Virus record (IMG/VR): IMGVR_UViG_3300028903_000001
Location: 1 to 64,000 of that record
Reading direction: 5' to 3' (one strand)
Length of the DNA stretch: 64,000 nt
Origin: a virus
Lineage: Duplodnaviria > Caudoviricetes
Within the stretch, counting starts at the first letter, position 1. Each line of letters opens with the position of its first letter. This document shows positions 1-64,000 of the stretch, piece after piece. Both the position numbers and the translations under genes were made by a program. The notes under the pieces were generated by a model that had not been told where the DNA came from, searched no databases, and worked only from the letters and a program-made list of their open reading frames with translations.

Positions 1-157
1 CTGCTTGTGAGTCGAGAGGTTGACAGCGAACCAGCCGCCGAGGGGGCAGAGCGACATGATCCGCACATTGACCAGTTTGTTTGATACCTGGGCCTTGTAG
101 ATGGCCCCGATTCTGACCTCTTTCTTCAACATATCTGTTTCCCCTTTCGTTACATAG

Positions 158-985
158 CTACTTTGGCTCGCTGTCCACCATCGCGGCCTTGACCGTGCTG
201 CCGCAGATCGGCGCGCCAGCGGCGAGGCGAAGCACAAGCTCGATGATGAAGCGCTTTTTGACACTCTCGATCTCGCGCTGCCTCGCCTGAAGCTGGGAGA
301 TTGAGTCTTGAAGCACGACGAAGAAGCTCAGCAGACTCGCATGCATCGAGTGGGGGCAGGGGCCGGATGCCATGCGCTCGACCCTGGTCTGTGGCCTAGA
401 CGCATGTCGCATCTCCTCGGCAACCCTAGCGACCCGCTCGGCTCGCTGCGCCTTTGCCTCGTCACTCTCTTTCGCAGTCATCGCCTCACGGACCTCCTTC
501 GGGAACTTGGCGTCGCGCAGTTTTGCCTGCTCCTCTCGCTCTTCCCTGTCGAGTTGGTCCAAGATCCTTTTGCCCCTCTCAACGATCCGTTTCGTCTCCT
601 CTTCCGACTGCTGCTGCGTCGTCGCGTAGTACGGTGTTCCCGGCTCGTCCTTGTCCGGGTCGGTCTCGGGAAGACTCTTGATGATGTCGGCCAGGTGCCT
701 GAGATCCCTCGGCGGGTGACCCACCTCGACCACGGTCGGCTCGTAGGGCTTCCCGTCAGGTCCGAGACCGCGACGTTTCGCGTCATCGACGAAGCCCAGC
801 GCTTGCGCCACGGGCTTGCCGTCGGGGTCCACAATCTCGAGCGTGCCGGGCATACCGGCTTTGCGGAGCCGCTCAAACTCCTCGTGCATCTGCTCCTCGG
901 TCCCCGTGGCAACCGGGATATTGCTGCGACCGAGATGCTGTATGATGCGCCACTGCGGCTTTGCTACCTTGACTACCTCTTCCAT
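158..985 (-). CDS. Hypothetical protein, charged/coiled-coil
   Basis: 275-aa ORF with GGAG RBS, co-oriented with neighbours. Confidence 0.7.
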   Translation of the reverse strand: MEEVVKVAKPQWRIIQHLGRSNIPVATGTEEQMHEEFERLRKAGMPGTLEIVDPDGKPVAQALGFVDDAKRRGLGPDGKPYEPTVVEVGHPPRDLRHLADIIKSLPETDPDKDEPGTPYYATTQQQSEEETKRIVERGKRILDQLDREEREEQAKLRDAKFPKEVREAMTAKESDEAKAQRAERVARVAEEMRHASRPQTRVERMASGPCPHSMHASLLSFFVVLQDSISQLQARQREIESVKKRFIIELVLRLAAGAPICGSTVKAAMVDSEPK

Positions 986-997
986 TTCGCTCCCTTT

Positions 998-1264
998 CTA
1001 TGCGATGTCGTCCCGGACCTGGTTTTGGTACTCGTCACTTCGCATCCACTTGACAGCAGAGGCGTACAGCGCCTGGGAGAGTTCCGGGTCACGTCCAAGT
1101 CGCTCTACGAGCAGATTCGCCACCTCGATCTCGTCCAAGCCATCGATACCGCTGTCCTTCAAGACGTGGTCGCAGAGATAGTCGACGACTATCTCTTCTG
1201 ACGGGTTAAAGCCTTGAGCCGGTCCACAACTGGGACAGCACGAGTCTCCGCACATGCATGGCAT
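998..1264 (-). CDS. Hypothetical protein with Cys-rich N-terminus
   Basis: MPCMCGDSCCPSCGP; GAGG RBS upstream. Confidence 0.65.
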   Translation of the reverse strand: MPCMCGDSCCPSCGPAQGFNPSEEIVVDYLCDHVLKDSGIDGLDEIEVANLLVERLGRDPELSQALYASAVKWMRSDEYQNQVRDDIA

Positions 1265-1507
1265 ATTGCCTCTCCTATCTTCGCCTAATCCTTAGCCGCC
1301 CTTACCCAGCGGGACAACCGTCGCAACGAGTCCTTGTCTCTATCATATTTCAGGTACATTTTCAACTGGGTAAGCTCCGCATCGTTCATTGAGCGGATAA
1401 TATTGAGACCGTCGTCGTAATGCCTTTTCCCAATCGATTATGTCTTGGCTCATGTCATACCCGATCTGGGGTTGCAGGTAACGGTCTGTACACCGTGAGC
1501 TAGGAAG

Positions 1508-3766
1508 CTACCATTCGAGTTGCGACGGGTCAATCCCTAGCTGCTTGCGATGGTGCAGCACGATGCGTTTGGCGAGCCGCGCCTCACGATCGTCGAATTC
1601 ATTTCGTCTCGCCAGGGCGTGACCGGCTCCGACCCATTGCGCGGAGAACCCCATGCCATCCTTCTGCCTCGCCCCGTCGCAGACCTCGGCGAGTTGGTGA
1701 ATCGACTCGAGCAGAAGCGCCTTGACGTGGCCTGGGCATGGCTTCACGGCGAGTTGCTCAGCGTCCGGCATCAGGTAGACGGGCTGGCCCAGTGACGGAT
1801 CGAGCTTAATCTGTTCCCCAGCCTTACGCTTTCGATCCAAAATAGCGTCGGCAAGATGCAGCTTCTCCACGATAAGCTCGGCCATGCGCTGGTCCAGAGT
1901 CTCATCGAAGGCGAGATAGTCGATGACGACGGGCTCGGACTGTCCGATACGGTGGCACCTGTCTTCGGCCTGTACCACGTTGCCGGGTACCCAGTCGAAT
2001 TCAACGAAGACGATATGACTGGCAGCGGTCAGCGTGATTCCCACCCCAGACGCTAGGGTTGAGCAGAGACAGATTCTGACACTGGGATCGTTCTGGAAAG
2101 CTTGGACACTGTTATCCCTCTTCTTCTCGCTATCTCTACCCAGAATGGTCACCATGTTGTAGTCTTTTAGACCGGCAATGAGTCCGTCTTGGACCTTCTG
2201 ATGATGCGTGAAGACCACAACCTTCTTGGTGCCAGAGTCGAGAAGTTCGCTGATATGTGCAATAGCGGGTTCGATCTTGGCTTCGCCAAGCATGGCGCGG
2301 ATCCTGGCCATCTCCTGGAAATCTGCCTTCTCGCCCCTTCTGATCTCGGCAAGCTGATCAGTGAATGCGCCGATGTCTCCGGTGAGTTGCGACACGGCTG
2401 CATTGGTCATGGCGGCATCGTACCTGTCATAGATCGCGGCCTGAGCCTTCACGGCGCGCTTCGCATCGGGTGAATCGGGGTCGAGGGCGAAGACTCGCCG
2501 CCGCTTGGGAGGAAGTTCCTTTAGCACGTCGGCCTTGAGCCGACGAAGCATCAATCCGCCGCTTCTGAGCTTGGTTTGAAGCTCCTGCTCATTCTTACTG
2601 CCCTCGAATATCCATACCGTTGTCATACCCTTTCCCTTGACTGGCACTTCTTCCGTAGGCTTTGCTGTATATCGGTTGCCGAAACTGTAAATACTCTTCC
2701 AGATATCGGGCCTGAGTGAGGATATGATGGGCCAAAGTTCAATAGCCCTGTTGGGGACCGGAGTGCCGGTGAGAGCGATTGCCCTCGGTATTGTTCGAAA
2801 GATACCCGGCTCCTTCACGCTGCCGATGATAGCTTTACTCATAGCAGCTTTGGGATTCTTGAGCTTGTGAATCTCATCCACCACGATAAGGTCCCAGTCA
2901 AAGGACTTTATCGACTCGAGCATCCCCTTACCGCGTCCCTTGACCAACTTCTCGTAATTGGTCACACCGATCACGGGTTGATTTTGCGACGCAACGATGA
3001 GATCGTGCATATCCTTGCTGCTGTACAGGACCTTTGCCAGCGTGGGGACGACGAGGAATCTTGCCGCCTCTCTCACCCAGTTTCGACACACCGTGGCCTG
3101 AACAAGGATTAGGGTTTTCCTTATCCTCGGCTCTGCATTCAGAAGTCCTAGAACTTGCAGGGTTTTCCCAACACCTGGTTCGTCAGCAATCATGGTGCGA
3201 TGATTTTCTTGCAACCATTCGATTCCTGCTAGCTGACATGGGTAATAGCTCAGTCCTGCCGGGATAGGGATGTCTCTTTGGGACTTTTCCGACGGCTCTG
3301 CGGCTTCGCTTTTACGTTCGGTCTCGAGCAGTTTGTCGAGAGCGGCGAGAGCCTGGGGCGTTGCGTAGCTGCGGAGGCGATTTGCCTTCGTGAAATCGGT
3401 CGTGAACCAAGCCTTGCGCGGCACACCGATATTGCAGGCGAAACAATGCCCGGTCTCGCAGCGATCGGGACCATGCCACTGAAACCCGGCATCCTTGACC
3501 GCTTTTCGCTCCGATACCTGCTCGTAGGCGAGTGGGATGTACCAAGCCTTGTCGCCCGGCACGATCATCATGGTGACTGCCGTGGGAGGCGGCGCGGCGG
3601 GCTGAACGACCTGGAGGCATGCGGCGTGGAAGGCACGAAAGTTGTCGGTGTCCCAGACAATGCGGTCGCCGGGATTGATCATCTTGCCGCACTTCGCGCA
3701 CTTACCGCGCTTCTTCGACGTCATCGTGATGACGGGATTGTCTTCAACAGGCTTACGTGTCTTCAT
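1508..3766 (-). CDS. SNF2/SWI2-family (SMARCAL1-like) helicase with N-terminal Zn finger
   Basis: ADEPGVGKT (I), VVDEIH (II), LTGTP (III), GVGITLTAA (V), QAEDRCHRIGQ (VI); N-terminal CAKC...HAAC. Confidence 0.95.
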   Translation of the reverse strand: MKTRKPVEDNPVITMTSKKRGKCAKCGKMINPGDRIVWDTDNFRAFHAACLQVVQPAAPPPTAVTMMIVPGDKAWYIPLAYEQVSERKAVKDAGFQWHGPDRCETGHCFACNIGVPRKAWFTTDFTKANRLRSYATPQALAALDKLLETERKSEAAEPSEKSQRDIPIPAGLSYYPCQLAGIEWLQENHRTMIADEPGVGKTLQVLGLLNAEPRIRKTLILVQATVCRNWVREAARFLVVPTLAKVLYSSKDMHDLIVASQNQPVIGVTNYEKLVKGRGKGMLESIKSFDWDLIVVDEIHKLKNPKAAMSKAIIGSVKEPGIFRTIPRAIALTGTPVPNRAIELWPIISSLRPDIWKSIYSFGNRYTAKPTEEVPVKGKGMTTVWIFEGSKNEQELQTKLRSGGLMLRRLKADVLKELPPKRRRVFALDPDSPDAKRAVKAQAAIYDRYDAAMTNAAVSQLTGDIGAFTDQLAEIRRGEKADFQEMARIRAMLGEAKIEPAIAHISELLDSGTKKVVVFTHHQKVQDGLIAGLKDYNMVTILGRDSEKKRDNSVQAFQNDPSVRICLCSTLASGVGITLTAASHIVFVEFDWVPGNVVQAEDRCHRIGQSEPVVIDYLAFDETLDQRMAELIVEKLHLADAILDRKRKAGEQIKLDPSLGQPVYLMPDAEQLAVKPCPGHVKALLLESIHQLAEVCDGARQKDGMGFSAQWVGAGHALARRNEFDDREARLAKRIVLHHRKQLGIDPSQLEW

Positions 3767-4086
3767 TTTACCATCAGTTCCGGCAACCTGCTCTGGGCAA
3801 GGTCTCTATTCAGACGCCTGACAGCTTCCGCCTTCATGGCAGACCAACCGTCTGAGCCGCCGATGTCAGTACTATGTACCGAGCCATAGTCATTTGCCAC
3901 GAATGTTAGGTTGTATGAGTAGTCGTAATCGTCGTGGTATATGTCCACCTCCACCCTGGACTCGCCATAATACCTACCTCCACCAGGTCCGCTGCGGAAG
4001 ACGCTTACCTCAACCCTGAACCCGGATCGAGTCAGTTTCTCTGCCCACTTCAGAGTGGACTTTTCAAGTGTTCCTATCGCGGGCAT
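3763..4086 (-). CDS. Hypothetical protein
   Basis: 107-aa ORF, ATGA overlap with helicase start. Confidence 0.7.
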   Translation of the reverse strand: MPAIGTLEKSTLKWAEKLTRSGFRVEVSVFRSGPGGGRYYGESRVEVDIYHDDYDYSYNLTFVANDYGSVHSTDIGGSDGWSAMKAEAVRRLNRDLAQSRLPELMVK

Positions 4087-4089
4087 GGT

Positions 4090-4305
4090 CTACTCCTCGT
4101 CCTCGTCCTCGTCCTCTTCCGGCTCGTCCTCGTCGCACAACTCACAGTTGTCTCTGGGCTGGTCTGGATGGTCTGGGCACACCTCGGCTATGTAGGCTTC
4201 GTATTCCTCGTCGTAACTATCTGACAGGATCTTCTCAGCCTGTCGCATCGAGTACAGATCGCCTTCCAGCAAGCCTTCGTCGTTGAATATGCCGTATTGC
4301 TTCAT
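4090..4305 (-). CDS. Small acidic protein with CxxH...CxxC and D/E tail
   Basis: Start MKQYGIF overlaps the upstream stop; VCPDHP..NCELC followed by acidic tail. Confidence 0.65.
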   Translation of the reverse strand: MKQYGIFNDEGLLEGDLYSMRQAEKILSDSYDEEYEAYIAEVCPDHPDQPRDNCELCDEDEPEEDEDEDEE

Positions 4306-4955
4306 TTCGCCTTCCTCTCCAACTCCACGGCCATGGCTCTGAGTGATGCAGCTTTGATCTCTCCTAGATCTGACTTGAATGCTACCGAGATGGCCGACAG
4401 GAGGTCCGCTGCTCGGTTGATACTGTCGCGTACCACCTCGAGCCGCTTCTCCTCGCTCATCCCACTTAGCTCCTCTCGGGTGATGGGTAGGACCGACAAG
4501 TCCCATGTCTGGGGCCTATTCTTGCTAGCCCTGGCTCGCTCCTTCGCGATCCTGTCCCGTATCAGGCGCAAGCCCTCTTCCCCCTCGTCGCCACGATTCA
4601 CGATGCGTGGCTTATTGTACCTGCCACGAGAACTATGGTATCGACCGAATGGGCCAGAGCCGCTTGGTGTATAGCTTGAAGGCATATATGCGTAGTTTGT
4701 ACCCAGAATCTGATTGATCTGCGGCATTTGGGTTCGAAGGACCAGCCCCATCTCACGCTCCGAGAGAATACTTCTCTCAGCTAGGTCGGACACTTCTGCG
4801 TATCCCTTGGCGTACAAGACCACAGCTTCTATCGCCAGGGCGAGTCTCTCTTCCCTTGATGGGGACAGCGCCTCATCCGTCTCAGCCCTATCTCTTGCCC
4901 GTTTGGCCAGTTCTCGCCAGTTCATCCAATTACCTCGACGCGGAGTATACGCCAC
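4302..4955 (-). CDS. Hypothetical protein
   Basis: 217-aa ORF; start may be the downstream MNWREL. Confidence 0.6.
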   Translation of the reverse strand: MAYTPRRGNWMNWRELAKRARDRAETDEALSPSREERLALAIEAVVLYAKGYAEVSDLAERSILSEREMGLVLRTQMPQINQILGTNYAYMPSSYTPSGSGPFGRYHSSRGRYNKPRIVNRGDEGEEGLRLIRDRIAKERARASKNRPQTWDLSVLPITREELSGMSEEKRLEVVRDSINRAADLLSAISVAFKSDLGEIKAASLRAMAVELERKAK

Positions 4956-4978
4956 GTCTCAAGCCGTGTCACCACAGT

Positions 4979-5428
4979 CTATGCCGATTTCCACCATGGC
5001 GGCATCCGCTCGTTGAGCATGCGCTCATACATCGACACCACGACTTGCTCCGACACGCCGTGAACATTCCTTGCCGCAGCTACGATGGGGTCACAGTGGA
5101 TCGTGACGTACTCGGCCTCGTAGCCATAGGCCGCTGCTCCCAGCATATACGGGGCCATCTCGACGGCTGTCGAGTTGGTGTTGTCCACGATGACCAAGTC
5201 CGTCTTGCGCTGTAGCGCCTCGATGAAGCTCTTGAAGCACTCGGCATGGGCCTGGGACAACAGACTCGCGTCGAATGCGTATCTGCCGTTGCCGAGCCTG
5301 ACGAAGTAGGCGTCAGCCGATACGATTTTGTGCCTGTAGCTACCATACGCCACGTAGCTCTTGACGATTTCCATGGCCGCAGTGGTCTTGCCGCTACCCG
5401 GCACTCCTCGCATGACGATGACTCTCAT
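4979..5428 (-). CDS. P-loop kinase, N4BP2-like/AAA_33 family
   Basis: MRGVPGSGKTT Walker A, SADAYF, AHAEC, IVDNTN, RNVHGV. Confidence 0.85.
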   Translation of the reverse strand: MRVIVMRGVPGSGKTTAAMEIVKSYVAYGSYRHKIVSADAYFVRLGNGRYAFDASLLSQAHAECFKSFIEALQRKTDLVIVDNTNSTAVEMAPYMLGAAAYGYEAEYVTIHCDPIVAAARNVHGVSEQVVVSMYERMLNERMPPWWKSA

Positions 5429-5649
5429 ATCTCCTCCACTTTTAGAGCCAAGGCTCTATGCCGAATCTTGCCAAGAACTCTCGAGCCTCGCAGATGTCGC
5501 AGCCCATGCACTCCACTCCCTGCTGCCACGACTTGAACTGCCTACACGTCTCACCCCTGGGTCTGCCATGGCGCGCAGAGGCGAAGCGGCATCCGTAGCC
5601 ACTAGTCGTCGCCTGAAGCCTACGCAGAGCCTCTCCAAGCGCAAGTCCC

Positions 5650-5850
5650 TCATCCCTCCACGATCCTGAACTCTTCGCCAAGCAACGCTGTCAATGCTCC
5701 GACGACGCAGTTTTCGCCACATACTGGGCAGTCGTAGTCCTCCGCGTCGGGCTCCGTCGTCTCCCGTGTGAAGCTCTGGCACTGCACGCACCAGCCCTCG
5801 TAGTTGTTTTCCGCCACGGCGTAGCGCTCGAACGAGATCAATTTCGGCAC
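5650..5850 (-). CDS. Small Zn-ribbon protein
   Basis: CVQC...EPDAEDYDCPVCG; GGAGG RBS, GTG start. Confidence 0.7.
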   Translation of the reverse strand: MPKLISFERYAVAENNYEGWCVQCQSFTRETTEPDAEDYDCPVCGENCVVGALTALLGEEFRIVEG

Positions 5851-5861
5851 GGCTCACCTCC

Positions 5862-5914
5862 ATCGTGGGTCCGGTGAGATGGTCGAGACTCGACCATCCG
5901 GCCCGACCCGCGAT
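5862..5914. repeat. Intergenic inverted repeat/hairpin
   Basis: Perfect GATGGTCGAG-A-CTCGACCATC (5878-5898) inside imperfect outer arms. Confidence 0.6.
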
Positions 5915-5916
5915 AG

Positions 5917-7128
5917 CTAGCCGAGAGCCTCCACGATGTCGGCCCAGATCCGCTCAATCGTAGAGACATGACCCTTCGACCCGTCGCCGCCCTCGCGGTG
6001 CGCGACTTCGTGGACCAGGACGCGCAGCGTCTCTCTGCGGCTGCCTAGGATCCGCCTGGCGATCGAGATCTCGGCACCGGAGTCGCGTTTGTGATGGAGT
6101 CCCAGCAGGTTCTCGTCGCGGAAATCGACGATTTCGACCGAGTCCAGCGCCAGATCCATGGTGACGCAGGCCACCGTGTCGATTGCCCTCGTGAGACTCG
6201 CCTGCTCCAGGTCCGATAGCTCGTGCCACGAATAGACGCGAGTCGCCTCGGTGGCGTATCTCGCCTTGATCTCGTCGATAGTGCCGTATTTGCGGCGCAG
6301 GATGTGCCCCAGCGCATCACCGACGACGATTCCACGCTTGCCGAGGTGACCCACGTCCTCACTCTCAGCGAGCGAGCCGACCGGAATCGCGTCGCTGCCG
6401 TGTCGCCGCTCGAACTCCGCAGTGACGGCATTGACCACGCTGTCCGACAGGTATTTTGCCGTGTACTCGCCGATACCCTTGCAGTCTGGACTATTGTCGT
6501 CGAGCATGATCTGGAACGAATCGACCAGATCCGGCCTGCGACCCAGTGCGCTCAGCCAGATCTGCGACATATGGTATTGTAGCGACCACTTGTCGATCAT
6601 GCGCCGGTCACGATCGATTTCCACGTTGTCAAAGTCATAACCGTACGCGAGATCATGGTCGTTTTGGACATGAATGCCTTTGCAGTACAGCATTCCCCTG
6701 CTTTCCGGGTCGAGCAGTAGCGAGCCGTAGCTCGTCTTGACTCGTGCCGTCTTCTTGCGCCCGTCGCCCAGGAATAGGAAGAGCTTGCGCATCGTGGTCC
6801 AAGCCTCGGCGTTGACTCCGTGTACCTCGACCTGGACCCGCTGCTCGGCCTTGCGGCCCGTCGCGATCTGGAAGCACAGCACGTCGGCATTGAATCGATC
6901 GCTTCGCTGGATCGAGGGAATCCAGACCTCGTCGCCGCTGCGGATCTTGATCCTGAGCCCCTCTCGGACCAGGGCGAGGACTCCGAGCTTCAAGCCCTCA
7001 CCGAACTTGCCGCGCATATCGCTGCGGTCCGTCTTCGTCGTGTGCCCGAGCAGCAATGCCTCGTGCGGCAGCACGACTCCCTCGTTCTCGATCACCAGCA
7101 CATTGCCGTCCCGATGCCGGATCGTCAT
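5917..7128 (-). CDS. GHKL (HATPase_c-like) protein with C-terminal HExxH, apparently lacking the N-box
   Basis: IENEG, LLLGHTTK, GKFGEGLKLG; C-terminal LVHEVAH; start MTIRHRD overlaps the upstream stop. Confidence 0.75.
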   Translation of the reverse strand: MTIRHRDGNVLVIENEGVVLPHEALLLGHTTKTDRSDMRGKFGEGLKLGVLALVREGLRIKIRSGDEVWIPSIQRSDRFNADVLCFQIATGRKAEQRVQVEVHGVNAEAWTTMRKLFLFLGDGRKKTARVKTSYGSLLLDPESRGMLYCKGIHVQNDHDLAYGYDFDNVEIDRDRRMIDKWSLQYHMSQIWLSALGRRPDLVDSFQIMLDDNSPDCKGIGEYTAKYLSDSVVNAVTAEFERRHGSDAIPVGSLAESEDVGHLGKRGIVVGDALGHILRRKYGTIDEIKARYATEATRVYSWHELSDLEQASLTRAIDTVACVTMDLALDSVEIVDFRDENLLGLHHKRDSGAEISIARRILGSRRETLRVLVHEVAHREGGDGSKGHVSTIERIWADIVEALG

Positions 7129-7367
7129 CTGCTTGCCTCGGCAATTGCCTCTTCCCAGGAATGCCCCGTACCCATGACAGCCCTGCACCAGGTCTCGGTC
7201 CCCACACTGTACACCGACTCTCCCGGAGTCTGACAGCCTTTTCTGAAGCAACGGCATCTTTTGACACCGTTTCTGTCGCAGAAAAAGCCACCTTTGCCAA
7301 CCTCGGCCCATACCCTGTAGCCGGGCCACAGTGCTCGAAGCGCCTGGAGAACCTTGTGCCTAGTCAC
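7125..7367 (-). CDS. Hypothetical protein
   Basis: GTGA overlap upstream and ATGA overlap downstream. Confidence 0.5.
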   Translation of the reverse strand: MTRHKVLQALRALWPGYRVWAEVGKGGFFCDRNGVKRCRCFRKGCQTPGESVYSVGTETWCRAVMGTGHSWEEAIAEASR

Positions 7368-7612
7368 TTGCCCCTCACAAATCCGTCCCGGACCAGTACG
7401 TCTCGGACCGCTTTTCGGTGCGCCCTGGTCGCGGTTCTCCCGGTCCAGTACTGCCCCTCGGCGTAGTAGGCGGCGAGACCAGGGCACACCCTGCGGCACA
7501 TATCCGCGACCCTGCCCATAGGCATGTCAGCGGGTACGATAGCCATCTCACACTCTGGCTCTCCATTCTCGTCGAGGACGAGAGCGGAGACGGTGCGCTC
7601 GGGGCGGCTCAT
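7364..7612 (-). CDS. Hypothetical protein
   Basis: 82 aa, GGAGGAG RBS, overlap-coupled. Confidence 0.65.
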   Translation of the reverse strand: MSRPERTVSALVLDENGEPECEMAIVPADMPMGRVADMCRRVCPGLAAYYAEGQYWTGRTATRAHRKAVRDVLVRDGFVRGK

Positions 7613-8064
7613 TTATCTCCTCCCGTGTAATGACGATGGATCGCGTAGACCTGATTTGCCACTTTGTGACCCATCGTGGTGCCAATCGCCTTGGCGAGCC
7701 TACGTGGCATACGGGTGTACAGCGAATCGATTGCTGGCCAGTTCTCGTCAGCCTGCTCGACGGTGTAGGAGAATTTGGCGAGCCGCTTGACCACGGCGGC
7801 TTCGAATGCCTCCATCATCACCCTCTCCGCATCCACTGCCTCGAGGATCTCGATCTCCTTGTCCGACTCCTCGATTTTCGCGACGGTCGCGGCGTGGATA
7901 AGCGCTCGCGTCGTGTCGTGGACCGAGTCGCAATCGACGTGGTCCTCGACGAGCGCAGCGACGTGGCTAAGTAGCAGATCCCAGATGATCTCTGCCGTTG
8001 CGACCTGGGGTTGCCTGAGCATTTCGCTGATCATGCCGTCCTCCTGAGAAGTCCAATCTCGCAA
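7609..8064 (-). CDS. Hypothetical protein (likely start MISEML near 8034)
   Basis: Helical acidic ORF, AGGAGG RBS before the internal Met. Confidence 0.6.
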   Translation of the reverse strand: MRDWTSQEDGMISEMLRQPQVATAEIIWDLLLSHVAALVEDHVDCDSVHDTTRALIHAATVAKIEESDKEIEILEAVDAERVMMEAFEAAVVKRLAKFSYTVEQADENWPAIDSLYTRMPRRLAKAIGTTMGHKVANQVYAIHRHYTGGDK

Positions 8065-8366
8065 TTCGCGAGGATGTAGTCGCGACCGAGTCCCGCCTTG
8101 GCGAGAGGCTCGATTCGCCTCGAGCCTGGGGGCAGGACGAGGCGGAACACGAGCGCCTCGTCACCGGGTCGCATCACGATCGTGCGCCTGTCGTAGGGCA
8201 CCTCGATGCCGGTTAGCTCGCTGAGTGCCTCGGCGGTCTCGCGGTAGCCGATCGAGGACTGCCACTCGCCGTCCTCCAGCCACTGGATCGCCTCGATGAG
8301 GCTGATTAGTGCGTAGGTGTAGTCGCCGGGCGCTGTGATCACAGCGCTGGACAGGATATGCCTCAT
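8031..8366 (-). CDS. DUF1874/STIV B116/YddF family protein (AcrIII-1 ring-nuclease-like), catalytic His replaced by Tyr
   Basis: SAVIT..G.Y...IS..EA..WL...SSIGYRETAEALSELTGIEVPYDRRTIVMRPGDEALVFRL matches the family pattern SxIGHxxTAxxLSxLxGxxVxxNRxxIxxxxGD; GGAGG RBS. Confidence 0.75.
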   Translation of the reverse strand: MRHILSSAVITAPGDYTYALISLIEAIQWLEDGEWQSSIGYRETAEALSELTGIEVPYDRRTIVMRPGDEALVFRLVLPPGSRRIEPLAKAGLGRDYILANCEIGLLRRTA

Positions 8367-8759
8367 AGCTCGCCTCCATTCGGTGGTTTGGGTGACCAAG
8401 ACCGCATCCAGGCGGCAGGGGCTGGCAGCCAGGAGCACTCCTCGCCACCCTCGTAGACGACGAAACGGCTCTCTGCGGCATCCCACCAGCCGTACACGAC
8501 GCCTCTGTCGGGGTACCAGGCCCAGACGTCCCGTTCATCGATCGGGGCACCTGAGACCCAGATATGCTCCCACACCTGTCGCTCCACTACCTGTCGCATC
8601 GCGACGCCTCCCTCGCGCAGACCCAGGCAGCCCTGGCGCAGGCCAGGGTGAGCCGCCACACCGCTCTCAGACTGCGGGGGCGGGCCAGCGGTGCCAGACC
8701 GGCCATGACCGCTCGCAGCGTGGGTTCGGGGACCCGGTTTGTGACTCGTTGTGTGATGC

Positions 8760-9113
8760 TCATTCCTCCTCCTCCTCGTTCTCTCGCTCCCACTCCGCTT
8801 GCTCCACCACGTCGATGGCCCACTGCCGCGATCTGAGGTCAGCGGGGGATTCCTCGATGGCCAGAACCACCGAGGTGACAGCGCACCCCAGCGTGTCGAG
8901 CCAATCGATCGGGCTCGGCGTGTAGGCTGTCTCATACTCCGTGAGCAGGACAGGGTTGCCATTGGTCCGAAGATAAAACAGCCACCCCCTCGCGCCGGTC
9001 AGCGCAGGGGCGGTCCAGAGACTGACTCTCTGGTCTCCGTCCCTCATGTTACTGAGGATCTCCGTGGCCCTGTCCTCGTCCACTGAAATGTCGTTGGTAA
9101 CGTAGTAGCTCAC
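8760..9113 (-). CDS. Hypothetical protein with acidic tail
   Basis: GTG start, GGAGG RBS, overlap-coupled. Confidence 0.6.
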   Translation of the reverse strand: MSYYVTNDISVDEDRATEILSNMRDGDQRVSLWTAPALTGARGWLFYLRTNGNPVLLTEYETAYTPSPIDWLDTLGCAVTSVVLAIEESPADLRSRQWAIDVVEQAEWERENEEEEE

Positions 9114-9334
9114 GACTCACCTCCGTAGCGACGGACATATTCGCCCTGCTCCACCTGCATGGCGTAGGGATCCATGGGTCCCTGCCCCACGTATACGTCG
9201 ACACCGCACGCTGCGCAGCGTGCGTATCCATCCTCGCTCCACGCGGGGACTATGTGCGGCAGGTGCCGCACGGTTTCGCAGCCCTTACGCGGACCGCGAG
9301 TGATGTAGTGTCTCTGCGCGCATGTCCTGGTCAT
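9110..9334 (-). CDS. Small Cys-containing hypothetical protein
   Basis: 74 aa, CAAC motif, GGAGG RBS. Confidence 0.55.
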   Translation of the reverse strand: MTRTCAQRHYITRGPRKGCETVRHLPHIVPAWSEDGYARCAACGVDVYVGQGPMDPYAMQVEQGEYVRRYGGES

Positions 9335-9522
9335 TTCCCACCTCCAGCGTATCCGGACTCGTTGCGGTATCGGTCCCAGCCCGCCGCATCGTTTTTATCG
9401 GGCATGTCTGTTCGGTCGACACTGCCCGGCTCATCGCCGTCGTACAGGTATCGCTCCGCGTCTGCGCGCGTCTCGAATCCTCCGACCCTGCCGCCGTTCT
9501 CGTAATTGATTTCCCACGTCAT
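9331..9522 (-). CDS. Small hypothetical protein
   Basis: 63 aa, ATGA overlaps, GGAGG RBS. Confidence 0.6.
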   Translation of the reverse strand: MTWEINYENGGRVGGFETRADAERYLYDGDEPGSVDRTDMPDKNDAAGWDRYRNESGYAGGGK

Positions 9523-10319
9523 TTCTCACCTCCCATACGCCTGCTGACACTGCGCGCAACGGCGCAGCAGATACTATCCGGGGTCGCGTTGCCTCGCCCC
9601 CTGTGCTGCAAAATCCTGCCGTCCGGGGCGACCTCCAGTGTGCTGCGATGCCTGCCGCAGCGGATCGCGACGATCACGCTGTGACCCTGTTCCACTGCGT
9701 GGCTGTATCCGCCGACGCAGTGGCGCATCTCGCGGCCCTCCTCAACTAACTCCGCAGGGGTCACGAGGGCTCGTGCCCTAGCTCCGAGGCGGCACGAGGG
9801 AGGGCTGGCGAGCACTCTGTGGTCTCGGGCCAACTCCTCCAGTCGCGACTCGCCTACCCGCTCTGCGGCTCGCGAGAAGGCGCGCATCACTCCGGTCGCC
9901 ACGCCTCTGTCGAGGTCCACGTCCTGGATCTCGTCGAGCCGGTCCGCGAACCTGACCCGGACCCTGGCACCGTTGGGGCCGAGGAATTCGCGGCTTCGGA
10001 CCAGCGCCTCGTGCTCGGCGGGCGCGGCCAGTACGCGCTCCAGCCAGCGCGCGACCAGCCAGGAGCGCAGCGTCCAGTCGCGGCTCACTCGCAGGCCCCG
10101 GAGCAGGCGCTGGGAGAGCCAGTGCAGAGGCGCGCTCTGCGGCGCGTCGCTGAGCCAGCGGTGCGCCTCGCTGGCGGTTAGGCTCGACGCGGGATCGCTG
10201 CGCCTCGCGATGTCGCGGGGCGAGAGTCCCCGGCGTAGCCACCGAGCCTGGATGATCGAGCAGCCAGGGTACTCGGGAGCGAGCCAGGCAGAGAGGGGGG
10301 CGCGGCGGATCGTGCTCAT
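9519..10319 (-). CDS. PcfJ-like domain protein
   Basis: C-terminal ELVEEGREMRHCVGGY...STLEV...QHRGRGN. Confidence 0.8.
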   Translation of the reverse strand: MSTIRRAPLSAWLAPEYPGCSIIQARWLRRGLSPRDIARRSDPASSLTASEAHRWLSDAPQSAPLHWLSQRLLRGLRVSRDWTLRSWLVARWLERVLAAPAEHEALVRSREFLGPNGARVRVRFADRLDEIQDVDLDRGVATGVMRAFSRAAERVGESRLEELARDHRVLASPPSCRLGARARALVTPAELVEEGREMRHCVGGYSHAVEQGHSVIVAIRCGRHRSTLEVAPDGRILQHRGRGNATPDSICCAVARSVSRRMGGEK

Positions 10320-10633
10320 TTCCTCTCCATAAGCTCGCCCGCCGCCCTGGCGGGCCAGTCCCAAGTCGAGTAGAGCCTACGGGTCGTCCCGTCGGCCATG
10401 TGGGCGAGGTACGCCCGCCCGATCGCCGCCCGCGTCTGTGGGTCCTGGGGCGCGGGCTCGGTGGAGATGACCTCCACCCAAGCCTCCGCTCCCTCGGCGC
10501 GCATGTGAGGGGAAACGCAATCCTCCCACAGTCCGACGTAGCAGCGCGGGAATGCCGCCTCTGCCGATTCGCGAGAGGTGAAGTATCGGCGGCTCCCCAT
10601 CACCTCGACCACGACCCACGTACTCGTACTCAT
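10316..10633 (-). CDS. Hypothetical protein
   Basis: 105 aa, GGAGG RBS, ATGA overlaps. Confidence 0.6.
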   Translation of the reverse strand: MSTSTWVVVEVMGSRRYFTSRESAEAAFPRCYVGLWEDCVSPHMRAEGAEAWVEVISTEPAPQDPQTRAAIGRAYLAHMADGTTRRLYSTWDWPARAAGELMERK

Positions 10634-11451
10634 GACGCCACCTCCTCGACCCGGCTGATCTGCCGGGCATAGACCGTCTTGGCCCCTCTGACGCTCTGGG
10701 CATGGACCCAGGGCAGCCAGGCGCTACCCGCGCCTCGAGACCGGCGGCGGTAGATCACGCCGCGAGCCGTGGCGAGGCTGAGCCCTCGAGACTGCTCGAC
10801 CCAGACCGACTCGTAGACCTCCTCAGTCTCCGTGATCGAGACGGGGACCGCCGACAGGGTCAGACGGTCTTCGATCACGTCGAGTCCACGGTCATAGACC
10901 GTCGCCTCCCAGTCCTGGGGGACCGTAAGGGTCACCTCCAGGTTCGTCCCCTTCCAGGTATGCTTCTTGTGCCAGACCGTGTAGGTCGTGGACGAGACGC
11001 CGGGCTCGCCGGTCCCGACCCGGATCGTGTTCTCGCCGCCGACCCAGGCCGAGGAGGCTCGGCGGTACTCTGCCCGCCGGTAGGCTCCCGCGACGAGGTT
11101 TGCTAGCGCCTGGCGCATCTGCCGGGCTCTCTCTGCCCGGCGCTCGGCCTGGCGAGCTAGAACCCATCCTGGCTCGCGAGCGGCGAGCGGATCGGCGGGA
11201 GCCTTCGCCAGCGCCTGGCGAGCCAGGCGCGTCCTGGCGATGGCGACGATGGTCTTGGCCTCGTCGCTGACGCCGAGGCGGGCAAGGGCGCAGCTACGGA
11301 CCTCGGAGGCGAGGTCAGCGGCAAAGTCCGTCGCCATGTGGCATGCGAGGCGAGGTGTGCGATCAACGACGGACGCCACCGCATCGTCGAGGACGTGGGC
11401 GGCTTCCTTCTTGGCAGTGGGTGTGAGGCGAGGCTTGATCGAGGGGTTCAT
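10630..11451 (-). CDS. Hypothetical protein, first gene of the early operon
   Basis: Start MNPSIKP with GGAGG at 11456-11460. Confidence 0.65.
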   Translation of the reverse strand: MNPSIKPRLTPTAKKEAAHVLDDAVASVVDRTPRLACHMATDFAADLASEVRSCALARLGVSDEAKTIVAIARTRLARQALAKAPADPLAAREPGWVLARQAERRAERARQMRQALANLVAGAYRRAEYRRASSAWVGGENTIRVGTGEPGVSSTTYTVWHKKHTWKGTNLEVTLTVPQDWEATVYDRGLDVIEDRLTLSAVPVSITETEEVYESVWVEQSRGLSLATARGVIYRRRSRGAGSAWLPWVHAQSVRGAKTVYARQISRVEEVAS

Positions 11452-11502
11452 TGGTCCTCCGGTGCCGCTGGTTGGTTGGTGCGGACACCTACCCGGTGCC
11501 AC

Positions 11503-11519
11503 TGCACGAGCGGTGCCAG
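11503..11519 (-). promoter_or_regulatory. Candidate sigma54 (-24/-12) promoter
   Basis: Minus strand CTGGCAC-CGCTC-GTGCA with exact GG-N10-GC spacing; predicted TSS near 11492, about 40 nt before the ATG at 11451. Confidence 0.55.
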
Positions 11520-11556
11520 GTGTGGCACGAGACACCTGGACACAAGAGCGAAGTGA

Positions 11557-11826
11557 TTACACGGACTTAGCTTCGTTGCCAGGCGAACGACCGGACAGGT
11601 GTCCGCCGGACAAGTGTCCGTGGGCCGGACAAGTGTCCGCCGTCCCCACTGTAACAGCCCCAACACGCACAGCTACACGGTACAGCGTTCTGCGTGATAC
11701 ACCCAGCATCCTTGCGGCTAGGTCTACGCTTCCCGCCACATCTATCGCTGATTCGATACGCTTCCTTGCCTCGTCGGGGCGGATGAGGGCCAGCGCTGCG
11801 AGTTCGGTCGGCATTCTCACCTCCAT
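11557..11826 (-). CDS. Stand-alone Fis-type (HTH_8) DNA-binding protein
   Basis: AIDVAGSVDLAARMLGVSRRTLYR. Confidence 0.75.
   Translation of the reverse strand: MEVRMPTELAALALIRPDEARKRIESAIDVAGSVDLAARMLGVSRRTLYRVAVRVGAVTVGTADTCPAHGHLSGGHLSGRSPGNEAKSV
11591..11639. promoter_or_regulatory. Three palindromic 15-bp repeats CCGGACA(A/G)GTGTCCG (operator/UAS array)
   Basis: Copies at 11591-11605, 11606-11620 and 11625-11639; core CGGACA-N2-TGTCCG is a palindrome. Confidence 0.75.
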
Positions 11827-11855
11827 GGCATGGTCAATGCCTACACACGCTTACC

Positions 11856-12374
11856 ATGACAGTCTACTTCCTGCAATCATTATACACAAATCTAATCAAG
11901 ATAGGTGAAACAACCAACCTTCGAACTAGAATTTATACTCTAATAGGTGAGTTTCAAGAACCGATGTATCTACTCGGTATAGCTGATACGTCGGAGTCTG
12001 CTATGCATAACGCATTCGCTGACATGTGGGTATGGAACGAATTCTTCTTTCCATCTCCAGATCTGATCATGGCAGCTACTCAGAAAAAAGTAGATTTACA
12101 CCTTCCCATAAAGGCATTTGTCAGGAAGCCAAAGCTACTGTGCAGGTGGGACACGTATTCATATGGCGTAAGGCGAGTCCTGGCTAGAGATATTGAATGG
12201 AGAAAGGACCTTGTCGGCAGACGCCCAGTGCCGCATGACCCCTATCCAATACCTTACCCGGTGACATATGGGATGACGATTCCGTCAGACTCAGATGCGG
12301 CAAAATACTTCAAGTTGAAAAGCAAACTGCTTGAGCAGTTACTTTGGAATCGTACCATGTATGACGACAAATAG
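11856..12374 (+). CDS. T5orf172/GIY-YIG-like domain protein
   Basis: VYFLQ...LIKIGETTNLRTRI...ESAMH..F; visibly AT-richer and on the opposite strand. Confidence 0.7.
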   Translation: MTVYFLQSLYTNLIKIGETTNLRTRIYTLIGEFQEPMYLLGIADTSESAMHNAFADMWVWNEFFFPSPDLIMAATQKKVDLHLPIKAFVRKPKLLCRWDTYSYGVRRVLARDIEWRKDLVGRRPVPHDPYPIPYPVTYGMTIPSDSDAAKYFKLKSKLLEQLLWNRTMYDDK

Positions 12375-12466
12375 GCTACTACGACGCAGCTTCGATGACC
12401 TCGTCCATATTCCAGTTGCGGAGCAGGTACGCGGCAGCGTGGACACTAAGACGACAAATAGCCGGG

Positions 12467-14389
12467 TCACGCACGTAGTATTTTCGAAGCGAGCGAGGTT
12501 GCCGCGTTCCGCATATGACGCGCCCAGTCCCGGCCTTCAGGGAAAGCGTTCACGCCCGTTTTCCTTCGCAGGTACTCGTACTCGTCATCGAGTTGGTTCG
12601 CCCTGTCCGTGAGCATAGTGAAAGCGAGGTCCCTATCGAAAACCTCAAGCGTCTTGCCCCGCATCACCCCTGGGAAAAGATGATCGCCCATCAACCTCGT
12701 CTCCTCAACCCATACGGGATCGAAGAAGTAGGTCTCCATTAGGGAGCATTGCATATCACTCATACGAATCATCAGAGTCTTGGCAGGATTACTCTTCGCC
12801 GCCGCCCGTAGCTCCGAATCGGTGAGAATGCCCATGACCGGATTCCTCTTCGCAGGGGACTCAAGCGCCCAGAAACTCCTCCCATAGGTATCCTGCGACG
12901 TTCCCATGTCTGGTCCCGTCAGCCACCTAAATTTGAGCCCTCTAATTTGGTCGAAGGATTCGCCTCTACCAAGTATCTCCACAGCTTCTAGCTTCCCAGA
13001 TTCTGATGATGTTGTAAATAGAATTTCGCCACTGCTAGGCTGCGGAATGTGACACCATCCATCACCCCCGGCATAGGGTTGGACCTCTTTCGGGATTTTG
13101 GGTATCTTTTTAGCTCTTCGCATGACCGGATTCCTTGACGGCTGCGGGGTCCATTCGTCCATCTTGAGATAATAGCCCTCGGCCAGCCCTTGCGCACGCC
13201 ACTTCTCCCACATCTTCGCGGCTGCCTGGGAGGTAATCCAGCCTTGCTTGAGCCTACCCCCACGCTGACGGAGCCACTTCACAGCCTCACGATAGAGGTC
13301 CGTTGCAATCCCCATCCGTTGCAGCTTGGGGGCCACTGCTACCTGACCCACCCAGAATACACCGGGTTCTTCTGGTTCTGGATGTAAATCTAACCTACCT
13401 ATGCTGTCGTCCCCCGGATTCTTTTTACGTAATTTCGGGGAGACCTTTGGACCGAAGCGTGCCACGAACGAAAGCTCTGGTACTTTCGTAGTACCTCCAC
13501 CCTCCTGCCAAACGCCCCCAGCGATTTCGATGCCGTCTTCCCTAGTGAATAGGGTAAGCTTCTTGGCTGTTGGCACATAGGGGGGCAAGGGGTCCGGGGG
13601 CTCAAGCGTAAATCGAGCATTCCTTCCCTTGGAGACCGGATTCCCCTTCGCAGGTTTGGGAAGCTTCCCCTCGGCCCTGAGTCGGCTGATCACCGAGTCG
13701 ATACTGATCTCGCACTTGCTCTGTAGCCACTCACGGTCAATCTCGTCGTCCAGGTCCCCACCCTTGGAAGCAAATTTGATCACCGCATCTACGCCGCTTT
13801 GCCACGCCTGCGGGTCATTTACGATCTGCTCCTGCTCAAGAGCCCAGGCAAGCACTGCGTGCCAGAACCTCTTCTTGTGCGAGGGTTGCGATATCTCACG
13901 CTTAGTTAGTGTTGGAGCCTTCCTGTCACCAATGAACAGTTTGCTATTAGCTATGCTCTGCACGGCTCTAGCGGCTCTCTGTTCGCGTGTATAGCCGCGC
14001 CCAAGATTTGGCAACTTGCCACTGGCAAGCCTCTCCTCGTATACCTCTTTTGCCCACTGTCTACCCGCAGCGTCGCTATCCATGACAGGGTTGTCCCTTC
14101 GCAGCCTCGACGGCTGCGGGCTGTAGGCCCACATGATCAATGCGAGGTGCCTTCGCGTCGGGCGACCATTGGAGTCGAACCAGGGCTCGTTAGATGCCTG
14201 CACCATATGCCTGGCAATGAAACCTTCCCGCTTTGCCCTCCACTCAGGCGATAGGGCTCGAGCCGATCCGGCGGCTTCGTAGGCGCGCAGAAAACCGCGA
14301 TTGCTCCGAGCCACTTCGGACACGCCGCGCCGCGCCGCCTCGCTTTCCCATGCGAGGACCTTGTCCAGGCTAAGATAGCTATGTGTCAT
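12467..14389 (-). CDS. Modular NP-linker protein including a GNAT acetyltransferase domain
   Basis: Six xxNP linkers; GNAT motif A VAVAPKLQRMGIATDLY...AAAKMWEK. Confidence 0.75.
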   Translation of the reverse strand: MTHSYLSLDKVLAWESEAARRGVSEVARSNRGFLRAYEAAGSARALSPEWRAKREGFIARHMVQASNEPWFDSNGRPTRRHLALIMWAYSPQPSRLRRDNPVMDSDAAGRQWAKEVYEERLASGKLPNLGRGYTREQRAARAVQSIANSKLFIGDRKAPTLTKREISQPSHKKRFWHAVLAWALEQEQIVNDPQAWQSGVDAVIKFASKGGDLDDEIDREWLQSKCEISIDSVISRLRAEGKLPKPAKGNPVSKGRNARFTLEPPDPLPPYVPTAKKLTLFTREDGIEIAGGVWQEGGGTTKVPELSFVARFGPKVSPKLRKKNPGDDSIGRLDLHPEPEEPGVFWVGQVAVAPKLQRMGIATDLYREAVKWLRQRGGRLKQGWITSQAAAKMWEKWRAQGLAEGYYLKMDEWTPQPSRNPVMRRAKKIPKIPKEVQPYAGGDGWCHIPQPSSGEILFTTSSESGKLEAVEILGRGESFDQIRGLKFRWLTGPDMGTSQDTYGRSFWALESPAKRNPVMGILTDSELRAAAKSNPAKTLMIRMSDMQCSLMETYFFDPVWVEETRLMGDHLFPGVMRGKTLEVFDRDLAFTMLTDRANQLDDEYEYLRRKTGVNAFPEGRDWARHMRNAATSLASKILRA

Positions 14390-15135
14390 CTCTTCCTCAA
14401 CGCGAGATACGCTATGAGTCCAGCTATAGCAGCGGTCCCGATGATCGGCAATGCGATATTGACTGGCTCAATGCCGGGTTGTACCGGCTGGACCGGAGGC
14501 TTTTCTGGCTCGATGGGAGGCTTGGGGGCAGGGGCTCGAGCCGCGTCCCACCATCGCAGCATCGCGGCTCTCGTCGCTGGTACCTGCTCGTGGTGCCCCA
14601 GGTCGAGATAGCCAGAGATGAGGTAACCGGGCTCGCCCCAGCACTCGTCGGGCTCGGGAAGGCCCCACTCCGTGGCAGAGGAGGGATCGACTTGAGGCGA
14701 GCCTAGCCTTCCCATCGCTTCCCGCCACCGATCCAGACTGTGATCGTATTGCCCCGGAGTCGAGGTGGAGGCAGTGGCGATAAGCGAGGTCTCACCCAGC
14801 CTCGACGCTGTGACGAGCCTATCGGCAAATGTGTTGCTGCCGTAGAGCCCGTCAATGCACATCCAGGCAGCGGCGTCCGAGGGACTCGAGGTGGACAGGA
14901 TAGCTCGCACCGCGCCGTGACCGGCAGAGAACCAAGCCACGCCAATAGGCTCGGTGCCACCGACCCGGTCCCGGAGCGATTTGCCTCCGAGCCAGGCCGA
15001 TGCGGCAGCTTGCATCGCGTCGCTGCCGATGTCCGAGCCCTTGGGATGAATGTGGATTACATCGTAGTCAGCGTCCTTGGGAACGCCGAGTTGATAGGCA
15101 TTCATAGGCCCGGTGACGATGAGGGTGCCAGGCAT
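14386..15135 (-). CDS. Alpha/beta-hydrolase-like protein with C-terminal TM anchor
   Basis: GVAWFSAGHG nucleophile-elbow-like, IDGLY, GHHEQ; Pro linker, TM and RKR tail. Confidence 0.55.
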   Translation of the reverse strand: MPGTLIVTGPMNAYQLGVPKDADYDVIHIHPKGSDIGSDAMQAAASAWLGGKSLRDRVGGTEPIGVAWFSAGHGAVRAILSTSSPSDAAAWMCIDGLYGSNTFADRLVTASRLGETSLIATASTSTPGQYDHSLDRWREAMGRLGSPQVDPSSATEWGLPEPDECWGEPGYLISGYLDLGHHEQVPATRAAMLRWWDAARAPAPKPPIEPEKPPVQPVQPGIEPVNIALPIIGTAAIAGLIAYLALRKR

Positions 15136-15137
15136 GT

Positions 15138-18100
15138 CTAGTAGTGACAGCGTGACGAGGGATCGTTCCAGTCACCCCTGCTCTGGTATCCTGGGCTCAA
15201 GACCCAGGAGCCGAAACCGGAGCGGTAGCCACCGACCTTGACACTTTTGCCAGCGGTGCGGTTCCAGAGCTTATGTGCCTTCTCGTCGGGAAGCTCAAGT
15301 GTCCAGTCACTACCCTTGCCGCTGAGTTGGCCAGGAATCTTGTATTGAGCCAAGAGCTTCTTGACTTGAGACTTGGTGACTGTTGTCGGGTTGTCGCAGA
15401 CCTTGTAGCCGGTAGAGAACCACATAACGCTTCCATCTGGCCGACGAACGCCACCTTTCCAGGACAGAGACCCGCCGGTAGGCTGCTTCTGCTTCTTGGC
15501 ATAGCGAAGCGCCGCTTTTTTGGCCGCAGCCTCGGTAATATGCGATGACCAAGGCACGAACCCTTTCCCCTGTTCCCATACGCCAGCTTCGAATCGACCC
15601 TTAGCCGGGTTGTCGCAGACCTTGCAGCCAGTCTCATACCTGTTTCGGAACCCGATCCACTTCTTGCGTTCACTCTCCGAGATCTGAGATGGTGACGCAG
15701 CCTCGACAGCGTCGAGCGTCATACGGATGTGACCGGCGAGGCTCTCGCCACCAAGCTCGTCACCCGTAGCATAGGTCCCCGTGTAGGTCTCCGCATCGGC
15801 GTAGGACACGGTGAATTTCACCTTCTCCTGAGCCGGTGGCTCGGCCCAAAGCGAGAGTTGCCTATCAGCCTTTGCCCAGACATTGCCGCCTTCAAGCGTA
15901 ACGCTCTTGCCCACGTCTTTCGAGCCGCTGAGCTTGGTCAAGGTGATGGATCGAGCCTTCACCTTGCCACCGCTCTTGACTGTCTTTGCCTCGGCATCGA
16001 GAGACGCAAGCGCATCTCTTACCCCAGTCTTCACAGCCTCAGACTCGGCACACTTTGCCTGAATACTCTTTGGGATATCCCACGGTCCCAGAACAACATT
16101 GACATACGCCCTGAACTCTTCGCCGGTTGGTCGTCGGCCCAGGTGCTTTGTGACCATCTCAAAAAGCTCAGGTACATTATGAGCCTTGAACAAGTCTTGT
16201 CGACTCACCTTCTTCTTGGTCGGGTTCTTCTTTGCCTTCGCCCCGAGCCCAAACCGCTCGACGCTAGCCTTGTCACTGGCCGGGAACGCAATGTTCATCC
16301 CCGACTCGTAGCGAGGCAGTTGGAATTGCTCCCAGCACTCCTTGTCTTTCACCTCGACGAGGCGGAAGCCGTTGACGACTTTGCCCGTATCCTTCACATA
16401 CCAGTAGTCGTAAGCGGCGGGAGCATTGGTCCAGGCGAGGAACTTAACACTCTTCTCGTCGGGGCCCATGGTCTTAATTCGCTTTTTAGCAGCCGACGCT
16501 ACAACCTTATCTTTACTTCTAGCCAGTACCGAATTGATATAGCCCATACACAAAATTCGTGGCGACTTGAGTTTACCTACCGAAGCTGGATTCTCGTCGG
16601 GGCCCATGTACTCGTCGATGTATTCCTTCGCCTGCTTCAGCGTACCAACCACCTTCCCATTGGGCATGTGTTCGGGGTGTTTGGCTATCCATCCAGACGT
16701 CTTTCTTCCCTTACCGAACTTTGGCATACTACGACCGTAGGTTTGGTAGCCAACCTGCATCCCGGAGAACTGTTCTATTGTCCAGCCTCTGTACTGCACC
16801 GTCTTTTCGGTCGGATTACTCTTCCGTCCCGCCGCCATGGCGCGCCGAGTCCCGACGAGGTATTCTAGACTCTTCTCAATCGTTACAAGCTCTTTGTGGC
16901 CCTTCCTGTCATGTCTCGACGTCGAGCTTGTCTTGAGACTGCGAATACGACCGAGCGCATCGGCGAGAGTCTCGGTGGGCACGGTCTTACCCGCGAAGAG
17001 GCTTGAGCCTACCGCGTAGATCGGGTCGCCTTGACCATAGTGCCAGTTCTGGAGCATGAGCCCTAGCTGTTTCGGGTCGATATAGTCGGGCCTGTCGTGG
17101 TGAGCCATGGACTTGTGGCTCCACGGCACCTTGACGGCTTCGCCCGACTCGATCTGGCGCTTCGCCTCGGCATCGCTGATCGGCACCCATTGCTTGTCGA
17201 GAAGGACATGCCACTGCTTGCCTTTCTGCGAGAGATGGACTTGATCCTGGCTCGGATTGCTGCGAGGCTTTGCTCGACCAAATGTCCCTCGCAGGCGCAA
17301 CTTCTTATCGATCAACTTGAGTTGAGCCGTGGTCAGCGGCTTACCGTCGCTGCGCTCGATAAAGAGACTGTACGATGTCCTGTCTCCAGTCGTGTAGTCC
17401 TGCTCCGACTCGGAAATAATCCAGTCGCGGCTAGAGGGGTGGCTACTGCTCCACTCAAGCCACGTCGCATCGTGGCTAACAGAGTCGAGAAGCGACTCGA
17501 GCGTATCGTAGCTCTCCGACTCCTCGACCTTCCAGCCCCTATCGTCGGTCTCGCCAGCCTCAAGAGCCTCCTCGTCCCAGGTCTCGTAAGCCATGCGGTA
17601 GATATAGCCACCGGCTCGAGGCACGGGGTTGGAGGCGATTCTCTTGTACAGCGTCGGGTTCTTCTTGGCCTTACCTCGCTTCGGCCCAAAGTTACCCGTC
17701 ATCACATCGGTGTAGTCTTGCTGGTTCTTGCGATGAGCCTTAATGGCATAGTCGATACAGCGACGGGTCAGCTTCGCGTCGAAACCGGCCTTCTTGCAGC
17801 GCTTCTCAATGTTGGCACGCACCTCTTCATCCGGCGTGCCGACATGGACTCGACCCATGAGCCAGTCGATTTCGAACTTGAGACCGTCCCACCTAGTTCG
17901 AGCCTGGGTCTTGGCAGGGTTTTCCTTCCAGCCCTTGACGATCCCGGACCATGCCTCTTTCGCGACGCCCGCCGCTTTGCGACCCACGCGCTTTCCGCCC
18001 TGCTTGAGCTTCTCACCCGTGTAGACCGCAGCCCGCTTGGTGAGTTCGGCTCCCTTCGCGGCCCCCGCCTTGGCGGCTTTCTTCGCCACCTCCGCACCCT

Positions 18101-18431
18101 TCTTTGTGCCAGCCTTTGCGGCGCGACTCGTCGCGGCCCCGGCACGCTTCGCTGCGCTCTTCGCCTTCTCCTTTGCCGACCCTGCCGCCGCCTTGGCGGC
18201 TTTCTTGGCCCTAAACTTCAGCGAGGGCGTAGGCAGATCGGAGGGGTTTTTCTTAGCCTTTAGCTTCGAAGCTTTCTTCGCCTTCGGCTTGGTGGCGAGT
18301 TTGGCAGATTTGCCTGCCCGACTCGTGCGAGTAGCCTTAGTAGGCTTCGACGCTTTCCTCGACTTGGGAGCGGTCTTGGTCGGATTGCGCTTCGGCGTCT
18401 TGCAGGCGAGAACTGTGGTCTTGGTAGCCAT
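15138..18431 (-). CDS. Large modular NP-linker protein (about 1097 aa) with histone H1-like N-terminus
   Basis: Start MATKTT (the upstream extension overlaps another gene); K/A-rich first 180 aa; 11 xxNP linkers. Confidence 0.8.
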   Translation of the reverse strand: MATKTTVLACKTPKRNPTKTAPKSRKASKPTKATRTSRAGKSAKLATKPKAKKASKLKAKKNPSDLPTPSLKFRAKKAAKAAAGSAKEKAKSAAKRAGAATSRAAKAGTKKGAEVAKKAAKAGAAKGAELTKRAAVYTGEKLKQGGKRVGRKAAGVAKEAWSGIVKGWKENPAKTQARTRWDGLKFEIDWLMGRVHVGTPDEEVRANIEKRCKKAGFDAKLTRRCIDYAIKAHRKNQQDYTDVMTGNFGPKRGKAKKNPTLYKRIASNPVPRAGGYIYRMAYETWDEEALEAGETDDRGWKVEESESYDTLESLLDSVSHDATWLEWSSSHPSSRDWIISESEQDYTTGDRTSYSLFIERSDGKPLTTAQLKLIDKKLRLRGTFGRAKPRSNPSQDQVHLSQKGKQWHVLLDKQWVPISDAEAKRQIESGEAVKVPWSHKSMAHHDRPDYIDPKQLGLMLQNWHYGQGDPIYAVGSSLFAGKTVPTETLADALGRIRSLKTSSTSRHDRKGHKELVTIEKSLEYLVGTRRAMAAGRKSNPTEKTVQYRGWTIEQFSGMQVGYQTYGRSMPKFGKGRKTSGWIAKHPEHMPNGKVVGTLKQAKEYIDEYMGPDENPASVGKLKSPRILCMGYINSVLARSKDKVVASAAKKRIKTMGPDEKSVKFLAWTNAPAAYDYWYVKDTGKVVNGFRLVEVKDKECWEQFQLPRYESGMNIAFPASDKASVERFGLGAKAKKNPTKKKVSRQDLFKAHNVPELFEMVTKHLGRRPTGEEFRAYVNVVLGPWDIPKSIQAKCAESEAVKTGVRDALASLDAEAKTVKSGGKVKARSITLTKLSGSKDVGKSVTLEGGNVWAKADRQLSLWAEPPAQEKVKFTVSYADAETYTGTYATGDELGGESLAGHIRMTLDAVEAASPSQISESERKKWIGFRNRYETGCKVCDNPAKGRFEAGVWEQGKGFVPWSSHITEAAAKKAALRYAKKQKQPTGGSLSWKGGVRRPDGSVMWFSTGYKVCDNPTTVTKSQVKKLLAQYKIPGQLSGKGSDWTLELPDEKAHKLWNRTAGKSVKVGGYRSGFGSWVLSPGYQSRGDWNDPSSRCHY

Positions 18432-18478
18432 GCCGAGACGATACGCTAGCACCATGGCTCTCGCAACATTGCCTGCGT

Positions 18479-19072
18479 CTATTTCTTGCCGCGTCGCAAG
18501 AGTCCCGAGAGCCGGTCCAGAGCCGACATGGCCGCGAGGGTACAAGCGAAGGCTCCAACCGCGATCCAGAACCCCTGGCTCGCCTTGGCGGGCAGGCAGG
18601 GTGGGGCGGGAAGGTATTCCTCGTCGGCAAGCACCTTCGCGTCGCAGCCGCCACTGCTCATATCGCCACCCGACTCGGCCAGGACATAGACCGGCGGCAC
18701 ACCCGACGCGATCCTGTCGCGAACCCGCTGCCTCGCCCCCGGCTCGAGCGAACCGTAAATGTTCGCGGCGCACACCATCGCGGGCCAGTAGACAAGATCG
18801 GTGTAGCCCCAAACAATGTCGCCGACATAGCCGGGCGGCGCGAGCCATGGCGCTGGGGCCATGACGGCTTCCCCCTCCCGCATGATTCGAGTCACCTCTT
18901 CTGCTTCAGACACGGCTTCATTGTACTTGTCAACTTCCTCGATATTCGTAAGCTTGCCGCCCCTGATAAGCTCTCTCGCGAACAGATACGTGATCTGACA
19001 CCAGGCAAATGGCTCGGTGCGATAGAGACTGGGTTCGATCGGGGGAAGAAATGGGTTGGTCTCGTCGCTCAT
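18479..19072 (-). CDS. Hypothetical protein with C-terminal TM
   Basis: FWIAVGAFACTLAAM followed by basic tail. Confidence 0.65.
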   Translation of the reverse strand: MSDETNPFLPPIEPSLYRTEPFAWCQITYLFARELIRGGKLTNIEEVDKYNEAVSEAEEVTRIMREGEAVMAPAPWLAPPGYVGDIVWGYTDLVYWPAMVCAANIYGSLEPGARQRVRDRIASGVPPVYVLAESGGDMSSGGCDAKVLADEEYLPAPPCLPAKASQGFWIAVGAFACTLAAMSALDRLSGLLRRGKK

Positions 19073-19094
19073 GGCGCGAGACTACCACGACATT

Positions 19095-19547
19095 TCACCT
19101 AGAGCGAATATGCGCGGCGGGAGAATCGTCATCGTCTTCTCCGTCCTCTTCCTCCTCGTCATCCTGGTCGGCCCCATCCTCCTCCTCGGATTCCTCCTCG
19201 TCCTCCTCGAGGTCGTCATCATCATCGTCGTCCTCGGTCTCATCCTCGTCCATCTCTGCGATGATGGCTCTCGCCTCACGAAGCAGACTCTTCTCGTCGT
19301 CCGAATTGGTCATTGTGAACAGAAAGGATGGGATCGTGTTGGATAGATAGTAGGCACCGTTGATTGTGGGCAGAAATGGCAGAAGTTGATACCGCGTCTC
19401 TCCGTCATCCTTTTCCCCCGTATCGACGACGCCCCAGGCCGGGAACTCGACTAGCTGCGGGATCGGTTTGCCGCTCCTCGCCTTACCCTTTCGAACCACG
19501 GCAACATCTGTCTCGTTTCGAATCGCACTGATGAGCTTGACTGCCAT
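19095..19547 (-). CDS. Hypothetical protein with long D/E tail
   Basis: AGGAGG RBS; about 40-residue acidic run. Confidence 0.7.
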   Translation of the reverse strand: MAVKLISAIRNETDVAVVRKGKARSGKPIPQLVEFPAWGVVDTGEKDDGETRYQLLPFLPTINGAYYLSNTIPSFLFTMTNSDDEKSLLREARAIIAEMDEDETEDDDDDDDLEEDEEESEEEDGADQDDEEEEDGEDDDDSPAAHIRSR

Positions 19548-19646
19548 TTCGGCCTCCTAGTGGTGGCGCACCGTACACCATTTGCACCACCTTAGTCAAC
19601 CTACCAAGCTTGCATTTTGTCAATAAATCGTGTAGCGTTGCGCGCC

Positions 19647-20084
19647 ATGCCGACACTGTACCGGGTCAGTACCAGGATCGACGAGGAATTGATGCAGCGG
19701 CTCAAGAGGGTTGAAGCCGCTCTGTCGTCTCGATTCCCGAGAGAGGATATCTCCGTTCTGATCCGAGCCGCGATTGCCGCAGGGGTTTGCCAGTTGGAAA
19801 ACGAGGTGTCAGACCTTGAGGAGCAGAAAAGGCTTGACACACGAATTGAGAGGATAACGCAATACCTCAAACCGAGAGCCAAGGTCATCGTTGGTAGAGA
19901 CGTGACGAGGGCCGACGTGGTTCGGGCCATTCTCGAGCGTGGCGCGGAGATGATTGAGAAGCAGTATGGTCTCGACGAGATGGATGTGGGTCATGTCTTG
20001 GTCGAGTCTGATGGCTCCAGAGGCATGGGAGGGAAACAGAAACGGCGCTCGAGGCGCAGGCGTCCGACCCGTACCACGCCATAG
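19647..20084 (+). CDS. Ribbon-helix-helix-like regulator
   Basis: RVSTRIDEELMQRL...SVLIRAAI, then second unit TRADVVRAILERG. Confidence 0.6.
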   Translation: MPTLYRVSTRIDEELMQRLKRVEAALSSRFPREDISVLIRAAIAAGVCQLENEVSDLEEQKRLDTRIERITQYLKPRAKVIVGRDVTRADVVRAILERGAEMIEKQYGLDEMDVGHVLVESDGSRGMGGKQKRRSRRRRPTRTTP

Positions 20085-20680
20085 ACTCGTCGCGTCGTGA
20101 AGCTGTTTCTGAGCCACAATCTACTCCCGTTCCAAACCACGTCGTACCTGCCCTCCTTGATTTTGCCTCTCCCCCCATCGACGCTGTGATAGAAGACTTT
20201 CCCCTCAAAAATTCCCTTGTCAAAGACCATGAAGGCGTGCCCAGGGTTGCCCCATGTCGCGAGAATCTCGGCTCGCCTCGGATTGCTCGTCGCAACGTCG
20301 GTACCCACGATGACGATATCTCCAAGCTCTGGGACCGAGTCTGCACCGTCCCAGGCCCCATGGTCTCGAGCCACGGTCTCGAGCCGACTCATCGCATCGT
20401 TTCTCCCCTTGTATGGCGGCTCAAGGAGCTTGTGGACTACGCCCAGACATCGCATGACGCCCGCCGCTGTCAGTGCGCATGCGCTCTGAAGCCGCTCCAT
20501 CACCTTCTGGTCCTCTAGCTTGTCTCCCGGCCAGCAAATATCTCGATAGATCTGATCACCGGGGCCCTTGCCGACCATGCGAAGCGCAACGTTCGTAGCG
20601 GCTAGGCGTACCTCGGGTTCCGCCCAGTCACTGAGCGTGTAGGGACGTTCAATGAAACCTGAAGGTGGCCAGTAATCCAT
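19991..20680 (-). CDS. Possible NlpC/P60-CHAP-like amidase
   Basis: SACAL (Cys), PELGDIVIV, GHAFMV (His), SVDGG. Confidence 0.45.
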   Translation of the reverse strand: MDYWPPSGFIERPYTLSDWAEPEVRLAATNVALRMVGKGPGDQIYRDICWPGDKLEDQKVMERLQSACALTAAGVMRCLGVVHKLLEPPYKGRNDAMSRLETVARDHGAWDGADSVPELGDIVIVGTDVATSNPRRAEILATWGNPGHAFMVFDKGIFEGKVFYHSVDGGRGKIKEGRYDVVWNGSRLWLRNSFTTRRVYGVVRVGRLRLERRFCFPPMPLEPSDSTKT

Positions 20681-20824
20681 GTGCAGATTGTAGCTTGAAT
20701 TATGCGCTTTCGCAACATTGTGAAGGCCACTTGTTGACATGCGATTTATGCGATGTTAGCCATGCTCTCGTACTCACAATCGGTGTCAAAAACCTGGCAC
20801 CCACTAGCGAACGGAGATGGAGTC

Positions 20825-21511
20825 ATGGTTGAAGTTGCGAAGAAGAAGGAAGCGCCGAAGCCGAAGTTTTGGAACGAGAAGTGCGAGGATGCGTTTCAGA
20901 AGTTCTTGGGGCAAGCGGGTTGGGCAAACACTCCCGAGGACAAGCAGAAGGAACTCGCCGGGATCGACACGAAGATCCAGGCGCTAGAGGCGCAGATCGA
21001 GCGGCTCAACGCTTCGAAGCTCGTCTTTGACAAGCGGGAAGAGATGGTCAAGGACTTGATCAGGGTCGCGTGGGGCGCGCTCGAGGACGACAGTACGCTC
21101 GAGTCCCTGCTCAGCCTCGCCAAGACCAAGTTCAAGATCAAGGCGAAGCGCAGCCCCTCCGCTTCTACCGCGAAGAAGAAGACCGGATCGGGCCGTGGCA
21201 AGATCGACGAGAAGCTGCTTCAGAAACTGCTCGACGTGCTCGATGCAGACGGCAAGACCGTGACGCAACTCGCCAAGGAAATCGGCGAGGGCACCGATAC
21301 CAAGGAGCTTTCCAAGCTGCTCCAGAAACTCATCGCGGCTGAGCGTGTCGGAGCGGAGGGTGAGCGTCGCAGCAAGAAGTACTTCCTGTACGCGGACGGC
21401 GACGACGAGGAAGAGGACGAGCCGGAAGAAGACGAGGACGACGAGGAAGAAGACGAGCTTGACGAGGACGAGGAGGATATCGAGGAAGTGGCGGGAGAAG
21501 AGGAGGACTGA
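20825..21511 (+). CDS. Coiled-coil plus winged-helix DNA-binding protein with acidic tail
   Basis: GKTVTQLAKEIG...LQKLIAAERVGAEGERRSKKYF; GGAG RBS. Confidence 0.65.
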   Translation: MVEVAKKKEAPKPKFWNEKCEDAFQKFLGQAGWANTPEDKQKELAGIDTKIQALEAQIERLNASKLVFDKREEMVKDLIRVAWGALEDDSTLESLLSLAKTKFKIKAKRSPSASTAKKKTGSGRGKIDEKLLQKLLDVLDADGKTVTQLAKEIGEGTDTKELSKLLQKLIAAERVGAEGERRSKKYFLYADGDDEEEDEPEEDEDDEEEDELDEDEEDIEEVAGEEED

Positions 21512-21517
21512 AAGGTC

Positions 21518-21820
21518 CTACCTGCCCTGAACCAGCCCCACCAGATCTGAATCGCTCATCAATCCCTCCCGCCTCCGCTTCTCAATCCCGGTCTTGAACA
21601 GAATCACGGTCGGGACCTTTTTCAGCGCATAGGCTTGAACCAGCCGTGGGCACTCATCGATATCCACATCGACCACGTTGATTCCCGGCGTCTTTGCGGC
21701 AAACGCAGCGACGCGTGGATGCAAGAGGCGGCATGGGCCGCACCACTTGGCCGAAAACACGGCAAGCGTGGTCCCTTTTCGGACGAGTTCGGAGAAGGTC
21801 TGGTCCGTTGCGCTGGTCAT
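21518..21820 (-). CDS. Thioredoxin
   Basis: FSAKWCGPC, VDIDE, VPTVILFK. Confidence 0.9.
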   Translation of the reverse strand: MTSATDQTFSELVRKGTTLAVFSAKWCGPCRLLHPRVAAFAAKTPGINVVDVDIDECPRLVQAYALKKVPTVILFKTGIEKRRREGLMSDSDLVGLVQGR

Positions 21821-22107
21821 CGTTCGCACCTGACGTTGCAGGATCGAAGCTCTTCGATCGTCGTCGCCTTCACGCCGCAACTCGGCCCCGAGCTATCGTC
21901 GGTCCAGATATAGCCGAGACCGGCGATTCGCTCGCACTTCGCTGTGCAGACCTCTTTGGACTCACCTCTCTCCGGGCAGTCGAAGTGTTCGAGCACGATG
22001 CAGAAGCCCTCGCACTTCTCGACGCCTTCCGGCACCACGGGCGGATTCGGCTTGCACGAGCCGATAGCGGTGATGATGGGAATCAGGATGAAAAATCGCT
22101 TGATCAT
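21817..22107 (-). CDS. Cys-rich lipoprotein
   Basis: Signal peptide with lipobox IGSC; multiple Cys. Confidence 0.65.
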   Translation of the reverse strand: MIKRFFILIPIITAIGSCKPNPPVVPEGVEKCEGFCIVLEHFDCPERGESKEVCTAKCERIAGLGYIWTDDSSGPSCGVKATTIEELRSCNVRCER

Positions 22108-22337
22108 GCCTTTAGTCGTTTCTCCATTGCGATGAGATGGGTGTAGTAGTCTGGGAACTCGAGCAAGTGGTCCACCGCTATTCTAGCTATCGTGTACCAG
22201 TTTCTGTCAACCGTCTCCCAGTGCTCGGTCTCCACTCCCAGTCCGATGTGGAACTGATCAAAGTCGATGTCGTTCCAGTTTAGGCCGAGCGCGTTGCCTA
22301 TCGACTCGGAGAACTTCTTTGAAGGCTTACGTGGCAT
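22104..22337 (-). CDS. DUF5661-like protein
   Basis: GLGVETEH...IAVDHLLEFPDYYTHL. Confidence 0.7.
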   Translation of the reverse strand: MPRKPSKKFSESIGNALGLNWNDIDFDQFHIGLGVETEHWETVDRNWYTIARIAVDHLLEFPDYYTHLIAMEKRLKA

Positions 22338-22398
22338 CACTTCCACTTGACCCCGCTCCAATTCCTGCTATCACTTGCCTAATGGTGGCTCGACACCT

Positions 22399-22653
22399 TC
22401 ATAATCGAGACCTCATTAGGAGGTACGCCAGCACGCCAACCGCGCCGAGCCCGGCGACCCAGACCAGGGGGCTGGTCTCTTCGTCACCAGCCTGTCTTTG
22501 AGAGACATTTAGCATACTTTCATACACCGACTTGTCCCCAGTCTGCTGGTCTCCAGTTTGCTGCCGTGAAGTGTCCCGAATGCTTTCGTAGAACGACTTG
22601 CCTCCCCATCCTGGCGGGAAAGCTCCAAGTCTACCTGGAATACGATATCTCAT
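22399..22653 (-). CDS. Small C-terminally anchored membrane protein
   Basis: LVWVAGLGAVGVLAYLLMRSR. Confidence 0.65.
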   Translation of the reverse strand: MRYRIPGRLGAFPPGWGGKSFYESIRDTSRQQTGDQQTGDKSVYESMLNVSQRQAGDEETSPLVWVAGLGAVGVLAYLLMRSRL

Positions 22654-23426
22654 TGCGCCGCTCCTAACATCTTGAAGGCTTTATCTCTGTCGATCTCAAG
22701 GTACCAAAGCTCGTGGGTATTATCGTCCTCGACCATCCTCCACGCAATATTGCGACGGTAGGGATCGCCCCAACTCGATACGGCTAGTGGACCTTTGGCG
22801 TTGTACGAGTCGAGTAGCTCCATGTGCCTGCCCACGATTTCCCCGGTCAGGACCCATGGCAGCTTACCGGGAACCCAGTCGATGTACGACTCGTCAACGC
22901 TCTGGCCGATCAAGACTGGGCGATGCGTACAGGCGATGATGTGCCGAATCGCGGCTCCGTTTTGGCCCTCTGGCGCGATGATGCGCTTCATCCTAACCCA
23001 GCCCTCGACTGCCGAGATGAGCGCACCGTAGTCGGGCTCCTCATTGACGCGAGACGGGATGAAGGGCCATTTCGCATCAGTGATGAGACCTAGCTCGGAA
23101 ACCACCGCAGCGGCATCGGGCGGGCGGCAGCCGAAATCGACAAGTCTGTCCTTTTTGCCACCGTTGCTGCGCATGCGAGTCGCGAAGTATCCGGCCAGAA
23201 CGCTCATCCATTTAGCGTTAATGCCTTCGTAGCGAAGCGTGTTGTATATCGCGTTGACGAATGCCCACCACACGCAGCTATTGGTGACGGTCTGGTTGCC
23301 ACCGATCCGTGAGAAGCGTTGGAGATGCACGTCTTCGCTGGGCGTGTTGGCGTCAAGCGCCCCAACGCTTCCCCACGGTGCGATCTCTTTTGGCGTAGGC
23401 TCGAGGCCGAACTTCACATTGCGCAT
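22650..23426 (-). CDS. Papain-like (C1) cysteine peptidase
   Basis: NQTVTNSCVWWA (Q/C), GRHMELL (H), SSWG. Confidence 0.7.
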   Translation of the reverse strand: MRNVKFGLEPTPKEIAPWGSVGALDANTPSEDVHLQRFSRIGGNQTVTNSCVWWAFVNAIYNTLRYEGINAKWMSVLAGYFATRMRSNGGKKDRLVDFGCRPPDAAAVVSELGLITDAKWPFIPSRVNEEPDYGALISAVEGWVRMKRIIAPEGQNGAAIRHIIACTHRPVLIGQSVDESYIDWVPGKLPWVLTGEIVGRHMELLDSYNAKGPLAVSSWGDPYRRNIAWRMVEDDNTHELWYLEIDRDKAFKMLGAAQ

Positions 23427-23438
23427 CTCATCAAACCT

Positions 23439-23846
23439 CTACTTGGTCAGCAGGTACGCTCTGGGATCCGCGACAGGCGATCCTCCGACCCCACCGAACG
23501 TGGACAGGAAGGTGCGAACGACCTCCCATGCCTGCGCGAAGGCTTGGAAGATGCCGGGAAGATCGGGCTGGGAACAAGCCTCGGCTGACGCATGCAGCAT
23601 CGACTCGGAGACGCGAAGCGCGCTCCTGGCCTGCGCCAACGCGGCAATCGCCTTGGTCTTTTCTCCGCTCTCTGGAAACGCATCGATGGCGACCTGGGCC
23701 TGCGCCAAGGCGTCCTGCGCCTCGTTGATGAGGACGTTGCCCTGCGCCAGCACGGGGAGCGCCTTGGCGCATGCCGCGTCGAGGTGAGCGCAGGAGGGGA
23801 GCGCGGTTACGAGAGTTGAGAGCAGAAAGAGTTGACACAGCCTCAT
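23439..23846 (-). CDS. Helical lipoprotein
   Basis: Lipobox-like LPSC; Ala-rich coiled coil. Confidence 0.6.
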   Translation of the reverse strand: MRLCQLFLLSTLVTALPSCAHLDAACAKALPVLAQGNVLINEAQDALAQAQVAIDAFPESGEKTKAIAALAQARSALRVSESMLHASAEACSQPDLPGIFQAFAQAWEVVRTFLSTFGGVGGSPVADPRAYLLTK

Positions 23847-24160
23847 TGTCGTTTTCCTTTCAGCGGCAAATTAATCGAACGTGTACTCCCGCAAATGCAG
23901 TTTCTAAGCTCGACCCTTTCCTCACTATCGGACATCTCTCCGATGAGTTCTAGAGAGTTCCATTCGTCTCGCGTATAGAATCTGCCGCAGGAGCAGACAT
24001 TTACTACCTTGGACCGCATCTTTTCATACCTACGAGATCTCTCAGCAGCCCATACTATCACATCCATCGTGGTGTAATTGACCCTATCTAGGCTACTGCG
24101 ACAATACCTGCACAGTAAGCATCTATGGTCGATCCGTCGCTGACAGACAACACAATGCAT
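23843..24160 (-). CDS. Cys-rich Zn-finger protein
   Basis: CVVC..CRYC, CSCG, CICG. Confidence 0.55.
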   Translation of the reverse strand: MHCVVCQRRIDHRCLLCRYCRSSLDRVNYTTMDVIVWAAERSRRYEKMRSKVVNVCSCGRFYTRDEWNSLELIGEMSDSEERVELRNCICGSTRSINLPLKGKRQ

Positions 24161-24164
24161 CCGC

Positions 24165-25016
24165 TTACTTCTTCTTCGCCGTCGCGGCCCACCAGACCAA
24201 AGCGCCGATTCCCACCGCACCGAGTCCCAGCCAGAGTGCGGTATTGCCTTCCTCTTTCTCCTCCTCCGGCTTAGGTTCGTTTCGCATCTGTGAGGAGTCG
24301 AAACGGGATGACTCGTCCCATTGTACCTTTTCTGGACTGAATTCGTCACCTAGCGGAGGCGCATCAGGATCCGGTTTTCGTTCCACTATCTCTGGCAGCT
24401 TCTCAGTCTCCGCTTCAACCTTTGCCGAATCCTCTTTGGTTGGGGCGAGAGGAGACAGTGAAATCGATGGGTCTGTGACCTTGCCAGGTCTTCTTCCGGC
24501 AGACAGATCAACAGTCTTTTTGATAGGAGCAATAGTCTTCCCACCTGGGATATTGATCTTTTCTTTCTCATCCCCACCTATGGGCCACTGACCAGTGCCG
24601 CTAGGATGATCGTCCTCGCCCTTTTCCTTCCCACTAAGATCGACTCCCCAACTAGAACTTTGCTGCCCACTCGAACCTTCGATAACCTGCGGCTCCTCTG
24701 CGTGTGATACATACTTGAATTGGTACCATATGCCACGCTTTTGGTCGTTGAATGAAAGGGACATATTTGCATCGGTACAGTATGTGCCAGATTCAGGCTT
24801 CCATTTTCCATAAAGCCAAATCGTTTTGTACCCATCGACCTGACCACGTATTGATACGGGGAAGTTAGCCTGTTCGCTTTCATGGAGTTGGCCATCCCAT
24901 TTCTGAGTAAGATATGCGCCTATACCCTCCAAGAGCTTTTCGTTACTGATGCCAGCGGATGATACCCTGAACTTGACAAAGTACTTCGCGCCCTGCTTCA
25001 AGTAGATGTTCGCCAT
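24165..25016 (-). CDS. Virion membrane protein, C-terminal TM
   Basis: ALWLGLGAVGIGALVWWAATAKKK. Confidence 0.7.
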   Translation of the reverse strand: MANIYLKQGAKYFVKFRVSSAGISNEKLLEGIGAYLTQKWDGQLHESEQANFPVSIRGQVDGYKTIWLYGKWKPESGTYCTDANMSLSFNDQKRGIWYQFKYVSHAEEPQVIEGSSGQQSSSWGVDLSGKEKGEDDHPSGTGQWPIGGDEKEKINIPGGKTIAPIKKTVDLSAGRRPGKVTDPSISLSPLAPTKEDSAKVEAETEKLPEIVERKPDPDAPPLGDEFSPEKVQWDESSRFDSSQMRNEPKPEEEKEEGNTALWLGLGAVGIGALVWWAATAKKK

Positions 25017-25025
25017 ACCTATCCC

Positions 25026-25691
25026 TCACAGCAGCTTCAGAGCCGCCACTACAATCGTCCCTATCGTTGTGACGAGGGCAACGAAGATGCCTCCGTACAT
25101 GCCGTATCTCGCAGTCTTGGTCTTCTCGGTCTCATCGGTCCAGCGCTGCTTCGCCTCGGCCACAGCGCTTTTCTCTCTCTCATGGATCTTGCGCTCTATG
25201 AGTAGGCTATCCACCTTCTTCTCAAGGTCGACTCTAGCGCTGCGCTCTTTGGTCAATACCGCCTTGACCTCTTTGCCGCTCATCACGCTGATGATACTGG
25301 TGTCGATGTCGAACTCGTCCTCGACAAGGTCTGCCATCTTGACGTCGATGTCTTCATGCCGCGAGTCGCACATGATCTTATGCTTCCCCAGGGTCGAGTC
25401 AAAGTCGGCCATCTTGTCGAAGATCGACTTGTACGCACTGGTCAAGCCAGATACAGACGAGTCTATCTTTGTTACCTTGGCAAGCAGGTTGCCGTACGAC
25501 TCGGAAAGGTCCCCTACACCTTTCACGACGAGGTCAAGCTTCCCCTCGATGGCTTTGCTCGACATGCTCCCCTCCCGCTCTATCGAGGCAATGCGCTTGG
25601 AATGTTCGGCCAGTAGCTTGCTGTGATGCACATGCAGCTTGGCACATGATCCATTTCCAGGCTCTTCCTCTGGGTCTTGATACGGGTTCAC
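25026..25691 (-). CDS. Coiled-coil protein with C-terminal TM
   Basis: Heptad-rich; YGMYGGIFVALVTTIGTIVVAAL. Confidence 0.7.
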   Translation of the reverse strand: MNPYQDPEEEPGNGSCAKLHVHHSKLLAEHSKRIASIEREGSMSSKAIEGKLDLVVKGVGDLSESYGNLLAKVTKIDSSVSGLTSAYKSIFDKMADFDSTLGKHKIMCDSRHEDIDVKMADLVEDEFDIDTSIISVMSGKEVKAVLTKERSARVDLEKKVDSLLIERKIHEREKSAVAEAKQRWTDETEKTKTARYGMYGGIFVALVTTIGTIVVAALKLL

Positions 25692-26071
25692 CGCTTGGCC
25701 TCCTCGTGGTCCGGTTTGGTTGGAGCCTCGTTTCTCGAGAAGGTCGGCGGCACGGTGGGCCGGTCCATTGGGAGGATCGGAGGTGCCTTCACCTTGCTCA
25801 AGACTCGAAATAGGTAACTGTCCCCACCCACAGCGATCAGGGCCGACATGAGCCCGACCAGTCCCGCATCAAGCCATTGCGACACCGAGGCTGGTTTCAC
25901 GAGCAGTCCCACGATGAGAAGTCCAAAGGCAAGCGAGGTAACGAGCGTTTTCCAGCCCGATAGACCTGGGATATGCGCCTTGGCAGCCGCGATTGTCGGC
26001 ACCAAGAGAAGCGAGATCCAAACCGCGAATCCGGCCAGGTCCTTGAAGCGTTCGACGTAGACAGGTTCCAT
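25688..26071 (-). CDS. Holin-like multi-TM protein
   Basis: Three hydrophobic segments and a charged C-tail, near peptidoglycan hydrolase. Confidence 0.5.
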   Translation of the reverse strand: MEPVYVERFKDLAGFAVWISLLLVPTIAAAKAHIPGLSGWKTLVTSLAFGLLIVGLLVKPASVSQWLDAGLVGLMSALIAVGGDSYLFRVLSKVKAPPILPMDRPTVPPTFSRNEAPTKPDHEEAKR

Positions 26072-26077
26072 TGATAT

Positions 26078-26647
26078 CTACCACCTCTTTTGAATCACTG
26101 CCGCGCCGATCCCCAGCGTGACAGCGGCGAGCCCCATCTTCCACCACGACCAGAACGGCTTCTCTTCCTCTACCGGATCGGATAGGTAGGTGTAAGCGGA
26201 GTCGGCCCAGACATCAGATTTACAGCAGCCCTCGTGCTCGCTTTCCGAGACGCAGTAGGTCATCGCGTTCGGTGAGCCGTGAACGATCCATGGGGCCCCG
26301 TCTCCCCCCTGCATCGCTTGACGAATTGACTCTCTCCCCTTGTCATTCTGCGCCATGTACCAGTTGGCGAAGCACGCCATTCTCGGCCAGTCGATGCGGC
26401 AAGTGCCGTCACTGTCTCGCCACGCGCCGGGAACCACTTGCCCCGCATCCATAGCCATCATGCAGTACTGAATCGCATCATCGATCTCTTTGGGGACAGA
26501 CGTGGATTTGCCGTCTCTCAGCCCATCATCGAGCTTCTTGACCGCTTCGTTGCCGAGGACGTTCCTGGTCCACTCTCTTACAAACGTGAGATGAATCTGG
26601 CTTCCAATGTCCTGACTGAAGATGTCGATCTGGCACGTCATTGTCAC
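26078..26647 (-). CDS. Membrane protein, C-terminal TM
   Basis: WWKMGLAAVTLGIGAAVIQKRW. Confidence 0.65.
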   Translation of the reverse strand: MTMTCQIDIFSQDIGSQIHLTFVREWTRNVLGNEAVKKLDDGLRDGKSTSVPKEIDDAIQYCMMAMDAGQVVPGAWRDSDGTCRIDWPRMACFANWYMAQNDKGRESIRQAMQGGDGAPWIVHGSPNAMTYCVSESEHEGCCKSDVWADSAYTYLSDPVEEEKPFWSWWKMGLAAVTLGIGAAVIQKRW

Positions 26648-27249
26648 AGCCTGCTTTGCTTGATGAGCTTGTTTGCGAAGTGATAGGCGATAGCTCCGAC
26701 GAATGCCGATGCCACGATTTTCGCCACGCTGAAGTCGGACTCTTGCCCCCCGACGATCTTGACCGAGACGATACCGGGCGGATACGCAGCGTTGGCGTTG
26801 TAATGGTCGATCTGCTTCTGGCAGATATTCACGTCATTGCTGCGGTCGGGACAGAGATCATTCATGGACAGGCCGGGGTGATACTCGAAATGCACCGCGT
26901 CGCGGCCCCACGAGAAGTGCCCGCCCCAGATAAGGCCAAAGTCCCTGCCTATCTCACCCAGTCTATCATATCTCGGGTCACTGCCGTCTGTGACCGCTGA
27001 TCCGTTTTCGTCAAGGACAAGGACGTCGAAGGCGCGGCCCCAGACATGCCAGCTTCTACAGCCCGAGGCTCCGCTGATGACGGCTCCCGGCTCGGTTCTT
27101 CCCTGCGCATAGATCCGAGTCTGCTCCTCGCATGTTCTTAGCGTGGAGATGACTTTGGTTCTGAGCCCCTGCGATTCCGCCGCTTCAAGGAAGCGCTTCG
27201 CCACCTCGAGTGTGTCGGCAGTGAGGTCCTCAAGCCTGACGCTTGCCAC
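26644..27249 (-). CDS. M15-family peptidoglycan peptidase (L-Ala-D-Glu type) with C-terminal TM
   Basis: LRTCEEQ..YAQGRT, SWHVWGRAFD, WGG.F...DAVHFE. Confidence 0.9.
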   Translation of the reverse strand: MASVRLEDLTADTLEVAKRFLEAAESQGLRTKVISTLRTCEEQTRIYAQGRTEPGAVISGASGCRSWHVWGRAFDVLVLDENGSAVTDGSDPRYDRLGEIGRDFGLIWGGHFSWGRDAVHFEYHPGLSMNDLCPDRSNDVNICQKQIDHYNANAAYPPGIVSVKIVGGQESDFSVAKIVASAFVGAIAYHFANKLIKQSRL

Positions 27250-27252
27250 GGC

Positions 27253-27618
27253 TTATTCCCTCCCCGAAGCGCGCCTGCGCCAGCGCCTAGTGTCGTGACT
27301 CGGACAGGTATGCTCACCATGGCTACGGAGCCAGGTTGAGGCTAGGAAAGAGACGAGGGAGGTTGAAAATCCCATGACGAGACAATCATAGAGCATGTCC
27401 AGGCTTAGGGAAATGTTGCTGGGGCAGAATGCTCGAGAAATGAGCCCGGCCCAGAAGCCGAAGCACATCGAGCAGTAGAATGGGCAGGGAAGCTTTAGGC
27501 CGAGGGTTCTGAGCAGCCTACAGCCGAAGAAGCGCAGGGGCCAGGCGATGTGTGACAGCGTCACTACCAGCGTCAGCCCCACGGCTCCGAGAAGGCAGGG
27601 GAAGAAATGAGTCACCAC
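27253..27618 (-). CDS. DUF1360-like membrane protein
   Basis: Hydrophobic with CSMCFGFW. Confidence 0.5.
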   Translation of the reverse strand: MVTHFFPCLLGAVGLTLVVTLSHIAWPLRFFGCRLLRTLGLKLPCPFYCSMCFGFWAGLISRAFCPSNISLSLDMLYDCLVMGFSTSLVSFLASTWLRSHGEHTCPSHDTRRWRRRASGRE

Positions 27619-27792
27619 TCATCCCTTGGCGTATCCCTGCTCGATGAGGAACCTTGCGAGCTTCTCGGCACTCTCGGGTCGCAAGACGAGAGAAAAGGTG
27701 CCCTCGCTCAGCGTGACGCTTCGATCCTCGTTGATCTCTGCATCGGGGCAGCAGCCGTTGCCGCTACAGTCGAGACTGGTCTTATGCATCAT
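27619..27792 (-). CDS. Small protein not in the ORF track (57 aa, MMHKTSLDCSGNGCCPDAEI...)
   Basis: Translated by hand; GAGG RBS; fills the gap between genes. Confidence 0.6.
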   Translation of the reverse strand: MMHKTSLDCSGNGCCPDAEINEDRSVTLSEGTFSLVLRPESAEKLARFLIEQGYAKG

Positions 27793-27797
27793 TCACC

Positions 27798-29108
27798 TCA
27801 ATCGTAGGGGCGGACAAGGAGGTATTGCACATACCCGGTGTCATCAGTTTTGGTTCTCGTAAACGATGTGGCTGCCTTTGCCGTGACGGCAATAGGACCA
27901 TCCGCTGTCTCCGACAACTCACTTGGAATCACGGTGTAGTCGCTAGTGATGCCTGGATATGGCGGATCGATTGTCACAGCGAATCCTGCGGCACCATTGC
28001 CTTGAGGCTCTAGGACGTGCCAATTCGTCCTATCGACAGTTCCGCTTGTCGCGCCGACGCCGATGGAGGTTTGAGAGAACAAAGCCTCTCTCAAATCAGC
28101 ATCGACCAGGTCACCGAAGAGGTGAGGTCCAGTGGTGTCGTATAGCGAGGCGTGCCTGAAGTTGATTCTGGCCCGCTGCGTACCACCCAAGCCGTCATCG
28201 GTGCATCCGACTTGCCCAGCGATCTCGGCATAGTCGAATCTACCGATCTCCGTACCATCAGCAACATTTGTCAACGTGAAGTTGATCGTGATGTCGCCAG
28301 CGATCTTACCACTCGACCAGACGCTGCCGCATGCAAGTGCATCCGTATCGAGAATCGACGCGGTAACGTTCTGGACCTGAGTATCTTTGCCCATTACCGC
28401 CCACCCAAGCTCGTCCACGACTAGATCGGAGAAAAGCGACGATGTGGCAGTGACGGGTCCGCGACCCGAGGCTGGGGCCATGGTGGGAGTGACCGGGTAG
28501 TTGACGGTAATGTCGCCGAACTGGCACGAGTCGATGAACACTGGTCCAGTCGCGACGAATTGAATATCGCTGCCACGGACGTTGTGAATATCGATTCGGT
28601 TGGCTGTCTCGACAAGGACATCGCCGATCAGGTATAGGTCGGAAAGCTCGACACCGTTATAGCTCGTAGCGGCAGCGCTGCCATCCATGACGATAGCGTT
28701 GAAGCCAATGTTCATGATGCCGATGTCGCGGATCTGGAAGTGAGTCACTGCGCCGACGCTGATCTGTGCGCCGAGGATGAAGGTGTCGTTTCGCCCAAAT
28801 CCGCGAAGCGTGACCCTGTCGATCGGCGCGGCGGGCCAGACCAGAGGGACGGTTTGGACATAGGTTCCTGGGCTGACCCAGACCGTGTCTCCGGTCTGGG
28901 CCGCATCCAGGGCGGCTTGAATCGTGGCGTACTTCTTCGTGAAGCTGCCACGCTCAGCCGTCGCGTCGCTGCCGTTGACCTGATCTACGAACAGGATCTT
29001 GCTCCAGTCCGTACCAGCGCCACCGTTTTGGAGGAAGGCTACGAGCCTATGCCAAGCCTGATCAAGGTCGGGCTTGGAGTTGGACAGGGGAGGGGTGGGG
29101 AAACTCAT
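27798..29108 (-). CDS. Right-handed beta-helix spike-like protein
   Basis: FVDQVNGSD...KYATIQAALDAAQTGDTVWVSPGTY. Confidence 0.75.
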   Translation of the reverse strand: MSFPTPPLSNSKPDLDQAWHRLVAFLQNGGAGTDWSKILFVDQVNGSDATAERGSFTKKYATIQAALDAAQTGDTVWVSPGTYVQTVPLVWPAAPIDRVTLRGFGRNDTFILGAQISVGAVTHFQIRDIGIMNIGFNAIVMDGSAAATSYNGVELSDLYLIGDVLVETANRIDIHNVRGSDIQFVATGPVFIDSCQFGDITVNYPVTPTMAPASGRGPVTATSSLFSDLVVDELGWAVMGKDTQVQNVTASILDTDALACGSVWSSGKIAGDITINFTLTNVADGTEIGRFDYAEIAGQVGCTDDGLGGTQRARINFRHASLYDTTGPHLFGDLVDADLREALFSQTSIGVGATSGTVDRTNWHVLEPQGNGAAGFAVTIDPPYPGITSDYTVIPSELSETADGPIAVTAKAATSFTRTKTDDTGYVQYLLVRPYD

Positions 29109-29118
29109 AGTTTACCTA

Positions 29119-29619
29119 TTAGGGGATAACCAGCGAGAATGGGGCGCAGGTATAGCCGAGGCAGACGTAGGCGAAGGGGTTGTAGCCAACACCAGGAACT
29201 CCGTTGTACCCGGTCGCGTTCGCGATGATTCCGATCCGTACGCCTCCACCCGGATCCACGTCGGTGGCCTGTCCCGCGTCGCTACCGGAGAGGTAGGCGG
29301 GAGTGCCCTCAACCAGGGTTAGCCCATCCTCGAAATGAACGAGAGCGTAGCCATTGGTTCGAACCACACCGTTATCACCATCGTCGATGTCCATGGCGCA
29401 GACCGCGATAGGCTCCTCAAGCGCCATGCCGTCGTAAATGGCGAGAGTGACTTCACCATGGTCACTGGCGTAGACGATGTCGCCTCGCGCCATATCTGTG
29501 CCAGAACTGTTTGTTGCGCGATTATGCTCGACATAGTTCTGGATATTTCGAATGAGTCCGTCCCATGCCTGCTTGAGCGGCGTGGCGGATTCGGTCAAAA
29601 GGTCGATTGCTTTGAACAT
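29119..29619 (-). CDS. Decoration/cement-like protein, paralog 3
   Basis: RGDIVY...DGDNGVVRTNG...GLTLVEGTPAYLS...GQAT...RIG. Confidence 0.65.
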   Translation of the reverse strand: MFKAIDLLTESATPLKQAWDGLIRNIQNYVEHNRATNSSGTDMARGDIVYASDHGEVTLAIYDGMALEEPIAVCAMDIDDGDNGVVRTNGYALVHFEDGLTLVEGTPAYLSGSDAGQATDVDPGGGVRIGIIANATGYNGVPGVGYNPFAYVCLGYTCAPFSLVIP

Positions 29620-29631
29620 GACTTCACCACC

Positions 29632-30132
29632 TTACTGGACGCCGCGACCGCAGATGCTTCGCAGGTAGACGTAGGCTACGGGGTTATCGCCAGAGACGTA
29701 CTCGCTTCCATCCTCGAGCACACCGATCGCGCTGCTGAAAGTGAGTCCAACATTCGTCATGGTGGCGCGGCCCACGACATCACTGACGTAGACCGGAGTG
29801 CCGACAGCAGCCGAGTTGAGTGTCTCACCGTCCTTGAACCTGACAAGCACTCTGCCAGCCGTCTTGACACTGACCCTGGCACCGGAAGCGCCGCCGTTAT
29901 CGACCACGCCGACCCACCTCGCAGCGGCTCCGGTAACCTCCTCGGAATAGGCTCGGCTCACCTCGTCATCGCCAGAGGCGAAGACAACCTCTCCGATCTG
30001 AAGCGAAACGCCAGGCGCTTCACCATTGGTGGGACGGTAGTGCTCGACCTTGGTGGCGAGGACCCGGTACATGTACTGGAGCCAGCCACGGAAGCCGAGA
30101 CCGCTAAGCTTTGCATCATTCTTGGGGATCAT
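29632..30132 (-). CDS. Decoration/cement-like protein, paralog 2
   Basis: GEVVF...WVGVV...VKTAG...GTPVYVS..VGRAT. Confidence 0.65.
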   Translation of the reverse strand: MIPKNDAKLSGLGFRGWLQYMYRVLATKVEHYRPTNGEAPGVSLQIGEVVFASGDDEVSRAYSEEVTGAAARWVGVVDNGGASGARVSVKTAGRVLVRFKDGETLNSAAVGTPVYVSDVVGRATMTNVGLTFSSAIGVLEDGSEYVSGDNPVAYVYLRSICGRGVQ

Positions 30133-30147
30133 TTGTCTCGACTCCTG

Positions 30148-30642
30148 TTAGTCTACCGGCGCGCAGCAGCGTTGAAGTTGAACCCAGCAGCCATTGTCAA
30201 CACCATCTCCGACATAGGGGCTAGCGTCAACGATGGTGCCGATGCGGACCATGTAGCCTGGAGGCGCAAAGGGTTCCACATTCGTGGCGCGACCCGCTGT
30301 GGCAACGGATAGGTATATAGGTTCGCCAGCCGCGAGAGTGAGTCCGTCCACGAAAAGGACCCAGGCCCGGCCATTGGTGCGAACAATGCCGGTCTCGCCA
30401 TCCGCGATCGGCTCACAGACCACACCGACCCATTCGCTTGTCGCGAGCGCATCGGCTTGGGCAAGGACAGCCCGCCTATCGCCTGCTGTCAAGGCAATGA
30501 TCTCGCCGCGAACCATGTCGGCCACAGTCGCGTTGGTCACACGCATATGCTCTACCGTCGTCTGCAAGCGACGGATGAGCCCAGCGGCGGCTGCGCGGTG
30601 TCGCCAGTTGCTGGAAAGAAGATTTGCGAAACTAATCATCAC
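30148..30642 (-). CDS. Decoration/cement-like protein, paralog 1
   Basis: RGEII...WVGVV...VRTNG...GLTLAAGEPIYLS..AGRAT. Confidence 0.65.
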   Translation of the reverse strand: MMISFANLLSSNWRHRAAAAGLIRRLQTTVEHMRVTNATVADMVRGEIIALTAGDRRAVLAQADALATSEWVGVVCEPIADGETGIVRTNGRAWVLFVDGLTLAAGEPIYLSVATAGRATNVEPFAPPGYMVRIGTIVDASPYVGDGVDNGCWVQLQRCCAPVD

Positions 30643-30662
30643 TCATTCTCCTCGTCGAAGGA

Positions 30663-31496
30663 CTAGGCGCTTCGGCCACCCTTTTTCTTCGCGTTGTAAA
30701 GGTAGATTCCACCCGCCACTGCGGCTCCCGCCGCGAGAAGCATCCAGAGCGTGGAACTGTCACTGTCGCCTGCACCGACCGTATCGACACCGGGTGGGAC
30801 TCGGTCAACTGGGTCCTCCCCAGGCGGCTTGGGGGCCGGGGGCTCAACATCGACATAGGCTGTGCCGTCACTGTTGACCCTTCGATCCTTCCAATCGAGC
30901 GGACACTCTGGCCACTTGGCCGGGATACGAACGTAGTTGATACCATTCTGGAGCCAACCGTTTTCGCAGTCAGAGTCCATACGGTCGTAGTTGACCCTGA
31001 TGAGGGCTCGAGTCGTGTACAGTCCAGTTCCCCTCTGCCACGAGGACGGAAGCCATCCCTGTGCGATCTGCTCAAGCGTCTCGCCTTGTACCTCAAATTC
31101 GTAGGGTTTGACGTCGGTGTCTCTCGTCTTGGTACACTTGCCGGTGCCCTTTGCCTTAGCGGCGGGATCCGCGACCTTGGTGCCGTAACCATCGCCGGGA
31201 TACTCGGGGTCATCCGATGCGCCAAGCAGTCCAGTCACTCGGGGTCCGCCCAGGAACCGAGTCTGCGGCAGCGAGAACTTCTGCCCGACCTGAGCCCAGC
31301 GTGCCGGGATGTAGACCTTCAATCCCTCATGCCAATCCCTGGGATCGAAGACCAGGGCTCCGCAGCTATCGGTGGCGGTCCCGACATGGGGATTCATGTC
31401 GATGATGTCGCGATACGCCAGTCGGTTGCCGGTGTACATATACGCGACATCGGCGGGAGTCTCACCGCTCTTAACTACGTAGGAATACTTGCTCAT
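30663..31496 (-). CDS. LysM-domain protein with C-terminal TM
   Basis: YVVKSGETPADVA...DIIDMNP; second degenerate LysM; TM and basic tail. Confidence 0.75.
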   Translation of the reverse strand: MSKYSYVVKSGETPADVAYMYTGNRLAYRDIIDMNPHVGTATDSCGALVFDPRDWHEGLKVYIPARWAQVGQKFSLPQTRFLGGPRVTGLLGASDDPEYPGDGYGTKVADPAAKAKGTGKCTKTRDTDVKPYEFEVQGETLEQIAQGWLPSSWQRGTGLYTTRALIRVNYDRMDSDCENGWLQNGINYVRIPAKWPECPLDWKDRRVNSDGTAYVDVEPPAPKPPGEDPVDRVPPGVDTVGAGDSDSSTLWMLLAAGAAVAGGIYLYNAKKKGGRSA

Positions 31497-31505
31497 CTCT
31501 CTCTC

Positions 31506-32996
31506 CTAATCCTTCATCATCACGATGAGCCCGCCCACAAGGACGACTCCCACCGCTGCTGCGGCATAGGCAAACGTGTTGTCACTCTTCTCGCCAGCCA
31601 CGACAGGCTCTGTCTTTGGAGGCTGAGATGGATCTTCCTTACCCGGATCGACCGGGGGCAGAGGAGGTTCTGCCCCGCCTCCGCAGTTGAACCTGCTGAT
31701 GGCTTGCTGGACGCAGTAGTTGAACATCTCCGCTTCACAGTCAGCCTCGGACTGTCCCGGCCTACAAGTCGATCCGGTACCGGCTCGCACATTTTCGATA
31801 TGCCGCTGAGCAACCTTTGCGCATTCCGAATATGCCTGCTTGAAGTCGCAAGGGGAGCCCGATGACAGCCCGATCAGAGTCGGGTTGAGACAGCCACCGG
31901 CTCGAGACGGAGCGCTCCAGCAGCCTTCCGGCACCTCGACCTTAGACGTACTTTTGCATACCGAACAGGGATCCGCCGAGGCGCTACAGAGAAGTGCGAC
32001 GAATTCTTCAGGGGTCTCGTAGCACTCCTGACAATTCACCAACTTAGCATACGCATCGGTCCCGGCGCGTTTCATGCTGCACGCGATGAAGTCTTTGTGC
32101 GATACCACGGCTTGCGTAAACGCATTATCCCACTTCGTGGAGGCGAATTGCTGCGACCTGATCATCTTGCCGGTCGGAGTGCCGGGAGCCCAGGTCGAGG
32201 CGGAAAAGAAGTTGGGCAGTTCGGGAAGATCGGGGGGCGTCGTGTAGGGCTGCTCGATCTGCGGCGTAACACTGCCGGGGTCCTTCTTGGAGAAGATAGC
32301 GTCGAGCTTGGCCCAGACGCTGGGCGGAATGCTCAGAAACGCCTCTGCGATTTTGGCCCACGCGATGTCGGCCCAGGGAATCGCCTTGACCCACGCGGGT
32401 ACCGGCTGCCCCTCGTTGATTCCAATCGCTTTCAGGAAAGTGTTGGCACTTACGATGAGCAGAGCAAAGTTCTGCTCGGTCAAGATGCCTTTGGTAACGA
32501 TCGCTTCCATCAGCTTGATGGGATCGGTGGGGAAAGCCGACTTGTTCGTCACGGCAGGCAGATTACGCAGGTATGGGAACCATGTGTAGAGTACCTGCGC
32601 GATGGGAGTCACAATCGCGGGGGTGGGAGGCGGCGGAAGTGGCCAAGCCGTGGGATGCGTGGCGAGGTAGGCTTGCACCATCGTCGCGAAGCCGTTCATC
32701 AAATCGATCGGTACCGCCGGTATGGTAGGGATGCCGAGCCCGAGTCTGGCCTGCCCACCCGGTTCGCGCCAATGCGCGGGAACGCGCAGAAGCTCGCCGG
32801 GCTCGAGGCGAGAGAAGCACTTGTACAGCGTCCCCCCGCAGCCGCAAGTCGGCTTGTGCAGGTTCGCCCCGACAAGCTCGGGCCATTTCCCAGCAGGCAT
32901 CCCGAACCTGCCACAGATCTGCGTGACATGGTCGCCGGGCTGCACGCGATAAGGATAGCCCTTCACGTAACGAATCACGGGTGGATGGAGTGCCAT
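31506..32996 (-). CDS. LysM-domain, Cys-rich protein with C-terminal TM
   Basis: YRVQPGD...ELVGAN...LEPGELLRVP; TM at the end. Confidence 0.75.
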   Translation of the reverse strand: MALHPPVIRYVKGYPYRVQPGDHVTQICGRFGMPAGKWPELVGANLHKPTCGCGGTLYKCFSRLEPGELLRVPAHWREPGGQARLGLGIPTIPAVPIDLMNGFATMVQAYLATHPTAWPLPPPPTPAIVTPIAQVLYTWFPYLRNLPAVTNKSAFPTDPIKLMEAIVTKGILTEQNFALLIVSANTFLKAIGINEGQPVPAWVKAIPWADIAWAKIAEAFLSIPPSVWAKLDAIFSKKDPGSVTPQIEQPYTTPPDLPELPNFFSASTWAPGTPTGKMIRSQQFASTKWDNAFTQAVVSHKDFIACSMKRAGTDAYAKLVNCQECYETPEEFVALLCSASADPCSVCKSTSKVEVPEGCWSAPSRAGGCLNPTLIGLSSGSPCDFKQAYSECAKVAQRHIENVRAGTGSTCRPGQSEADCEAEMFNYCVQQAISRFNCGGGAEPPLPPVDPGKEDPSQPPKTEPVVAGEKSDNTFAYAAAAVGVVLVGGLIVMMKD

Positions 32997-32998
32997 GA

Positions 32999-33652
32999 CT
33001 ACTTGCGGCCCCTCTTGGTCAGGTAGTACAGGCCCGCGCCAGCCGCAGCGGTTGCCGCGACGCCAGCGAAGATCCAGCCCGCACTCATGCCTTCACTCGC
33101 GCCGACCTGTTCGACCTCACCGGGCTTGACCACGTTCGGGTTCGGGATGTAGGGAGTCACCTTGCCGCCGCAGTTCAACGACTCGGCGCTGGGAGCGACG
33201 AATTTGCCGAAACCGTACTGCACGACGGGAACCGCGTGTCCGATGCCGACCGGATCGTATCCAGCCGCCTTGAGATCAGAGTTGATGTACTGCTGAATAC
33301 CCTGGCTCGTGATGAGAAGCTCGTAGACATCGAGCCTGCCAAGCACGTAGTAGTCCGATACCTGCCTGGTCTTTTTCGCCCACTTCGCAAACAGCGCAGC
33401 GACTCCGCAGTCGTAGGTGACCGGGGGAGGGGGCGTGACGGCTCCCATCTGCTCAGCAGCGGAGATCTGAAGGATGTGCAGCAGTTCCTGCCCGGTAGCG
33501 AAGAGGGTATACACGATGTACCCATCGACGTCCTCTACGGCAAGAATGACCTCGTTTGCCGCACCGGGGTCGGTGAGATTCACGACCTCCGACATCGCAA
33601 GGGACTCGAGTTCGGAACTATCTGCGACCTTTGTCTTAGCGTATTGCATCAC
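32999..33652 (-). CDS. Virion membrane protein, C-terminal TM
   Basis: WIFAGVAATAAAGAGLYYLTKRGRK. Confidence 0.7.
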   Translation of the reverse strand: MMQYAKTKVADSSELESLAMSEVVNLTDPGAANEVILAVEDVDGYIVYTLFATGQELLHILQISAAEQMGAVTPPPPVTYDCGVAALFAKWAKKTRQVSDYYVLGRLDVYELLITSQGIQQYINSDLKAAGYDPVGIGHAVPVVQYGFGKFVAPSAESLNCGGKVTPYIPNPNVVKPGEVEQVGASEGMSAGWIFAGVAATAAAGAGLYYLTKRGRK

Positions 33653-34431
33653 TTATCTCCCCGTGCGGTGCATGGGATCATGTCGTAAATGATTCGGCCT
33701 CCGACGCGAGTATACACTGCTTCGGGGTAGTTGAGCATGAACACGTCTTCTCGCCTGAGTCCTGCCGTCTCGATGACGACGGGTTTGTTCGGTCTGCGGT
33801 CAGGGTCGGTCTGGTAGACCGAGGCGAAGAAGCCAATCGTGATGGGGCCCCTGACCTGGAGGTTCAGGTTTGGCTGGCAGTGGTGCCAGGGAAATCGCAT
33901 GTCCCGCCACGTCCCGAGGCCCGGCACGAGGTCCTTGCCGTAGGGAAGGCCAGAGTTGAGCGGGATATACACAGGCGCAGGCTGACGAGAGATCAACGCC
34001 GAGTCTGTCGTATCGGCGCGATTCGTCGCGTCGGGCGGAAAGATGAAGTCGGTGAAGATCGTTCGGTCCTGCGAATTGGCTTGCAGATTCCGCAGATGCC
34101 AACTCACATTGCCGTCGGGGAAGCTCCAGAGCGGATCCTCGACAGGCACCTCGAGCAGCCACGTCTCGTCTACCTCCCCGTCCTCTGCCGGGACCCTAGC
34201 GCCGATGTAGAGAAGCTGGTGAATCGCATTGATCACGCAGATCGTATCGGCTGGCACCTCGAGGCCGCAGAGTCGAAACAGGTAGCGATTATTCTGGTTC
34301 AACGTGGGGGGCTGCGGCACGGCGATGCCGGTAGAGTTCAAGTCGCCAGGAAGTGGAGACGAGCCTACCCCGACCCGGTTGATATCGTACTGGGCACTCG
34401 AGACCATGCCACGGTCGAGTAGCTCTGCCAT
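33649..34431 (-). CDS. Beta-rich structural protein (minor capsid/penton candidate)
   Basis: Position after the MCP candidate; beta-strand-rich, no TM. Confidence 0.5.
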   Translation of the reverse strand: MAELLDRGMVSSAQYDINRVGVGSSPLPGDLNSTGIAVPQPPTLNQNNRYLFRLCGLEVPADTICVINAIHQLLYIGARVPAEDGEVDETWLLEVPVEDPLWSFPDGNVSWHLRNLQANSQDRTIFTDFIFPPDATNRADTTDSALISRQPAPVYIPLNSGLPYGKDLVPGLGTWRDMRFPWHHCQPNLNLQVRGPITIGFFASVYQTDPDRRPNKPVVIETAGLRREDVFMLNYPEAVYTRVGGRIIYDMIPCTARGDK

Positions 34432-34434
34432 TTT

Positions 34435-35064
34435 CTACCGAACCCTCGTCACATCAGCGGCGGGCTGCGGATACATTTCCTCGTTACGAAGCGCACAGAC
34501 CACATCGTCGTAGGAGCAGCCGGGAAGCTCGCAACCGGAAAGCTCGAGACCGACCAGAGACAGCCTTACGATGTACGGCACCTCGTCGGTGAAGGCGCGA
34601 GTATTGACCGCATCGATCCTGATATTGCCGTCCCGGCTCAAGACCCAGTCAAGCTCGATCTTGTTTGTCGAACCTGCCGGTGACGCGAGATGCTCGATGG
34701 GCGTCATCACGTCCGTGATCCAGTTCTTGTCGCCGCGACCCGTGATGCGGAAGGTGATGTCCACGTACGGGTTTCGCTTCGTGAACTCGTCCTGCTGTCG
34801 CTGGAAGAAGGCTCCAACGTTTGCGGTGGGACGGTAGATGGAATAAGTCATGTATTTGACCCAGAACATCTGGTACATAGGCTCCTGAAGCCCAGTGCCT
34901 CGAATGGTCTGGTTTGCGGCGGCGCTATCCCATTGGAACGTCACATTGTAGATGCGTGGCTGAAGCGGCTGGCCGCGAGTCAGCATGTAGGCCAGCTTGG
35001 GATTGTACAATGCGAGCGTGCGGATGCTCTCCGCTGCCTTGTTTACCGCGTTCTGAGACGACAT
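34435..35064 (-). CDS. Beta-rich structural protein (second jelly-roll capsid/penton candidate)
   Basis: Directly downstream of the MCP candidate; alternating beta pattern (YNVTFQW, VDITFRITG, IVRLSLVG). Confidence 0.5.
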   Translation of the reverse strand: MSSQNAVNKAAESIRTLALYNPKLAYMLTRGQPLQPRIYNVTFQWDSAAANQTIRGTGLQEPMYQMFWVKYMTYSIYRPTANVGAFFQRQQDEFTKRNPYVDITFRITGRGDKNWITDVMTPIEHLASPAGSTNKIELDWVLSRDGNIRIDAVNTRAFTDEVPYIVRLSLVGLELSGCELPGCSYDDVVCALRNEEMYPQPAADVTRVR

Positions 35065-35089
35065 CAGCAGGCTCCTTTAGATAGAGATA

Positions 35090-35137
35090 AACGACAAGGG
35101 CCACACCGGGTTTGGTTCCGGCGCGGCCCTCGTCGTT
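35090..35137 (-). terminator. 20-bp RNA stem downstream of the MCP candidate (terminator/stabiliser)
   Basis: AACGACGAGGGCCGCGCCGG/CCGGTGTGGCCCTTGTCGTT pairs fully on the minus strand using three G-U pairs. Confidence 0.65.
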
Positions 35138-35192
35138 CACTCACTCACAACAGACACTAGCGTTACCCGACGGGGTCGCGCACCAACACTCT

Positions 35193-36479
35193 CTAGTCTC
35201 GGTCTCCGACCGGACCAGCCTCACCGACCGCACTCATGTAATCGTCGATGATCTTGTCGGCATGGTCGGTGGGACCCGAGAGAGCCGAGCAGTTCGCGAA
35301 GGTGCCCTGCATCGGCGCGTAGGTACCATTGAGCAGTTCCTGCATGAGAGCCTTATTGCTCAGCACGCGCTTCCACTGGCTGCACACGCCCTCGCGGACC
35401 TGGAAGCCCTTGAAGCCCAGGCCGACGCGGACCATGCCGCTGGGGATCTGGGTGAAAGCAGCGGAACCCGTATGAGCTTCCCCGTCCTCGAGCAGCGGGA
35501 ACGTGGCAGCAATGTTCGGGATCGGGCCTTGGCAGGCACGGATGACGGCTTCGTCGATCATGCGAGTGACGTAGTCCTCGTCACCCGCGCCGGGCTCCAT
35601 GAACATCTGAATCTTGGTGTTCGTGTCGAGCGGCATCGGGAAGGGCAGACGGTACCACGTCTCGACGGCGGGAAGCGCGTTGGGCTGACCATAGGCGGCA
35701 TCGGTCGCGACCATCCGGTTGGGAACGATCTCGCCGTCGGCGGTCTGCTCGCAGTTGATGGGAACAAAGAAGGGGAGATTGGGAACAGCAGCCGCCCCAT
35801 CGGAAACCGCCGGGCTCTGCGGCATGGCGGGATCGGTTGCCGCGCGAGCGTTGTAGCGACGGGTCAGGAAAAGATGCGGAGTCTTGGCATCGCTCAAGCC
35901 CTGGAACTCGACGCGGGAGCAGGCATTGCCGATATCGATGAGACGCTCGTTCAGGATCGTCTCGAGGCTCGAGTTCGGGCACTTGAATTCGAGGCGCATC
36001 GCGTGCATCAACGCCCACATAAAGCGCCACGTCGCGCCGCCATGGTCGAGTTGAGCCGCGCAGGGCACAGCGCCGCCGCGAGCGCCAGTGAACAGGGCGT
36101 CGAGGAAGGCTGCGTCTTGGCGCAGGTTGATGGGGGAGGCGGGAGTCTCCAAGATCGTGTTCGGGAAGCTGTTGCCTTCGATCACGGTCGAGTAGGGCTC
36201 GGTGTAGCAGAAGACGCAGACGCCGGTCACGATGATCGGGTCGTCGGGCGTGAAGGTCGGAGCGGTCAGGTTGCTACGGCTGAACTTGCGCGTATTGCTC
36301 TCGGCGATCTGGAAGACCTGAACCTCGTTGCCGGTCAGCCAGTTGTAGTCCTCGGCATCGATGGGAAGCTCGATGTTGCGGACAGCGGACAGGAGCGTGG
36401 GGTACACGCTAAGCGGCAGGCGAGACATGGCCAGCATGTCATCGACCGTATTGCACTTGAACATCTTGGGATACGACAT
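35193..36479 (-). CDS. Candidate major capsid protein (vertical jelly-roll type)
   Basis: 428 aa, beta-rich, strong GC3 codon bias, 3' stem-loop, sits after a basic membrane/core gene; VFQ...SNL...IIVTGV segment recalls jelly-roll MCPs. Confidence 0.55.
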   Translation of the reverse strand: MSYPKMFKCNTVDDMLAMSRLPLSVYPTLLSAVRNIELPIDAEDYNWLTGNEVQVFQIAESNTRKFSRSNLTAPTFTPDDPIIVTGVCVFCYTEPYSTVIEGNSFPNTILETPASPINLRQDAAFLDALFTGARGGAVPCAAQLDHGGATWRFMWALMHAMRLEFKCPNSSLETILNERLIDIGNACSRVEFQGLSDAKTPHLFLTRRYNARAATDPAMPQSPAVSDGAAAVPNLPFFVPINCEQTADGEIVPNRMVATDAAYGQPNALPAVETWYRLPFPMPLDTNTKIQMFMEPGAGDEDYVTRMIDEAVIRACQGPIPNIAATFPLLEDGEAHTGSAAFTQIPSGMVRVGLGFKGFQVREGVCSQWKRVLSNKALMQELLNGTYAPMQGTFANCSALSGPTDHADKIIDDYMSAVGEAGPVGDRD

Positions 36480-36548
36480 TTCGATTCACCTTGGGTTAGA
36501 AACCAGCCTCATTTTTCGCGTCGAAGTGGCCACTTCCACATAGCCTCA

Positions 36549-38048
36549 CTATCGACCAGGGATCCTGTAAGGACCCCTTACGTCACTGCGACGAATCACG
36601 AAGTCGCTACGATTCAGGTTGGCGTTGAGAGCGAGTCCGCTCTGCGAGCGCTGAGAGACCTGTTGTTGCTGCGGATCGTAGCTGTAGCGATTCACAGACT
36701 CATTGGGCCACTCGCGCCCCTCGGGGCGACCGGGAACGTTGAGTTCACTGCCGAAATCACTTATCCGTCGCCCAGACTCTGTCTCGACACGAGAGATGGG
36801 AGGCATTTCTCGACGAGAAATGGGCAGAGTCGGCTGCTGGCGAGAGATGCCAGACGGCAGGAACGTCCCATCCGGGTCTCGGGGAGAGAGCTTGATGGGC
36901 GGAACCGGCTCGCGAGGAGACACGGGAGGCTGCGGCTGCTGCGTGATCGGGGGACGTGCATTGACACTGTCCATGCAGTCGGAACCGCCGCCACCCACCA
37001 CATCGAACGGCCAGGGCTGGCACGATTCCCTACCACTGCTCACGTAGTTGCTCGGATCAACAGGCACACGAGTACAACCGTATTTGCCAACGCTACCGGC
37101 TGCCTGGGGGCCGATCATCATTGGCTTACCGAGAAAAGGGCGCAGGTACCCTCGGGGGCCAGCGAGCCCATACTGAAGTCGGTTGGCAAGCTTCGTCTCG
37201 CCCTCCTTGGGCTCCAGAAGCTTGGGCATCAAGTAGTCCTTGATGATCAGGGTGATACCCTTGGCGGCAAAGCCCGTCGCCATACCGGCGAGAAGGTAGG
37301 TGCCCACAACGCTCTTCTTGCGAAGCAGGAACGCGCCAACGCTCAGACCACCAGCCGCAGCGGCTTGCGCAAAAATGCGGATTCCGTCAGCCTTCTTGAC
37401 GATGGCAGCGGTTGCGTCTTGACCGTACTTGACGGCTCCGCTGTCACCCTTGCGGGTCGCGACGTAACGGTCGAGCACGTCGGCACCAGCCAAACCGAGG
37501 ATGAAGCCACCCGCTGCCGAGACGATCGCCTTGGTCTGGTTGGCAGGGTTCTCGCGGATGATCATGCGAGCCTTGCCCTTGCTGCTCATCGAGTAGCGAA
37601 CCGTCTTCTTCTTCGCCTTCTGAAGCCGCTTGCCCACGGTGCGAACGAACCGAGCAGTCTCCTTCGGCATGGGGCGACGACGCTTCTTGGAAGTTGTCAC
37701 CTTGACGGTACGGTTACCACTATCACTCTTCGTGATCTTGGTACCGGCACGCTTGCGACCAGTCTTCGCCTTGGTCGAATTTGCCTTACGGTTCGCTGCG
37801 ATCATCCGCTTGGTAGCGGCGATCTGGGCAGGGGTGCGCTTCTTGCTGGAGCGCCGACGCTTCTTAGCCATTTTCCTAGTCTCCTTACCTGAAGCCGGAG
37901 AAGTCCGGCTCACTCCTCCGACGACAGCCGCCCTCATGCGAACTGCGCCGACACTACGCTTTTTCGGCGAGGACTTCTTCTTGGCCTTCTTGTTGCGGGC
38001 AACGGCCCGCACACCGTGAGCAAAGCCAGCGGGTTCAACGAACGCCAT
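36549..38048 (-). CDS. Basic core/membrane protein (K/R-rich N-terminus, ENP motif, hydrophobic helices, Pro-rich tail)
   Basis: Protamine-like N-half, IIRENP, then about 3 Gly/Ala hydrophobic segments. Confidence 0.7.
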   Translation of the reverse strand: MAFVEPAGFAHGVRAVARNKKAKKKSSPKKRSVGAVRMRAAVVGGVSRTSPASGKETRKMAKKRRRSSKKRTPAQIAATKRMIAANRKANSTKAKTGRKRAGTKITKSDSGNRTVKVTTSKKRRRPMPKETARFVRTVGKRLQKAKKKTVRYSMSSKGKARMIIRENPANQTKAIVSAAGGFILGLAGADVLDRYVATRKGDSGAVKYGQDATAAIVKKADGIRIFAQAAAAGGLSVGAFLLRKKSVVGTYLLAGMATGFAAKGITLIIKDYLMPKLLEPKEGETKLANRLQYGLAGPRGYLRPFLGKPMMIGPQAAGSVGKYGCTRVPVDPSNYVSSGRESCQPWPFDVVGGGGSDCMDSVNARPPITQQPQPPVSPREPVPPIKLSPRDPDGTFLPSGISRQQPTLPISRREMPPISRVETESGRRISDFGSELNVPGRPEGREWPNESVNRYSYDPQQQQVSQRSQSGLALNANLNRSDFVIRRSDVRGPYRIPGR

Positions 38049-38074
38049 GACGCCTCGATAGATTTAGGATTGAT

Positions 38075-38614
38075 TCAGGGCCAGACGAAGCCGTGCGCGT
38101 TGATGACGCAACCGTCTGGAAGCGAGATGCGATAGACTCGGTGCGACTTGCCGTCAGCACACCTCGAGGCGCGACGCTGCTTGTACAGGATCGCTGCGCT
38201 CGACACGTCCTTCTTGGTTTCGAAGGGATGCTGATACTTGGAAGCCAGTTCGCCATATCTATCGTAGTAGACTCGCAGAATGCGGTCTACACGATCCCAT
38301 GGACCTTCGGGGATTACAACCTGACCCGAGACGAGCTTGTAGTCGTCGCCCCAGTAGCTGGTGGCGGCTTCATGGACACTGTCGTCCACCTGGCGTACGG
38401 TTGGACCACGAGTGGTGTACGGGCATATGAAGATCTCGCACTTGTCCGCGCATTCTCCCGTCACATCGTGTACTAAACCCCACGATTCCGGGAACTCCAC
38501 CATTCTCCCACTGGCAAGCTCCATGGAGACGATGTCACCACGGACCAGAAGCGGAGTATCGATATTGCAGGCTCCTGGCCTATCTATGCCGTTTCGCTTC
38601 GCTTTTCGAGCCAT
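38075..38614 (-). CDS. Hypothetical virion-region protein
   Basis: AGGAG RBS; 179 aa; YQHPF motif. Confidence 0.65.
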   Translation of the reverse strand: MARKAKRNGIDRPGACNIDTPLLVRGDIVSMELASGRMVEFPESWGLVHDVTGECADKCEIFICPYTTRGPTVRQVDDSVHEAATSYWGDDYKLVSGQVVIPEGPWDRVDRILRVYYDRYGELASKYQHPFETKKDVSSAAILYKQRRASRCADGKSHRVYRISLPDGCVINAHGFVWP

Positions 38615-38623
38615 GACACACTC

Positions 38624-39493
38624 CTACCGCACCAAGACACCGGAGCGATAAAGCCTCGGCCTGACAAGATCTGAGCCAGGGAGCACATCGTTGTCGTCCC
38701 ACACAGCAGTTGCTTCCCCCGCTCGGTACACCTGCCCATTCGCAGCCTTGTATGCGAACCCGCTCGCGTGGATATACAAGAGTCCACCCTTGGGCCGATA
38801 GAAGTCGTTCACTCGCTTGTCTGTGAAAGCGTTGAAGAGGTACCAGAAGTACTCTCGCTGCGCATGGCATTCCTGTCCAAGCTTATCTTCTATCGATGAG
38901 TGGAAACAGCCTACCATGGCATTGGGGTCAAATAGCCACTGCGTGTACCATGGCTGTTCATTAGGGACAACGACTCCGCAACTGACAATTGGCCACGACG
39001 AGTAATCATCCCTAGTTAGATCCCTAAGCTCAAGGAGAAGGTCTGAAGGGTCTGCTTGAGACTTGGACATGACTCGACCATTGCATTCGGTGTATGTCTT
39101 GATCGATTTCAGTTCAGCGTGCACACCAACTCCTTTTATGAGACCTATTTGTACTACACCACCAGTACACGTCCATTGGTTGCTATTTTCGTCAAAGAAA
39201 GCCTTGACGCTCTTGTAGTAGCTATACGACTTCTCCCATGTATCGAATGTTCTAAACGCAAAGTAGTCAAGCTCGTTTCGCTTGCCATCTTTATTCGTCA
39301 TGGCATTTATCATTACAGCGAACGGACCATCTTCTCCATAAAGGCCTCCAGCAATGTCAGCGCTGGCCAGGGTCGTCTCGTCTGGTTGCTTGATCGTTAG
39401 ATCAGACGCGGCACCCTTGTCTTCCTTCTCGTCTCGAGTCAGAAGCCAGATTCCAAGCGCCGCGCCACCAATTGCCAGTATCGGAAGTAGCAT
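38624..39493 (-). CDS. N-terminally anchored membrane protein (ALGIWLL family)
   Basis: MLLPILAIGGAALGIWLLTRDE. Confidence 0.7.
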   Translation of the reverse strand: MLLPILAIGGAALGIWLLTRDEKEDKGAASDLTIKQPDETTLASADIAGGLYGEDGPFAVMINAMTNKDGKRNELDYFAFRTFDTWEKSYSYYKSVKAFFDENSNQWTCTGGVVQIGLIKGVGVHAELKSIKTYTECNGRVMSKSQADPSDLLLELRDLTRDDYSSWPIVSCGVVVPNEQPWYTQWLFDPNAMVGCFHSSIEDKLGQECHAQREYFWYLFNAFTDKRVNDFYRPKGGLLYIHASGFAYKAANGQVYRAGEATAVWDDNDVLPGSDLVRPRLYRSGVLVR

Positions 39494-39495
39494 CC

Positions 39496-40344
39496 CTATC
39501 TCCTCTTGCCCATCCGTGTGAACCCATAGACCCCAGCCGCAATGGCCCCGATCGCGAGTAGGCCAACGACGATCCCCGAGCCGCCTCGATCCTCACCCGT
39601 CTCGAACCTGTCCCCACCCGTACCGTCAAGGTCGATATAAGCGGCTCCAGCATACCCATTCATGATGGCGCTGTTGTAGGCCGCGATGATGCTGTCGACG
39701 TAGCCGCATGGTATAGTCCATACGCCCCAGCGATCAGGTCCATCGCATTGCGCGTTGACCGAGCATGTCGCTTTGCCCGAGTTGAACCTGGCAAGCGCAC
39801 CTACAATGTTTAGATTCTCCGCGTCGATACATTGCAGAATGAGTCTTGCGCCGTGAATCAGGTTCCACGAGGGGTGAAGCACGGTCTCCTTGCCGACTCC
39901 GCTGCTTCCCGAGACGAGCCTGGCCATCTCAAGCGAGAGTTGTGTGAGTCCCAGCCTGCCTCCATCTCCGATCTTGGTGGACTCGCCCCCGCTCTCAATC
40001 GCCACGACTGCGGCGAGAAGCGCGGGTGAAATGCCGTTTGCCTCCGCGCTTTGCGAGATAAGAAGCTTCCACTCATCGACCTTGGCGGGCCACGAGGTGA
40101 GCCTGGGAATTCCGATCCCCTCAACCTCAATCTCTCCGCTGTGAAGGTAGCGGTAGCGAGACGATCCGCCGCAGGGCGACCGGGTCCACTCGCTCATCGG
40201 ATCCTCGGGTCTCGGCTCGTCTCTTTTCGGAGGAGGCGCTGGCATATCCTCGCCGGAATCTATCAGAGAAAGGTCGGGGGGATCGTCGGTGTCAAACCCG
40301 GCAGGAAGACCGCTCGTTTTAAGACTGATGCAGGACTGAGTCAT
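39496..40344 (-). CDS. Lytic transglycosylase (SLT) with C-terminal TM
   Basis: ISPALLAAVVAIESGG, GLTQL, ALARFNSG, YVDSI. Confidence 0.85.
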   Translation of the reverse strand: MTQSCISLKTSGLPAGFDTDDPPDLSLIDSGEDMPAPPPKRDEPRPEDPMSEWTRSPCGGSSRYRYLHSGEIEVEGIGIPRLTSWPAKVDEWKLLISQSAEANGISPALLAAVVAIESGGESTKIGDGGRLGLTQLSLEMARLVSGSSGVGKETVLHPSWNLIHGARLILQCIDAENLNIVGALARFNSGKATCSVNAQCDGPDRWGVWTIPCGYVDSIIAAYNSAIMNGYAGAAYIDLDGTGGDRFETGEDRGGSGIVVGLLAIGAIAAGVYGFTRMGKRR

Positions 40345-40352
40345 CGCGTTTC

Positions 40353-40492
40353 CGGGGCGGAAACCCCGTCCTTCATGGCGGGGAGGAAGCCCCTCCGTGC
40401 TGTCGTTCGATGTAGCGCTTGACCGTCTCGAGTGGGACTCCGCACGTCGTTCTCCTTCACAAAGCCGCGCCCTTTAGGGCGGGGTTGATTAC
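40353..40492. mobile_element. IS200/IS605-family internally deleted remnant (PATE/MITE-like)
   Basis: End hairpins AACCCCGTCCTTCATGGCGGGGAG and AAGCCGCGCCCTTTAGGGCGGGGTTGATTAC flank a minus-strand TnpA C-terminal fragment TCGVPLETVKRYIERQ. Confidence 0.75.
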
Positions 40493-40519
40493 GCCCGCGA
40501 TGATCGCATCAGTCCTGTC

Positions 40520-40915
40520 CTATCGCAACGTTGCCCCGTCACAAGTCTCCCACCGCTTTGTCGCTTTCTGTTGCCCAGAGCCAAAGAGTGAGATCTGACA
40601 GTAGCCACCGGAACAGGTCCAGTAGCCGTGACTCTGGCCGAAGAAATCCTCAAGCGTCTTGTAGTAGCGATACGCCTCGTCCCAGGTCGAGAATCGCCTC
40701 ATGTCCATGTAGCTGTTTCGAGTCTCATCACTCGTTGCGTCGAAGCAATCGACGAGAACGTAGTAGGGTTTAGCACCGATAGACACCGTATCGGTCGAGC
40801 CTTCCGGCTCAGGGATCTTGATACCGGAAGGCTTCCCCTTCTCACTATCATCCTCTCGCATGAGCAGCCAAAGCCCTAGCGCGGTTCCACCTGCAACAAT
40901 GAATGGAATCCACAT
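40520..40915 (-). CDS. N-anchored membrane protein, paralog of 38624-39493
   Basis: ALGLWLL anchor; shared RxFxTW..xYxYYK...FF....WTCxGG. Confidence 0.7.
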   Translation of the reverse strand: MWIPFIVAGGTALGLWLLMREDDSEKGKPSGIKIPEPEGSTDTVSIGAKPYYVLVDCFDATSDETRNSYMDMRRFSTWDEAYRYYKTLEDFFGQSHGYWTCSGGYCQISLFGSGQQKATKRWETCDGATLR

Positions 40916-41067
40916 CAGACATTACCTCTCTTATCTCTGTCTTCTTTCGATAGCGGATCTACGAACGGGGGCCTACCTTCTGGTGGCTTAGCTCTGTCCT
41001 CTTCCTCATCCTTGAGCAGGAGCCAGAGCCCGAGAGCCACTACGCCAACGCTGATGGGCACCCACAT
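40915..41067 (-). CDS. Small N-anchored membrane protein (ALGLWLL family)
   Basis: MWVPISVGVVALGLWLLLKDEE...KPPEGRPP. Confidence 0.65.
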   Translation of the reverse strand: MWVPISVGVVALGLWLLLKDEEEDRAKPPEGRPPFVDPLSKEDRDKRGNV

Positions 41068-41069
41068 GT

Positions 41070-41561
41070 TCAAAACTCGTCCCGCCACATCGGGTAGCAT
41101 GTGTTTTCGTAGACAACGCTCAAGTCGCCCATGGCGAATCGGATAAAGGTGGCTGGACTGAAAACGCAGTCCGATACCTCCACTCTGTAGCCCTTGTAGC
41201 CATAGGCTCGCATCGAGGCGGCGAGGATCTTGCCCTGGGCAAGAGCCGTGCTCTTTTCCTGCGGCAACGCTAGGACAGGTGTCGCCATACCTGCTCGGAG
41301 CCTGCTCTTGTCGTAGATGATGATCCACGAGACGGCTTGAGCCCCATCGTCATTGAGCCTTGAAACAGCGAAGCTATACGCCTCGTCGGCCCTGTCCGGG
41401 TCGAGACTTGGACCTTCCCGTCCCAGTGTCACGTCGGAAGCCTTCGGCGACGGGGGCCTACCCTCGGGTGGTTTGGTTGGCTGTCGCTGCTTCTCCTCGT
41501 CTCGAGAGACGAGATACCAGATGCCTAGCGCAGCGGCGATACCAACTACGGGAATCCACAT
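41070..41561 (-). CDS. N-anchored membrane protein (ALGIW family)
   Basis: MWIPVVGIAAALGIWYLVSRDEE...KPPEGRPP. Confidence 0.7.
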   Translation of the reverse strand: MWIPVVGIAAALGIWYLVSRDEEKQRQPTKPPEGRPPSPKASDVTLGREGPSLDPDRADEAYSFAVSRLNDDGAQAVSWIIIYDKSRLRAGMATPVLALPQEKSTALAQGKILAASMRAYGYKGYRVEVSDCVFSPATFIRFAMGDLSVVYENTCYPMWRDEF

Positions 41562-41568
41562 CGAAGTC

Positions 41569-42495
41569 CTACTTTCTCGTTAACAGGTAGGTAAGGAAGA
41601 GAGCCGCGCCGCCAGCGAACAGGATCGGTCCCCAACTCGTTCCCTCATCAGCCTTAGCGGTGGGTTCCACCGGCTCATCTAGAACCGGCGGGTCATGCAT
41701 GGTAGCAGAGCTAACCTCACTGGTTAGCTTCATCACCCGCTTGCCCTCATTCTGGGCAATGTATTCCACCATGGATTCTTTCGACATTGCCAATAAATCC
41801 CACAGTGGCAATGGGGCCATACCAAGCGAGGCTCTCACCTCGTTGTATTTTCTAAAGAGTTCGGCCAATTTCTTAACCTCTTCCCGCGTCTCCAGGTCCG
41901 AGGGGGTTACCCAATCCGGCATCCATTCTGGTCTCCTGCATTTACATATCAAGTCTCCCATTGGAGCAGTATACTTACCGGCGTCATATTCGTAGACGGA
42001 GAAGTCGAACATGTCCCAGAATAGAATATTATCTACCTGCTCCTGACTAGAGTAGCAGGGAAGGGCTGGGCTATTGGTTTTCCCTTCTTGAACCGCGAGT
42101 AGGAACTGACCAAGCCATCTGCCACATGTGCCGTTATCCATATCTGTGCTAAGGCTCGACATGTCTCTATCCGCGTCATACGCTACACGCCAATCGCTAC
42201 TGTACAATCTGGCCACGAATCCCATGTACCAGTGGCAGAATCGGCCCCATTGCTGCCAGTCAACGCTCTGCCCCTGCGGTCTCGACACAAAGGTCTTGCA
42301 GGGATCGGAGTAGATTCGGTCGATGAGCTTTGACACCTCCATCTCGAGCGCAGCGGCTTTGACCTTACCCGCTCTGAAGTACAATTCGACCTTGGCTATC
42401 TTCCATGCCCTTCCGAGGTCAACCTGCTTGTCCCAGAACGAGAACTGTGTGCCTTCGGGAAGCTCCTGAACCCTACCATTGGTTGCGTATAGCAT
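41569..42495 (-). CDS. Membrane protein, C-terminal TM
   Basis: WGPILFAGGAALFLTYLLTRK. Confidence 0.7.
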   Translation of the reverse strand: MLYATNGRVQELPEGTQFSFWDKQVDLGRAWKIAKVELYFRAGKVKAAALEMEVSKLIDRIYSDPCKTFVSRPQGQSVDWQQWGRFCHWYMGFVARLYSSDWRVAYDADRDMSSLSTDMDNGTCGRWLGQFLLAVQEGKTNSPALPCYSSQEQVDNILFWDMFDFSVYEYDAGKYTAPMGDLICKCRRPEWMPDWVTPSDLETREEVKKLAELFRKYNEVRASLGMAPLPLWDLLAMSKESMVEYIAQNEGKRVMKLTSEVSSATMHDPPVLDEPVEPTAKADEGTSWGPILFAGGAALFLTYLLTRK

Positions 42496-42505
42496 TGTCT
42501 TGTCC

Positions 42506-43924
42506 TCATATGTGCCAGAAAAGCCTATTCGAATCTGCGAAGGCCAGAGCCTGCTCCCTCACCAACCAGGCATATTCCCACTGCGCAGCGGCGTCTCCAG
42601 ACTCGAGAGCACGCTTCGCCGCCATCGACACGTCGATGGGCAGGATCTTGCCGTTGAACCCAACCGCGCCCAGCATCTGCTTGACCTCTCTGATCAGGTA
42701 GCTGGGGCACGTCGCGAGCGGAAAGGTGTCGGCCACTGCGACACTGGCTCCCACCTTGACCTCGAGGTATGGGTAGCGAAGGTCGGTGAGATCCGTTGCT
42801 GCCTCGATCTGGCTGCGGGTCATTTTCGGCTTCCACCTAGCCCTGATCCGCTTCATGCGACCAGCGACATCAGACACAGACTTGGCGAGGTGGGCCTCGT
42901 GACCCAGCGATGTAGTGCCCTCGGCGAGCCGGGGCCCGAGCACGTTCATGTGACCATAGGCTCTTGGGCTCCAGTTTCCGGTAAGCTGCTCAAAAAGCTC
43001 AACGGAAGCGGACCTTTCGAAGTCTCTAGTCGTTTCGGTCCACGCATCGGTCTTGTAGACCAGCGCTGGCCATCCCTTCACCTTCTCGGGCCGAAGCGAA
43101 CGAGAGGCGAGGGGAATGCGAGCGAAAAGGGTCAATAGGCCGAAGTTGGTAGCCGGAACATCGGACAGGGCAAGGCTGGGGTAGAGCATCGCGTTGCCGC
43201 AGCGCTGAATCCCCGCAATGACTTGCTCCAATGGGGCCGAGTACATGCCAATGTTGATGCAGCGCGTTAGCAGAATCTGCTGGCCCTTGACCACGCCTAC
43301 GATTCCGCCCTCGTCAACGGTTAGCTTCGGCGCGACGGTGCAGAAGTCTACGCCTGGAGCGACTCTTCGCTCCATCTCGCCACGGCTCCACTGCGCCTCA
43401 ACATCGACCTCCATCAGCCCACTCGGAGCAGTGCCGTGAAGCACCTTTCTCTTCTTGGCCGAGTAGTAGGGCATGGTCTTATCGATATGAGACAGGTCAT
43501 TGAACCAGGGCTTGCCCTCGAGCGGCATGACTGTGAAGTCAACCCTTGACTCTTCCAGGGATGACCTGAGCGTTGACTCTATGCCTTCAAAAATCTCGTC
43601 AACCGACACGTCTCTGCGATCGGAACTGAAGATTTGACCCACCCCTCCACGGACCGATGTGCCCCAGCCCCCTTTTTCGAGACTAGCATCTTCGAATCCG
43701 AGTAGGTGTTGAAGCTGAATCTCAAGCCTGCGTTCGTAATTGTTGAGTGGATACTTGAGTTTGCCGAAAAGCCTCGCCTCGAGCCTGTCGGCCCTGCCCT
43801 GAATCGCGACGCGATATGTCTTGTCGGGCATGACCCAGGCAAGCACGTCTGAGCCGCCCATCTGCTTCGTACCGTCCCAGCGGAGCAAGCCATCGGCTCG
43901 TTTCTTGAGAAGTTCGGGAATCAT
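42506..43924 (-). CDS. Hypothetical protein (472 aa)
   Basis: Long ORF, ATGA overlap, no recognised motif. Confidence 0.7.
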   Translation of the reverse strand: MIPELLKKRADGLLRWDGTKQMGGSDVLAWVMPDKTYRVAIQGRADRLEARLFGKLKYPLNNYERRLEIQLQHLLGFEDASLEKGGWGTSVRGGVGQIFSSDRRDVSVDEIFEGIESTLRSSLEESRVDFTVMPLEGKPWFNDLSHIDKTMPYYSAKKRKVLHGTAPSGLMEVDVEAQWSRGEMERRVAPGVDFCTVAPKLTVDEGGIVGVVKGQQILLTRCINIGMYSAPLEQVIAGIQRCGNAMLYPSLALSDVPATNFGLLTLFARIPLASRSLRPEKVKGWPALVYKTDAWTETTRDFERSASVELFEQLTGNWSPRAYGHMNVLGPRLAEGTTSLGHEAHLAKSVSDVAGRMKRIRARWKPKMTRSQIEAATDLTDLRYPYLEVKVGASVAVADTFPLATCPSYLIREVKQMLGAVGFNGKILPIDVSMAAKRALESGDAAAQWEYAWLVREQALAFADSNRLFWHI

Positions 43925-45078
43925 CGTCCGGTCCTCTCCATTGTCGGGTTACCTCTGGCAACAACTGCCTTGCAGTTCTGCGACACCGCTCTTCCCTGCC
44001 TGATCCACGTCTTGCAGATTTGGCCCAGTGTCGCCACGGCTCCAGGGCTTCTCTTTCCCGACACGACATTGTATGCGGCGAGCGTCGCCTTGGTCCTGAC
44101 GCTTGGCTCTCTCTGCTCACTCTGTCCGCTTCTCAGCATGGACAAGCAGATGTTGACGTAGGCTGTCTCATAGTCCCTCTTCAACCTGGCCCCGTCCCTA
44201 TAGTGCTTGTTCAGCAGAGTTAGCGAGTACTTCTTCCTGGCCGGGGAGTCGAGCCGGTACTTTCGCTGCTGCGGCAGCGCGAACAGGGCTAGGCTCATCC
44301 GTTTTCGCTGTTCAGGCGTGACCGGGTTGGGTTTAGCCACGACGGTATGTGTGCCGGGGACATCTCGGATATCCGCGTCGTAAAGCGCTCTGGCGAGCTT
44401 CTGGTAGACCTTGCGCTTATTGCGCTCTGTCAGATACGGCTCAACCCTGATCCAGGTCGGGGAGTTGAGATAGGCGAGCATGCTCAACTTGACCCTGGCG
44501 GGAGTCGAGGCGCGAAGCAGTAGCGCCTCATCGACAACCTGCTGAGAAAACGCCTCAACCTCTTCCGCATCGTTGTAGTAGGCCGACTTATCGCCAGGTT
44601 TCAAGGCGTACGAGGGCCGGTTCGGTGACCAGGGAGACCTGGCGACATGTGTCGCCTCGTGCTTGAGTACGTTAAGGATAGCCTGATGCAGATCGCGGCG
44701 AGAATACACGCTCCAAGCGCCGAGGCTGGGCCGAATCGGCACGTATAGGCTCAGGACTCCTCCGATCTTCTTCCCTTTCTCTGCTACACTTAGGTATCCA
44801 AAGCTTCCACCGAAAGATATCCTCGAGCTATCGTTGAAAATGACCTGGGTCACAATGGGAACGGTGATGTTTCCATTGGTGGTAGGCATCTCGATCTCGT
44901 GCCGATCCAGTTCCTCACCGTACACGAATGGAGACTTGTCTCTGTCGAACTCTCCAAGAGCCTCTTCGTTCAGCTTGTCCCGGATCCGTTCGCTAATCTT
45001 ACCAGCGATGATCGAGGCAGACTTCCTAAGCTGCTCGGAGTCGATGCGGACCGGGGCGGGATTGCTGCGACGTGCCAT
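43921..45078 (-). CDS. NP-linker protein with HExxH zincin-like metallopeptidase module
   Basis: LKHEATH...YYNDAEEVEAF; RRSNP, AKPNP, ARGNP linkers. Confidence 0.7.
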   Translation of the reverse strand: MARRSNPAPVRIDSEQLRKSASIIAGKISERIRDKLNEEALGEFDRDKSPFVYGEELDRHEIEMPTTNGNITVPIVTQVIFNDSSRISFGGSFGYLSVAEKGKKIGGVLSLYVPIRPSLGAWSVYSRRDLHQAILNVLKHEATHVARSPWSPNRPSYALKPGDKSAYYNDAEEVEAFSQQVVDEALLLRASTPARVKLSMLAYLNSPTWIRVEPYLTERNKRKVYQKLARALYDADIRDVPGTHTVVAKPNPVTPEQRKRMSLALFALPQQRKYRLDSPARKKYSLTLLNKHYRDGARLKRDYETAYVNICLSMLRSGQSEQREPSVRTKATLAAYNVVSGKRSPGAVATLGQICKTWIRQGRAVSQNCKAVVARGNPTMERTGR

Positions 45079-45198
45079 GCCTGGCAGTCTACAGCCGAGA
45101 CTGCGCTACGGCAACGTTGTCGCGCCGCCAAAGAATCGATCCAGCCTGGTCGTGACGTGCATCGCTGTCACGTTGGAAGCCACTTGCTTGTTTGACGA

Positions 45199-45450
45199 CT
45201 ACTTCCCCAGCTTCAGCCGCATCACTTCGGCTGGAGTGATCACGATCTTGAGCCTGCCCAGCTTACGGCAGACATCGACCGGGCCCATGGAGAAGAATTT
45301 CTTCTCCTCTCTCGGAATGACCCGGCTGCCCATGTGACGGACATAGGGCATGATGACTGCGAGTTCCTGATCCGTGAACTGTCGTTGATTTTCTGACATC
45401 AGAACCTTCCTTGCAGCCAGCGCACGGTCGAACGGAACCCGTCGAGCCAT
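45199..45450 (-). CDS. Hypothetical protein
   Basis: 83-aa ORF. Confidence 0.45.
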   Translation of the reverse strand: MARRVPFDRALAARKVLMSENQRQFTDQELAVIMPYVRHMGSRVIPREEKKFFSMGPVDVCRKLGRLKIVITPAEVMRLKLGK

Positions 45451-45645
45451 TCGCGCGAGCAGTAGCCGTAACCATCATCATCGACTCGCCACCCGCTGTG
45501 AGGCGATGCTTGGGCAGATACGATCTCGGGCACCGACATGTCTAGGCTCGATACTTCGACGCCGATCTGCACCGTAATCGGGTCGCCACCCGTGAGCGGG
45601 CCAATCGGAGGTTCCACCATTTGCTCGTCGCCGCTGTTTCGCATC

Positions 45646-45894
45646 TCAGTTATTCCAACTCGCCTGGATCGTGATGTTCGTTATGGGTTGACCGCTAGGG
45701 TTGCTGCTGTTCGGCGCGCCTACCGCGATCCACGTCTCGTAGTCCGACGTGCCGGGACGCCAGCCGCGCATCAAGTATCGCATGGCTCCCGGAGCGGGAA
45801 TGATTTGCGTGTGGTAAGACGAGGCCAGTGGGTCTGCGGGTCCACCCGTAGCCTCACTACCATCATCTCTTATCTCGGCAGTATAGTCAGCCAT
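45646..45894 (-). CDS. Small protein, paralog of 47305-47490
   Basis: MADYTAE...YLMRGWRPGTSDYETWIAVGAPNSSNPSGQPITNITIQASWN. Confidence 0.7.
   Translation of the reverse strand: MADYTAEIRDDGSEATGGPADPLASSYHTQIIPAPGAMRYLMRGWRPGTSDYETWIAVGAPNSSNPSGQPITNITIQASWNN
45653..45777. repeat. 125-bp direct repeat, copy A
   Basis: 121/125 identical to 47309-47433. Confidence 0.9.
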
Positions 45895-46832
45895 TAGATC
45901 ACCGGAACCGAGCCGTCCCACGGAAATACTACGCCAGCGAGGTAGATATAGTCCCGTACACCAACTACTGATAGCGTGTCCGCTGGAGAACGAACGACCC
46001 CAGACGCTTTCATCACTGTACCGATTCCTTTCCATCCACTCGGAGCAGCACCAGCCCCCACTCTACGCGCCCACATCAAAGGTATCACATCATCTTTTGC
46101 AGAAAACGGGTTAGTACCTATGCTGCTGCTCGCGTCGTATGCTGGGATACTGCCATTACCTCCGCTATTATCCATAAGTCTGCATGGAGGACATCCAGTG
46201 TATGAAGCCCCCAATAACGCCCTGCCTCCAGCTTGTGTTGTTGAAGCGTTAGCGATCCAGAAATAATTTTTCACTAAGTCGGCATTTTGAAAAAACCGAC
46301 CAAATACAACGGGATCCGGGTCTAACGAGTCGGGTGAGTCTACGGGATCCATAACAAAAATGCCTGCACTGGTTTCAGAACCTCCGTTGGGTATGGTGAG
46401 CCAGTATGCGCCATAAGGAGGTGCGTCATCTGCTCCACAGTGCCCCCTGTAGTTAGATATGGTTAGGAGATGAGTTCCGGCTGTACCAGTGCTCCAGATG
46501 TTCGTCTCATCTGCGGCTGTTGGCATAGTTTCTTTGTCCCCACCGGTAATAAAATGCGCAAGGCGACTGTACTTGATCCACCAAGTGTAGTCTGCCACGC
46601 TTCCTCTTTGGATACATAGCTCGCGGTTACCGTCAGGAGCTTGCATTCTAACCCAAGCTCGTGAAGCGTTCATTTGCGTCCCGTTCGTGACAGCCCCTGG
46701 ACCAAGGGCACCAGCGGTCCCGCCACCGTCCATTGGTTTCGTCCACCCAGCCAACATGAGTGTGGACACGAAATTCCAAATGTGTGTACCGCCATTGGCA
46801 GGAGTCTGGTTTACTGTGAATTGCCAGGTCAT
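45894..46832 (-). CDS. Spike/vertex-like protein, paralog of 47493-48389
   Basis: MTWQF...LAGWT...ADDAPPYG...WKG...PWDG. Confidence 0.7.
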   Translation of the reverse strand: MTWQFTVNQTPANGGTHIWNFVSTLMLAGWTKPMDGGGTAGALGPGAVTNGTQMNASRAWVRMQAPDGNRELCIQRGSVADYTWWIKYSRLAHFITGGDKETMPTAADETNIWSTGTAGTHLLTISNYRGHCGADDAPPYGAYWLTIPNGGSETSAGIFVMDPVDSPDSLDPDPVVFGRFFQNADLVKNYFWIANASTTQAGGRALLGASYTGCPPCRLMDNSGGNGSIPAYDASSSIGTNPFSAKDDVIPLMWARRVGAGAAPSGWKGIGTVMKASGVVRSPADTLSVVGVRDYIYLAGVVFPWDGSVPVI

Positions 46833-46839
46833 GTCATCC

Positions 46840-47298
46840 TCACGACGTTTCGAACAGAAGGTCAGCGGAGTAGCACGTCGCCACATTCGTTGCGTCGGCC
46901 ACGTTGATTCTCAGCCTGCACTCGAACACGCCTTTGCCGGTGAAGCCCGCGAAGGCTGCGGCAACGTCGATCTCGTAGGCCGATGGCAGCAGCGGGTTCG
47001 TCGCGGGTCCACCGGGAGGCGGCGAGCCGGTCGTGGTGTCGATTGTTGAGCCTGCAACCACGCCTGGCGCGCCGAGCACACCGTCTTTGTCGTACAGGTC
47101 AATCACGGCTTCCCGGCCCACGGCGGCGCTCGTCGTGCTCAGGATGACCTGGAACCTCACGCTGACCAGCGGAAGTGTGGACAGGTCGATGTACGTCGCG
47201 CCGATCGTGGTGGGCGTGTCGAGAAGCGTGCTCTGCGTCGTGCCGCAGACCGGAACCCGTGTGGGCTTTGCGCCCTGAATCACCATTGAGCTTCGCAT
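46840..47298 (-). CDS. Beta-rich structural protein
   Basis: 152 aa, GAGG RBS. Confidence 0.6.
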   Translation of the reverse strand: MRSSMVIQGAKPTRVPVCGTTQSTLLDTPTTIGATYIDLSTLPLVSVRFQVILSTTSAAVGREAVIDLYDKDGVLGAPGVVAGSTIDTTTGSPPPGGPATNPLLPSAYEIDVAAAFAGFTGKGVFECRLRINVADATNVATCYSADLLFETS

Positions 47299-47304
47299 AT
47301 CGCC

Positions 47305-47490
47305 TCAGTTCCAACTCGCCTGAATCGTGATGTTCGTTATGGGTTGACCGCTAGGGTTACTGCTGTTGGGCGCGCCTACCGCGATCCACGTCTCGTAGTC
47401 CGACGTGCCGGGACGCCAGCCGCGCATCAGGTAGTAGGGGCCGTCCGCACCGGGAAATTCGACCAGAAAGTCTGCTGCGTAGTCTGCCAT
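47305..47490 (-). CDS. Small protein, paralog of 45646-45894
   Basis: Identical C-terminal 42 aa. Confidence 0.7.
   Translation of the reverse strand: MADYAADFLVEFPGADGPYYLMRGWRPGTSDYETWIAVGAPNSSNPSGQPITNITIQASWN
47309..47433. repeat. 125-bp direct repeat, copy B
   Basis: 121/125 identical to 45653-45777. Confidence 0.9.
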
Positions 47491-47492
47491 GG

Positions 47493-48389
47493 CTATGCCG
47501 GGACAACCCCGTTCTCCCAGGGAATGCAGATGTCATCGTTTGATCCGCAGACCACATAGCTGCGGGTGCCACTCGTGAGCGTGCTCTTGAAGGCCCGCGT
47601 CGTTCCCACCCACCGTGTGAGCGTACTGAAACCCTTCCAACTCGACGTACCAGCAACGCCAGTGGACCTGGCGAACGGGATCGGAATCGTCGCATCTTCA
47701 CCGCTGCCCGAGTAGGGATTCACGCCGCAACCGTTGGGAAACGAGACCGGGCCGGATGTGGAGAAGATTTGGCTACCGGGAATGGCTCCCCATGTCGCAC
47801 CGCTCCAACCCTTCGCCGTGAGGCTGGTCGCAGTGTCCCCGGTCTCGGTGACTCGCCAGCGATCATAGGCAATGCCATGGCCGCAAAGGTAGGGGTCTGG
47901 GTCGTCGGCGTAGCCCTGCGTCACAGGCTCGTAAATGATCATCCCGCCGAAGTTTGCGCCGCTCCAGCCATAGCTGACCCAGCCGTAGGGAGCCGCGTCA
48001 TCCGCGACATGATTCCACGTCGCGGCACCGATGAAGGTGAACGTCGCGTCGGTTTGGATGAACTGCTCGTCAGCCGCCGTCGCTCTCACCGCAGCCGCGC
48101 CGCCGATGAACAGGGCACCCTTTGAGTAGAGGATGTCCCACTGCTCCTTGCCCGCCGTGCCGCCCATCGAGAAGAGCCATTCCGCGCCAGAGTCTGGCCT
48201 GCGAAGCACCATCCACGAGTTGGCGTTTTCTAGATCTGCGATGGCGGCGATGAAGTCTCCCGCGCCACCGCTCGCCCCATTGCCGCTTCTCGGCACGGTC
48301 CAGCCCACGCTGGTAAGCAAGACCTTGAACCCGTACAACGCCGCAGAGCCGCTTGCAACCACACTGTTGGATACGAATTGGAGCGTCAT
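47493..48389 (-). CDS. Spike/vertex-like protein, paralog of 45894-46832
   Basis: MTLQF...VGWT...ADDAAPYG...WKG...PWENG. Confidence 0.7.
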   Translation of the reverse strand: MTLQFVSNSVVASGSAALYGFKVLLTSVGWTVPRSGNGASGGAGDFIAAIADLENANSWMVLRRPDSGAEWLFSMGGTAGKEQWDILYSKGALFIGGAAAVRATAADEQFIQTDATFTFIGAATWNHVADDAAPYGWVSYGWSGANFGGMIIYEPVTQGYADDPDPYLCGHGIAYDRWRVTETGDTATSLTAKGWSGATWGAIPGSQIFSTSGPVSFPNGCGVNPYSGSGEDATIPIPFARSTGVAGTSSWKGFSTLTRWVGTTRAFKSTLTSGTRSYVVCGSNDDICIPWENGVVPA

Positions 48390-48392
48390 GGC

Positions 48393-49169
48393 TCACACCG
48401 GGGTGTACTTTGCATTGTCAAGAACGTGGATTTCTGCCCGCATCCTCGCGTCGAGAATGCCTGCCATATGCTCGGTAAAGGCGAAGGGGTAGACGGCAAG
48501 CGTATGGATAATGCCGTCTTCGAAGTGGGGATCGACTGTCACCGGGTCGGGGGCGACAGTGAACCAAGACGCGCCAATGATTGCGTCGAGCCCGCTCACG
48601 ATCGTTCCGGCCACGCTTCCAGAAGCAGAGTCCCATGGCACCAGTTTGCCGTCGAGAAATAGTGTCAGACCAGAGGCGTTGCCAGAACCATCGCAGGCAA
48701 CGATGACGCTGCGCTGCTGCTTATCCTCCACGTCCGCAGATGGTAAGACATTGAAGATCGCACTGGCCACCGTTGTTCCATCTTCCAGGAACATCTCAAC
48801 CGTGCTCTGCGTCAGAATCATGTACACTCCTACCGCGTCGATGGGGTGGAGCGTAGAGAAGACGGGCGCAGCCGATGTGGGCAAGTTGCTCACCAGCGCC
48901 GCGATGGTGAAGGGCTGCGCATCAACGATGCAGTTGGCTGGGGCCGTGGCGTAGTCGGTGGAGCCGTTGCCGAAGCCGATACCCCTGCGGGTGTCGAGTT
49001 GGGCCGGGAACGTGGCGGGCGTGACCCCGTCGCCCATGGTGCAGTATTGGGGCCTGGGAGCCTTGCCGCCGCAGTTGCCCGTGACCTGGACACCACCGTC
49101 CACGAACTGCCGATCAAAGGGCAGGTAGATGTTGGCGTTGCGTGCCGAGACTCGTTGTGCGCTGTACAT
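48393..49169 (-). CDS. LamG/ConA-like beta-sandwich protein
   Basis: FGNGSTDY, FTIAALV, TLFLDGK, FEDGIIHTLAVY. Confidence 0.65.
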   Translation of the reverse strand: MYSAQRVSARNANIYLPFDRQFVDGGVQVTGNCGGKAPRPQYCTMGDGVTPATFPAQLDTRRGIGFGNGSTDYATAPANCIVDAQPFTIAALVSNLPTSAAPVFSTLHPIDAVGVYMILTQSTVEMFLEDGTTVASAIFNVLPSADVEDKQQRSVIVACDGSGNASGLTLFLDGKLVPWDSASGSVAGTIVSGLDAIIGASWFTVAPDPVTVDPHFEDGIIHTLAVYPFAFTEHMAGILDARMRAEIHVLDNAKYTPV

Positions 49170-49202
49170 TTACCTATTCCCTGCCCACTAGAGGCATAAC
49201 GG

Positions 49203-52094
49203 TCATGTCACACTCACCTCTGCGGCGTAGAGTTCCGTGTCGCCGCCGTAGGGGCCGGAGAACCAAGCCACAAGATTACCTGCTCGAGACGGATACCCAA
49301 TGTTCCGACTATTGACACTCCACTGCGGCGTAACGAGAGCCCCAACGTCTTGCGGCGTCTCGATCATCACCCGTGGGTCGCAGGTAATGCTACACAAGTC
49401 ACCGTAGTAAGAGATCGGATTCAATGAATAGCGTCGGAAGAACCACCAGGTAACGGTACCATCACTGTGCAACTCAACCCACGGGGAAACATGAGCCCAA
49501 GCGACAATCGTCGAAGGTGACGGGTCGTATTGAGGCAGATCGAGACGCCTCACGTCCCACGTCATACCCCCATCTTCACTGTAGCAGCGGAGCATCTGAT
49601 CGCCGTCGGGGTAGGCACGCTCGATGCCGACCAACTTGTTGTTGCCAAGATGGACGTAGGCTCCCTCGCCAGCGTTGGTCGAATACACCTCGTCACGTAT
49701 GATGCGATCATTACGAGCGTCAGTCGTCAGGTCCCACGCAACGATGGTGGCAGCCCAACTAGGTGCCCCAGCGACCAGGGATGGCATCACGCGCACACCA
49801 AACATGCCATCCCACTCAATTATTGGACCTTGCGGGACAACACCGTTTTCGATCTGCTCCGCAGCCGACCAGGTCGCGCCTTCATCATATGACACGTATC
49901 GCCAGGCGGTAAACTCCGTCGTTGCCACGATATAGTGCGACATGCACAGAACCCATCGACCGTCACTCACCCGGCCACCGGCAAGGTTGCGCAAGTCATA
50001 CCCGGCAAGTTCCCAGACAAGCGTGGCGGCGCTCCACGTCGCTCCGTCGTCACTGCTCGTGCGCATCTTGATCACGCCGTCATCGTCTGCGTGAGTCGTA
50101 CCTTCCCGATAGTAGTAGACGTAAGTGCCGTCCGTCTTTTGGAACAGCACACCAAACGCGTCATACGTAAGAGTGTCCTCCATCACAACGGGGACGCCAA
50201 GAGACACCGTAGGAGGAGTCAGGAGTGCAGGCATGGGCCATTGGATACCGACGTCGCTGGCCAGTCTGCGGCCAATCGCTGCGAGCTGTGCATCCGTCAC
50301 GCGTTCGCACAACGTCCCAAATTCGTGGACGATGTGCTTAGCCGGATACGTCGCCACGCCGGGGAGTGCGCCGTAGGTGACCACCGCACTGGCATCCGTC
50401 GCGACCTCTCCGGTTACGAGGGCGTCGATGATTTTTACACCGTCGAGCCATACCTCGTAGTTGGTCGCAGACGACCATCGACCCGCAAGTACGAAACGCC
50501 TACCCTTGGGGAGCACAGCTACAGAGGTCGTCTCAAGCGCATAGGAACCAGTGCCGTTTGCCACGCGAAGTGTCACCGTGTCGTCTATCTCACGAATCGT
50601 TTGAATGCCAACACCGGAGGCATCCACGCAGTTAGCAAAGAGTGGTTCTGGGCTAGCGGGAAGCTCCATCGTTTTGCCACACCACCACCATGTCGATCCG
50701 CTACCATCGTGCAGATGGTTGTGTGATGCCGCTGTGGTAGATACAGCCGCCTTATCTCCATCGAATCGCAAGCCTGTGTTGCCTCCCCACTGGTCCCGAA
50801 AAGGTCGAGTCACGTCGGTGGCTTCGGCGACAACAAGCGCCGCGAAGCCCGCACCTCGCGTGCCGGGTGTCGTTGTCGAACATGTCAATCCGGTACAGGT
50901 AAAGCTGTCGATTACGATGCCTGAAGACGTGGTGAAGGCGTAGAATCCAGTTCGCGTCCCACCGGCTGTCGTGTCGACAGAGAATGTGCCGTTGTACACA
51001 ATCGGCTGTCCCTGTGTTAGCGTATATGGATACACAAGCCCGATTCCCGCCGACCGCACAGCGGTGAACCTGTACCGCCTAAACTGTGTCGTAGTAACGG
51101 TCTTGTAGATGGCCCCGTTGGTCCCAGGCGTGAACCGTGCAGCACTCCCGCTAACTGTCCAGCCAACACCTTTCGACCAATACGGATCCGAGTCGAAACC
51201 TAGGTCTGTGACCGTGGATCCAGGGAGCAGAGTCATCGTGTCTGATCGCCAGTCGGCCGCCCACCCGTCGTACGCCGCGACAAGCGCAGCGATCGATGTC
51301 ACGGTGACTGCCACCGTAGCAGACTGCGTGGTACCGCCAGGCCCCGTCGCGTCGGCCCGGAACGTCAGCGTGCCGATGTCCCCGGCGACGATGGGGTAGT
51401 CGACGTATCCAGAGCCAGAGGATACCGACGTATCCGATCCGAGCGAGGCAAACGCGCCACCATTTACCGAACCAAATACCTCAACCTCGGTTGCGTCTGC
51501 ACATGTAAACTCGATTCGCAGCACAGCCCCGACAAGGTGCGTAGTTGCAGCTACTGGAGCGGTCAGAGTCACGGTAGGCGCGAGGATGAATGGAGGAACT
51601 ACCGCATCGCTACCGAGTAGACCAGGAACCGAAAATACGTCGGACAAGGTGTAGGCGTAAAGCTCCTCGACGCTGCCTGCCCAAGCATTTCCACCACTGC
51701 TTCGTCCGCCCACGACGATCCGGTCGAAGCTCGACGTTGCAGTCGAAGCGACCTGCCCCACGACGACCGCATCGACCACGCAGATCACGTTGCCGTCGCT
51801 TTCGAAGACCCAGCCAAAGCTATGTTCGCCATCGGCAATAGCACCTCCGAGGACCACTTCTGCGGTCCCTTCGACATATGGCTCAGACAGAGCGGTTATG
51901 CCCACCTCAAGCCTAATCCCCGCTGCCGTGCCCAGGCTCAGAAGCGCCTGCTTTGCCCCACCCACTACCGTCGCCTTGGCCGCGATGGTGAACGCACTCT
52001 GCGCCCCTACGCTGTATGCCTCGGAGTAGAGCGTGTCGGGGATCGCTGCCGGGTCCCAGCGAAGGATGCAGCTATTTGCTCTTGGGTTGGTCAT
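49203..52094 (-). CDS. Multidomain receptor-binding protein: LamG, Ig-like, LamG and sialidase-like (BNR) propeller
   Basis: Asp-boxes SSDDGATWS, SYDEGATWS, SEDGGMTWD; LamG-like AFTIAA, EVWLDGVK. Confidence 0.75.
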   Translation of the reverse strand: MTNPRANSCILRWDPAAIPDTLYSEAYSVGAQSAFTIAAKATVVGGAKQALLSLGTAAGIRLEVGITALSEPYVEGTAEVVLGGAIADGEHSFGWVFESDGNVICVVDAVVVGQVASTATSSFDRIVVGGRSSGGNAWAGSVEELYAYTLSDVFSVPGLLGSDAVVPPFILAPTVTLTAPVAATTHLVGAVLRIEFTCADATEVEVFGSVNGGAFASLGSDTSVSSGSGYVDYPIVAGDIGTLTFRADATGPGGTTQSATVAVTVTSIAALVAAYDGWAADWRSDTMTLLPGSTVTDLGFDSDPYWSKGVGWTVSGSAARFTPGTNGAIYKTVTTTQFRRYRFTAVRSAGIGLVYPYTLTQGQPIVYNGTFSVDTTAGGTRTGFYAFTTSSGIVIDSFTCTGLTCSTTTPGTRGAGFAALVVAEATDVTRPFRDQWGGNTGLRFDGDKAAVSTTAASHNHLHDGSGSTWWWCGKTMELPASPEPLFANCVDASGVGIQTIREIDDTVTLRVANGTGSYALETTSVAVLPKGRRFVLAGRWSSATNYEVWLDGVKIIDALVTGEVATDASAVVTYGALPGVATYPAKHIVHEFGTLCERVTDAQLAAIGRRLASDVGIQWPMPALLTPPTVSLGVPVVMEDTLTYDAFGVLFQKTDGTYVYYYREGTTHADDDGVIKMRTSSDDGATWSAATLVWELAGYDLRNLAGGRVSDGRWVLCMSHYIVATTEFTAWRYVSYDEGATWSAAEQIENGVVPQGPIIEWDGMFGVRVMPSLVAGAPSWAATIVAWDLTTDARNDRIIRDEVYSTNAGEGAYVHLGNNKLVGIERAYPDGDQMLRCYSEDGGMTWDVRRLDLPQYDPSPSTIVAWAHVSPWVELHSDGTVTWWFFRRYSLNPISYYGDLCSITCDPRVMIETPQDVGALVTPQWSVNSRNIGYPSRAGNLVAWFSGPYGGDTELYAAEVSVT

Positions 52095-53035
52095 GGAGAT
52101 ACCGTAACTTCTATGGTTTGCGTGTGATATGCCTCTGCGGTCACACCAGCAAATTCGTAGTATGCCGTGACATAGATCTCATTCACACCGAAGACAGCAT
52201 TTACACCCTCAACGGCCTGACTGAACGTGCCATCTGGGCCATCTCCTGGTATTACGTTCATTGGGACATTCGAGCCGTTATATGTACCCGCCACCGATGT
52301 TACGTAGTCGGTATTTAGAACCGTGCCAGATATGGCAAGAGGGGTCCCTTCCTCTATCGCCTGAAGATACGACGGGCTCGTTATCTCAACTCCCATGGAA
52401 GCAAAGGTTCCAGACACGCTGTCGCTGGAGAATTCATTTGCCACAATTACAACTCTACCAATTACATACCCACTACCAGCGGCTGGGTGCGTCATGGTGC
52501 CAGAGAAGTATTGATACCCGCCGGATGAAGAGTCGTAGGCAAGAACTACACTGTCTACGTATGAGCCTTCAAGGTAGATGTCTAAATAACAGTTGCTTAC
52601 TGTGAACGTGTCTTCAAGATAGACCTCAACGGCAGACGAACCGTTTTCAGGTAAGATAAATGCAGCAGAAGGTGCGCTAACAACCACTGTTGGAGGTACT
52701 CGCAGGTCCACATTCATTTCGAAAGAGTAATAGTCAGTGGTACCATCGTTGGCCGCGAACCTGAGAACGTAAATACCTTCCGCATATAATGAAAGATCGA
52801 AGTTCTCGCTCCAGAGACCGCCACCGAAATCCGAAAGCGTTACCAGTGTCGCCCAACTTGATCCACCGTCTGTAGATATCTCCAATACACATGAGATTGC
52901 TACACCTCCATCTACCTGTACATCCGCAGACTGAAGTGCCGGATACCATGCGACGTAATCCGCAGATGGTGAAATTGGGGTAAGAACGAGGCCCGATGCC
53001 ACTCCGACTACGCAGGCATTGATGATGCACGCCAT
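52091..53035 (-). CDS. Ig-like-repeat structural protein
   Basis: Three beta-sandwich-like units (ISPS, SAPS, ITSPS); acidic. Confidence 0.6.
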   Translation of the reverse strand: MACIINACVVGVASGLVLTPISPSADYVAWYPALQSADVQVDGGVAISCVLEISTDGGSSWATLVTLSDFGGGLWSENFDLSLYAEGIYVLRFAANDGTTDYYSFEMNVDLRVPPTVVVSAPSAAFILPENGSSAVEVYLEDTFTVSNCYLDIYLEGSYVDSVVLAYDSSSGGYQYFSGTMTHPAAGSGYVIGRVVIVANEFSSDSVSGTFASMGVEITSPSYLQAIEEGTPLAISGTVLNTDYVTSVAGTYNGSNVPMNVIPGDGPDGTFSQAVEGVNAVFGVNEIYVTAYYEFAGVTAEAYHTQTIEVTVSP

Positions 53036-53038
53036 GCT

Positions 53039-56000
53039 CTACTCCAGCACGCAGACGAGAGTTGCCGTGAGGTCGTCTACGCTGCCTCCAGCAATTGCCA
53101 CGGTCCGAATATCCACGATGTCGTGCCTCGCTATTCGGTTGATCGCCTGAGTCGTTCCCACTTCCTTGTCTGAGAGATAGATTGTGTCAGCCACAGTCAC
53201 GGAGGTGAGCGAAGAAAACAAGTCACCCGTAGGCTCTACCTCGTTTCGAATCGTAGCTTTCCACGTCGCGTCAACGCCTCCCCCAGTTATCGTGTCCGCG
53301 ATGAAGAGTTGCTGCACGACACGAGAGGGGCCAGCAGATAGTGGAATGTACTGGTTGTTGGTGTCGTGGACGATGGAGGTGCCAGTACCAATGTTGCCTC
53401 CCACGAATGTGGACACCTGAATCACCCTGGAGGCGTCACCATACCAGAGGAAAGAAGCGGTCGCGTCAATGTCGCAGCCCGCCCAGATAATCTCGCTGCC
53501 GGAAAGCCCAGTGATGACGCCCCAACGGAAAAACTCCCATGCGCTGTCGATGTCTGCTCCAACCAACGCGTCTATCGTAATCGTACCTCCGAGACCAGAC
53601 CCATTGGCCTCCGTGACGTTGTAGGTGCCCGCTACCGTGTACACCTCGCTCTGTCCCACGAGGTTCTCAAGGTTCCCAGCCGAATCCCTGTCGGCGTAAA
53701 TGTCCACGCGATAGTCACCGCCCCCGATGACCACGTCTCGGAAGTACAGACGCCCACTCGCCTCGACGATGATGTCCTGAAGCCCGGTTAGGCTCATCGC
53801 GGTGATTCGTGTCGCGCCATCCGCCCAGACGTAAATGCCATCTGGCATGAAGAAGCGGATGGGCATTCCCACCTCGAAGTAGACCCGTGGGTCCGTCTCC
53901 GTGTCGATATTGCCGGTCCCCGCGTTGTAGCTCCAGGCAAGCGGAGCCGGGATCCAACCCTTACTCACCTTCGTACCCGTCGTGGTGCCCCTTATCGAAA
54001 GGCTAGCGTTGCCGGTCACCGTAGGCATCTCTGGAACTTGGGAGTTGATGACCTCGGACGTAACTGTCCCGACTGATGCATTCAACTCAAGCGAGTCAAC
54101 GCGGACACCATCGGCATTGAGGTCCACCGTACTGTCGGCGTAGTCGGAGTTGATCTCGATGGCGCTTACGTCAGAATTCTTCAAGTCCGCGTTGATTGCA
54201 ACGTTGTCACTTCCGGTGATCGTGACATTAGGATCCATCGTGACGCCCGCCAACTCCGCGTTGATGGGCACAGTCGATGTATCCGTGTCCGCGCCGATGT
54301 TGATTTGGCTATCGTCCATCCGGCCAGACAGGTATACGTTCAACTCCTCCACAACCGCAGCGTCGGGGCGGAAGTTGAGAGTCGATTCTGTGATTTCGCA
54401 GGAGGCATCGGTCGTAAAATCGAGCGCCGGGGTGTCAGCAGTTATGGTTGTGCCGGTGATCTTCGCGGAGTAAAGCGCGAATAGCATCCGGGTGAAGCCG
54501 GTTGGGAGCGTCCCGGTCGCAATCGCGATGATCTGGTCCCAGAAATCGGAGGTGCCTCGCTTGAAGACGTTGCGAAGTCGAACTTCTCCACAATCACTGA
54601 AAACTATGGTACCCCCCGTGGCCATGAAGCTAACATTTTGAAGCCTCACATACCCGCACTTTACGAAGTTCCAGCCAGCAGCGGCAACACCATCACTGAT
54701 GTCGTCAACGTTTTCTATCGTCAATCCATCTGGCGTTGTGTTGAAATACCCGTCGGCAGTGCCTCCCCCCTCGAACGCAACATATGTCGCTGCTCCCTGG
54801 TCATACGTGAGTTCCGCGAGCCGAAAGCGATTTATCGCGGTAGCGCTTATCCTGCCGAGGTATCCACCACTGAACGTGAGCGTCGTCACGCCCCTGCCAG
54901 AGCCCACGATCGAGATGTCGGTGAGCGTGTCTGGGATGACCAGGCCAGTTTCGGTGAACGTTCCGGGACCCAGCTTTACCACGTCCCCGTCCGATGCGTC
55001 GGTGAGTGCCGCCGCAACCGTCGCGTACGGCTTCGTCAGTAGCCCCCTCACAGCCGTTGCGTCGTCGCCTGCCGTGGAGACGTACAGGAACGCGGCCTCG
55101 CCAATCGCAAGGTCGTCCAGCGTATCCATGCACTTCTGGAGCGTATCGTCGAGCGCACTCAGGTTCCCGTCAAACGCTGTGGTATCAGCAGAGATTGCCG
55201 AGGCGGGATGCGAGTCGGGCTCGCTGCGACCGGCAAGGCTGTTGTGGTCCGTCGCGACGAAGCCGGTGCCGGGAATAGGAGCCGTGTTACGAAGGTCGGC
55301 GTACTCGTAGATGTACGCATTTACACTGTTCGCATAGCCGGTGCTGCAACGGTAGATCAGCTTCCAGATCGGCTTCAACTCATTGGCAAAGAAAGTTCCG
55401 AGGTTCAGATCTGAAAAACTCGCGTCCTGCGCATCCACTGCGCTGGCGTAGTCACCCTGCCCCATTATGGCGAAAACTGGCTCCACGAGATAGCCTGCTC
55501 CACCAGGGTCGGCCTGCCCCACATTGTTCGTGGCACAGATCCACATCACAGCATAATCGCCATTCGTGCTGATGTCGGAAAGGATCCAGTTGCCGCCGCT
55601 GAACGTATTGAATTGCGGAAGACGCAGGTTCGTTACCGCGTATATAGGAAAGTTCGTCACTGCGAGCTTCGCCCACGTCCCAGTCGCCCCGGTTCGGTAG
55701 AAGATGGGGAAGCGACCAGGGGTAGCGCCTGAGCCAAGCTCCTGCTCGAACATGCCGGAAGGTGCCGCGCTCCGAGTGATGGGCACCTCGATGTCCTCGT
55801 CCCAGATCGTGCCGCCACTGATCGTGATTTGCGCGTCGCCATCCGCACCACCAGAACCTGTTGCGACCCTGGCAAGACTGAGTCCGGTCTCGAACCGAGT
55901 GCCGATGGTGTAGTGCAGATACTGGTGCGTGGCCCATGGCATGTTGATGCCGTGACGCTCGTCCAAGACCGCAATCGCGTTGTTTGCCGCGTTGAGGTAG

Positions 56001-56437
56001 ACGAGTGCGACGAGCGTCGTCTTGAATCCGTAGGGCAGCGCGGCCCCATTCGAAAGCACGCCACCGTTGTACCAGAACCACCAGAGCCCAGGCGCGGGCA
56101 CGGCGATTGTGGACGACTGGTCCGTGACGAAGGTGTGTTTCTGCACACTGCCGCCACCCACCTCGAAGACCTCGAAGCTCGTGGCAGGCGCTTTGATCGC
56201 CATGGTCAGCGTCTTGGTTGCGTCGTCCCAGGTCAGGATCGTGTCGTCCCGGTCCACGACTCCCCTGGGATACGCGGCTTCGATAGGCGTACCAACCTCG
56301 ACGCCATCGATGGTCTCAAGCGCTCTCTGCACATCGGTGTCGCTGGGGCCGAGGATGGAGACGAACGCCGACGTGTCAACGACCGTGTTGACTGCCTCAA
56401 CGAAGCCTGAGCAGCAGCGGAGCATGGACGAACGCAT
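53039..56437 (-). CDS. Large spike/fibre protein with beta-helix domain
   Basis: DHNSLAGR...HPASAI motif; YVSTAGDD...PYATVAAAL...GDVVKLGPGTF; TGATG overlap start. Confidence 0.75.
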   Translation of the reverse strand: MRSSMLRCCSGFVEAVNTVVDTSAFVSILGPSDTDVQRALETIDGVEVGTPIEAAYPRGVVDRDDTILTWDDATKTLTMAIKAPATSFEVFEVGGGSVQKHTFVTDQSSTIAVPAPGLWWFWYNGGVLSNGAALPYGFKTTLVALVYLNAANNAIAVLDERHGINMPWATHQYLHYTIGTRFETGLSLARVATGSGGADGDAQITISGGTIWDEDIEVPITRSAAPSGMFEQELGSGATPGRFPIFYRTGATGTWAKLAVTNFPIYAVTNLRLPQFNTFSGGNWILSDISTNGDYAVMWICATNNVGQADPGGAGYLVEPVFAIMGQGDYASAVDAQDASFSDLNLGTFFANELKPIWKLIYRCSTGYANSVNAYIYEYADLRNTAPIPGTGFVATDHNSLAGRSEPDSHPASAISADTTAFDGNLSALDDTLQKCMDTLDDLAIGEAAFLYVSTAGDDATAVRGLLTKPYATVAAALTDASDGDVVKLGPGTFTETGLVIPDTLTDISIVGSGRGVTTLTFSGGYLGRISATAINRFRLAELTYDQGAATYVAFEGGGTADGYFNTTPDGLTIENVDDISDGVAAAGWNFVKCGYVRLQNVSFMATGGTIVFSDCGEVRLRNVFKRGTSDFWDQIIAIATGTLPTGFTRMLFALYSAKITGTTITADTPALDFTTDASCEITESTLNFRPDAAVVEELNVYLSGRMDDSQINIGADTDTSTVPINAELAGVTMDPNVTITGSDNVAINADLKNSDVSAIEINSDYADSTVDLNADGVRVDSLELNASVGTVTSEVINSQVPEMPTVTGNASLSIRGTTTGTKVSKGWIPAPLAWSYNAGTGNIDTETDPRVYFEVGMPIRFFMPDGIYVWADGATRITAMSLTGLQDIIVEASGRLYFRDVVIGGGDYRVDIYADRDSAGNLENLVGQSEVYTVAGTYNVTEANGSGLGGTITIDALVGADIDSAWEFFRWGVITGLSGSEIIWAGCDIDATASFLWYGDASRVIQVSTFVGGNIGTGTSIVHDTNNQYIPLSAGPSRVVQQLFIADTITGGGVDATWKATIRNEVEPTGDLFSSLTSVTVADTIYLSDKEVGTTQAINRIARHDIVDIRTVAIAGGSVDDLTATLVCVLE

Positions 56438-57855
56438 CAGATCGCACCCTTCTTGCCCTGCGCGGTCCACGTCGCAGGATTGTCGCTGTCAAATGTGATA
56501 CAGTAACTGTCGTACAGAAGCGGCGTATCCACGGCAAGAACCATGTCTGCCGCCGAGGTCAGGCTGATGACCCCACCGTAGAGGTCAGCAGTGATCTCGC
56601 TGTAATTACGCAGTGAGAGGTTCGGCTGCGTCGTCTCGTTGCTCGCATAGATCTTTACGCTGATCGTGGCACCAGCCGTCGCTGTGGCGAGGATGATGGT
56701 CCAGTACGGGAACGTGTCGCCACTGAAGTAGTGCGCGACTAGCGCGTCGGTCGCCACGGCTTGCGAGAAGTCGAAGGGCTCCGTGTTGTCGAAGCTCTGC
56801 ACGACCGGCACGACCTTGTCCGCGTCGGTCACCGAGTCGTAGCTGCGGCTCTGCACGATGAGCATGCGAAGCGCGTTCAGCAGCGCGTATCCCGCATCAC
56901 CATCGGTAAGGGGGACAGCTTCATAATCGTCGATGTACTTGCCACCGATCAGGACTGGGTTTGCCGTCGCCGGATCAGCGTCAGCGTCGATGCCCTGGAT
57001 CGATGGCGAAGAGCTTGGGTCGGTGACGATGAGTCGACCTTCAGAATCGAGGCGAAGGTGGCGATAGACGCCAGGGGCGAGCGGTCCCGGATCGGCAGCC
57101 TCCACAATCGCTCGAGGCTCCGTAACCAGCATCCGCAGCAGGTTCAAAAGCGCGGTACCAATATCGCCATCGTCGAGCGGAGACAGCGTTGGGTCGGCGA
57201 TGAATCTGCCACCGACCGGGACCGGGTTACGGGTTAGCGCGTCTCCATCTACATCGCTTCCCTGCGCGCTTACAATGACACGGCCCTGGTTGTCGAGCCT
57301 GAGTCTGTAGAGCAGTCCATCGGCGTATGGGCCGGGATCCGCGTCCCTCGTGATTGCGATGTCGAGCGGAAGCGTGAGAGGGGCCGCGCCCTCAAGCGTG
57401 GTCCCCTCGATAGAGACGGGCTCTTCAATCGCACCTCCCCCGCCACCCGCGCCAGCCGTGGCAGACGAGGCGGCAAACTCATAGTCACCAGCCGGTGGCT
57501 GGTCCTCGAGCGAGACCACGATTGCCACGTCCATGCGAGACGAGGCCCTGGAGTCCTTACGGTCTATGATGTTGGGAAGCGGAATGAAATGAACCTCACC
57601 GGCAGGAAGCGTGTGTGCATCGGCGAACAGGTACCACTCCTCGGTCTGCTCGTCCCAGAGATAGAGACTGACAGAGGCATCCGGTGCCAGAGCGGGACCG
57701 TTGTAGGCTAGCGCAATCGACTCGAGCGGCTCGGTGTGCGGGCCATACTGCGGCGCGTGAAACACGTTGTCGAGCAGGAGATAGGCCGCATCGGTCGGGA
57801 CCGCGTCTGTGCCGATGGTAGCATCGGTTCGAGTAAAGACGTGTTCGAGTTTCAT
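56437..57855 (-). CDS. Structural protein with internal duplication
   Basis: Two copies of DPGP....Y..LRLD..GR.IV...QG.D.D.D..T.NPV..GG.....PL.DGD.G.ALLN.LRML. Confidence 0.7.
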   Translation of the reverse strand: MKLEHVFTRTDATIGTDAVPTDAAYLLLDNVFHAPQYGPHTEPLESIALAYNGPALAPDASVSLYLWDEQTEEWYLFADAHTLPAGEVHFIPLPNIIDRKDSRASSRMDVAIVVSLEDQPPAGDYEFAASSATAGAGGGGGAIEEPVSIEGTTLEGAAPLTLPLDIAITRDADPGPYADGLLYRLRLDNQGRVIVSAQGSDVDGDALTRNPVPVGGRFIADPTLSPLDDGDIGTALLNLLRMLVTEPRAIVEAADPGPLAPGVYRHLRLDSEGRLIVTDPSSSPSIQGIDADADPATANPVLIGGKYIDDYEAVPLTDGDAGYALLNALRMLIVQSRSYDSVTDADKVVPVVQSFDNTEPFDFSQAVATDALVAHYFSGDTFPYWTIILATATAGATISVKIYASNETTQPNLSLRNYSEITADLYGGVISLTSAADMVLAVDTPLLYDSYCITFDSDNPATWTAQGKKGAI

Positions 57856-57858
57856 CGA

Positions 57859-58284
57859 TTACTTGCTTCCTTTGACGACGAGTCCAACCATCACTGCGGC
57901 CATGGCAGCCATGACGAGTGGAGGTATCCAAGGCATCGAGCCACCGCTCACCTCTACCTCATGCCTCGGAACCGGAGCGGTGCCGGAAATGGGTCGGATC
58001 CAGAACAGTTTCGTTCGATTATCAAGCACCAGCGGCTGACCATCTTTGCCTGTCCATGTCGCTTCGGCCCAGAACTGAGAGACGAAGTCAGCCTTGGTCT
58101 CTTTCCGATCGTCATCGGGCCATTCCTTGGGAAGCGTTTCCCAATCATCCCAGACCCGGACGTCAGCGAACCCAACCGACTCGAGCCCCTTCTTGACCTG
58201 GGACGAGCCAGCGAATGCCGAGGCTTCACCAGTAACGACAAGTGAGCCGCGATACCTTGTCCCAGTGCTTAGCACAAATGCCAT
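57859..58284 (-). CDS. Membrane protein, C-terminal TM
   Basis: WIPPLVMAAMAAVMVGLVVKGSK. Confidence 0.7.
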   Translation of the reverse strand: MAFVLSTGTRYRGSLVVTGEASAFAGSSQVKKGLESVGFADVRVWDDWETLPKEWPDDDRKETKADFVSQFWAEATWTGKDGQPLVLDNRTKLFWIRPISGTAPVPRHEVEVSGGSMPWIPPLVMAAMAAVMVGLVVKGSK

Positions 58285-58291
58285 ATTTGCC

Positions 58292-59101
58292 TCAGAGGAT
58301 GACGCAGCCGCTGCCGCCGACTTCCTTACCGGCCCAACGCGGAATTAGGATGTTATCGATGACTCGCGGCGCAATGACCTTGGACTGATAGATATGGTCG
58401 GTGCATGTCTTTTCCATATTGCGGTAGCCAAGAAGCCAAAGCCCACCCACCTTGTACTGGAACTTGCCAGGAATCTTGGTGTAGGTATACTTGCCTATCA
58501 GTTTCTTTACACCATTTACCTCCTGATAGCACAGTGTCGGTATGGGCGCATGATCCGCGTCTACCAGCGCACTGATTGTCACTGGATCCATGTAGACCGG
58601 AGACTGCATGACATGGTCGAGAATCTCGAGTGAGGCTTGTTCCGTGGAGATGGAAGCCTGGGGCGGCTTAGGCGTCTCACTGCTAGTCACGACGAGGCAA
58701 TGCTCGGTGGGTGCGATGTTTGGATTGCCAGAGCTACCGAAGGCGGCGAGCCTCGCATACCGCTTCCAGGCAGGCCACATCAGATGGATGCCGTCGCAGG
58801 CCAAGACGAAGTCTGGCGCGCCACCGTCAGGGCTCGAGAGAAGAACCGCAACGCCGATACAAGTCTCGGAAAAGCCGAGAATGGCAACCCTGTTTCCAGG
58901 CTTATCTAAGCCATGATTCTTTAGCGCCTGCTTGATGGGACGCTCGCCATAGGCAGATTTGATAGCATTGCTGTAGGCGTCAAAGTTTCTACCATTGCCC
59001 TTTGGCATGGTAATCTCTGCCGTGTCGGATCTAAAGCTAGCCCGCCAGTTCTTCCCGAACCAGGAGTGAAGCTCGCCGAAGTGAAGGATGATGTCTGTCA
59101 T
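58292..59101 (-). CDS. Alpha/beta-hydrolase-like protein
   Basis: VAILGFSET, ACDGIH, DHIYQ; same motif order as 14386-15135. Confidence 0.45.
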   Translation of the reverse strand: MTDIILHFGELHSWFGKNWRASFRSDTAEITMPKGNGRNFDAYSNAIKSAYGERPIKQALKNHGLDKPGNRVAILGFSETCIGVAVLLSSPDGGAPDFVLACDGIHLMWPAWKRYARLAAFGSSGNPNIAPTEHCLVVTSSETPKPPQASISTEQASLEILDHVMQSPVYMDPVTISALVDADHAPIPTLCYQEVNGVKKLIGKYTYTKIPGKFQYKVGGLWLLGYRNMEKTCTDHIYQSKVIAPRVIDNILIPRWAGKEVGGSGCVIL

Positions 59102-60600
59102 TCCTCTACCGTGCGCCTGCGGCTCTTGTTCCAGTCGAGAAGCGCCGCGATGCCGTATACCGCCACGCCTCCCATCGCGATGACCATCAGAGCGGTCAAT
59201 GCAGACTCTGCGGTCTTAGCTAGCTTGCTAAACGGGCTCACCTCTTCCTTCTTGACATCGATCTCTGCCTTGTCTCTCGCCTGGCTACTGAGTTCGCTTT
59301 GAATCCTGAGCGCTTCCTTGGTAGCTTCTTCTCGACTCATGCCCCCAGCTACAAGCTTTTCGGTCTGCTCAGTGACAAAGTCCTGAGCCCTCCTCATCGA
59401 CGCCTTGTCGAGGTGCGCCTTCACGACGTCGCAAACCTCTTTGACCGATAGGTACTGAATGACGGAACCGATGATGACTGCGCCGACGACGAGCCCGACA
59501 TATGCCGCACCCATCGTTCCTGGAGGCGTTATCGTGGTATCCTCGATGACGAATCGCTTCGTCGCTTCGTCAAAGCCTACCCTGGGCTCACCCGGCTTGC
59601 CTAGAATGAGAGAACTGGACTGATCGACGTCATAGGCCAGCCTGCGCTTGTCGGTCGCGCCGTCGTAGCCGTAGTTGATCATTTTGGGTATCCACTTCTC
59701 CATATCACCGTAGTAGTCCTCGCTAGCCTGCGGCCAGGACTCGCTGATGATCGAATACCCCATCATCTCACAGGCCAGTTTGTACTGCCTGTGTTGGAAC
59801 CTCACGTCGTAAAACGAGTCGGCGAGATCCGAGGTGATGCGTTTGACCTGTTCCCTCATATATTCGTAGAACGACTCTGTGATTCCGGTTAGACCCGGCT
59901 CGGCTTGTCCCGCTAGCATTCCTCCCGGCCTGCCAACTCCAACGAATCTGCCCGTGTTGTCACTAGATCCCAAGCCCGACGGGACCCTAGCGGCATCGAC
60001 GACACCGTTTTTATCCGCCAAGACCTTACCTCCGGGAACCGCGATGAAGGTCTCCCGCGTCGGCTTGGAAGCGGTGCCGAATGGATCGCTTGTCGAGGGA
60101 TCGCACCTAACCCATACGCCCCGCTTCTCGTCTCTCACCGCCGCGAGAACATGCGTATGCTGGCGATGCGGCTCGTAGCTATGAGCGACGACGCAGCCTT
60201 CAATCCCCACGCTTTCAATCGCGGAAAGGAAGGCAACAACGAGACCGTCACAGTCTTCGCCCATGAACACGAGACCGTCGCAGCCCTCGAGCGTGCAAGC
60301 GGCGCTGGGGATGAATTCACCATCGATAGGGTCTTCGATGTAGGGACGCTCTTTTCGAAGACGTTCGAGGATAGCCTTTGCCTGAGCCATCTTGTCGGCC
60401 TGGAATCCACCCAGCCCGCCGCGAACAATGGTCTCCCTGGCCCAAGCCACGGTCTTTGGGTCCATGCGTCCCTTCTCGACGCGGTCCACGATTTCGGACA
60501 GGGAGACCCTGATCCCTTTTTCGCCCCTGGGGTGGGGGCGGCTCACGGTCTTGGGACCAGCGGTTCGGTTAGGTTGTTTTCGCGAGGGCTCGTTGCGCAT
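59098..60600 (-). CDS. Transglutaminase-like cysteine protease with two C-terminal TM segments
   Basis: GEDCDGL (C), HTHVL (H), WVRCDPS (D); PYIEDP upstream. Confidence 0.85.
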   Translation of the reverse strand: MRNEPSRKQPNRTAGPKTVSRPHPRGEKGIRVSLSEIVDRVEKGRMDPKTVAWARETIVRGGLGGFQADKMAQAKAILERLRKERPYIEDPIDGEFIPSAACTLEGCDGLVFMGEDCDGLVVAFLSAIESVGIEGCVVAHSYEPHRQHTHVLAAVRDEKRGVWVRCDPSTSDPFGTASKPTRETFIAVPGGKVLADKNGVVDAARVPSGLGSSDNTGRFVGVGRPGGMLAGQAEPGLTGITESFYEYMREQVKRITSDLADSFYDVRFQHRQYKLACEMMGYSIISESWPQASEDYYGDMEKWIPKMINYGYDGATDKRRLAYDVDQSSSLILGKPGEPRVGFDEATKRFVIEDTTITPPGTMGAAYVGLVVGAVIIGSVIQYLSVKEVCDVVKAHLDKASMRRAQDFVTEQTEKLVAGGMSREEATKEALRIQSELSSQARDKAEIDVKKEEVSPFSKLAKTAESALTALMVIAMGGVAVYGIAALLDWNKSRRRTVEE

Positions 60601-62803
60601 AGGCTATACCGTCCAGGAGGCTTTTCGATCCCCCCGACGATACGACGGGCTTTGCGCTAGGTCCATGTTGCGTAGGTACTTTTTTCTCCGTCCACGCCGG
60701 TTTACTGGGAGGCGACGGGCTCGAGACCGTGACGGGAACAGGGGCTGGGGGAGACGTGGCGACGGTGACAGCGTTCCCGCTCTGGAGCGCATCGACCGTG
60801 GACTGCGACGGCGCGAGCCGCCTCGAGAGCATGTCGATCTGTTGCGCCTGAAGCTGCTGGTTTTCCATGAGTTGCTGCTGCATCTGCTCAAACATGCGAT
60901 AGGTGTCCCGCATCTCTTCCTGTCTACGAGCATCTTTCACATGCTGCCTCAACTCACCAAGCGCCTTGATACCTGGCTCAATCCACGATTTGACATTGTC
61001 GGCGTTGAGAGCCATCATGGTGAAGAAATCGACAGCTTTACCGTCCTTGTCGGTCACGTACCGAAACGGTCCCATCTCAAATACCTTGAGCGGAGAGCCG
61101 TCTTCCGCCTTGGTCTCGGACTGGACCAAAGCCTGTTGTGGCGGCGGTTGCTGCATCCACTGAGGCATTTGAGGCGGGGGCGGAACGGGTGGGGATGATG
61201 GTGAGAGCTTTTCGAACATCTCTTTTAGCTCTGCCATCTGCTTCATCGTCTTTCGCATCTCGCTAAGCGAGTCCTTTGGCTCGGGCGGCGGCGGCTGCTG
61301 TTGTTGCTGTTGCGGCATCCCCATCTGAGCCCACTGCGCCATTTGCTGCTGCATCTGAATCTGCTGCTGCTGCGCCTCGGTGGCCTTCAGTCTCTCATCC
61401 ACCAATCTGGCGATTTCCTCCATGCTCATCATTTGAGGCTGCTGCATAGGCTGTTGCTGCATCGCGGCTTGAGCCTTAGCCTCCTCGAGTTGCTGCTTCA
61501 TGCTATGGAGCGACCCGTTGAGAGTTGACAGCATTTGCCAGACCTGGAACTGCTGCTGATACGAGGCTTGCGTACTTGCGCTTCTCATATCGTGGTTGTT
61601 CCGCTTCTGAAGCTTCTTGATCTGGCGGTTCAATCCCTTGATCGTCCCCTCTAGCTGAAGTATTCGATAGTCGGGTTGTGGCTGCTGCGGCTGGTATGGG
61701 TTGTGACCCATTCTACTGGGAGGAGGCGGCGGAATATCCTCGATGAATTCCTCCTCTTCCTCCTCGTCATCGTCGTCATCGTCAACTTGATCCTGCGGAG
61801 GCGGCGGCGGCTGCATCCACGGCATTTGCTGCGGCCATCCCGGCATTTGTGGCTGTGGCTGTGGCCATTGCGGCTGCCCCCATTGCTGCTGTGGCTGCTG
61901 CGGAGGCGACTGTTGAAGCTGTGGTTGGGCCCAACCCTGCTGCTGCGGTGAAAGCCATTCCTGCGGTGGATGCTGCCTTTGCGGTTGCGGCTCGCCCCAT
62001 TGCTGCTGCGGTTGCTGAACCTGCTGCGGAGGATCCTGCCATTGTTGGGCTCGAGGCTGCTGCTGCTGAGACCGAGACTGCTGCGGGTCCTGCCACTGCT
62101 GCTGCGGTTGCTGAGCCTGCTGCGGATCGGAGGGCAGGGGAACACCTCTGGCTTGTGCCTCGATTGTTTTCCACTCGATCCTTCGCTTTGGGTTGTCACC
62201 CAGTTTGAGATAGCAAACCGCAGCAATGCTTCTGCCGGTAGAGTACATGATGATCTTGTACTTCTGCGGAGTGCCGTCCCATTGATTGTTGCAGATATAC
62301 TCACTGAGCTTACCCCAGTTTGGAACCTGATGAAGCGGTATCACTCCAACATGGTGGGCCACCGGCTGCTCAAGTGAGATCTCAACCTCGGACGACGAGC
62401 CGAAAAGAGTCATGCACTTCTCGGAGCCATAGTTGTATTTGATGCCGTCTTGACCATGCCAGGGAACCCTGGCGTGATTCTTTCGCATCTCGATGACGCG
62501 GTTAGCGGTCTGATTCTGAAGCCTGGCTTCGTCGTCGAGACCGTTTAGAAGCTCTTGTCGCTCCTCGTCCTCAGTCATCGGTCTATCACGCTGGACGGGT
62601 GCGGATAGCTCCTGTCGCTGCGGCTCTTCGTCGTAGCTATCCAACTCCTCATCTTCATCTTCATCTTCATCCTCATCCTCGTTTTCCTCCACGAGGATTT
62701 CCTCTTCCCTCTTCTTTCTCGCCCTACCCGCTACGGCTGGCTTATTCCTCGGTCGTCCCCTTCGCTTCATACCCGCCAGTGATTGATTCTGCTTTCGAGC
62801 CAT
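60569..62803 (-). CDS. Gln/Pro-rich low-complexity coiled-coil protein
   Basis: QQQW/PQQQ repeats, acidic runs, coiled coil. Confidence 0.75.
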   Translation of the reverse strand: MARKQNQSLAGMKRRGRPRNKPAVAGRARKKREEEILVEENEDEDEDEDEDEELDSYDEEPQRQELSAPVQRDRPMTEDEERQELLNGLDDEARLQNQTANRVIEMRKNHARVPWHGQDGIKYNYGSEKCMTLFGSSSEVEISLEQPVAHHVGVIPLHQVPNWGKLSEYICNNQWDGTPQKYKIIMYSTGRSIAAVCYLKLGDNPKRRIEWKTIEAQARGVPLPSDPQQAQQPQQQWQDPQQSRSQQQQPRAQQWQDPPQQVQQPQQQWGEPQPQRQHPPQEWLSPQQQGWAQPQLQQSPPQQPQQQWGQPQWPQPQPQMPGWPQQMPWMQPPPPPQDQVDDDDDDEEEEEEFIEDIPPPPPSRMGHNPYQPQQPQPDYRILQLEGTIKGLNRQIKKLQKRNNHDMRSASTQASYQQQFQVWQMLSTLNGSLHSMKQQLEEAKAQAAMQQQPMQQPQMMSMEEIARLVDERLKATEAQQQQIQMQQQMAQWAQMGMPQQQQQQPPPPEPKDSLSEMRKTMKQMAELKEMFEKLSPSSPPVPPPPQMPQWMQQPPPQQALVQSETKAEDGSPLKVFEMGPFRYVTDKDGKAVDFFTMMALNADNVKSWIEPGIKALGELRQHVKDARRQEEMRDTYRMFEQMQQQLMENQQLQAQQIDMLSRRLAPSQSTVDALQSGNAVTVATSPPAPVPVTVSSPSPPSKPAWTEKKVPTQHGPSAKPVVSSGGSKSLLDGIAYAQRALAKTT

Positions 62804-62815
62804 ATCGTCTCCTAA

Positions 62816-63148
62816 TTAGGGGATTGGGGGAGCGGGGACAACTACGCCTTCCAAGACGGTCCCAGGTAGACGTGTCGAGAAAGCCGACTTGAAAGCACCG
62901 AGAAGTGACTGGTACTTCAAGTCGTCGGTAGGGTTGGCCGCATCGAATTCTGCCGTGAGCGTGACCCGGATCGTCCTGAGAATCTGCCCTGGTACCAACT
63001 CGCTCGTCGCGTCGGCAGCCAGGGTGAAGTCCAAAGCTCTCTCACTCAGGATATCCACAATGGGTACAGCCGCGACTTTCGCCAAAGCGGTGGCGGTTTT
63101 CATCGGAGTTCCTGAGAAAGTGAATATGATTCTGTATTCAGCGTCCAT
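62816..63148 (-). CDS. Hypothetical protein
   Basis: 110 aa, co-oriented. Confidence 0.6.
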   Translation of the reverse strand: MDAEYRIIFTFSGTPMKTATALAKVAAVPIVDILSERALDFTLAADATSELVPGQILRTIRVTLTAEFDAANPTDDLKYQSLLGAFKSAFSTRLPGTVLEGVVVPAPPIP

Positions 63149-63150
63149 GT

Positions 63151-63504
63151 CTATTCCCTTTGGTCCTTGTTCAGATGTCCCATAATTGCGTCAATGGCAC
63201 CCTTGCCGAGAGCCGCACCGAGTCTGCCGAAGCCCTTTTCCGCCGCATCGTTTGCGGCAACCGAGCCGATTTCCTGCGCCGCTGCGGTGGCAAAGCCCGC
63301 CGGAAGTCCGCTTGGTGCGATATCCTGCTCGGAAAGCTCTGGGAGCCAGTGCGCAGCCTCCCACTCGATGCTCCAGCCGCCTTCCTGGTCGAGTGAGCCT
63401 CGAGCGACAAAGACGACGTCGGCAAGCGGTGAGCCACGACGCTTCGATTTACGCAAAGCCTTCAAGGCTGCCGTTGGCGATATCTTTGCTTTTTGACTCG
63501 ACAC
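63151..63504 (-). CDS. Hypothetical protein
   Basis: 117 aa, GTG start after AGGAG. Confidence 0.55.
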   Translation of the reverse strand: MSSQKAKISPTAALKALRKSKRRGSPLADVVFVARGSLDQEGGWSIEWEAAHWLPELSEQDIAPSGLPAGFATAAAQEIGSVAANDAAEKGFGRLGAALGKGAIDAIMGHLNKDQRE

Positions 63505-63719
63505 GCTTCTTGCTCCTTGTATAGCTCTCGCATCTTGGACGAGTCCTCGTCCATGTACCGTCGCCTAATAGCCATCTCGATCACTGCGGATCTCGTGAGC
63601 CCTCCATTGATTGCGCAAAGCATGTCCAGCATTCGCTCAGCCGCTACGCTTATACGAATCTGGATCTTCGACTTTGACTTCCTTGGCTTGGCGAATAGCT
63701 CATCACTGAGATTCGACAT
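63462..63719 (-). CDS. Ribbon-helix-helix regulator
   Basis: IQIRISVAAERMLDML...TRSAVIEMAIR. Confidence 0.7.
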   Translation of the reverse strand: MSNLSDELFAKPRKSKSKIQIRISVAAERMLDMLCAINGGLTRSAVIEMAIRRRYMDEDSSKMRELYKEQEACRVKKQRYRQRQP

Positions 63720-64000
63720 CTGTCGCCTCTTGTTGGCTATCCGAATCTACGGCTTGCTCCTCGAGTTCATTTTGCATGATGAGGTATTCAAACCGCATGT
63801 CGTCCGTGATGGGGATCTTTGCGAGAAACGCGATCTTGTCGATATGCGCCTGCCATGCCTGTTCGCAGTATTTCTTCTGTGCCATATATCCGACCATTTC
63901 CTGCTCGTATTGCTGGTAGGCGATGGCGAAGTCTTCCCTGCTACCGAACTGAGTCAGAGTCGGCTCTTCCGGCTCACTGGGAGGCCCCTTCTCGCCCGAA

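What the first reader, a model, noticed from the sequence alone, without database searches (positions are those of the whole stretch)
12467..18431. NP-linker polyproteins: unrelated modules strung together by a recurring (K/R/S/D/E/G)NP motif
Seen: the 1097-aa protein (15138-18431) has 11 xxNP motifs (PKRNP, AKKNP, WKENP, AKKNP, IASNP, PRSNP, RKSNP, PDENP, AKKNP, VCDNP twice). The 640-aa protein (12467-14389) has six (RRDNP, AKGNP, RKKNP, PSRNP, AKRNP, AKSNP). Most follow a basic patch, and most separate compositionally unrelated modules of about 45-200 aa (a few are closer): an H1-like K/A segment, a GNAT domain, an acidic domain and an LPD25-like segment. The motif recurs in 43921-45078 (three copies, flanking an HExxH module) and in the basic core protein upstream of the capsid gene (IRENP). 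Known: large polyvalent phage proteins carry GNAT and zincin effector domains, and jelly-roll viruses process core proteins with cysteine proteases. Inference: NP marks a maturation cleavage site or a capsid-interior docking tag, letting the virus package a cassette of anti-host effectors as polyproteins.
Basis: partly seen in the sequence, partly recalled or inferred. Interest (0 to 1): 0.9.

Follow-up and report, generated by a model that had tools for sequence, protein, structure and literature searches.

The report
Asn-Pro seams joining swappable viral modules
Two large proteins of an uncultured 120-kb sludge virus are chains of interchangeable small domains, each joint carrying a conserved basic-x-Asn-Pro peptide in a floppy linker. 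This looks like a cut-here or dock-here mark, but no cutting has been shown.

Summary
The 1097-aa and 640-aa proteins carry 11 and 6 Asn-Pro (NP) pairs, about 1.2 and 1.0 expected from composition. That is 5.8 times the rest of the proteome (Fisher 7e-8), and DP, SP, TP and GP are not enriched. The NP codons vary, so selection acts on the protein.

In the 1097-aa protein, 9 of 11 NP sites coincide with limits of independent homology modules. In an AlphaFold model, 5 of 6 lie in low-confidence linkers between confident domains and the sixth sits at a domain edge. Relatives from other samples carry 10-17 NP each, and they add, lose and swap modules seam to seam. Stand-alone homologues of the commonest module mostly lack NP. 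The consensus is [R/A]-K-x-N-P-[T/V/A/S].

Cleavage, virion packaging and an anti-host role remain untested. I found a conserved papain-like cysteine protease (22650-23426) as a candidate processing enzyme, and an alpha/beta-hydrolase gene wedged between the two proteins. Neither is tied to the seams.

This scan has already reported the same seam in at least ten other viral genomes. I found no published description.

Verdict: a real, conserved and probably undescribed junction code in viral multi-module proteins. Proteolytic processing is the best reading, at about 45%.

The parts
15138..18431 (-). Polyprotein A, 1097 aa, pI 9.9. It has a conserved 15-aa leader, a Lys/Ala-rich basic region (17-171), about nine modules, and a constant module (about 820-939) that is C-terminal in relatives. 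Two extra modules are appended after it.
18381..18386 (-). Seam NP16 (TPKRNP), which follows the conserved leader MATKTTVLACKTPKR.
   Evidence: The leader plus NP at residues 15-17 is present in six full-length relatives (P0022-P0027) and in P0119.
18243..18248 (-). Seam NP62 (KAKKNP), inside the low-complexity basic region.
17916..17921 (-). Seam NP171 (GWKENP), conserved as GWKENP in L002, L005, L006 and L015.
   Evidence: pLDDT below 50
17625..17660 (-). Double seam NP258 (KAKKNP) and NP268 (IASNP), placed before the commonest module (269-392).
   Evidence: pLDDT below 50 over residues 254-271
17253..17258 (-). Seam NP392 (KPRSNP).
   Evidence: pLDDT below 50 over residues 389-392
16812..16817 (-). 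Seam NP539 (GRKSNP).
   Evidence: lies at the edge of the confidence drop
16587..16592 (-). Seam NP614 (PDENP).
16221..16226 (-). Seam NP736 (KAKKNP).
15606..15611 (-). Seam NP941 (KVCDNP), at the point where relatives' proteins end (…TGCxxCK*).
15387..15392 (-). Seam NP1014 (KVCDNP). In one groundwater contig the module between NP941 and NP1014 is absent and the junction reads RKRNP.
14386..15135 (-). 249-aa tail-anchored protein of alpha/beta-hydrolase fold, with start and stop overlapping or abutting both polyprotein genes. Ser70 (WFSAGHG), Asp95 and His181 are invariant in 18 homologues.
   Evidence: It lies directly downstream of polyprotein A in L002, L006 and L015.
12467..14389 (-). Polyprotein B, 640 aa. 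Module 1 (1-100, weakly DUF6321-like) is followed by a helical module, a GNAT module and three more. Seams at residues 100, 250, 324, 420, 516 and 534 correspond to window 14087-92, 13637-42, 13415-20, 13127-32, 12839-44 and 12785-90.
43921..45078 (-). 385-aa protein built as MARRS-NP, an HEATH (zincin-like motif) module, NP251, a basic module, NP377 and an 8-residue tail. A 92%-identical relative carries a further 185-aa module directly after the last NP.
22650..23426 (-). 258-aa papain-like cysteine peptidase candidate. Gln45, Cys51, His201 and SSWG217-220 have the same spacing as in papain.
   Evidence: only PDB hit: 3ois xylellain, E = 0.0078
36549..38048 (-). 499-aa protein with a very basic N-terminal half, one seam-like IRENP, then a hydrophobic segment.
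22104..22361 (-). Stand-alone 85-aa DUF5661-like gene. The same module is embedded in NP-seamed proteins of other viruses (P0009, P0015, P0164).

Best explanation
The two ORFs, and the smaller one at 43921-45078, are beads-on-a-string proteins of an uncultured activated-sludge virus.

Shown:
- Each bead is an independently folding module of 70-200 aa. The same modules occur elsewhere as free-standing small proteins or in other combinations.
- The beads are joined by a disordered, basic linker of about 10 residues ending in [R/A]-K-x-Asn-Pro-[T/V/A/S].
- The same peptide follows a short N-terminal leader.
- Relatives gain, lose and swap modules exactly at these seams.

Inferred: the seam is most likely the recognition site of a virus-encoded endopeptidase that cuts the chains into separate proteins, in the way viral polyproteins are processed. 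The conserved 15-residue leader would then be removed like a targeting peptide. The best candidate enzyme is the conserved papain-like peptidase at 22650-23426. The zincin-like modules and the alpha/beta-hydrolase between the two genes are weaker candidates.

Whether the products end up in the virion, and what they do, is unknown.
For: - Enrichment is specific to NP, and the codons vary.
- Nine of 11 NP sites in the 1097-aa protein coincide with the limits of homology modules among 541 hits.
- In the 640-aa protein, HSP ends coincide with NP in both query and subject. For example, P0009 residues 544-653 lie between NP540 and NP646.
- In the AlphaFold model of residues 160-620 (mean pLDDT 75.6), three domains have pLDDT 76-98, all but one short internal loop aside. 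Five of 6 NP sites lie in segments below 50 and the sixth at a domain edge. No NP lies inside a confident domain.
- Multi-module relatives carry 10-17 NP each. The 150 hits hold 210 NP against 65 expected. Stand-alone homologues of module 269-392 mostly have none, and their C-termini project 0-13 residues before the seam.
- A logo from 191 sites in 32 proteins gives R/A/V at -3, K (47%) or R at -2, and T/V/A/S after Pro.
- A distant 139.8-kb virus has two tandem proteins with the same seams.
- Near relatives differ by whole modules, seam to seam.
- A leader followed by NP is conserved at the N-terminus.
- A conserved papain-like peptidase is encoded 4 kb away.
- HEL[GA]H zincin-like modules sit inside related seam proteins.
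Against: - No cleavage product has been seen, and no proteomic or N-terminal data exist for this or any related virus.
- No cultured phage has these proteins.
- Neither candidate enzyme is tied to the seams. The hydrolase's most distant homologue lies among cell-wall enzymes with no seam protein on its 12-kb contig. A contig with a homologue of the papain-like gene shows no NP-rich protein in the 21 kb examined.
- Many proteins carry NP only 4-10 residues from their start. Cutting there would release a trivial peptide.
- NP324 probably lies inside the GNAT fold. The model was too weak there to decide.
- Pro directly after the putative scissile Asn is disliked by most endopeptidases (general knowledge).
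Confidence: 0.45

Rival explanations
1. The seams are never cut. The basic-x-Asn-Pro peptide is a short linear motif repeated before every module. It would dock the chain to something, such as packaged DNA, the capsid or membrane interior, or a packaging or ejection machine, or it would act as a hinge.
For: - The motif also sits 4-16 residues from the N-terminus of single-module proteins, where a cut achieves little.
- The linkers are strongly basic, and the 1097-aa protein begins with a 155-residue Lys/Ala-rich region with pI 10.8-12.0. This is compatible with DNA binding.
- Multivalent copies would add avidity.
- The polyvalent-protein literature records proteins delivered uncut (N4 vRNAP, ArdC, TraC1; PMC5512222).
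Against: - The strict invariance of Asn and Pro, while the basic residues vary, suits an enzyme site better than an electrostatic tether.
- No binding partner has been identified.
- Free-standing homologues of the modules work without the motif.
Confidence: 0.25
2. The seams cut themselves. The Asn side chain attacks its own carbonyl, forming a succinimide and breaking the Asn-Pro bond without a protease. This happens in FlhB/YscU (NPTH), reovirus mu1 (Asn42-Pro43) and RsgI.
For: - Only Asn and Pro are invariant.
- Asn-Pro is the bond cleaved in three unrelated self-cleaving systems (PMC3207474; PMC10328401).
- Pro after Asn blocks deamidation and favours chain cleavage (general chemistry).
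- No dedicated protease is needed, which fits the lack of a protease gene that co-varies with the seams.
Against: - Known asparagine lyases need a folded site that brings an Asp or Glu next to the Asn (PMC3207474). Here the seams lie in segments with pLDDT below 50, are basic rather than acidic, and show no similarity to those families.
- Uncatalysed Asn-Pro cleavage in free peptides is slow, taking weeks (general knowledge).
Confidence: 0.1
3. The seams are scars of gene fusion and serve translation rather than the protein. Each module was a separate gene, and the seam is the in-frame reading of its ribosome-binding site and spacer. Internal initiation would still make separate products.
For: - Three of the 6 seams of the 640-aa protein read R/K-x-N-P-V-M, with a Shine-Dalgarno-like AAGG/GAGG 8-9 nt before an in-frame ATG (for example AAGAGGAATCCGGTCATG).
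- The same pattern occurs at NP377 of the 385-aa protein.
- The genome uses canonical GGAG/GAGG sites.
- Appended modules start exactly where relatives' proteins end.
Against: - Only 6 of 87 seams in ten genes have this pattern, against 3% of random positions.
- None of the 11 seams of the 1097-aa protein has a start codon after it.
- Asn and Pro codons vary synonymously, so the constraint is on the peptide.
Confidence: 0.1
4. It is merely a favoured inert linker, with Asn-Pro acting as a helix or strand cap. The same linker recurs through common descent of the cassettes and has no signalling role.
For: - N-cap residue plus Pro is a common way to start a helix (general knowledge).
- The modules after NP171 and NP941 start with helices or turns within a few residues.
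Against: - Ser, Thr and Asp are equally good caps, yet SP, TP and DP are not enriched.
- The motif recurs in front of unrelated folds and in distantly related viruses with an added conserved Lys at -2.
- It also appears de novo at a deletion junction (RKRNP).
Confidence: 0.1

Closest known systems
Polyvalent proteins of phages and conjugative elements (Iyer, Burroughs, Anand, de Souza, Aravind 2017, PMC5512222)
   Same: Both are large viral proteins built from many unrelated, rapidly reshuffled domains, including acetyltransferase and zincin-like modules. In both, the same domains also occur solo, and release of the domains by an embedded metallopeptidase has been proposed.
   Different: That paper describes no junction motif; the word 'linker' does not occur in it. 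None of its Pfam families (LPD families, MPTase-PolyVal) is detected here. Here every junction carries one conserved peptide.
Site-coded maturation of DNA-virus precursors: adenovirus protease at (M/I/L)XGX-G, ASFV pp220/pp62 at Gly-Gly-X, T4 gp21 at L/I-x-E with cleavable capsid-targeting leaders, giant-phage S/A/G-x-E (from my own knowledge)
   Same: In both, one short motif is repeated at domain limits of basic, DNA-associated or packaged proteins. Both have a short conserved N-terminal leader followed by the motif, and both have a virus-encoded cysteine protease in the genome.
   Different: The motif is different (basic-x-Asn-Pro). The candidate protease is papain-like rather than adenain-like or a T4-type serine protease. 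The products would be a variable cassette of accessory modules rather than fixed structural proteins. No cleavage has been shown.
Asparagine peptide lyases cutting Asn-Pro: FlhB/YscU NPTH (family N6), reovirus mu1 Asn42-Pro43 (N7), RsgI periplasmic domain (PMC3207474; PMC10328401)
   Same: The same dipeptide is involved, and it is invariant.
   Different: Those sites lie in turns of folded domains with an activating acidic residue and occur once per protein. Here there are up to 17 copies per protein, in disordered basic linkers, with no sequence similarity to those families.
Earlier reports of this scan on other viral genomes (e1-5853616/5853602, e1-5309875, e1-5358929, e1-5358024, e1-5834938/5834950, e1-5595005, e1-5625262, e1-5312744, e1-5468563)
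   Same: They describe the same basic-x-Asn-Pro seam at module joints and N-termini of multi-module proteins of uncultured prokaryotic viruses, and reach the same conclusion that cutting is unproven.
   Different: This is a different genome with no detectable sequence overlap. New here:
- A papain-like protease candidate.
- An alpha/beta-hydrolase wedged between the genes.
- Seam-to-seam module loss seen in independent sludge and groundwater assemblies.

Membership tests
Polyvalent proteins (Iyer et al. 2017) | One polypeptide of a phage or plasmid with many unrelated domains that also occur solo or in other orders | tested here: met
   At least nine modules have independent homologues. Many of these are stand-alone proteins of 70-150 aa or sit in other architectures.
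Polyvalent proteins (Iyer et al. 2017) | Presence of the signature domains (MPTase-PolyVal zincin, LPD families, ArdC-N, DarA-N and others) | tested here: not met
   Pfam finds only GNAT in the 640-aa protein. It finds nothing in the 1097-aa protein or in six relatives. HExxH motifs exist, but no family match is significant.
Polyvalent proteins (Iyer et al. 2017) | Delivery with the DNA (packaged in the virion or transferred) | not testable with these tools
   No virion data are available. The genes lie between the lysis/structural block and the replication block.
Protease-processed viral polyprotein | A recurring consensus at the limits of the mature products | tested here: met
   The consensus [R/A]-K-x-N-P-[T/V/A/S] lies at module limits, in disordered linkers, and is conserved across relatives.
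Protease-processed viral polyprotein | A virus-encoded protease | tested here: inconclusive
   The protein at 22650-23426 has the Gln/Cys/His/SWG pattern of papain. Its profile hits only the cysteine protease 3ois (E = 0.0078). Pfam finds no match.
Protease-processed viral polyprotein | Demonstrated cleavage at the sites | not testable with these tools
   This needs protein chemistry.
Asparagine peptide lyases (MEROPS N6, N7; RsgI) | Scissile Asn followed by Pro | tested here: met
   Asn and Pro are invariant at all seams.
Asparagine peptide lyases (MEROPS N6, N7; RsgI) | The site lies in a folded domain that positions an activating Asp or Glu | tested here: not met
   The seams lie in segments with pLDDT below 50 between domains, and their flanks are Lys/Arg-rich.
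Eukaryotic-virus 2A 'NPGP' ribosome skipping | D(V/I)ExNPGP consensus | tested here: not met
   Of the 17 seams, one is NPG and none is NPGP. The residue after Pro is T/V/A/S.
Papain family (C1) peptidases, for the ORF at 22650-23426 | Oxyanion Gln six residues before the catalytic Cys; His; Asn-Ser-Trp 16-18 residues after His | tested here: inconclusive
   Gln45, Cys51, His201 and Trp219 are invariant in 4 orthologues with papain's spacing. The Asn position is Ser or Gly. The match to 3ois has E = 0.0078. No fold was predicted.

The most novel reading that the evidence does not exclude
Basic-x-Asn-Pro is the cut-site code of a polyprotein strategy used by a broad, uncharted set of prokaryotic dsDNA viruses. 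Variable cassettes of accessory proteins would be translated as one chain, perhaps loaded through a conserved leader and constant end module, and then released at every seam. Release would be by a viral papain-like or post-proline peptidase, or by Asn-Pro self-scission. Modules could then be added or dropped at seams without re-evolving expression signals.
Probability: 0.4. Interest if true: 0.85.

Novelty: new variant of a known kind. Interest (0 to 1): 0.72.

Why it matters
Phages are generally thought to encode one protein per gene, with limited site-specific maturation of head proteins. A conserved seam that delimits freely exchangeable modules would be a new organising principle for viral accessory genes.

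If the seams are cut, this is polyprotein processing with a new site code in prokaryotic DNA viruses. It would also provide a short, portable cleavage or tagging peptide for protein engineering.

The seam has practical use even now. It is a cheap marker for splitting unannotated giant viral proteins into their functional units and for finding new domain families. None of the modules here except GNAT matches a known family.

Tried and rejected
- **Relatives in collections.** Pattern scans of IMG/VR with both proteins, the hydrolase and its profile found no relatives. Two module alignments were too variable to scan with. tblastn against 50,697 cultured-phage records found nothing for either protein or for the putative capsid protein.
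- **Family and sequence searches.** PHROGs and Pfam on about 45 ORFs gave no terminase, portal or capsid family. PDB sequence searches of the three seam proteins and the hydrolase returned only one non-significant GNAT match (E = 0.37) for the 640-aa protein and nothing for the others.
- **Capsid type.** Pfam PRD1 P3 capsid models do not hit the genome. The Atlas lead to P3 scores only 0.78, so the jelly-roll reading is unproven.
- **Structure models.** The AlphaFold model of the 640-aa protein was confident only for residues 1-100, so it could not place NP324 relative to the GNAT fold.
- **Fold searches.** Searches with the 461-residue model gave no significant Foldseek match and only generic helical-bundle matches. 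One weak match was to cyanophage Mic1 gp72 (Z 6.2) for module 269-392.
- **Complex prediction.** The papain-like protein with a 41-residue double-seam peptide gave no verdict (score 0.01). This is not evidence either way.
Its proteins hold 23 NP against 15.6 expected and share no similarity with this genome. Its paper is not held.
- **DNA-level recombination signal.** Rejected because the seam codons vary.
- **Whole-record searches.** Searches of the relatives' contigs were not possible.
- **Expression.** No RNA holder is listed among the sequencing runs.

Full report
**What the window is.** The window is the first 64 kb of a 119,895-bp IMG/VR virus record with direct terminal repeats, rated complete. 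Nearly all genes lie on the minus strand and use canonical GGAG/GAGG ribosome-binding sites. The DNA is held by activated-sludge runs. Parts of it appear in other sludge, wastewater and groundwater assemblies.

**Checking the observation.**
- The 1097-aa ORF (15138-18431) has NP at residues 16, 62, 171, 258, 268, 392, 539, 614, 736, 941 and 1014.
- The 640-aa ORF (12467-14389) has NP at 100, 250, 324, 420, 516 and 534.
- The ORF at 43921-45078 has NP at 6, 251 and 377, around an HEATH motif.
- IRENP lies in a very basic 499-aa ORF at 36549-38048.

The two large ORFs hold 17 NP in 1737 aa. The other ORFs of the genome hold 61 in 36,226 aa. That is a 5.8-fold excess (Fisher p = 7e-8). Shuffles that keep composition give means of 1.24 and 1.05, with p < 5e-5 and p = 2e-4. 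DP, SP, TP, GP, NG and NA are not enriched, so this is not a proline or linker-composition effect. Asn and Pro codons vary freely at the seams, so the constraint is on the peptide and not on the DNA.

**NP marks module limits, by homology.** An exhaustive HMMER search with the 1097-aa protein found 541 proteins, and almost every one matches a single stretch. The stretches fall into about ten classes:
- 168-254
- 268/275-381
- 388-546
- 529-638
- 663-733
- 741-799
- 821-939
- 944-1008
- 1016-1097
- the basic N-terminal region

Nine of the 11 NP sites lie within a few residues of a class limit. The other two lie in the low-complexity basic region.

The 640-aa protein behaves the same way. Its homologues share only 14-35% of its length. 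HSP ends coincide with NP in the query and in the subject alike. For example, P0009 residues 544-653 lie between NP540 and NP646, and P0011 residues 521-619 lie between NP517 and NP623.

**NP marks module limits, by structure.** An AlphaFold model of residues 160-620, built with 93 sequences, has mean pLDDT 75.6. It shows three domains with pLDDT 76-98, the third interrupted by one short low-confidence loop (residues 444-448, which holds no NP).
- NP171, 258, 268, 392 and 614 lie inside segments with pLDDT below 50.
- NP539 lies at the edge of a drop in confidence.
- No NP lies inside a confident domain.

In the model of the 640-aa protein only module 1 (residues 1-100) is confident, and confidence collapses at residues 102-105, just after NP100.

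One probable exception is NP324 (LRKKNPGD). The GNAT profile aligns from residue 330 at profile position 45 of 116. The fold must therefore begin upstream of this NP.

**The seam belongs to the fused state and is conserved.**
- Full-length relatives (P0022-P0027, 864-1440 aa) have 10-17 NP each.
- The 150 best hits hold 210 NP against 65 expected.
- Free-standing homologues of the commonest module, 110-150 aa long, mostly have none. Their natural C-termini project 0-13 residues before the seam.

A logo from 191 sites in 32 NP-rich proteins gives R/A/V at -3, K (47%) or R (14%) at -2, K/S/A at -1, then N, P and T/V/A/S. Seam spacing peaks at 70-130 residues.

A 139.8-kb contig of a distantly related virus carries two adjacent proteins, 928 and 953 aa long, with the same seams, such as PRKANPVD and RRKGNPVD.

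Many proteins also start with a short basic leader followed by NP. Examples are MARRSNP, MSKPNP and MAKSSTSKKKRKPNP. The polyprotein-A family shares a conserved 15-residue leader (MA.K….[VI].C…K[KR]NP).

**Modules move seam to seam.**
- A relative about 90% identical, on contigs labelled as a Parcubacteria MAG, has a 402-aa version of the 640-aa protein. It lacks everything from NP100 to NP516.
- The same relative has a 565-aa version of the 385-aa protein with an extra 185-aa module directly after the last NP.
- It also has a 969-aa version of polyprotein A with different modules after residue 551.
- In relatives the constant module ends the protein (…TGCxxCK*). Here it runs on through DNP into two more modules.
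- A groundwater contig lacks residues 946-1013, and its junction reads a fresh seam, RKRNP. Another contig diverges right after …SRLRR of module 1 into a different linker ending AKGNP. These are single low-depth contigs.
- Modules also pass between proteins. The C-terminal module of the 385-aa protein sits inside P0026. Its HEATH module is fused to the DUF6321-like module in P0006. DUF5661 stands alone at 22104-22361 but is embedded in seam proteins elsewhere.

**What could read the seam.** I examined three candidates.

(a) *The ORF at 22650-23426.* It is 65% identical in a syntenic relative. It has invariant Gln45, Cys51, His201 and Ser-Trp-Gly with exactly papain's spacing. The profile of four orthologues hits a single PDB sequence, the papain-family protease xylellain (3ois, E = 0.0078), with the catalytic residues aligned.

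(b) *The ORF at 14386-15135.* It is wedged between the two polyprotein genes.
- It follows polyprotein A in all four relatives for which I have context.
- It has an invariant WFSAGHG nucleophile elbow, Asp95 and His181, and a C-terminal membrane anchor.
- The Atlas model aligns to alpha/beta-hydrolases (TM 0.63), and the nearest named clusters are Peptidase_S9/esterase, but only at 0.78.
- This fold includes the post-proline peptidases, which would suit a cut after Asn-Pro.
- However, its most distant homologue sits among cell-wall enzymes with no seam protein nearby. A lysis or entry esterase is therefore at least as likely.

(c) *HEL[GA]H zincin-like modules.* They occur inside related seam proteins, and an HEATH module is present here. 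None matches a known peptidase family.

A complex prediction of (a) with a seam peptide gave no verdict.

**Rivals.**
- *Self-scission.* This has precedent in FlhB/YscU, reovirus mu1 and RsgI (PMC3207474, PMC10328401). Those sites are held in folded domains next to an acidic residue, whereas these seams are disordered and basic.
- *Fusion scar or internal start.* This fits 6 of 87 seams, including three NPVM seams of the 640-aa protein that keep an SD-like sequence and an ATG. It does not fit the rest.
- *Uncut docking or DNA-binding motif.* This remains open. It is favoured by the NP found a few residues from many N-termini.

**Virus type.** No terminase, portal or HK97-type capsid family is detectable in about 45 ORFs. 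Sixteen ORFs between 14 and 61 kb have a terminal or internal hydrophobic anchor, against three elsewhere in the genome. One of the anchored ORFs is an SLT transglycosylase. The Atlas's nearest named neighbours of the ORF at 35193-36479 are PRD1 P3-type capsid proteins, at a score of 0.78, which is only a lead. A tailless virion with an internal membrane is therefore possible but unproven. So is the idea that the seam proteins are packaged.

**Comparison and novelty.** The closest described class is the polyvalent proteins of phages and plasmids. The defining paper mentions no junction motif, and its signature families are not detected here. Site-coded maturation (adenovirus, ASFV, T4, giant phages) is the closest mechanism, but it uses other motifs and fixed products.

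Earlier agents of this scan reported the same seam in at least ten other viral genomes. None is sequence-related to this one. I found no publication describing it.

I rate it a new variant of a known kind. It is real, widespread and mechanistically open.

Noticed in passing
window 35112-37892 (+): This 926-aa plus-strand ORF is almost certainly a shadow frame. It overlaps two minus-strand genes (35193-36479 and 36549-38048) in GC-rich DNA.
   Followed up: partly
window 14386-60600, minus strand: Sixteen ORFs carry a hydrophobic anchor at the extreme N- or C-terminus, or internally. They include the hydrolase (14386-15135), an SLT transglycosylase (39496-40344) and the 500-aa ORF at 59098-60600. 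Only three ORFs elsewhere in the genome do. This is unusual for a tailed phage and hints at a membrane-containing virion.
   Followed up: partly
window 59098-60600 (-); L014 1-621: This ORF has a GEDCDGLVVAF…H pattern reminiscent of transglutaminase-like cysteine proteases, plus C-terminal membrane helices. In the distant contig L014, a similar GWGDCDDSAPL…H protein lies directly upstream of the hydrolase homologue. This is a sequence reading only.
   Followed up: no
window 12839-12844, 13127-13132, 14087-14092 (-): Three seams of the 640-aa protein read NPVM. Each has an SD-like AAGG/GAGG 8-9 nt before the in-frame ATG. Nested products from internal starts at residues 103, 423 and 519 are therefore possible.
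   Followed up: yes
L011 16602-18596 and 19641-20000 onward (genome 80602-82596 and 83641-85365): There are two ORFs with the Cas12f1-like/TnpB TNB domain, which are IS200/605-type passengers in the viral genome. One carries a seam-like SRKNPV.
   Followed up: no
L011 5420-6823 (genome 69420-70823); also genome 67038-67862 and 98123-98806: These are pentapeptide-repeat proteins. The 274-aa ORF at 67038-67862 ends with three seam-like motifs: KHNPV, KKNPT and RSNPV.
   Followed up: no
polyprotein A residues 269-392 (window 17256-17627): This acidic module is the most widespread one, with over 100 homologues, many of them free-standing proteins of 110-150 aa. It has no family name. Its model weakly resembles the 'novel fold' protein gp72 of cyanophage Mic1 (6l2w; Z 6.2, 90 residues aligned).
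   Followed up: partly
P0004, P0172 (contigs of 35 and 69 kb): The nearest relative of this virus is deposited as part of a 'Parcubacteria group bacterium' MAG. This is either a binning artefact or a hint at the host.
   Followed up: no
window 30663-31496 (-): This ORF has weak LysM (N-terminal) and LPXTG-anchor-like (C-terminal) matches, both below Pfam's cut-offs.
   Followed up: no

What the first reader, a model, noticed from the sequence alone, without database searches (positions are those of the whole stretch)
21500..63000. Unusually large tailless, membrane-containing jelly-roll-type virus
Seen: a capsid-like gene cluster (33649-38048), a transglutaminase-like protease, membrane-anchored SLT, M15 and LysM proteins, and spikes. 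There is no terminase, portal, HK97-type capsid, tail tube, sheath or tape measure across more than 50 kb of structural genes. Known: PRD1-like and Halopanivirales-like viruses carry membrane-anchored transglycosylases and many small membrane proteins, but characterised prokaryotic members are well below 64 kb. Inference: this is an undescribed large lineage. A myxobacterial host is a weak guess from the sigma54/Fis logic and high GC.
Basis: partly seen in the sequence, partly recalled or inferred. Interest (0 to 1): 0.85.

Follow-up and report, generated by a model that had tools for sequence, protein, structure and literature searches.

The report
Large tailless jelly-roll virus candidate
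This is the particle-building half of a complete 120-kb circular virus genome from activated sludge that has no head, portal, terminase or tail genes of ordinary phages; it centres on a predicted jelly-roll protein and many membrane-anchored proteins, so it probably builds a tailless, lipid-containing particle with a genome nearly three times larger than any described bacterial virus of that build.

Summary
The window is the first 64 kb of a complete virus record with 119,768 unique bp and a 127-bp end overlap. A 42-kb minus-strand operon (about 22-64.5 kb) holds about 50 genes that are almost all dark to Pfam and PHROGs. No terminase, portal, HK97 capsid or tail gene was found in the whole genome. 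No FtsK/HerA/A32 packaging ATPase was found either.

With a deep alignment it folds confidently (pLDDT 85.6) into a beta-sandwich jelly-roll, not HK97. Its best structural neighbours are capsid proteins of membrane-containing viruses (HCIV-1, PRD1, SPV1). These matches are weak (Z no higher than 5.7) and no better than non-viral jelly-rolls.

It is followed by two strongly conserved proteins (209 and 260 aa). This trio recurs on 64-140-kb contigs. At least ten module proteins carry a C-terminal membrane anchor, including the SLT and two LysM-like proteins.

Two families have kin in tailed phages: cement-like paralogs and a beta-helix spike.

Best reading (0.55): a new lineage of large, tailless, membrane-containing viruses without a packaging motor. 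It belongs to no known family. The host is unknown.

The parts
60569..62803 (-). 744-aa protein with a basic N-terminus and long Q/P/E-rich low-complexity and coiled-coil-like stretches. It is the first large gene of the operon and a candidate internal or scaffold protein. It is not a terminase.
   Evidence: Sequence inspection. No Pfam or PHROG hit. A short conserved piece is present in L004.
59098..60600 (-). 500-aa protein with a Cys-His-Asp transglutaminase-like motif (seen by eye only) and two C-terminal TM helices. It belongs to the conserved core.
   Evidence: It is 36% identical over 498 aa to its L004 homologue. No HMM or PDB support.
57859..59101 (-). Two conserved core genes: 269 aa (58292-59101) and a 141-aa C-tail-anchored protein (57859-58284).
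49203..57855 (-). Variable, very acidic host-recognition block. It holds a 472-aa protein with an internal repeat, a 1143-aa protein with a beta-helix domain, a 314-aa protein and a 963-aa BNR/sialidase-like protein.
   Evidence: BNR_2 1.6e-11. The 1143-aa protein shares 32% identity over 159 aa with the 436-aa spike. In L004 the genes on either side of this block lie next to each other. Net charges range from -31 to -75.
41569..45078 (-). Three genes: a 385-aa basic protein with an HExxH motif (43921-45078), a 472-aa unknown, and a 308-aa C-tail-anchored protein (41569-42495).
39496..40344 (-). Lytic transglycosylase (SLT) with a C-terminal TM anchor and a basic tail.
   Evidence: PF01464 8.4e-7. 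Homologues are annotated SLT. TM at residues 257-275.
38075..38614 (-). Conserved 179-aa core protein of unknown function.
   Evidence: 39-93% identical in all five related loci.
36549..38048 (-). 499-aa polybasic membrane protein with net charge +66. It has a K/R-rich N-terminal 170 aa, central TM helices and a Pro-rich C-terminus. It is a candidate genome-condensing protein tethered to the membrane.
   Evidence: It lies upstream of the jelly-roll gene in L004, L005, L010, L011 and L012. The equivalent L018 protein has net charge +74. The equivalents in L019 and L020 are not basic.
35193..36479 (-). 428-aa predicted jelly-roll protein, the capsid-shell candidate. It has the highest GC3 of all 96 ORFs of at least 150 aa.
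   Evidence: AF2 pLDDT 85.6, pTM 0.86. Fold searches. Family of 94 clusters, none with a Pfam hit. GC3 0.818 against a median of 0.68.
34435..35064 (-). 209-aa conserved partner of the jelly-roll gene and a candidate second shell protein.
   Evidence: Always the next gene after the jelly-roll gene. The A6 profile hits distant relatives at 2e-22 to 4e-16. Atlas lead to PM2 and PRD1 capsid domains at only 0.75-0.77.
33649..34431 (-). 260-aa protein, the most conserved of the trio. It is a candidate shell or vertex protein.
   Evidence: 50% identical in L004. A profile built from six close sequences hits distant relatives at 4.5e-66 to 8e-58. No Pfam or PDB match.
30663..33652 (-). Three C-tail-anchored proteins: 217 aa, a Cys-rich 496-aa protein with a LysM-like N-terminus, and a 277-aa protein with two LysM-like segments.
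   Evidence: Faint LysM hit on the L005 homologue and a weak one on an L018 gene in the same position.
29119..30642 (-). Three tandem paralogs of about 165 aa, related to phage cement or decoration proteins.
   Evidence: The paralogs are 34-46% identical to each other. Relatives carry 2-6 copies. 8 of 17 family members hit PF09956, the best at 5.6e-5 and below Pfam's own cut-off.
27798..29108 (-). 436-aa right-handed beta-helix spike.
   Evidence: Family profile against PDB: 9rkv tail fibre 2.1e-9, 8fqc tailspike 1.4e-6, pectinesterases 0.015. Conserved N-terminal motif.
22399..27618 (-). Distal block. It holds the M15/VanY peptidase (26644-27249), a polytopic membrane protein (25688-26071), C-tail-anchored proteins (25026-25691, 24165-25016, 22399-22653) and small Cys-rich proteins.

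Best explanation
The region is the virion module of a complete, circularly assembled 119.8-kb bacterial virus that builds a tailless particle with a lipid membrane.

Shown:
- The genome is complete.
- It lacks every tailed-phage hallmark gene and every known packaging ATPase at HMM sensitivity.
- Its best-conserved late genes are a trio: a 428-aa predicted jelly-roll, a 209-aa protein and a 260-aa protein.
- At least ten module proteins are C-tail-anchored, including an SLT transglycosylase and two LysM-like wall binders.
- Beta-helix and BNR spike-like proteins are present.

Inferred mechanism:
- The tail-anchored proteins have no signal peptide. They insert into the host inner membrane with their enzyme and binding domains on the cytoplasmic side, away from the cell wall.
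- A patch of this membrane is enclosed by a shell made of the trio proteins, as in the PRD1 assembly model.
- The genome is not pumped in by a motor. It is condensed by the polybasic membrane protein (+66) and enclosed during assembly, as proposed for SPV1, which also lacks a packaging ATPase.
- On infection, the spikes bind surface glycans and the membrane-borne SLT and M15 enzymes open the peptidoglycan.
For: Genome and absences:
- The genome is complete: 127-bp exact end overlap, and IMG/VR/CheckV record it as DTR and 100% complete.
- Zero candidates for Terminase_6N, TerL_ATPase, Terminase_3, Phage_portal and Phage_capsid.
- No such hit in the PHROG or Pfam scans of the 48 module ORFs. Nor among the ORFs of 320 aa or more that were scanned one by one, which omits 83641-85365 (Pfam), 42506-43924 and 43921-45078.

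The 428-aa protein:
- AF2 model with pLDDT 85.6 is mostly beta.
- Its jelly-roll core spans residues 26-362.
- Foldseek's ranking is dominated by jelly-roll capsid proteins: HPV L1, PRD1 P3, SPV1, D13.
- It has the highest GC3 in the genome.

The trio and the anchors:
- The trio is syntenic in every relative examined. These include distant ones on 64-, 85- and 140-kb contigs with no hallmark Pfam hit within 10 kb on either side.
- About 10 of 51 module ORFs are C-tail-anchored, against about 3 convincing cases among 118 ORFs elsewhere (with inspection).
- The same anchors recur downstream of the trio in L018-L020.

Literature:
- PRD1 assembles its shell on a vesicle pinched from the cytoplasmic membrane (PMC6356626).
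Against: - Structural matches are weak (Z no higher than 5.7). They tie with peptidylglycine monooxygenase, TNF-like and C1q domains. The fold is therefore compatible with a shell protein but not diagnostic of one.
- The 209- and 260-aa proteins were not folded.
- No virion, lipid or particle data exist.
- The cement-like paralogs (PF09956) and the beta-helix spike belong to families best known from tailed phages.
- A 120-kb genome enclosed without a motor has no precedent.
- The polybasic protein is not conserved in the most distant relatives.
Confidence: 0.55

Rival explanations
1. It is a highly diverged tailed phage (Caudoviricetes). Its terminase, portal, HK97 capsid and tail proteins have drifted beyond HMM recognition. 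The jelly-roll protein would then be a decoration, vertex or fibre protein.
For: - A 120-kb genome is ordinary for tailed phages.
- 8 of 17 members of the ~165-aa family match the phage cement family PF09956, plus one PHROG 'head decoration' hit at 2e-4.
- The spike is homologous to solved tail fibres and tailspikes.
- Jelly-roll domains occur in tail fibres and head turrets (9rkv, 8qpg).
- Atlas neighbours carry automatic Uroviricota labels.
Against: - No TerL, portal or capsid candidate appeared even at E up to 10 in six-frame searches of the complete genome.
- Of the module proteins long enough to be TerL or portal, four are something else: Q/P-rich low complexity (744 aa), a polybasic membrane protein (499 aa), a membrane-anchored protein (500 aa) and a beta-helix spike (436 aa). 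Others (472, 472, 385, 330 aa) stay unexplained.
- No tube, sheath, tape-measure or baseplate hit.
- The gene after the cement-like paralogs is a spike, not a capsid gene.
- The dense set of tail-anchored proteins is unexplained by this reading.
Confidence: 0.2
2. It is a virus with a different, non-icosahedral or enveloped particle, such as a pleomorphic vesicle-like or otherwise novel virion. The jelly-roll trio would be matrix, spike or fusion components rather than a closed shell.
For: - No packaging motor of any kind.
- Many membrane-anchored and spike-like proteins.
- A polybasic membrane protein could form a nucleoprotein under an envelope.
- The jelly-roll fold is not specific to shells.
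Against: - From my own knowledge, known pleomorphic prokaryotic viruses have small genomes (7-17 kb) and few structural genes.
- A strictly conserved trio with a highly codon-biased jelly-roll gene looks more like a shell set.
- Foldseek ranks icosahedral capsid proteins first.
Confidence: 0.15
3. It is not a virus. It would be a large plasmid or other mobile element carrying an operon of envelope, surface and wall-remodelling proteins.
For: - No viral hallmark gene was recognised.
- Two PcfJ-like genes are present, a family known from conjugative plasmids.
- Two TnpB-like genes are present.
- The molecule assembles as a circle.
Against: - No conjugation ATPase or relaxase-type hit: AAA_10, FtsK and DUF87 all gave zero.
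- 61 PHROG families match the non-structural half, including phage-type DnaB, GP88 and DUF5131.
- The module carries endolysin-type enzymes, and a phage tailspike homologue sits in one 42-kb unidirectional operon.
- The record, and one relative (a vOTU), are catalogued as viral.
Confidence: 0.07

Closest known systems
Halopanivirales (P23-77, IN93, SH1, HCIV-1, SNJ1): icosahedral, internal-membrane viruses with two single-jelly-roll capsid proteins
   Same: - Several adjacent conserved shell-candidate genes, two of them of VP16/VP17-like size (209 and 260 aa).
- Circular genome map.
- Many small membrane proteins.
   Different: - No FtsK/HerA ATPase anywhere in the genome.
- Genome 4-7 times larger (my own knowledge of their sizes).
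- No sequence similarity.
- The jelly-roll protein is 428 aa with about 200 residues of insertions.
- The 209- and 260-aa proteins were not folded.
Portogloboviridae (Sulfolobus polyhedral virus 1)
   Same: - No packaging ATPase (PMC8812541).
- Inner lipid layer around a nucleoprotein core (PMC8459092 abstract). This parallels the polybasic membrane protein here.
   Different: - SPV1 is a ~20-kb virus of hyperthermophilic archaea.
- This genome is 120 kb and carries bacterial-type genes: DnaB, a sigma-70 region 4 domain, SLT, M15 and LysM.
- No sequence similarity.
Tectiviridae / PRD1 (double jelly-roll, internal membrane)
   Same: - Virion-associated, membrane-bound wall hydrolases. From my own knowledge, the PRD1 P7 transglycosylase has a C-terminal TM helix.
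- Many small membrane proteins.
- The assembly model on a membrane vesicle (PMC6356626).
   Different: - No clear double jelly-roll. Single-domain targets align from residue 26 to residue 362, so one sandwich uses both the first and the last strands.
- No P3 or PM2 P2 Pfam hit.
- No P9-type ATPase.
- Circular map rather than linear with inverted terminal repeats.
- Genome 8 times larger.
[quoted passage not shown]
   Same: - A tailless, membrane-containing phage with a circular genome.
- Its genome has hardly any database similarity (PMC6356626).
- It has a run of ~210-256-aa structural proteins (gp45-47) of similar size to the 209- and 260-aa genes here.
   Different: No detectable relationship. 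Profile searches of all five families against 33 SSIP-1 ORFs gave E of 0.03 or worse and bit scores under 5. hhalign probabilities were 6.4% or lower.

Membership tests
Caudoviricetes (tailed phages) | Large terminase subunit | tested here: not met
   PF03237, PF03354 and PF04466 gave zero candidates at E up to 10 in the complete genome. No terminase PHROG in the 48 module ORFs (E up to 1e-3), nor in ten large unknowns (E up to 0.01). This holds at HMM sensitivity only.
Caudoviricetes (tailed phages) | Portal protein | tested here: not met
   PF04860 gave zero candidates. No portal PHROG or Pfam hit. The 499-aa and 500-aa proteins are membrane proteins.
Caudoviricetes (tailed phages) | HK97-fold major capsid protein | tested here: not met
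   PF05065 gave zero candidates. The conserved, codon-biased 428-aa protein folds as a beta-sandwich. The 436-aa protein after the cement-like genes is a beta-helix spike. Other ORFs were not folded.
Caudoviricetes (tailed phages) | Tail tube, sheath, tape measure or baseplate | tested here: not met
   The only tail-related hits are weak: 'tail fiber', 'neck' and 'lytic tail protein' PHROGs at 1.9e-4 to 8.5e-4. The first two lie on the spike's beta-helix N-terminus. The ORF behind the third was not identified.
Halopanivirales | Two adjacent vertical single-jelly-roll capsid proteins | tested here: inconclusive
   [not shown]
Halopanivirales | FtsK/HerA-type packaging ATPase next to the capsid genes | tested here: not met
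   PF01580, PF01935, PF12846 and PF04665 gave no match in the genome. The only Walker A proteins are DnaB, SNF2, a DEAD helicase, a 393-aa AAA protein in the replication block and a 149-aa kinase-like ORF.
Bamfordvirae / Tectiviridae-like double jelly-roll viruses | [quoted passage not shown] | tested here: inconclusive
   [not shown]
Bamfordvirae / Tectiviridae-like double jelly-roll viruses | FtsK/HerA/A32 packaging ATPase | tested here: not met
   Some double jelly-roll groups also lack it (PMC8812541), so this does not exclude the kingdom.
Portogloboviridae | Single-jelly-roll shell protein, no packaging ATPase, lipid layer around a nucleoprotein core | tested here: inconclusive
   [not shown]
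Portogloboviridae | Archaeal host, ~20-kb genome | tested here: not met
   The genome is 119.8 kb. It carries bacterial-type genes: DnaB, a sigma-70 region 4 domain, SLT, M15/VanY and LysM.
SSIP-1-like phages | Sequence or profile similarity to SSIP-1 structural proteins | tested here: not met
   hmmsearch best E 0.029 (bit score 4.2) among 33 ORFs. hhalign probability 6.4% or lower. tblastn of the 428- and 260-aa proteins against 50,697 phage records gave no match.
Any membrane-containing virus | Lipid in the virion | not testable with these tools
   Only indirect evidence: about 10 of 51 module ORFs are C-tail-anchored, and these anchors are conserved in distant relatives.

The most novel reading that the evidence does not exclude
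This genome and its relatives (at least 94 protein clusters, on contigs of 64-140 kb) would form a deep, undescribed lineage of large bacterial viruses. Their particle would descend from neither the HK97 line nor the known jelly-roll lines.
- The shell would be built from a new trio of proteins over a virus-encoded membrane.
- A 120-kb genome would be loaded with no NTPase motor at all. It would be condensed by a membrane-tethered polybasic protein and enclosed as the particle forms.
Probability: 0.3. Interest if true: 0.9.

Novelty: new variant of a known kind. Interest (0 to 1): 0.78.

Why it matters
All well-studied large bacterial viruses are tailed and use a terminase-portal motor. From my own knowledge, tailless membrane-containing phages have been known only with small genomes of about 9-44 kb. 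This has been taken to reflect limits of that build.

A complete 120-kb genome without any recognisable packaging enzyme would show two things if confirmed:
- The tailless, lipid-containing architecture scales to large genomes in bacteria. It sits in a family that reaches at least 140-kb contigs in sludge, wastewater and landfill metagenomes.
- Large DNA genomes can be encapsidated without a known motor.

It would also point to a sizeable group of viruses whose capsid gene matched none of the 50,697 phage records or the IMG/VR contigs searched here. It gives three conserved marker proteins for finding them.

Tried and rejected
- Terminase idea for the 744-aa ORF: rejected. It is Q/P/E-rich low complexity.
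- Portal idea for the 499- and 500-aa ORFs: rejected. One is a polybasic membrane protein and the other is membrane-anchored.
- HK97 idea for the 436-aa ORF after the cement-like genes: rejected. It is a beta-helix spike.
- The C-terminal 'anchor' of the 1143-aa protein flagged by my hydropathy script contains two Asp residues and is doubtful. I do not count it.
- Complex prediction on the trio (428 + 260 + 209): no verdict. Score 0.00, below the mark. This counts neither for nor against binding.
- First AF2 model, from 21 sequences: too poor (pLDDT 64). It was replaced.
- IMG/VR scans with the protein and with its alignment: no relative found.
- The GTDB scan gave only two small MAG-binned contigs, Parcubacteria and Planctomycetales. 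This is not host evidence.
- PDB profile searches for the 428-, 209-, 260- and ~165-aa families found nothing meaningful. The same holds for the 500-, 1236- and 1143-aa proteins.
- The Atlas lead linking the 209-aa protein to PM2 P2 and PRD1 P3 domains (0.75-0.77) was not corroborated by HMM searches.
- SSIP-1, a lead from earlier notes: no detectable similarity.
- Profile-profile comparison among the trio families found no paralogy.
- RNA evidence: contigs at least 99% identical from three activated-sludge metatranscriptome libraries lie scattered over the module. Contigs cannot show transcription or rank genes, and DNA carry-over is possible.
- The weak tblastn hit of a cement-like paralog to a podovirus 'tail fiber' (E 8e-3) is too weak to use.

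Full report
**What the window is.** The window is the first 64 kb of a single-contig virus record of 119,895 bp.
- Its ends overlap by exactly 127 bp, leaving 119,768 unique bp. From my own knowledge, that is the usual signature of a circular assembly.
- The catalogue lists the record as having direct terminal repeats and as 100% complete.
- Absences can therefore be tested on a whole genome. GC is 58%.
- Near-identical DNA occurs in activated-sludge runs. A 90-99% identical relative covers 27 of 30 bins in a 2025 wastewater run.

**Genome layout.**
- The replication and accessory parts hold recognisable genes. These parts are about 64.6-120 kb, and probably 1-21 kb.
- Those genes are DnaB, SNF2 and DEAD helicases, a 393-aa AAA protein, a PD-(D/E)XK nuclease, an RNase T-like exonuclease, GP88, DUF5131, a sigma-70 region 4 protein, three pentapeptide-repeat proteins, two PcfJ-like proteins, two TnpB-like proteins and one tRNA-Arg.
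- 61 PHROG families match this half at E up to 1e-5.
- From about 64.5 kb down to about 22 kb runs one minus-strand operon of about 50 ORFs.
- In that operon, Pfam found only SLT, M15/VanY, BNR, DUF5661 and a weak cement-protein match. PHROGs found only endolysin or transglycosylase families, a ferredoxin family and a few hits near 1e-3.
- The long plus-strand ORF 35112-37892 is an antisense artefact.

**Hallmark genes are absent.**
- Six-frame HMM searches of the whole genome gave zero candidates at E up to 10 for Terminase_6N, TerL_ATPase, Terminase_3, Phage_portal and Phage_capsid. The same searches hit several control genomes.
- Nearly every ORF of 320 aa or more was scanned one by one with Pfam or PHROGs, and none resembles a terminase, portal, capsid or tail part. 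83641-85365 had PHROGs only. 42506-43924 and 43921-45078 had only the first scans.
- Several proteins long enough to be mistaken for them are something else:
  - The 744-aa ORF is Q/P/E-rich low complexity.
  - The 499-aa ORF is a polybasic membrane protein with net charge +66.
  - The 500-aa ORF has C-terminal TM helices.
  - The profile of the 436-aa ORF's family hits solved phage tail fibres and tailspikes through a beta-helix domain, at 2e-9 and 1e-6.
FtsK_SpoIIIE, DUF87/HerA, AAA_10 and Pox_A32 all gave no match.
- A Walker A scan found only replication-type NTPases and a small kinase-like ORF.

**The capsid candidate, 35193-36479.**
- It has 21 close homologues at 37-84% identity.
- A profile search of 1.84 billion representatives found 94 clusters at E up to 1e-3. 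Most are 390-470 aa long.
- None of the 87 members tested has any Pfam hit. No member occurs among 50,697 deposited phage genomes.
- With the shallow alignment the model was poor, at pLDDT 64. With 87 sequences it reached pLDDT 85.6 and pTM 0.86.
- The model is mostly beta-strand. Single-domain jelly-roll targets align from about residue 26 to about residue 362. The first and last strands therefore belong to one sandwich, and some 200 residues are insertions.
- I could not inspect coordinates, so a single jelly-roll versus a rearranged double one remains open.
- No HK97-type chain appears in any of these lists.
- The gene has the highest GC3 of all 96 ORFs of at least 150 aa: 0.818 against a median of 0.68.

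**A conserved trio.**
- In every related contig the jelly-roll gene is followed by a ~200-240-aa gene and a ~260-313-aa gene.
- Distant family members sit on contigs of 63.8, 85.0 and 139.8 kb. No hallmark Pfam hit lies within 10 kb on either side.
- Profiles built only from close sequences hit the two followers in those distant contigs: 2e-22 to 4e-16 for the 209-aa family, and 4.5e-66 to 8e-58 for the 260-aa family.
- By contrast, the close-sequence profile of the 428-aa family reached the same three relatives at only 7e-18 to 1e-11.
- The 260-aa protein is thus the most conserved. Which of the three forms the bulk of a shell is not settled.
- Neither follower matches Pfam or PDB sequences.
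- The language-model atlas places the 209-aa protein nearest to clusters carrying PM2 P2 and PRD1 P3 capsid domains, but only at 0.75-0.77. HMM searches did not confirm this.
- I had no fold jobs left for these two proteins.

**Membrane signature.**
- At least ten of 51 module ORFs end in a hydrophobic helix followed by a few basic residues, and none of these has a TM helix at its N-terminus. They are 22399-22653, 24165-25016, 25026-25691, 30663-31496, 31506-32996, 32999-33652, 39496-40344, 41569-42495, 57859-58284 and 59098-60600.
- The M15 peptidase is borderline. About three convincing cases occur among 118 ORFs elsewhere.
- They include the SLT transglycosylase and both LysM-like proteins.
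- The same kind of anchored protein follows the trio in the distant relatives.
- From established knowledge of tail-anchored proteins, such a topology keeps the N-terminal domain in the cytoplasm. That would hold wall-degrading domains away from the wall until they leave with a membrane patch.
- This fits the PRD1 model, in which the shell assembles on a vesicle derived from the cytoplasmic membrane (PMC6356626).
- Directly upstream of the jelly-roll gene lies the +66 protein, with a K/R-rich N-terminal 170 residues and central TM helices. It is conserved in L004, L005, L010, L011 and L012. L018 has an equivalent with net charge +74. The two most distant relatives have none.
- I infer that it condenses DNA against the membrane. 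This gives a route to enclose the genome without a motor, as proposed for SPV1.

**Points that favour a tailed phage.**
- The three tandem ~165-aa paralogs (2-6 copies in relatives) match the phage cement family PF09956 in 8 of 17 members. The best is 5.6e-5, below Pfam's own cut-off.
- The spike is homologous to tailed-phage fibres.
- The N-termini of these two families align weakly, at hhalign probability 23%. This hints at a shared attachment segment, so the paralogs may be peripheral proteins.
- Such modules are known to move between virus groups (my own knowledge), so I give this rival 0.2.

**Variable block.** In L004 the genes on either side of 40.5-57.8 kb lie next to each other. The acidic 472-, 1143-, 314- and 963-aa proteins therefore look like a swappable host-recognition block.

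**Verdict.**
Tailless, membrane-containing and jelly-roll-based is the best reading at 0.55.
- The element fails the ATPase criterion of both PRD1-like and Halopanivirales-like viruses. It shows no link to SSIP-1, and its fold evidence is suggestive only.
- It is best filed as a new, large-genome variant of the tailless membrane-virus build. There is a real chance (about 0.3) that it represents something deeper.

Noticed in passing
G000 80602-82596 and 83641-85365 (outside the window): Two TnpB/Cas12f-like ORFs of 664 and 574 aa lie side by side in the replication half. The first has a Cas12f TNB domain (1e-7). The second matches the transposase family phrog_506 (3e-38).
   Followed up: partly
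G000 67038-67862, 69420-70823, 98123-98806: Three pentapeptide-repeat proteins, 46-56% identical in their repeats. Such proteins can mimic DNA, so they are a possible anti-defence or gyrase-directed function.
   Followed up: no
window 9519-10364 and G000 64613-66334: Two PcfJ-like paralogs, 46% identical over 254 aa. One flanks the start of the structural operon on the opposite strand.
   Followed up: no
window 45646-48389: A duplicated two-gene cassette: a small ORF plus a ~300-330-aa ORF. The small ORFs' tails are 85% identical and the large ORFs are 30% identical.
   Followed up: no
window 35112-37892 (+): A 926-aa open frame lies antisense to the jelly-roll and polybasic genes. Its codon-position GC pattern shows it is not coding.
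   Followed up: yes
G000 72041-73307 (+): A second SLT-like, C-tail-anchored protein sits next to another C-tail-anchored small protein, away from the main operon. This may be a lysis cassette.
   Followed up: no
window 15138-18848 and 14386-15135: A 1236-aa ORF has no match in Pfam, PHROGs, PDB sequences or 50,697 phage genomes. It is followed by a C-tail-anchored 249-aa ORF and a GNAT-domain protein.
   Followed up: partly
window 43921-45078: A 385-aa basic protein (net +25) has an HExxH motif at residue 140. It is a possible metalloprotease and could be the module's processing enzyme.
   Followed up: no
window 22-64 kb (members not identified): One module ORF matches DUF5661 (1.2e-21) and one matches a PHROG annotated ferredoxin (2.3e-12). 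The batch scan does not say which ORFs these are.
   Followed up: no
G000 75870-75943 (-): A single tRNA-Arg(CCT) gene.
   Followed up: no
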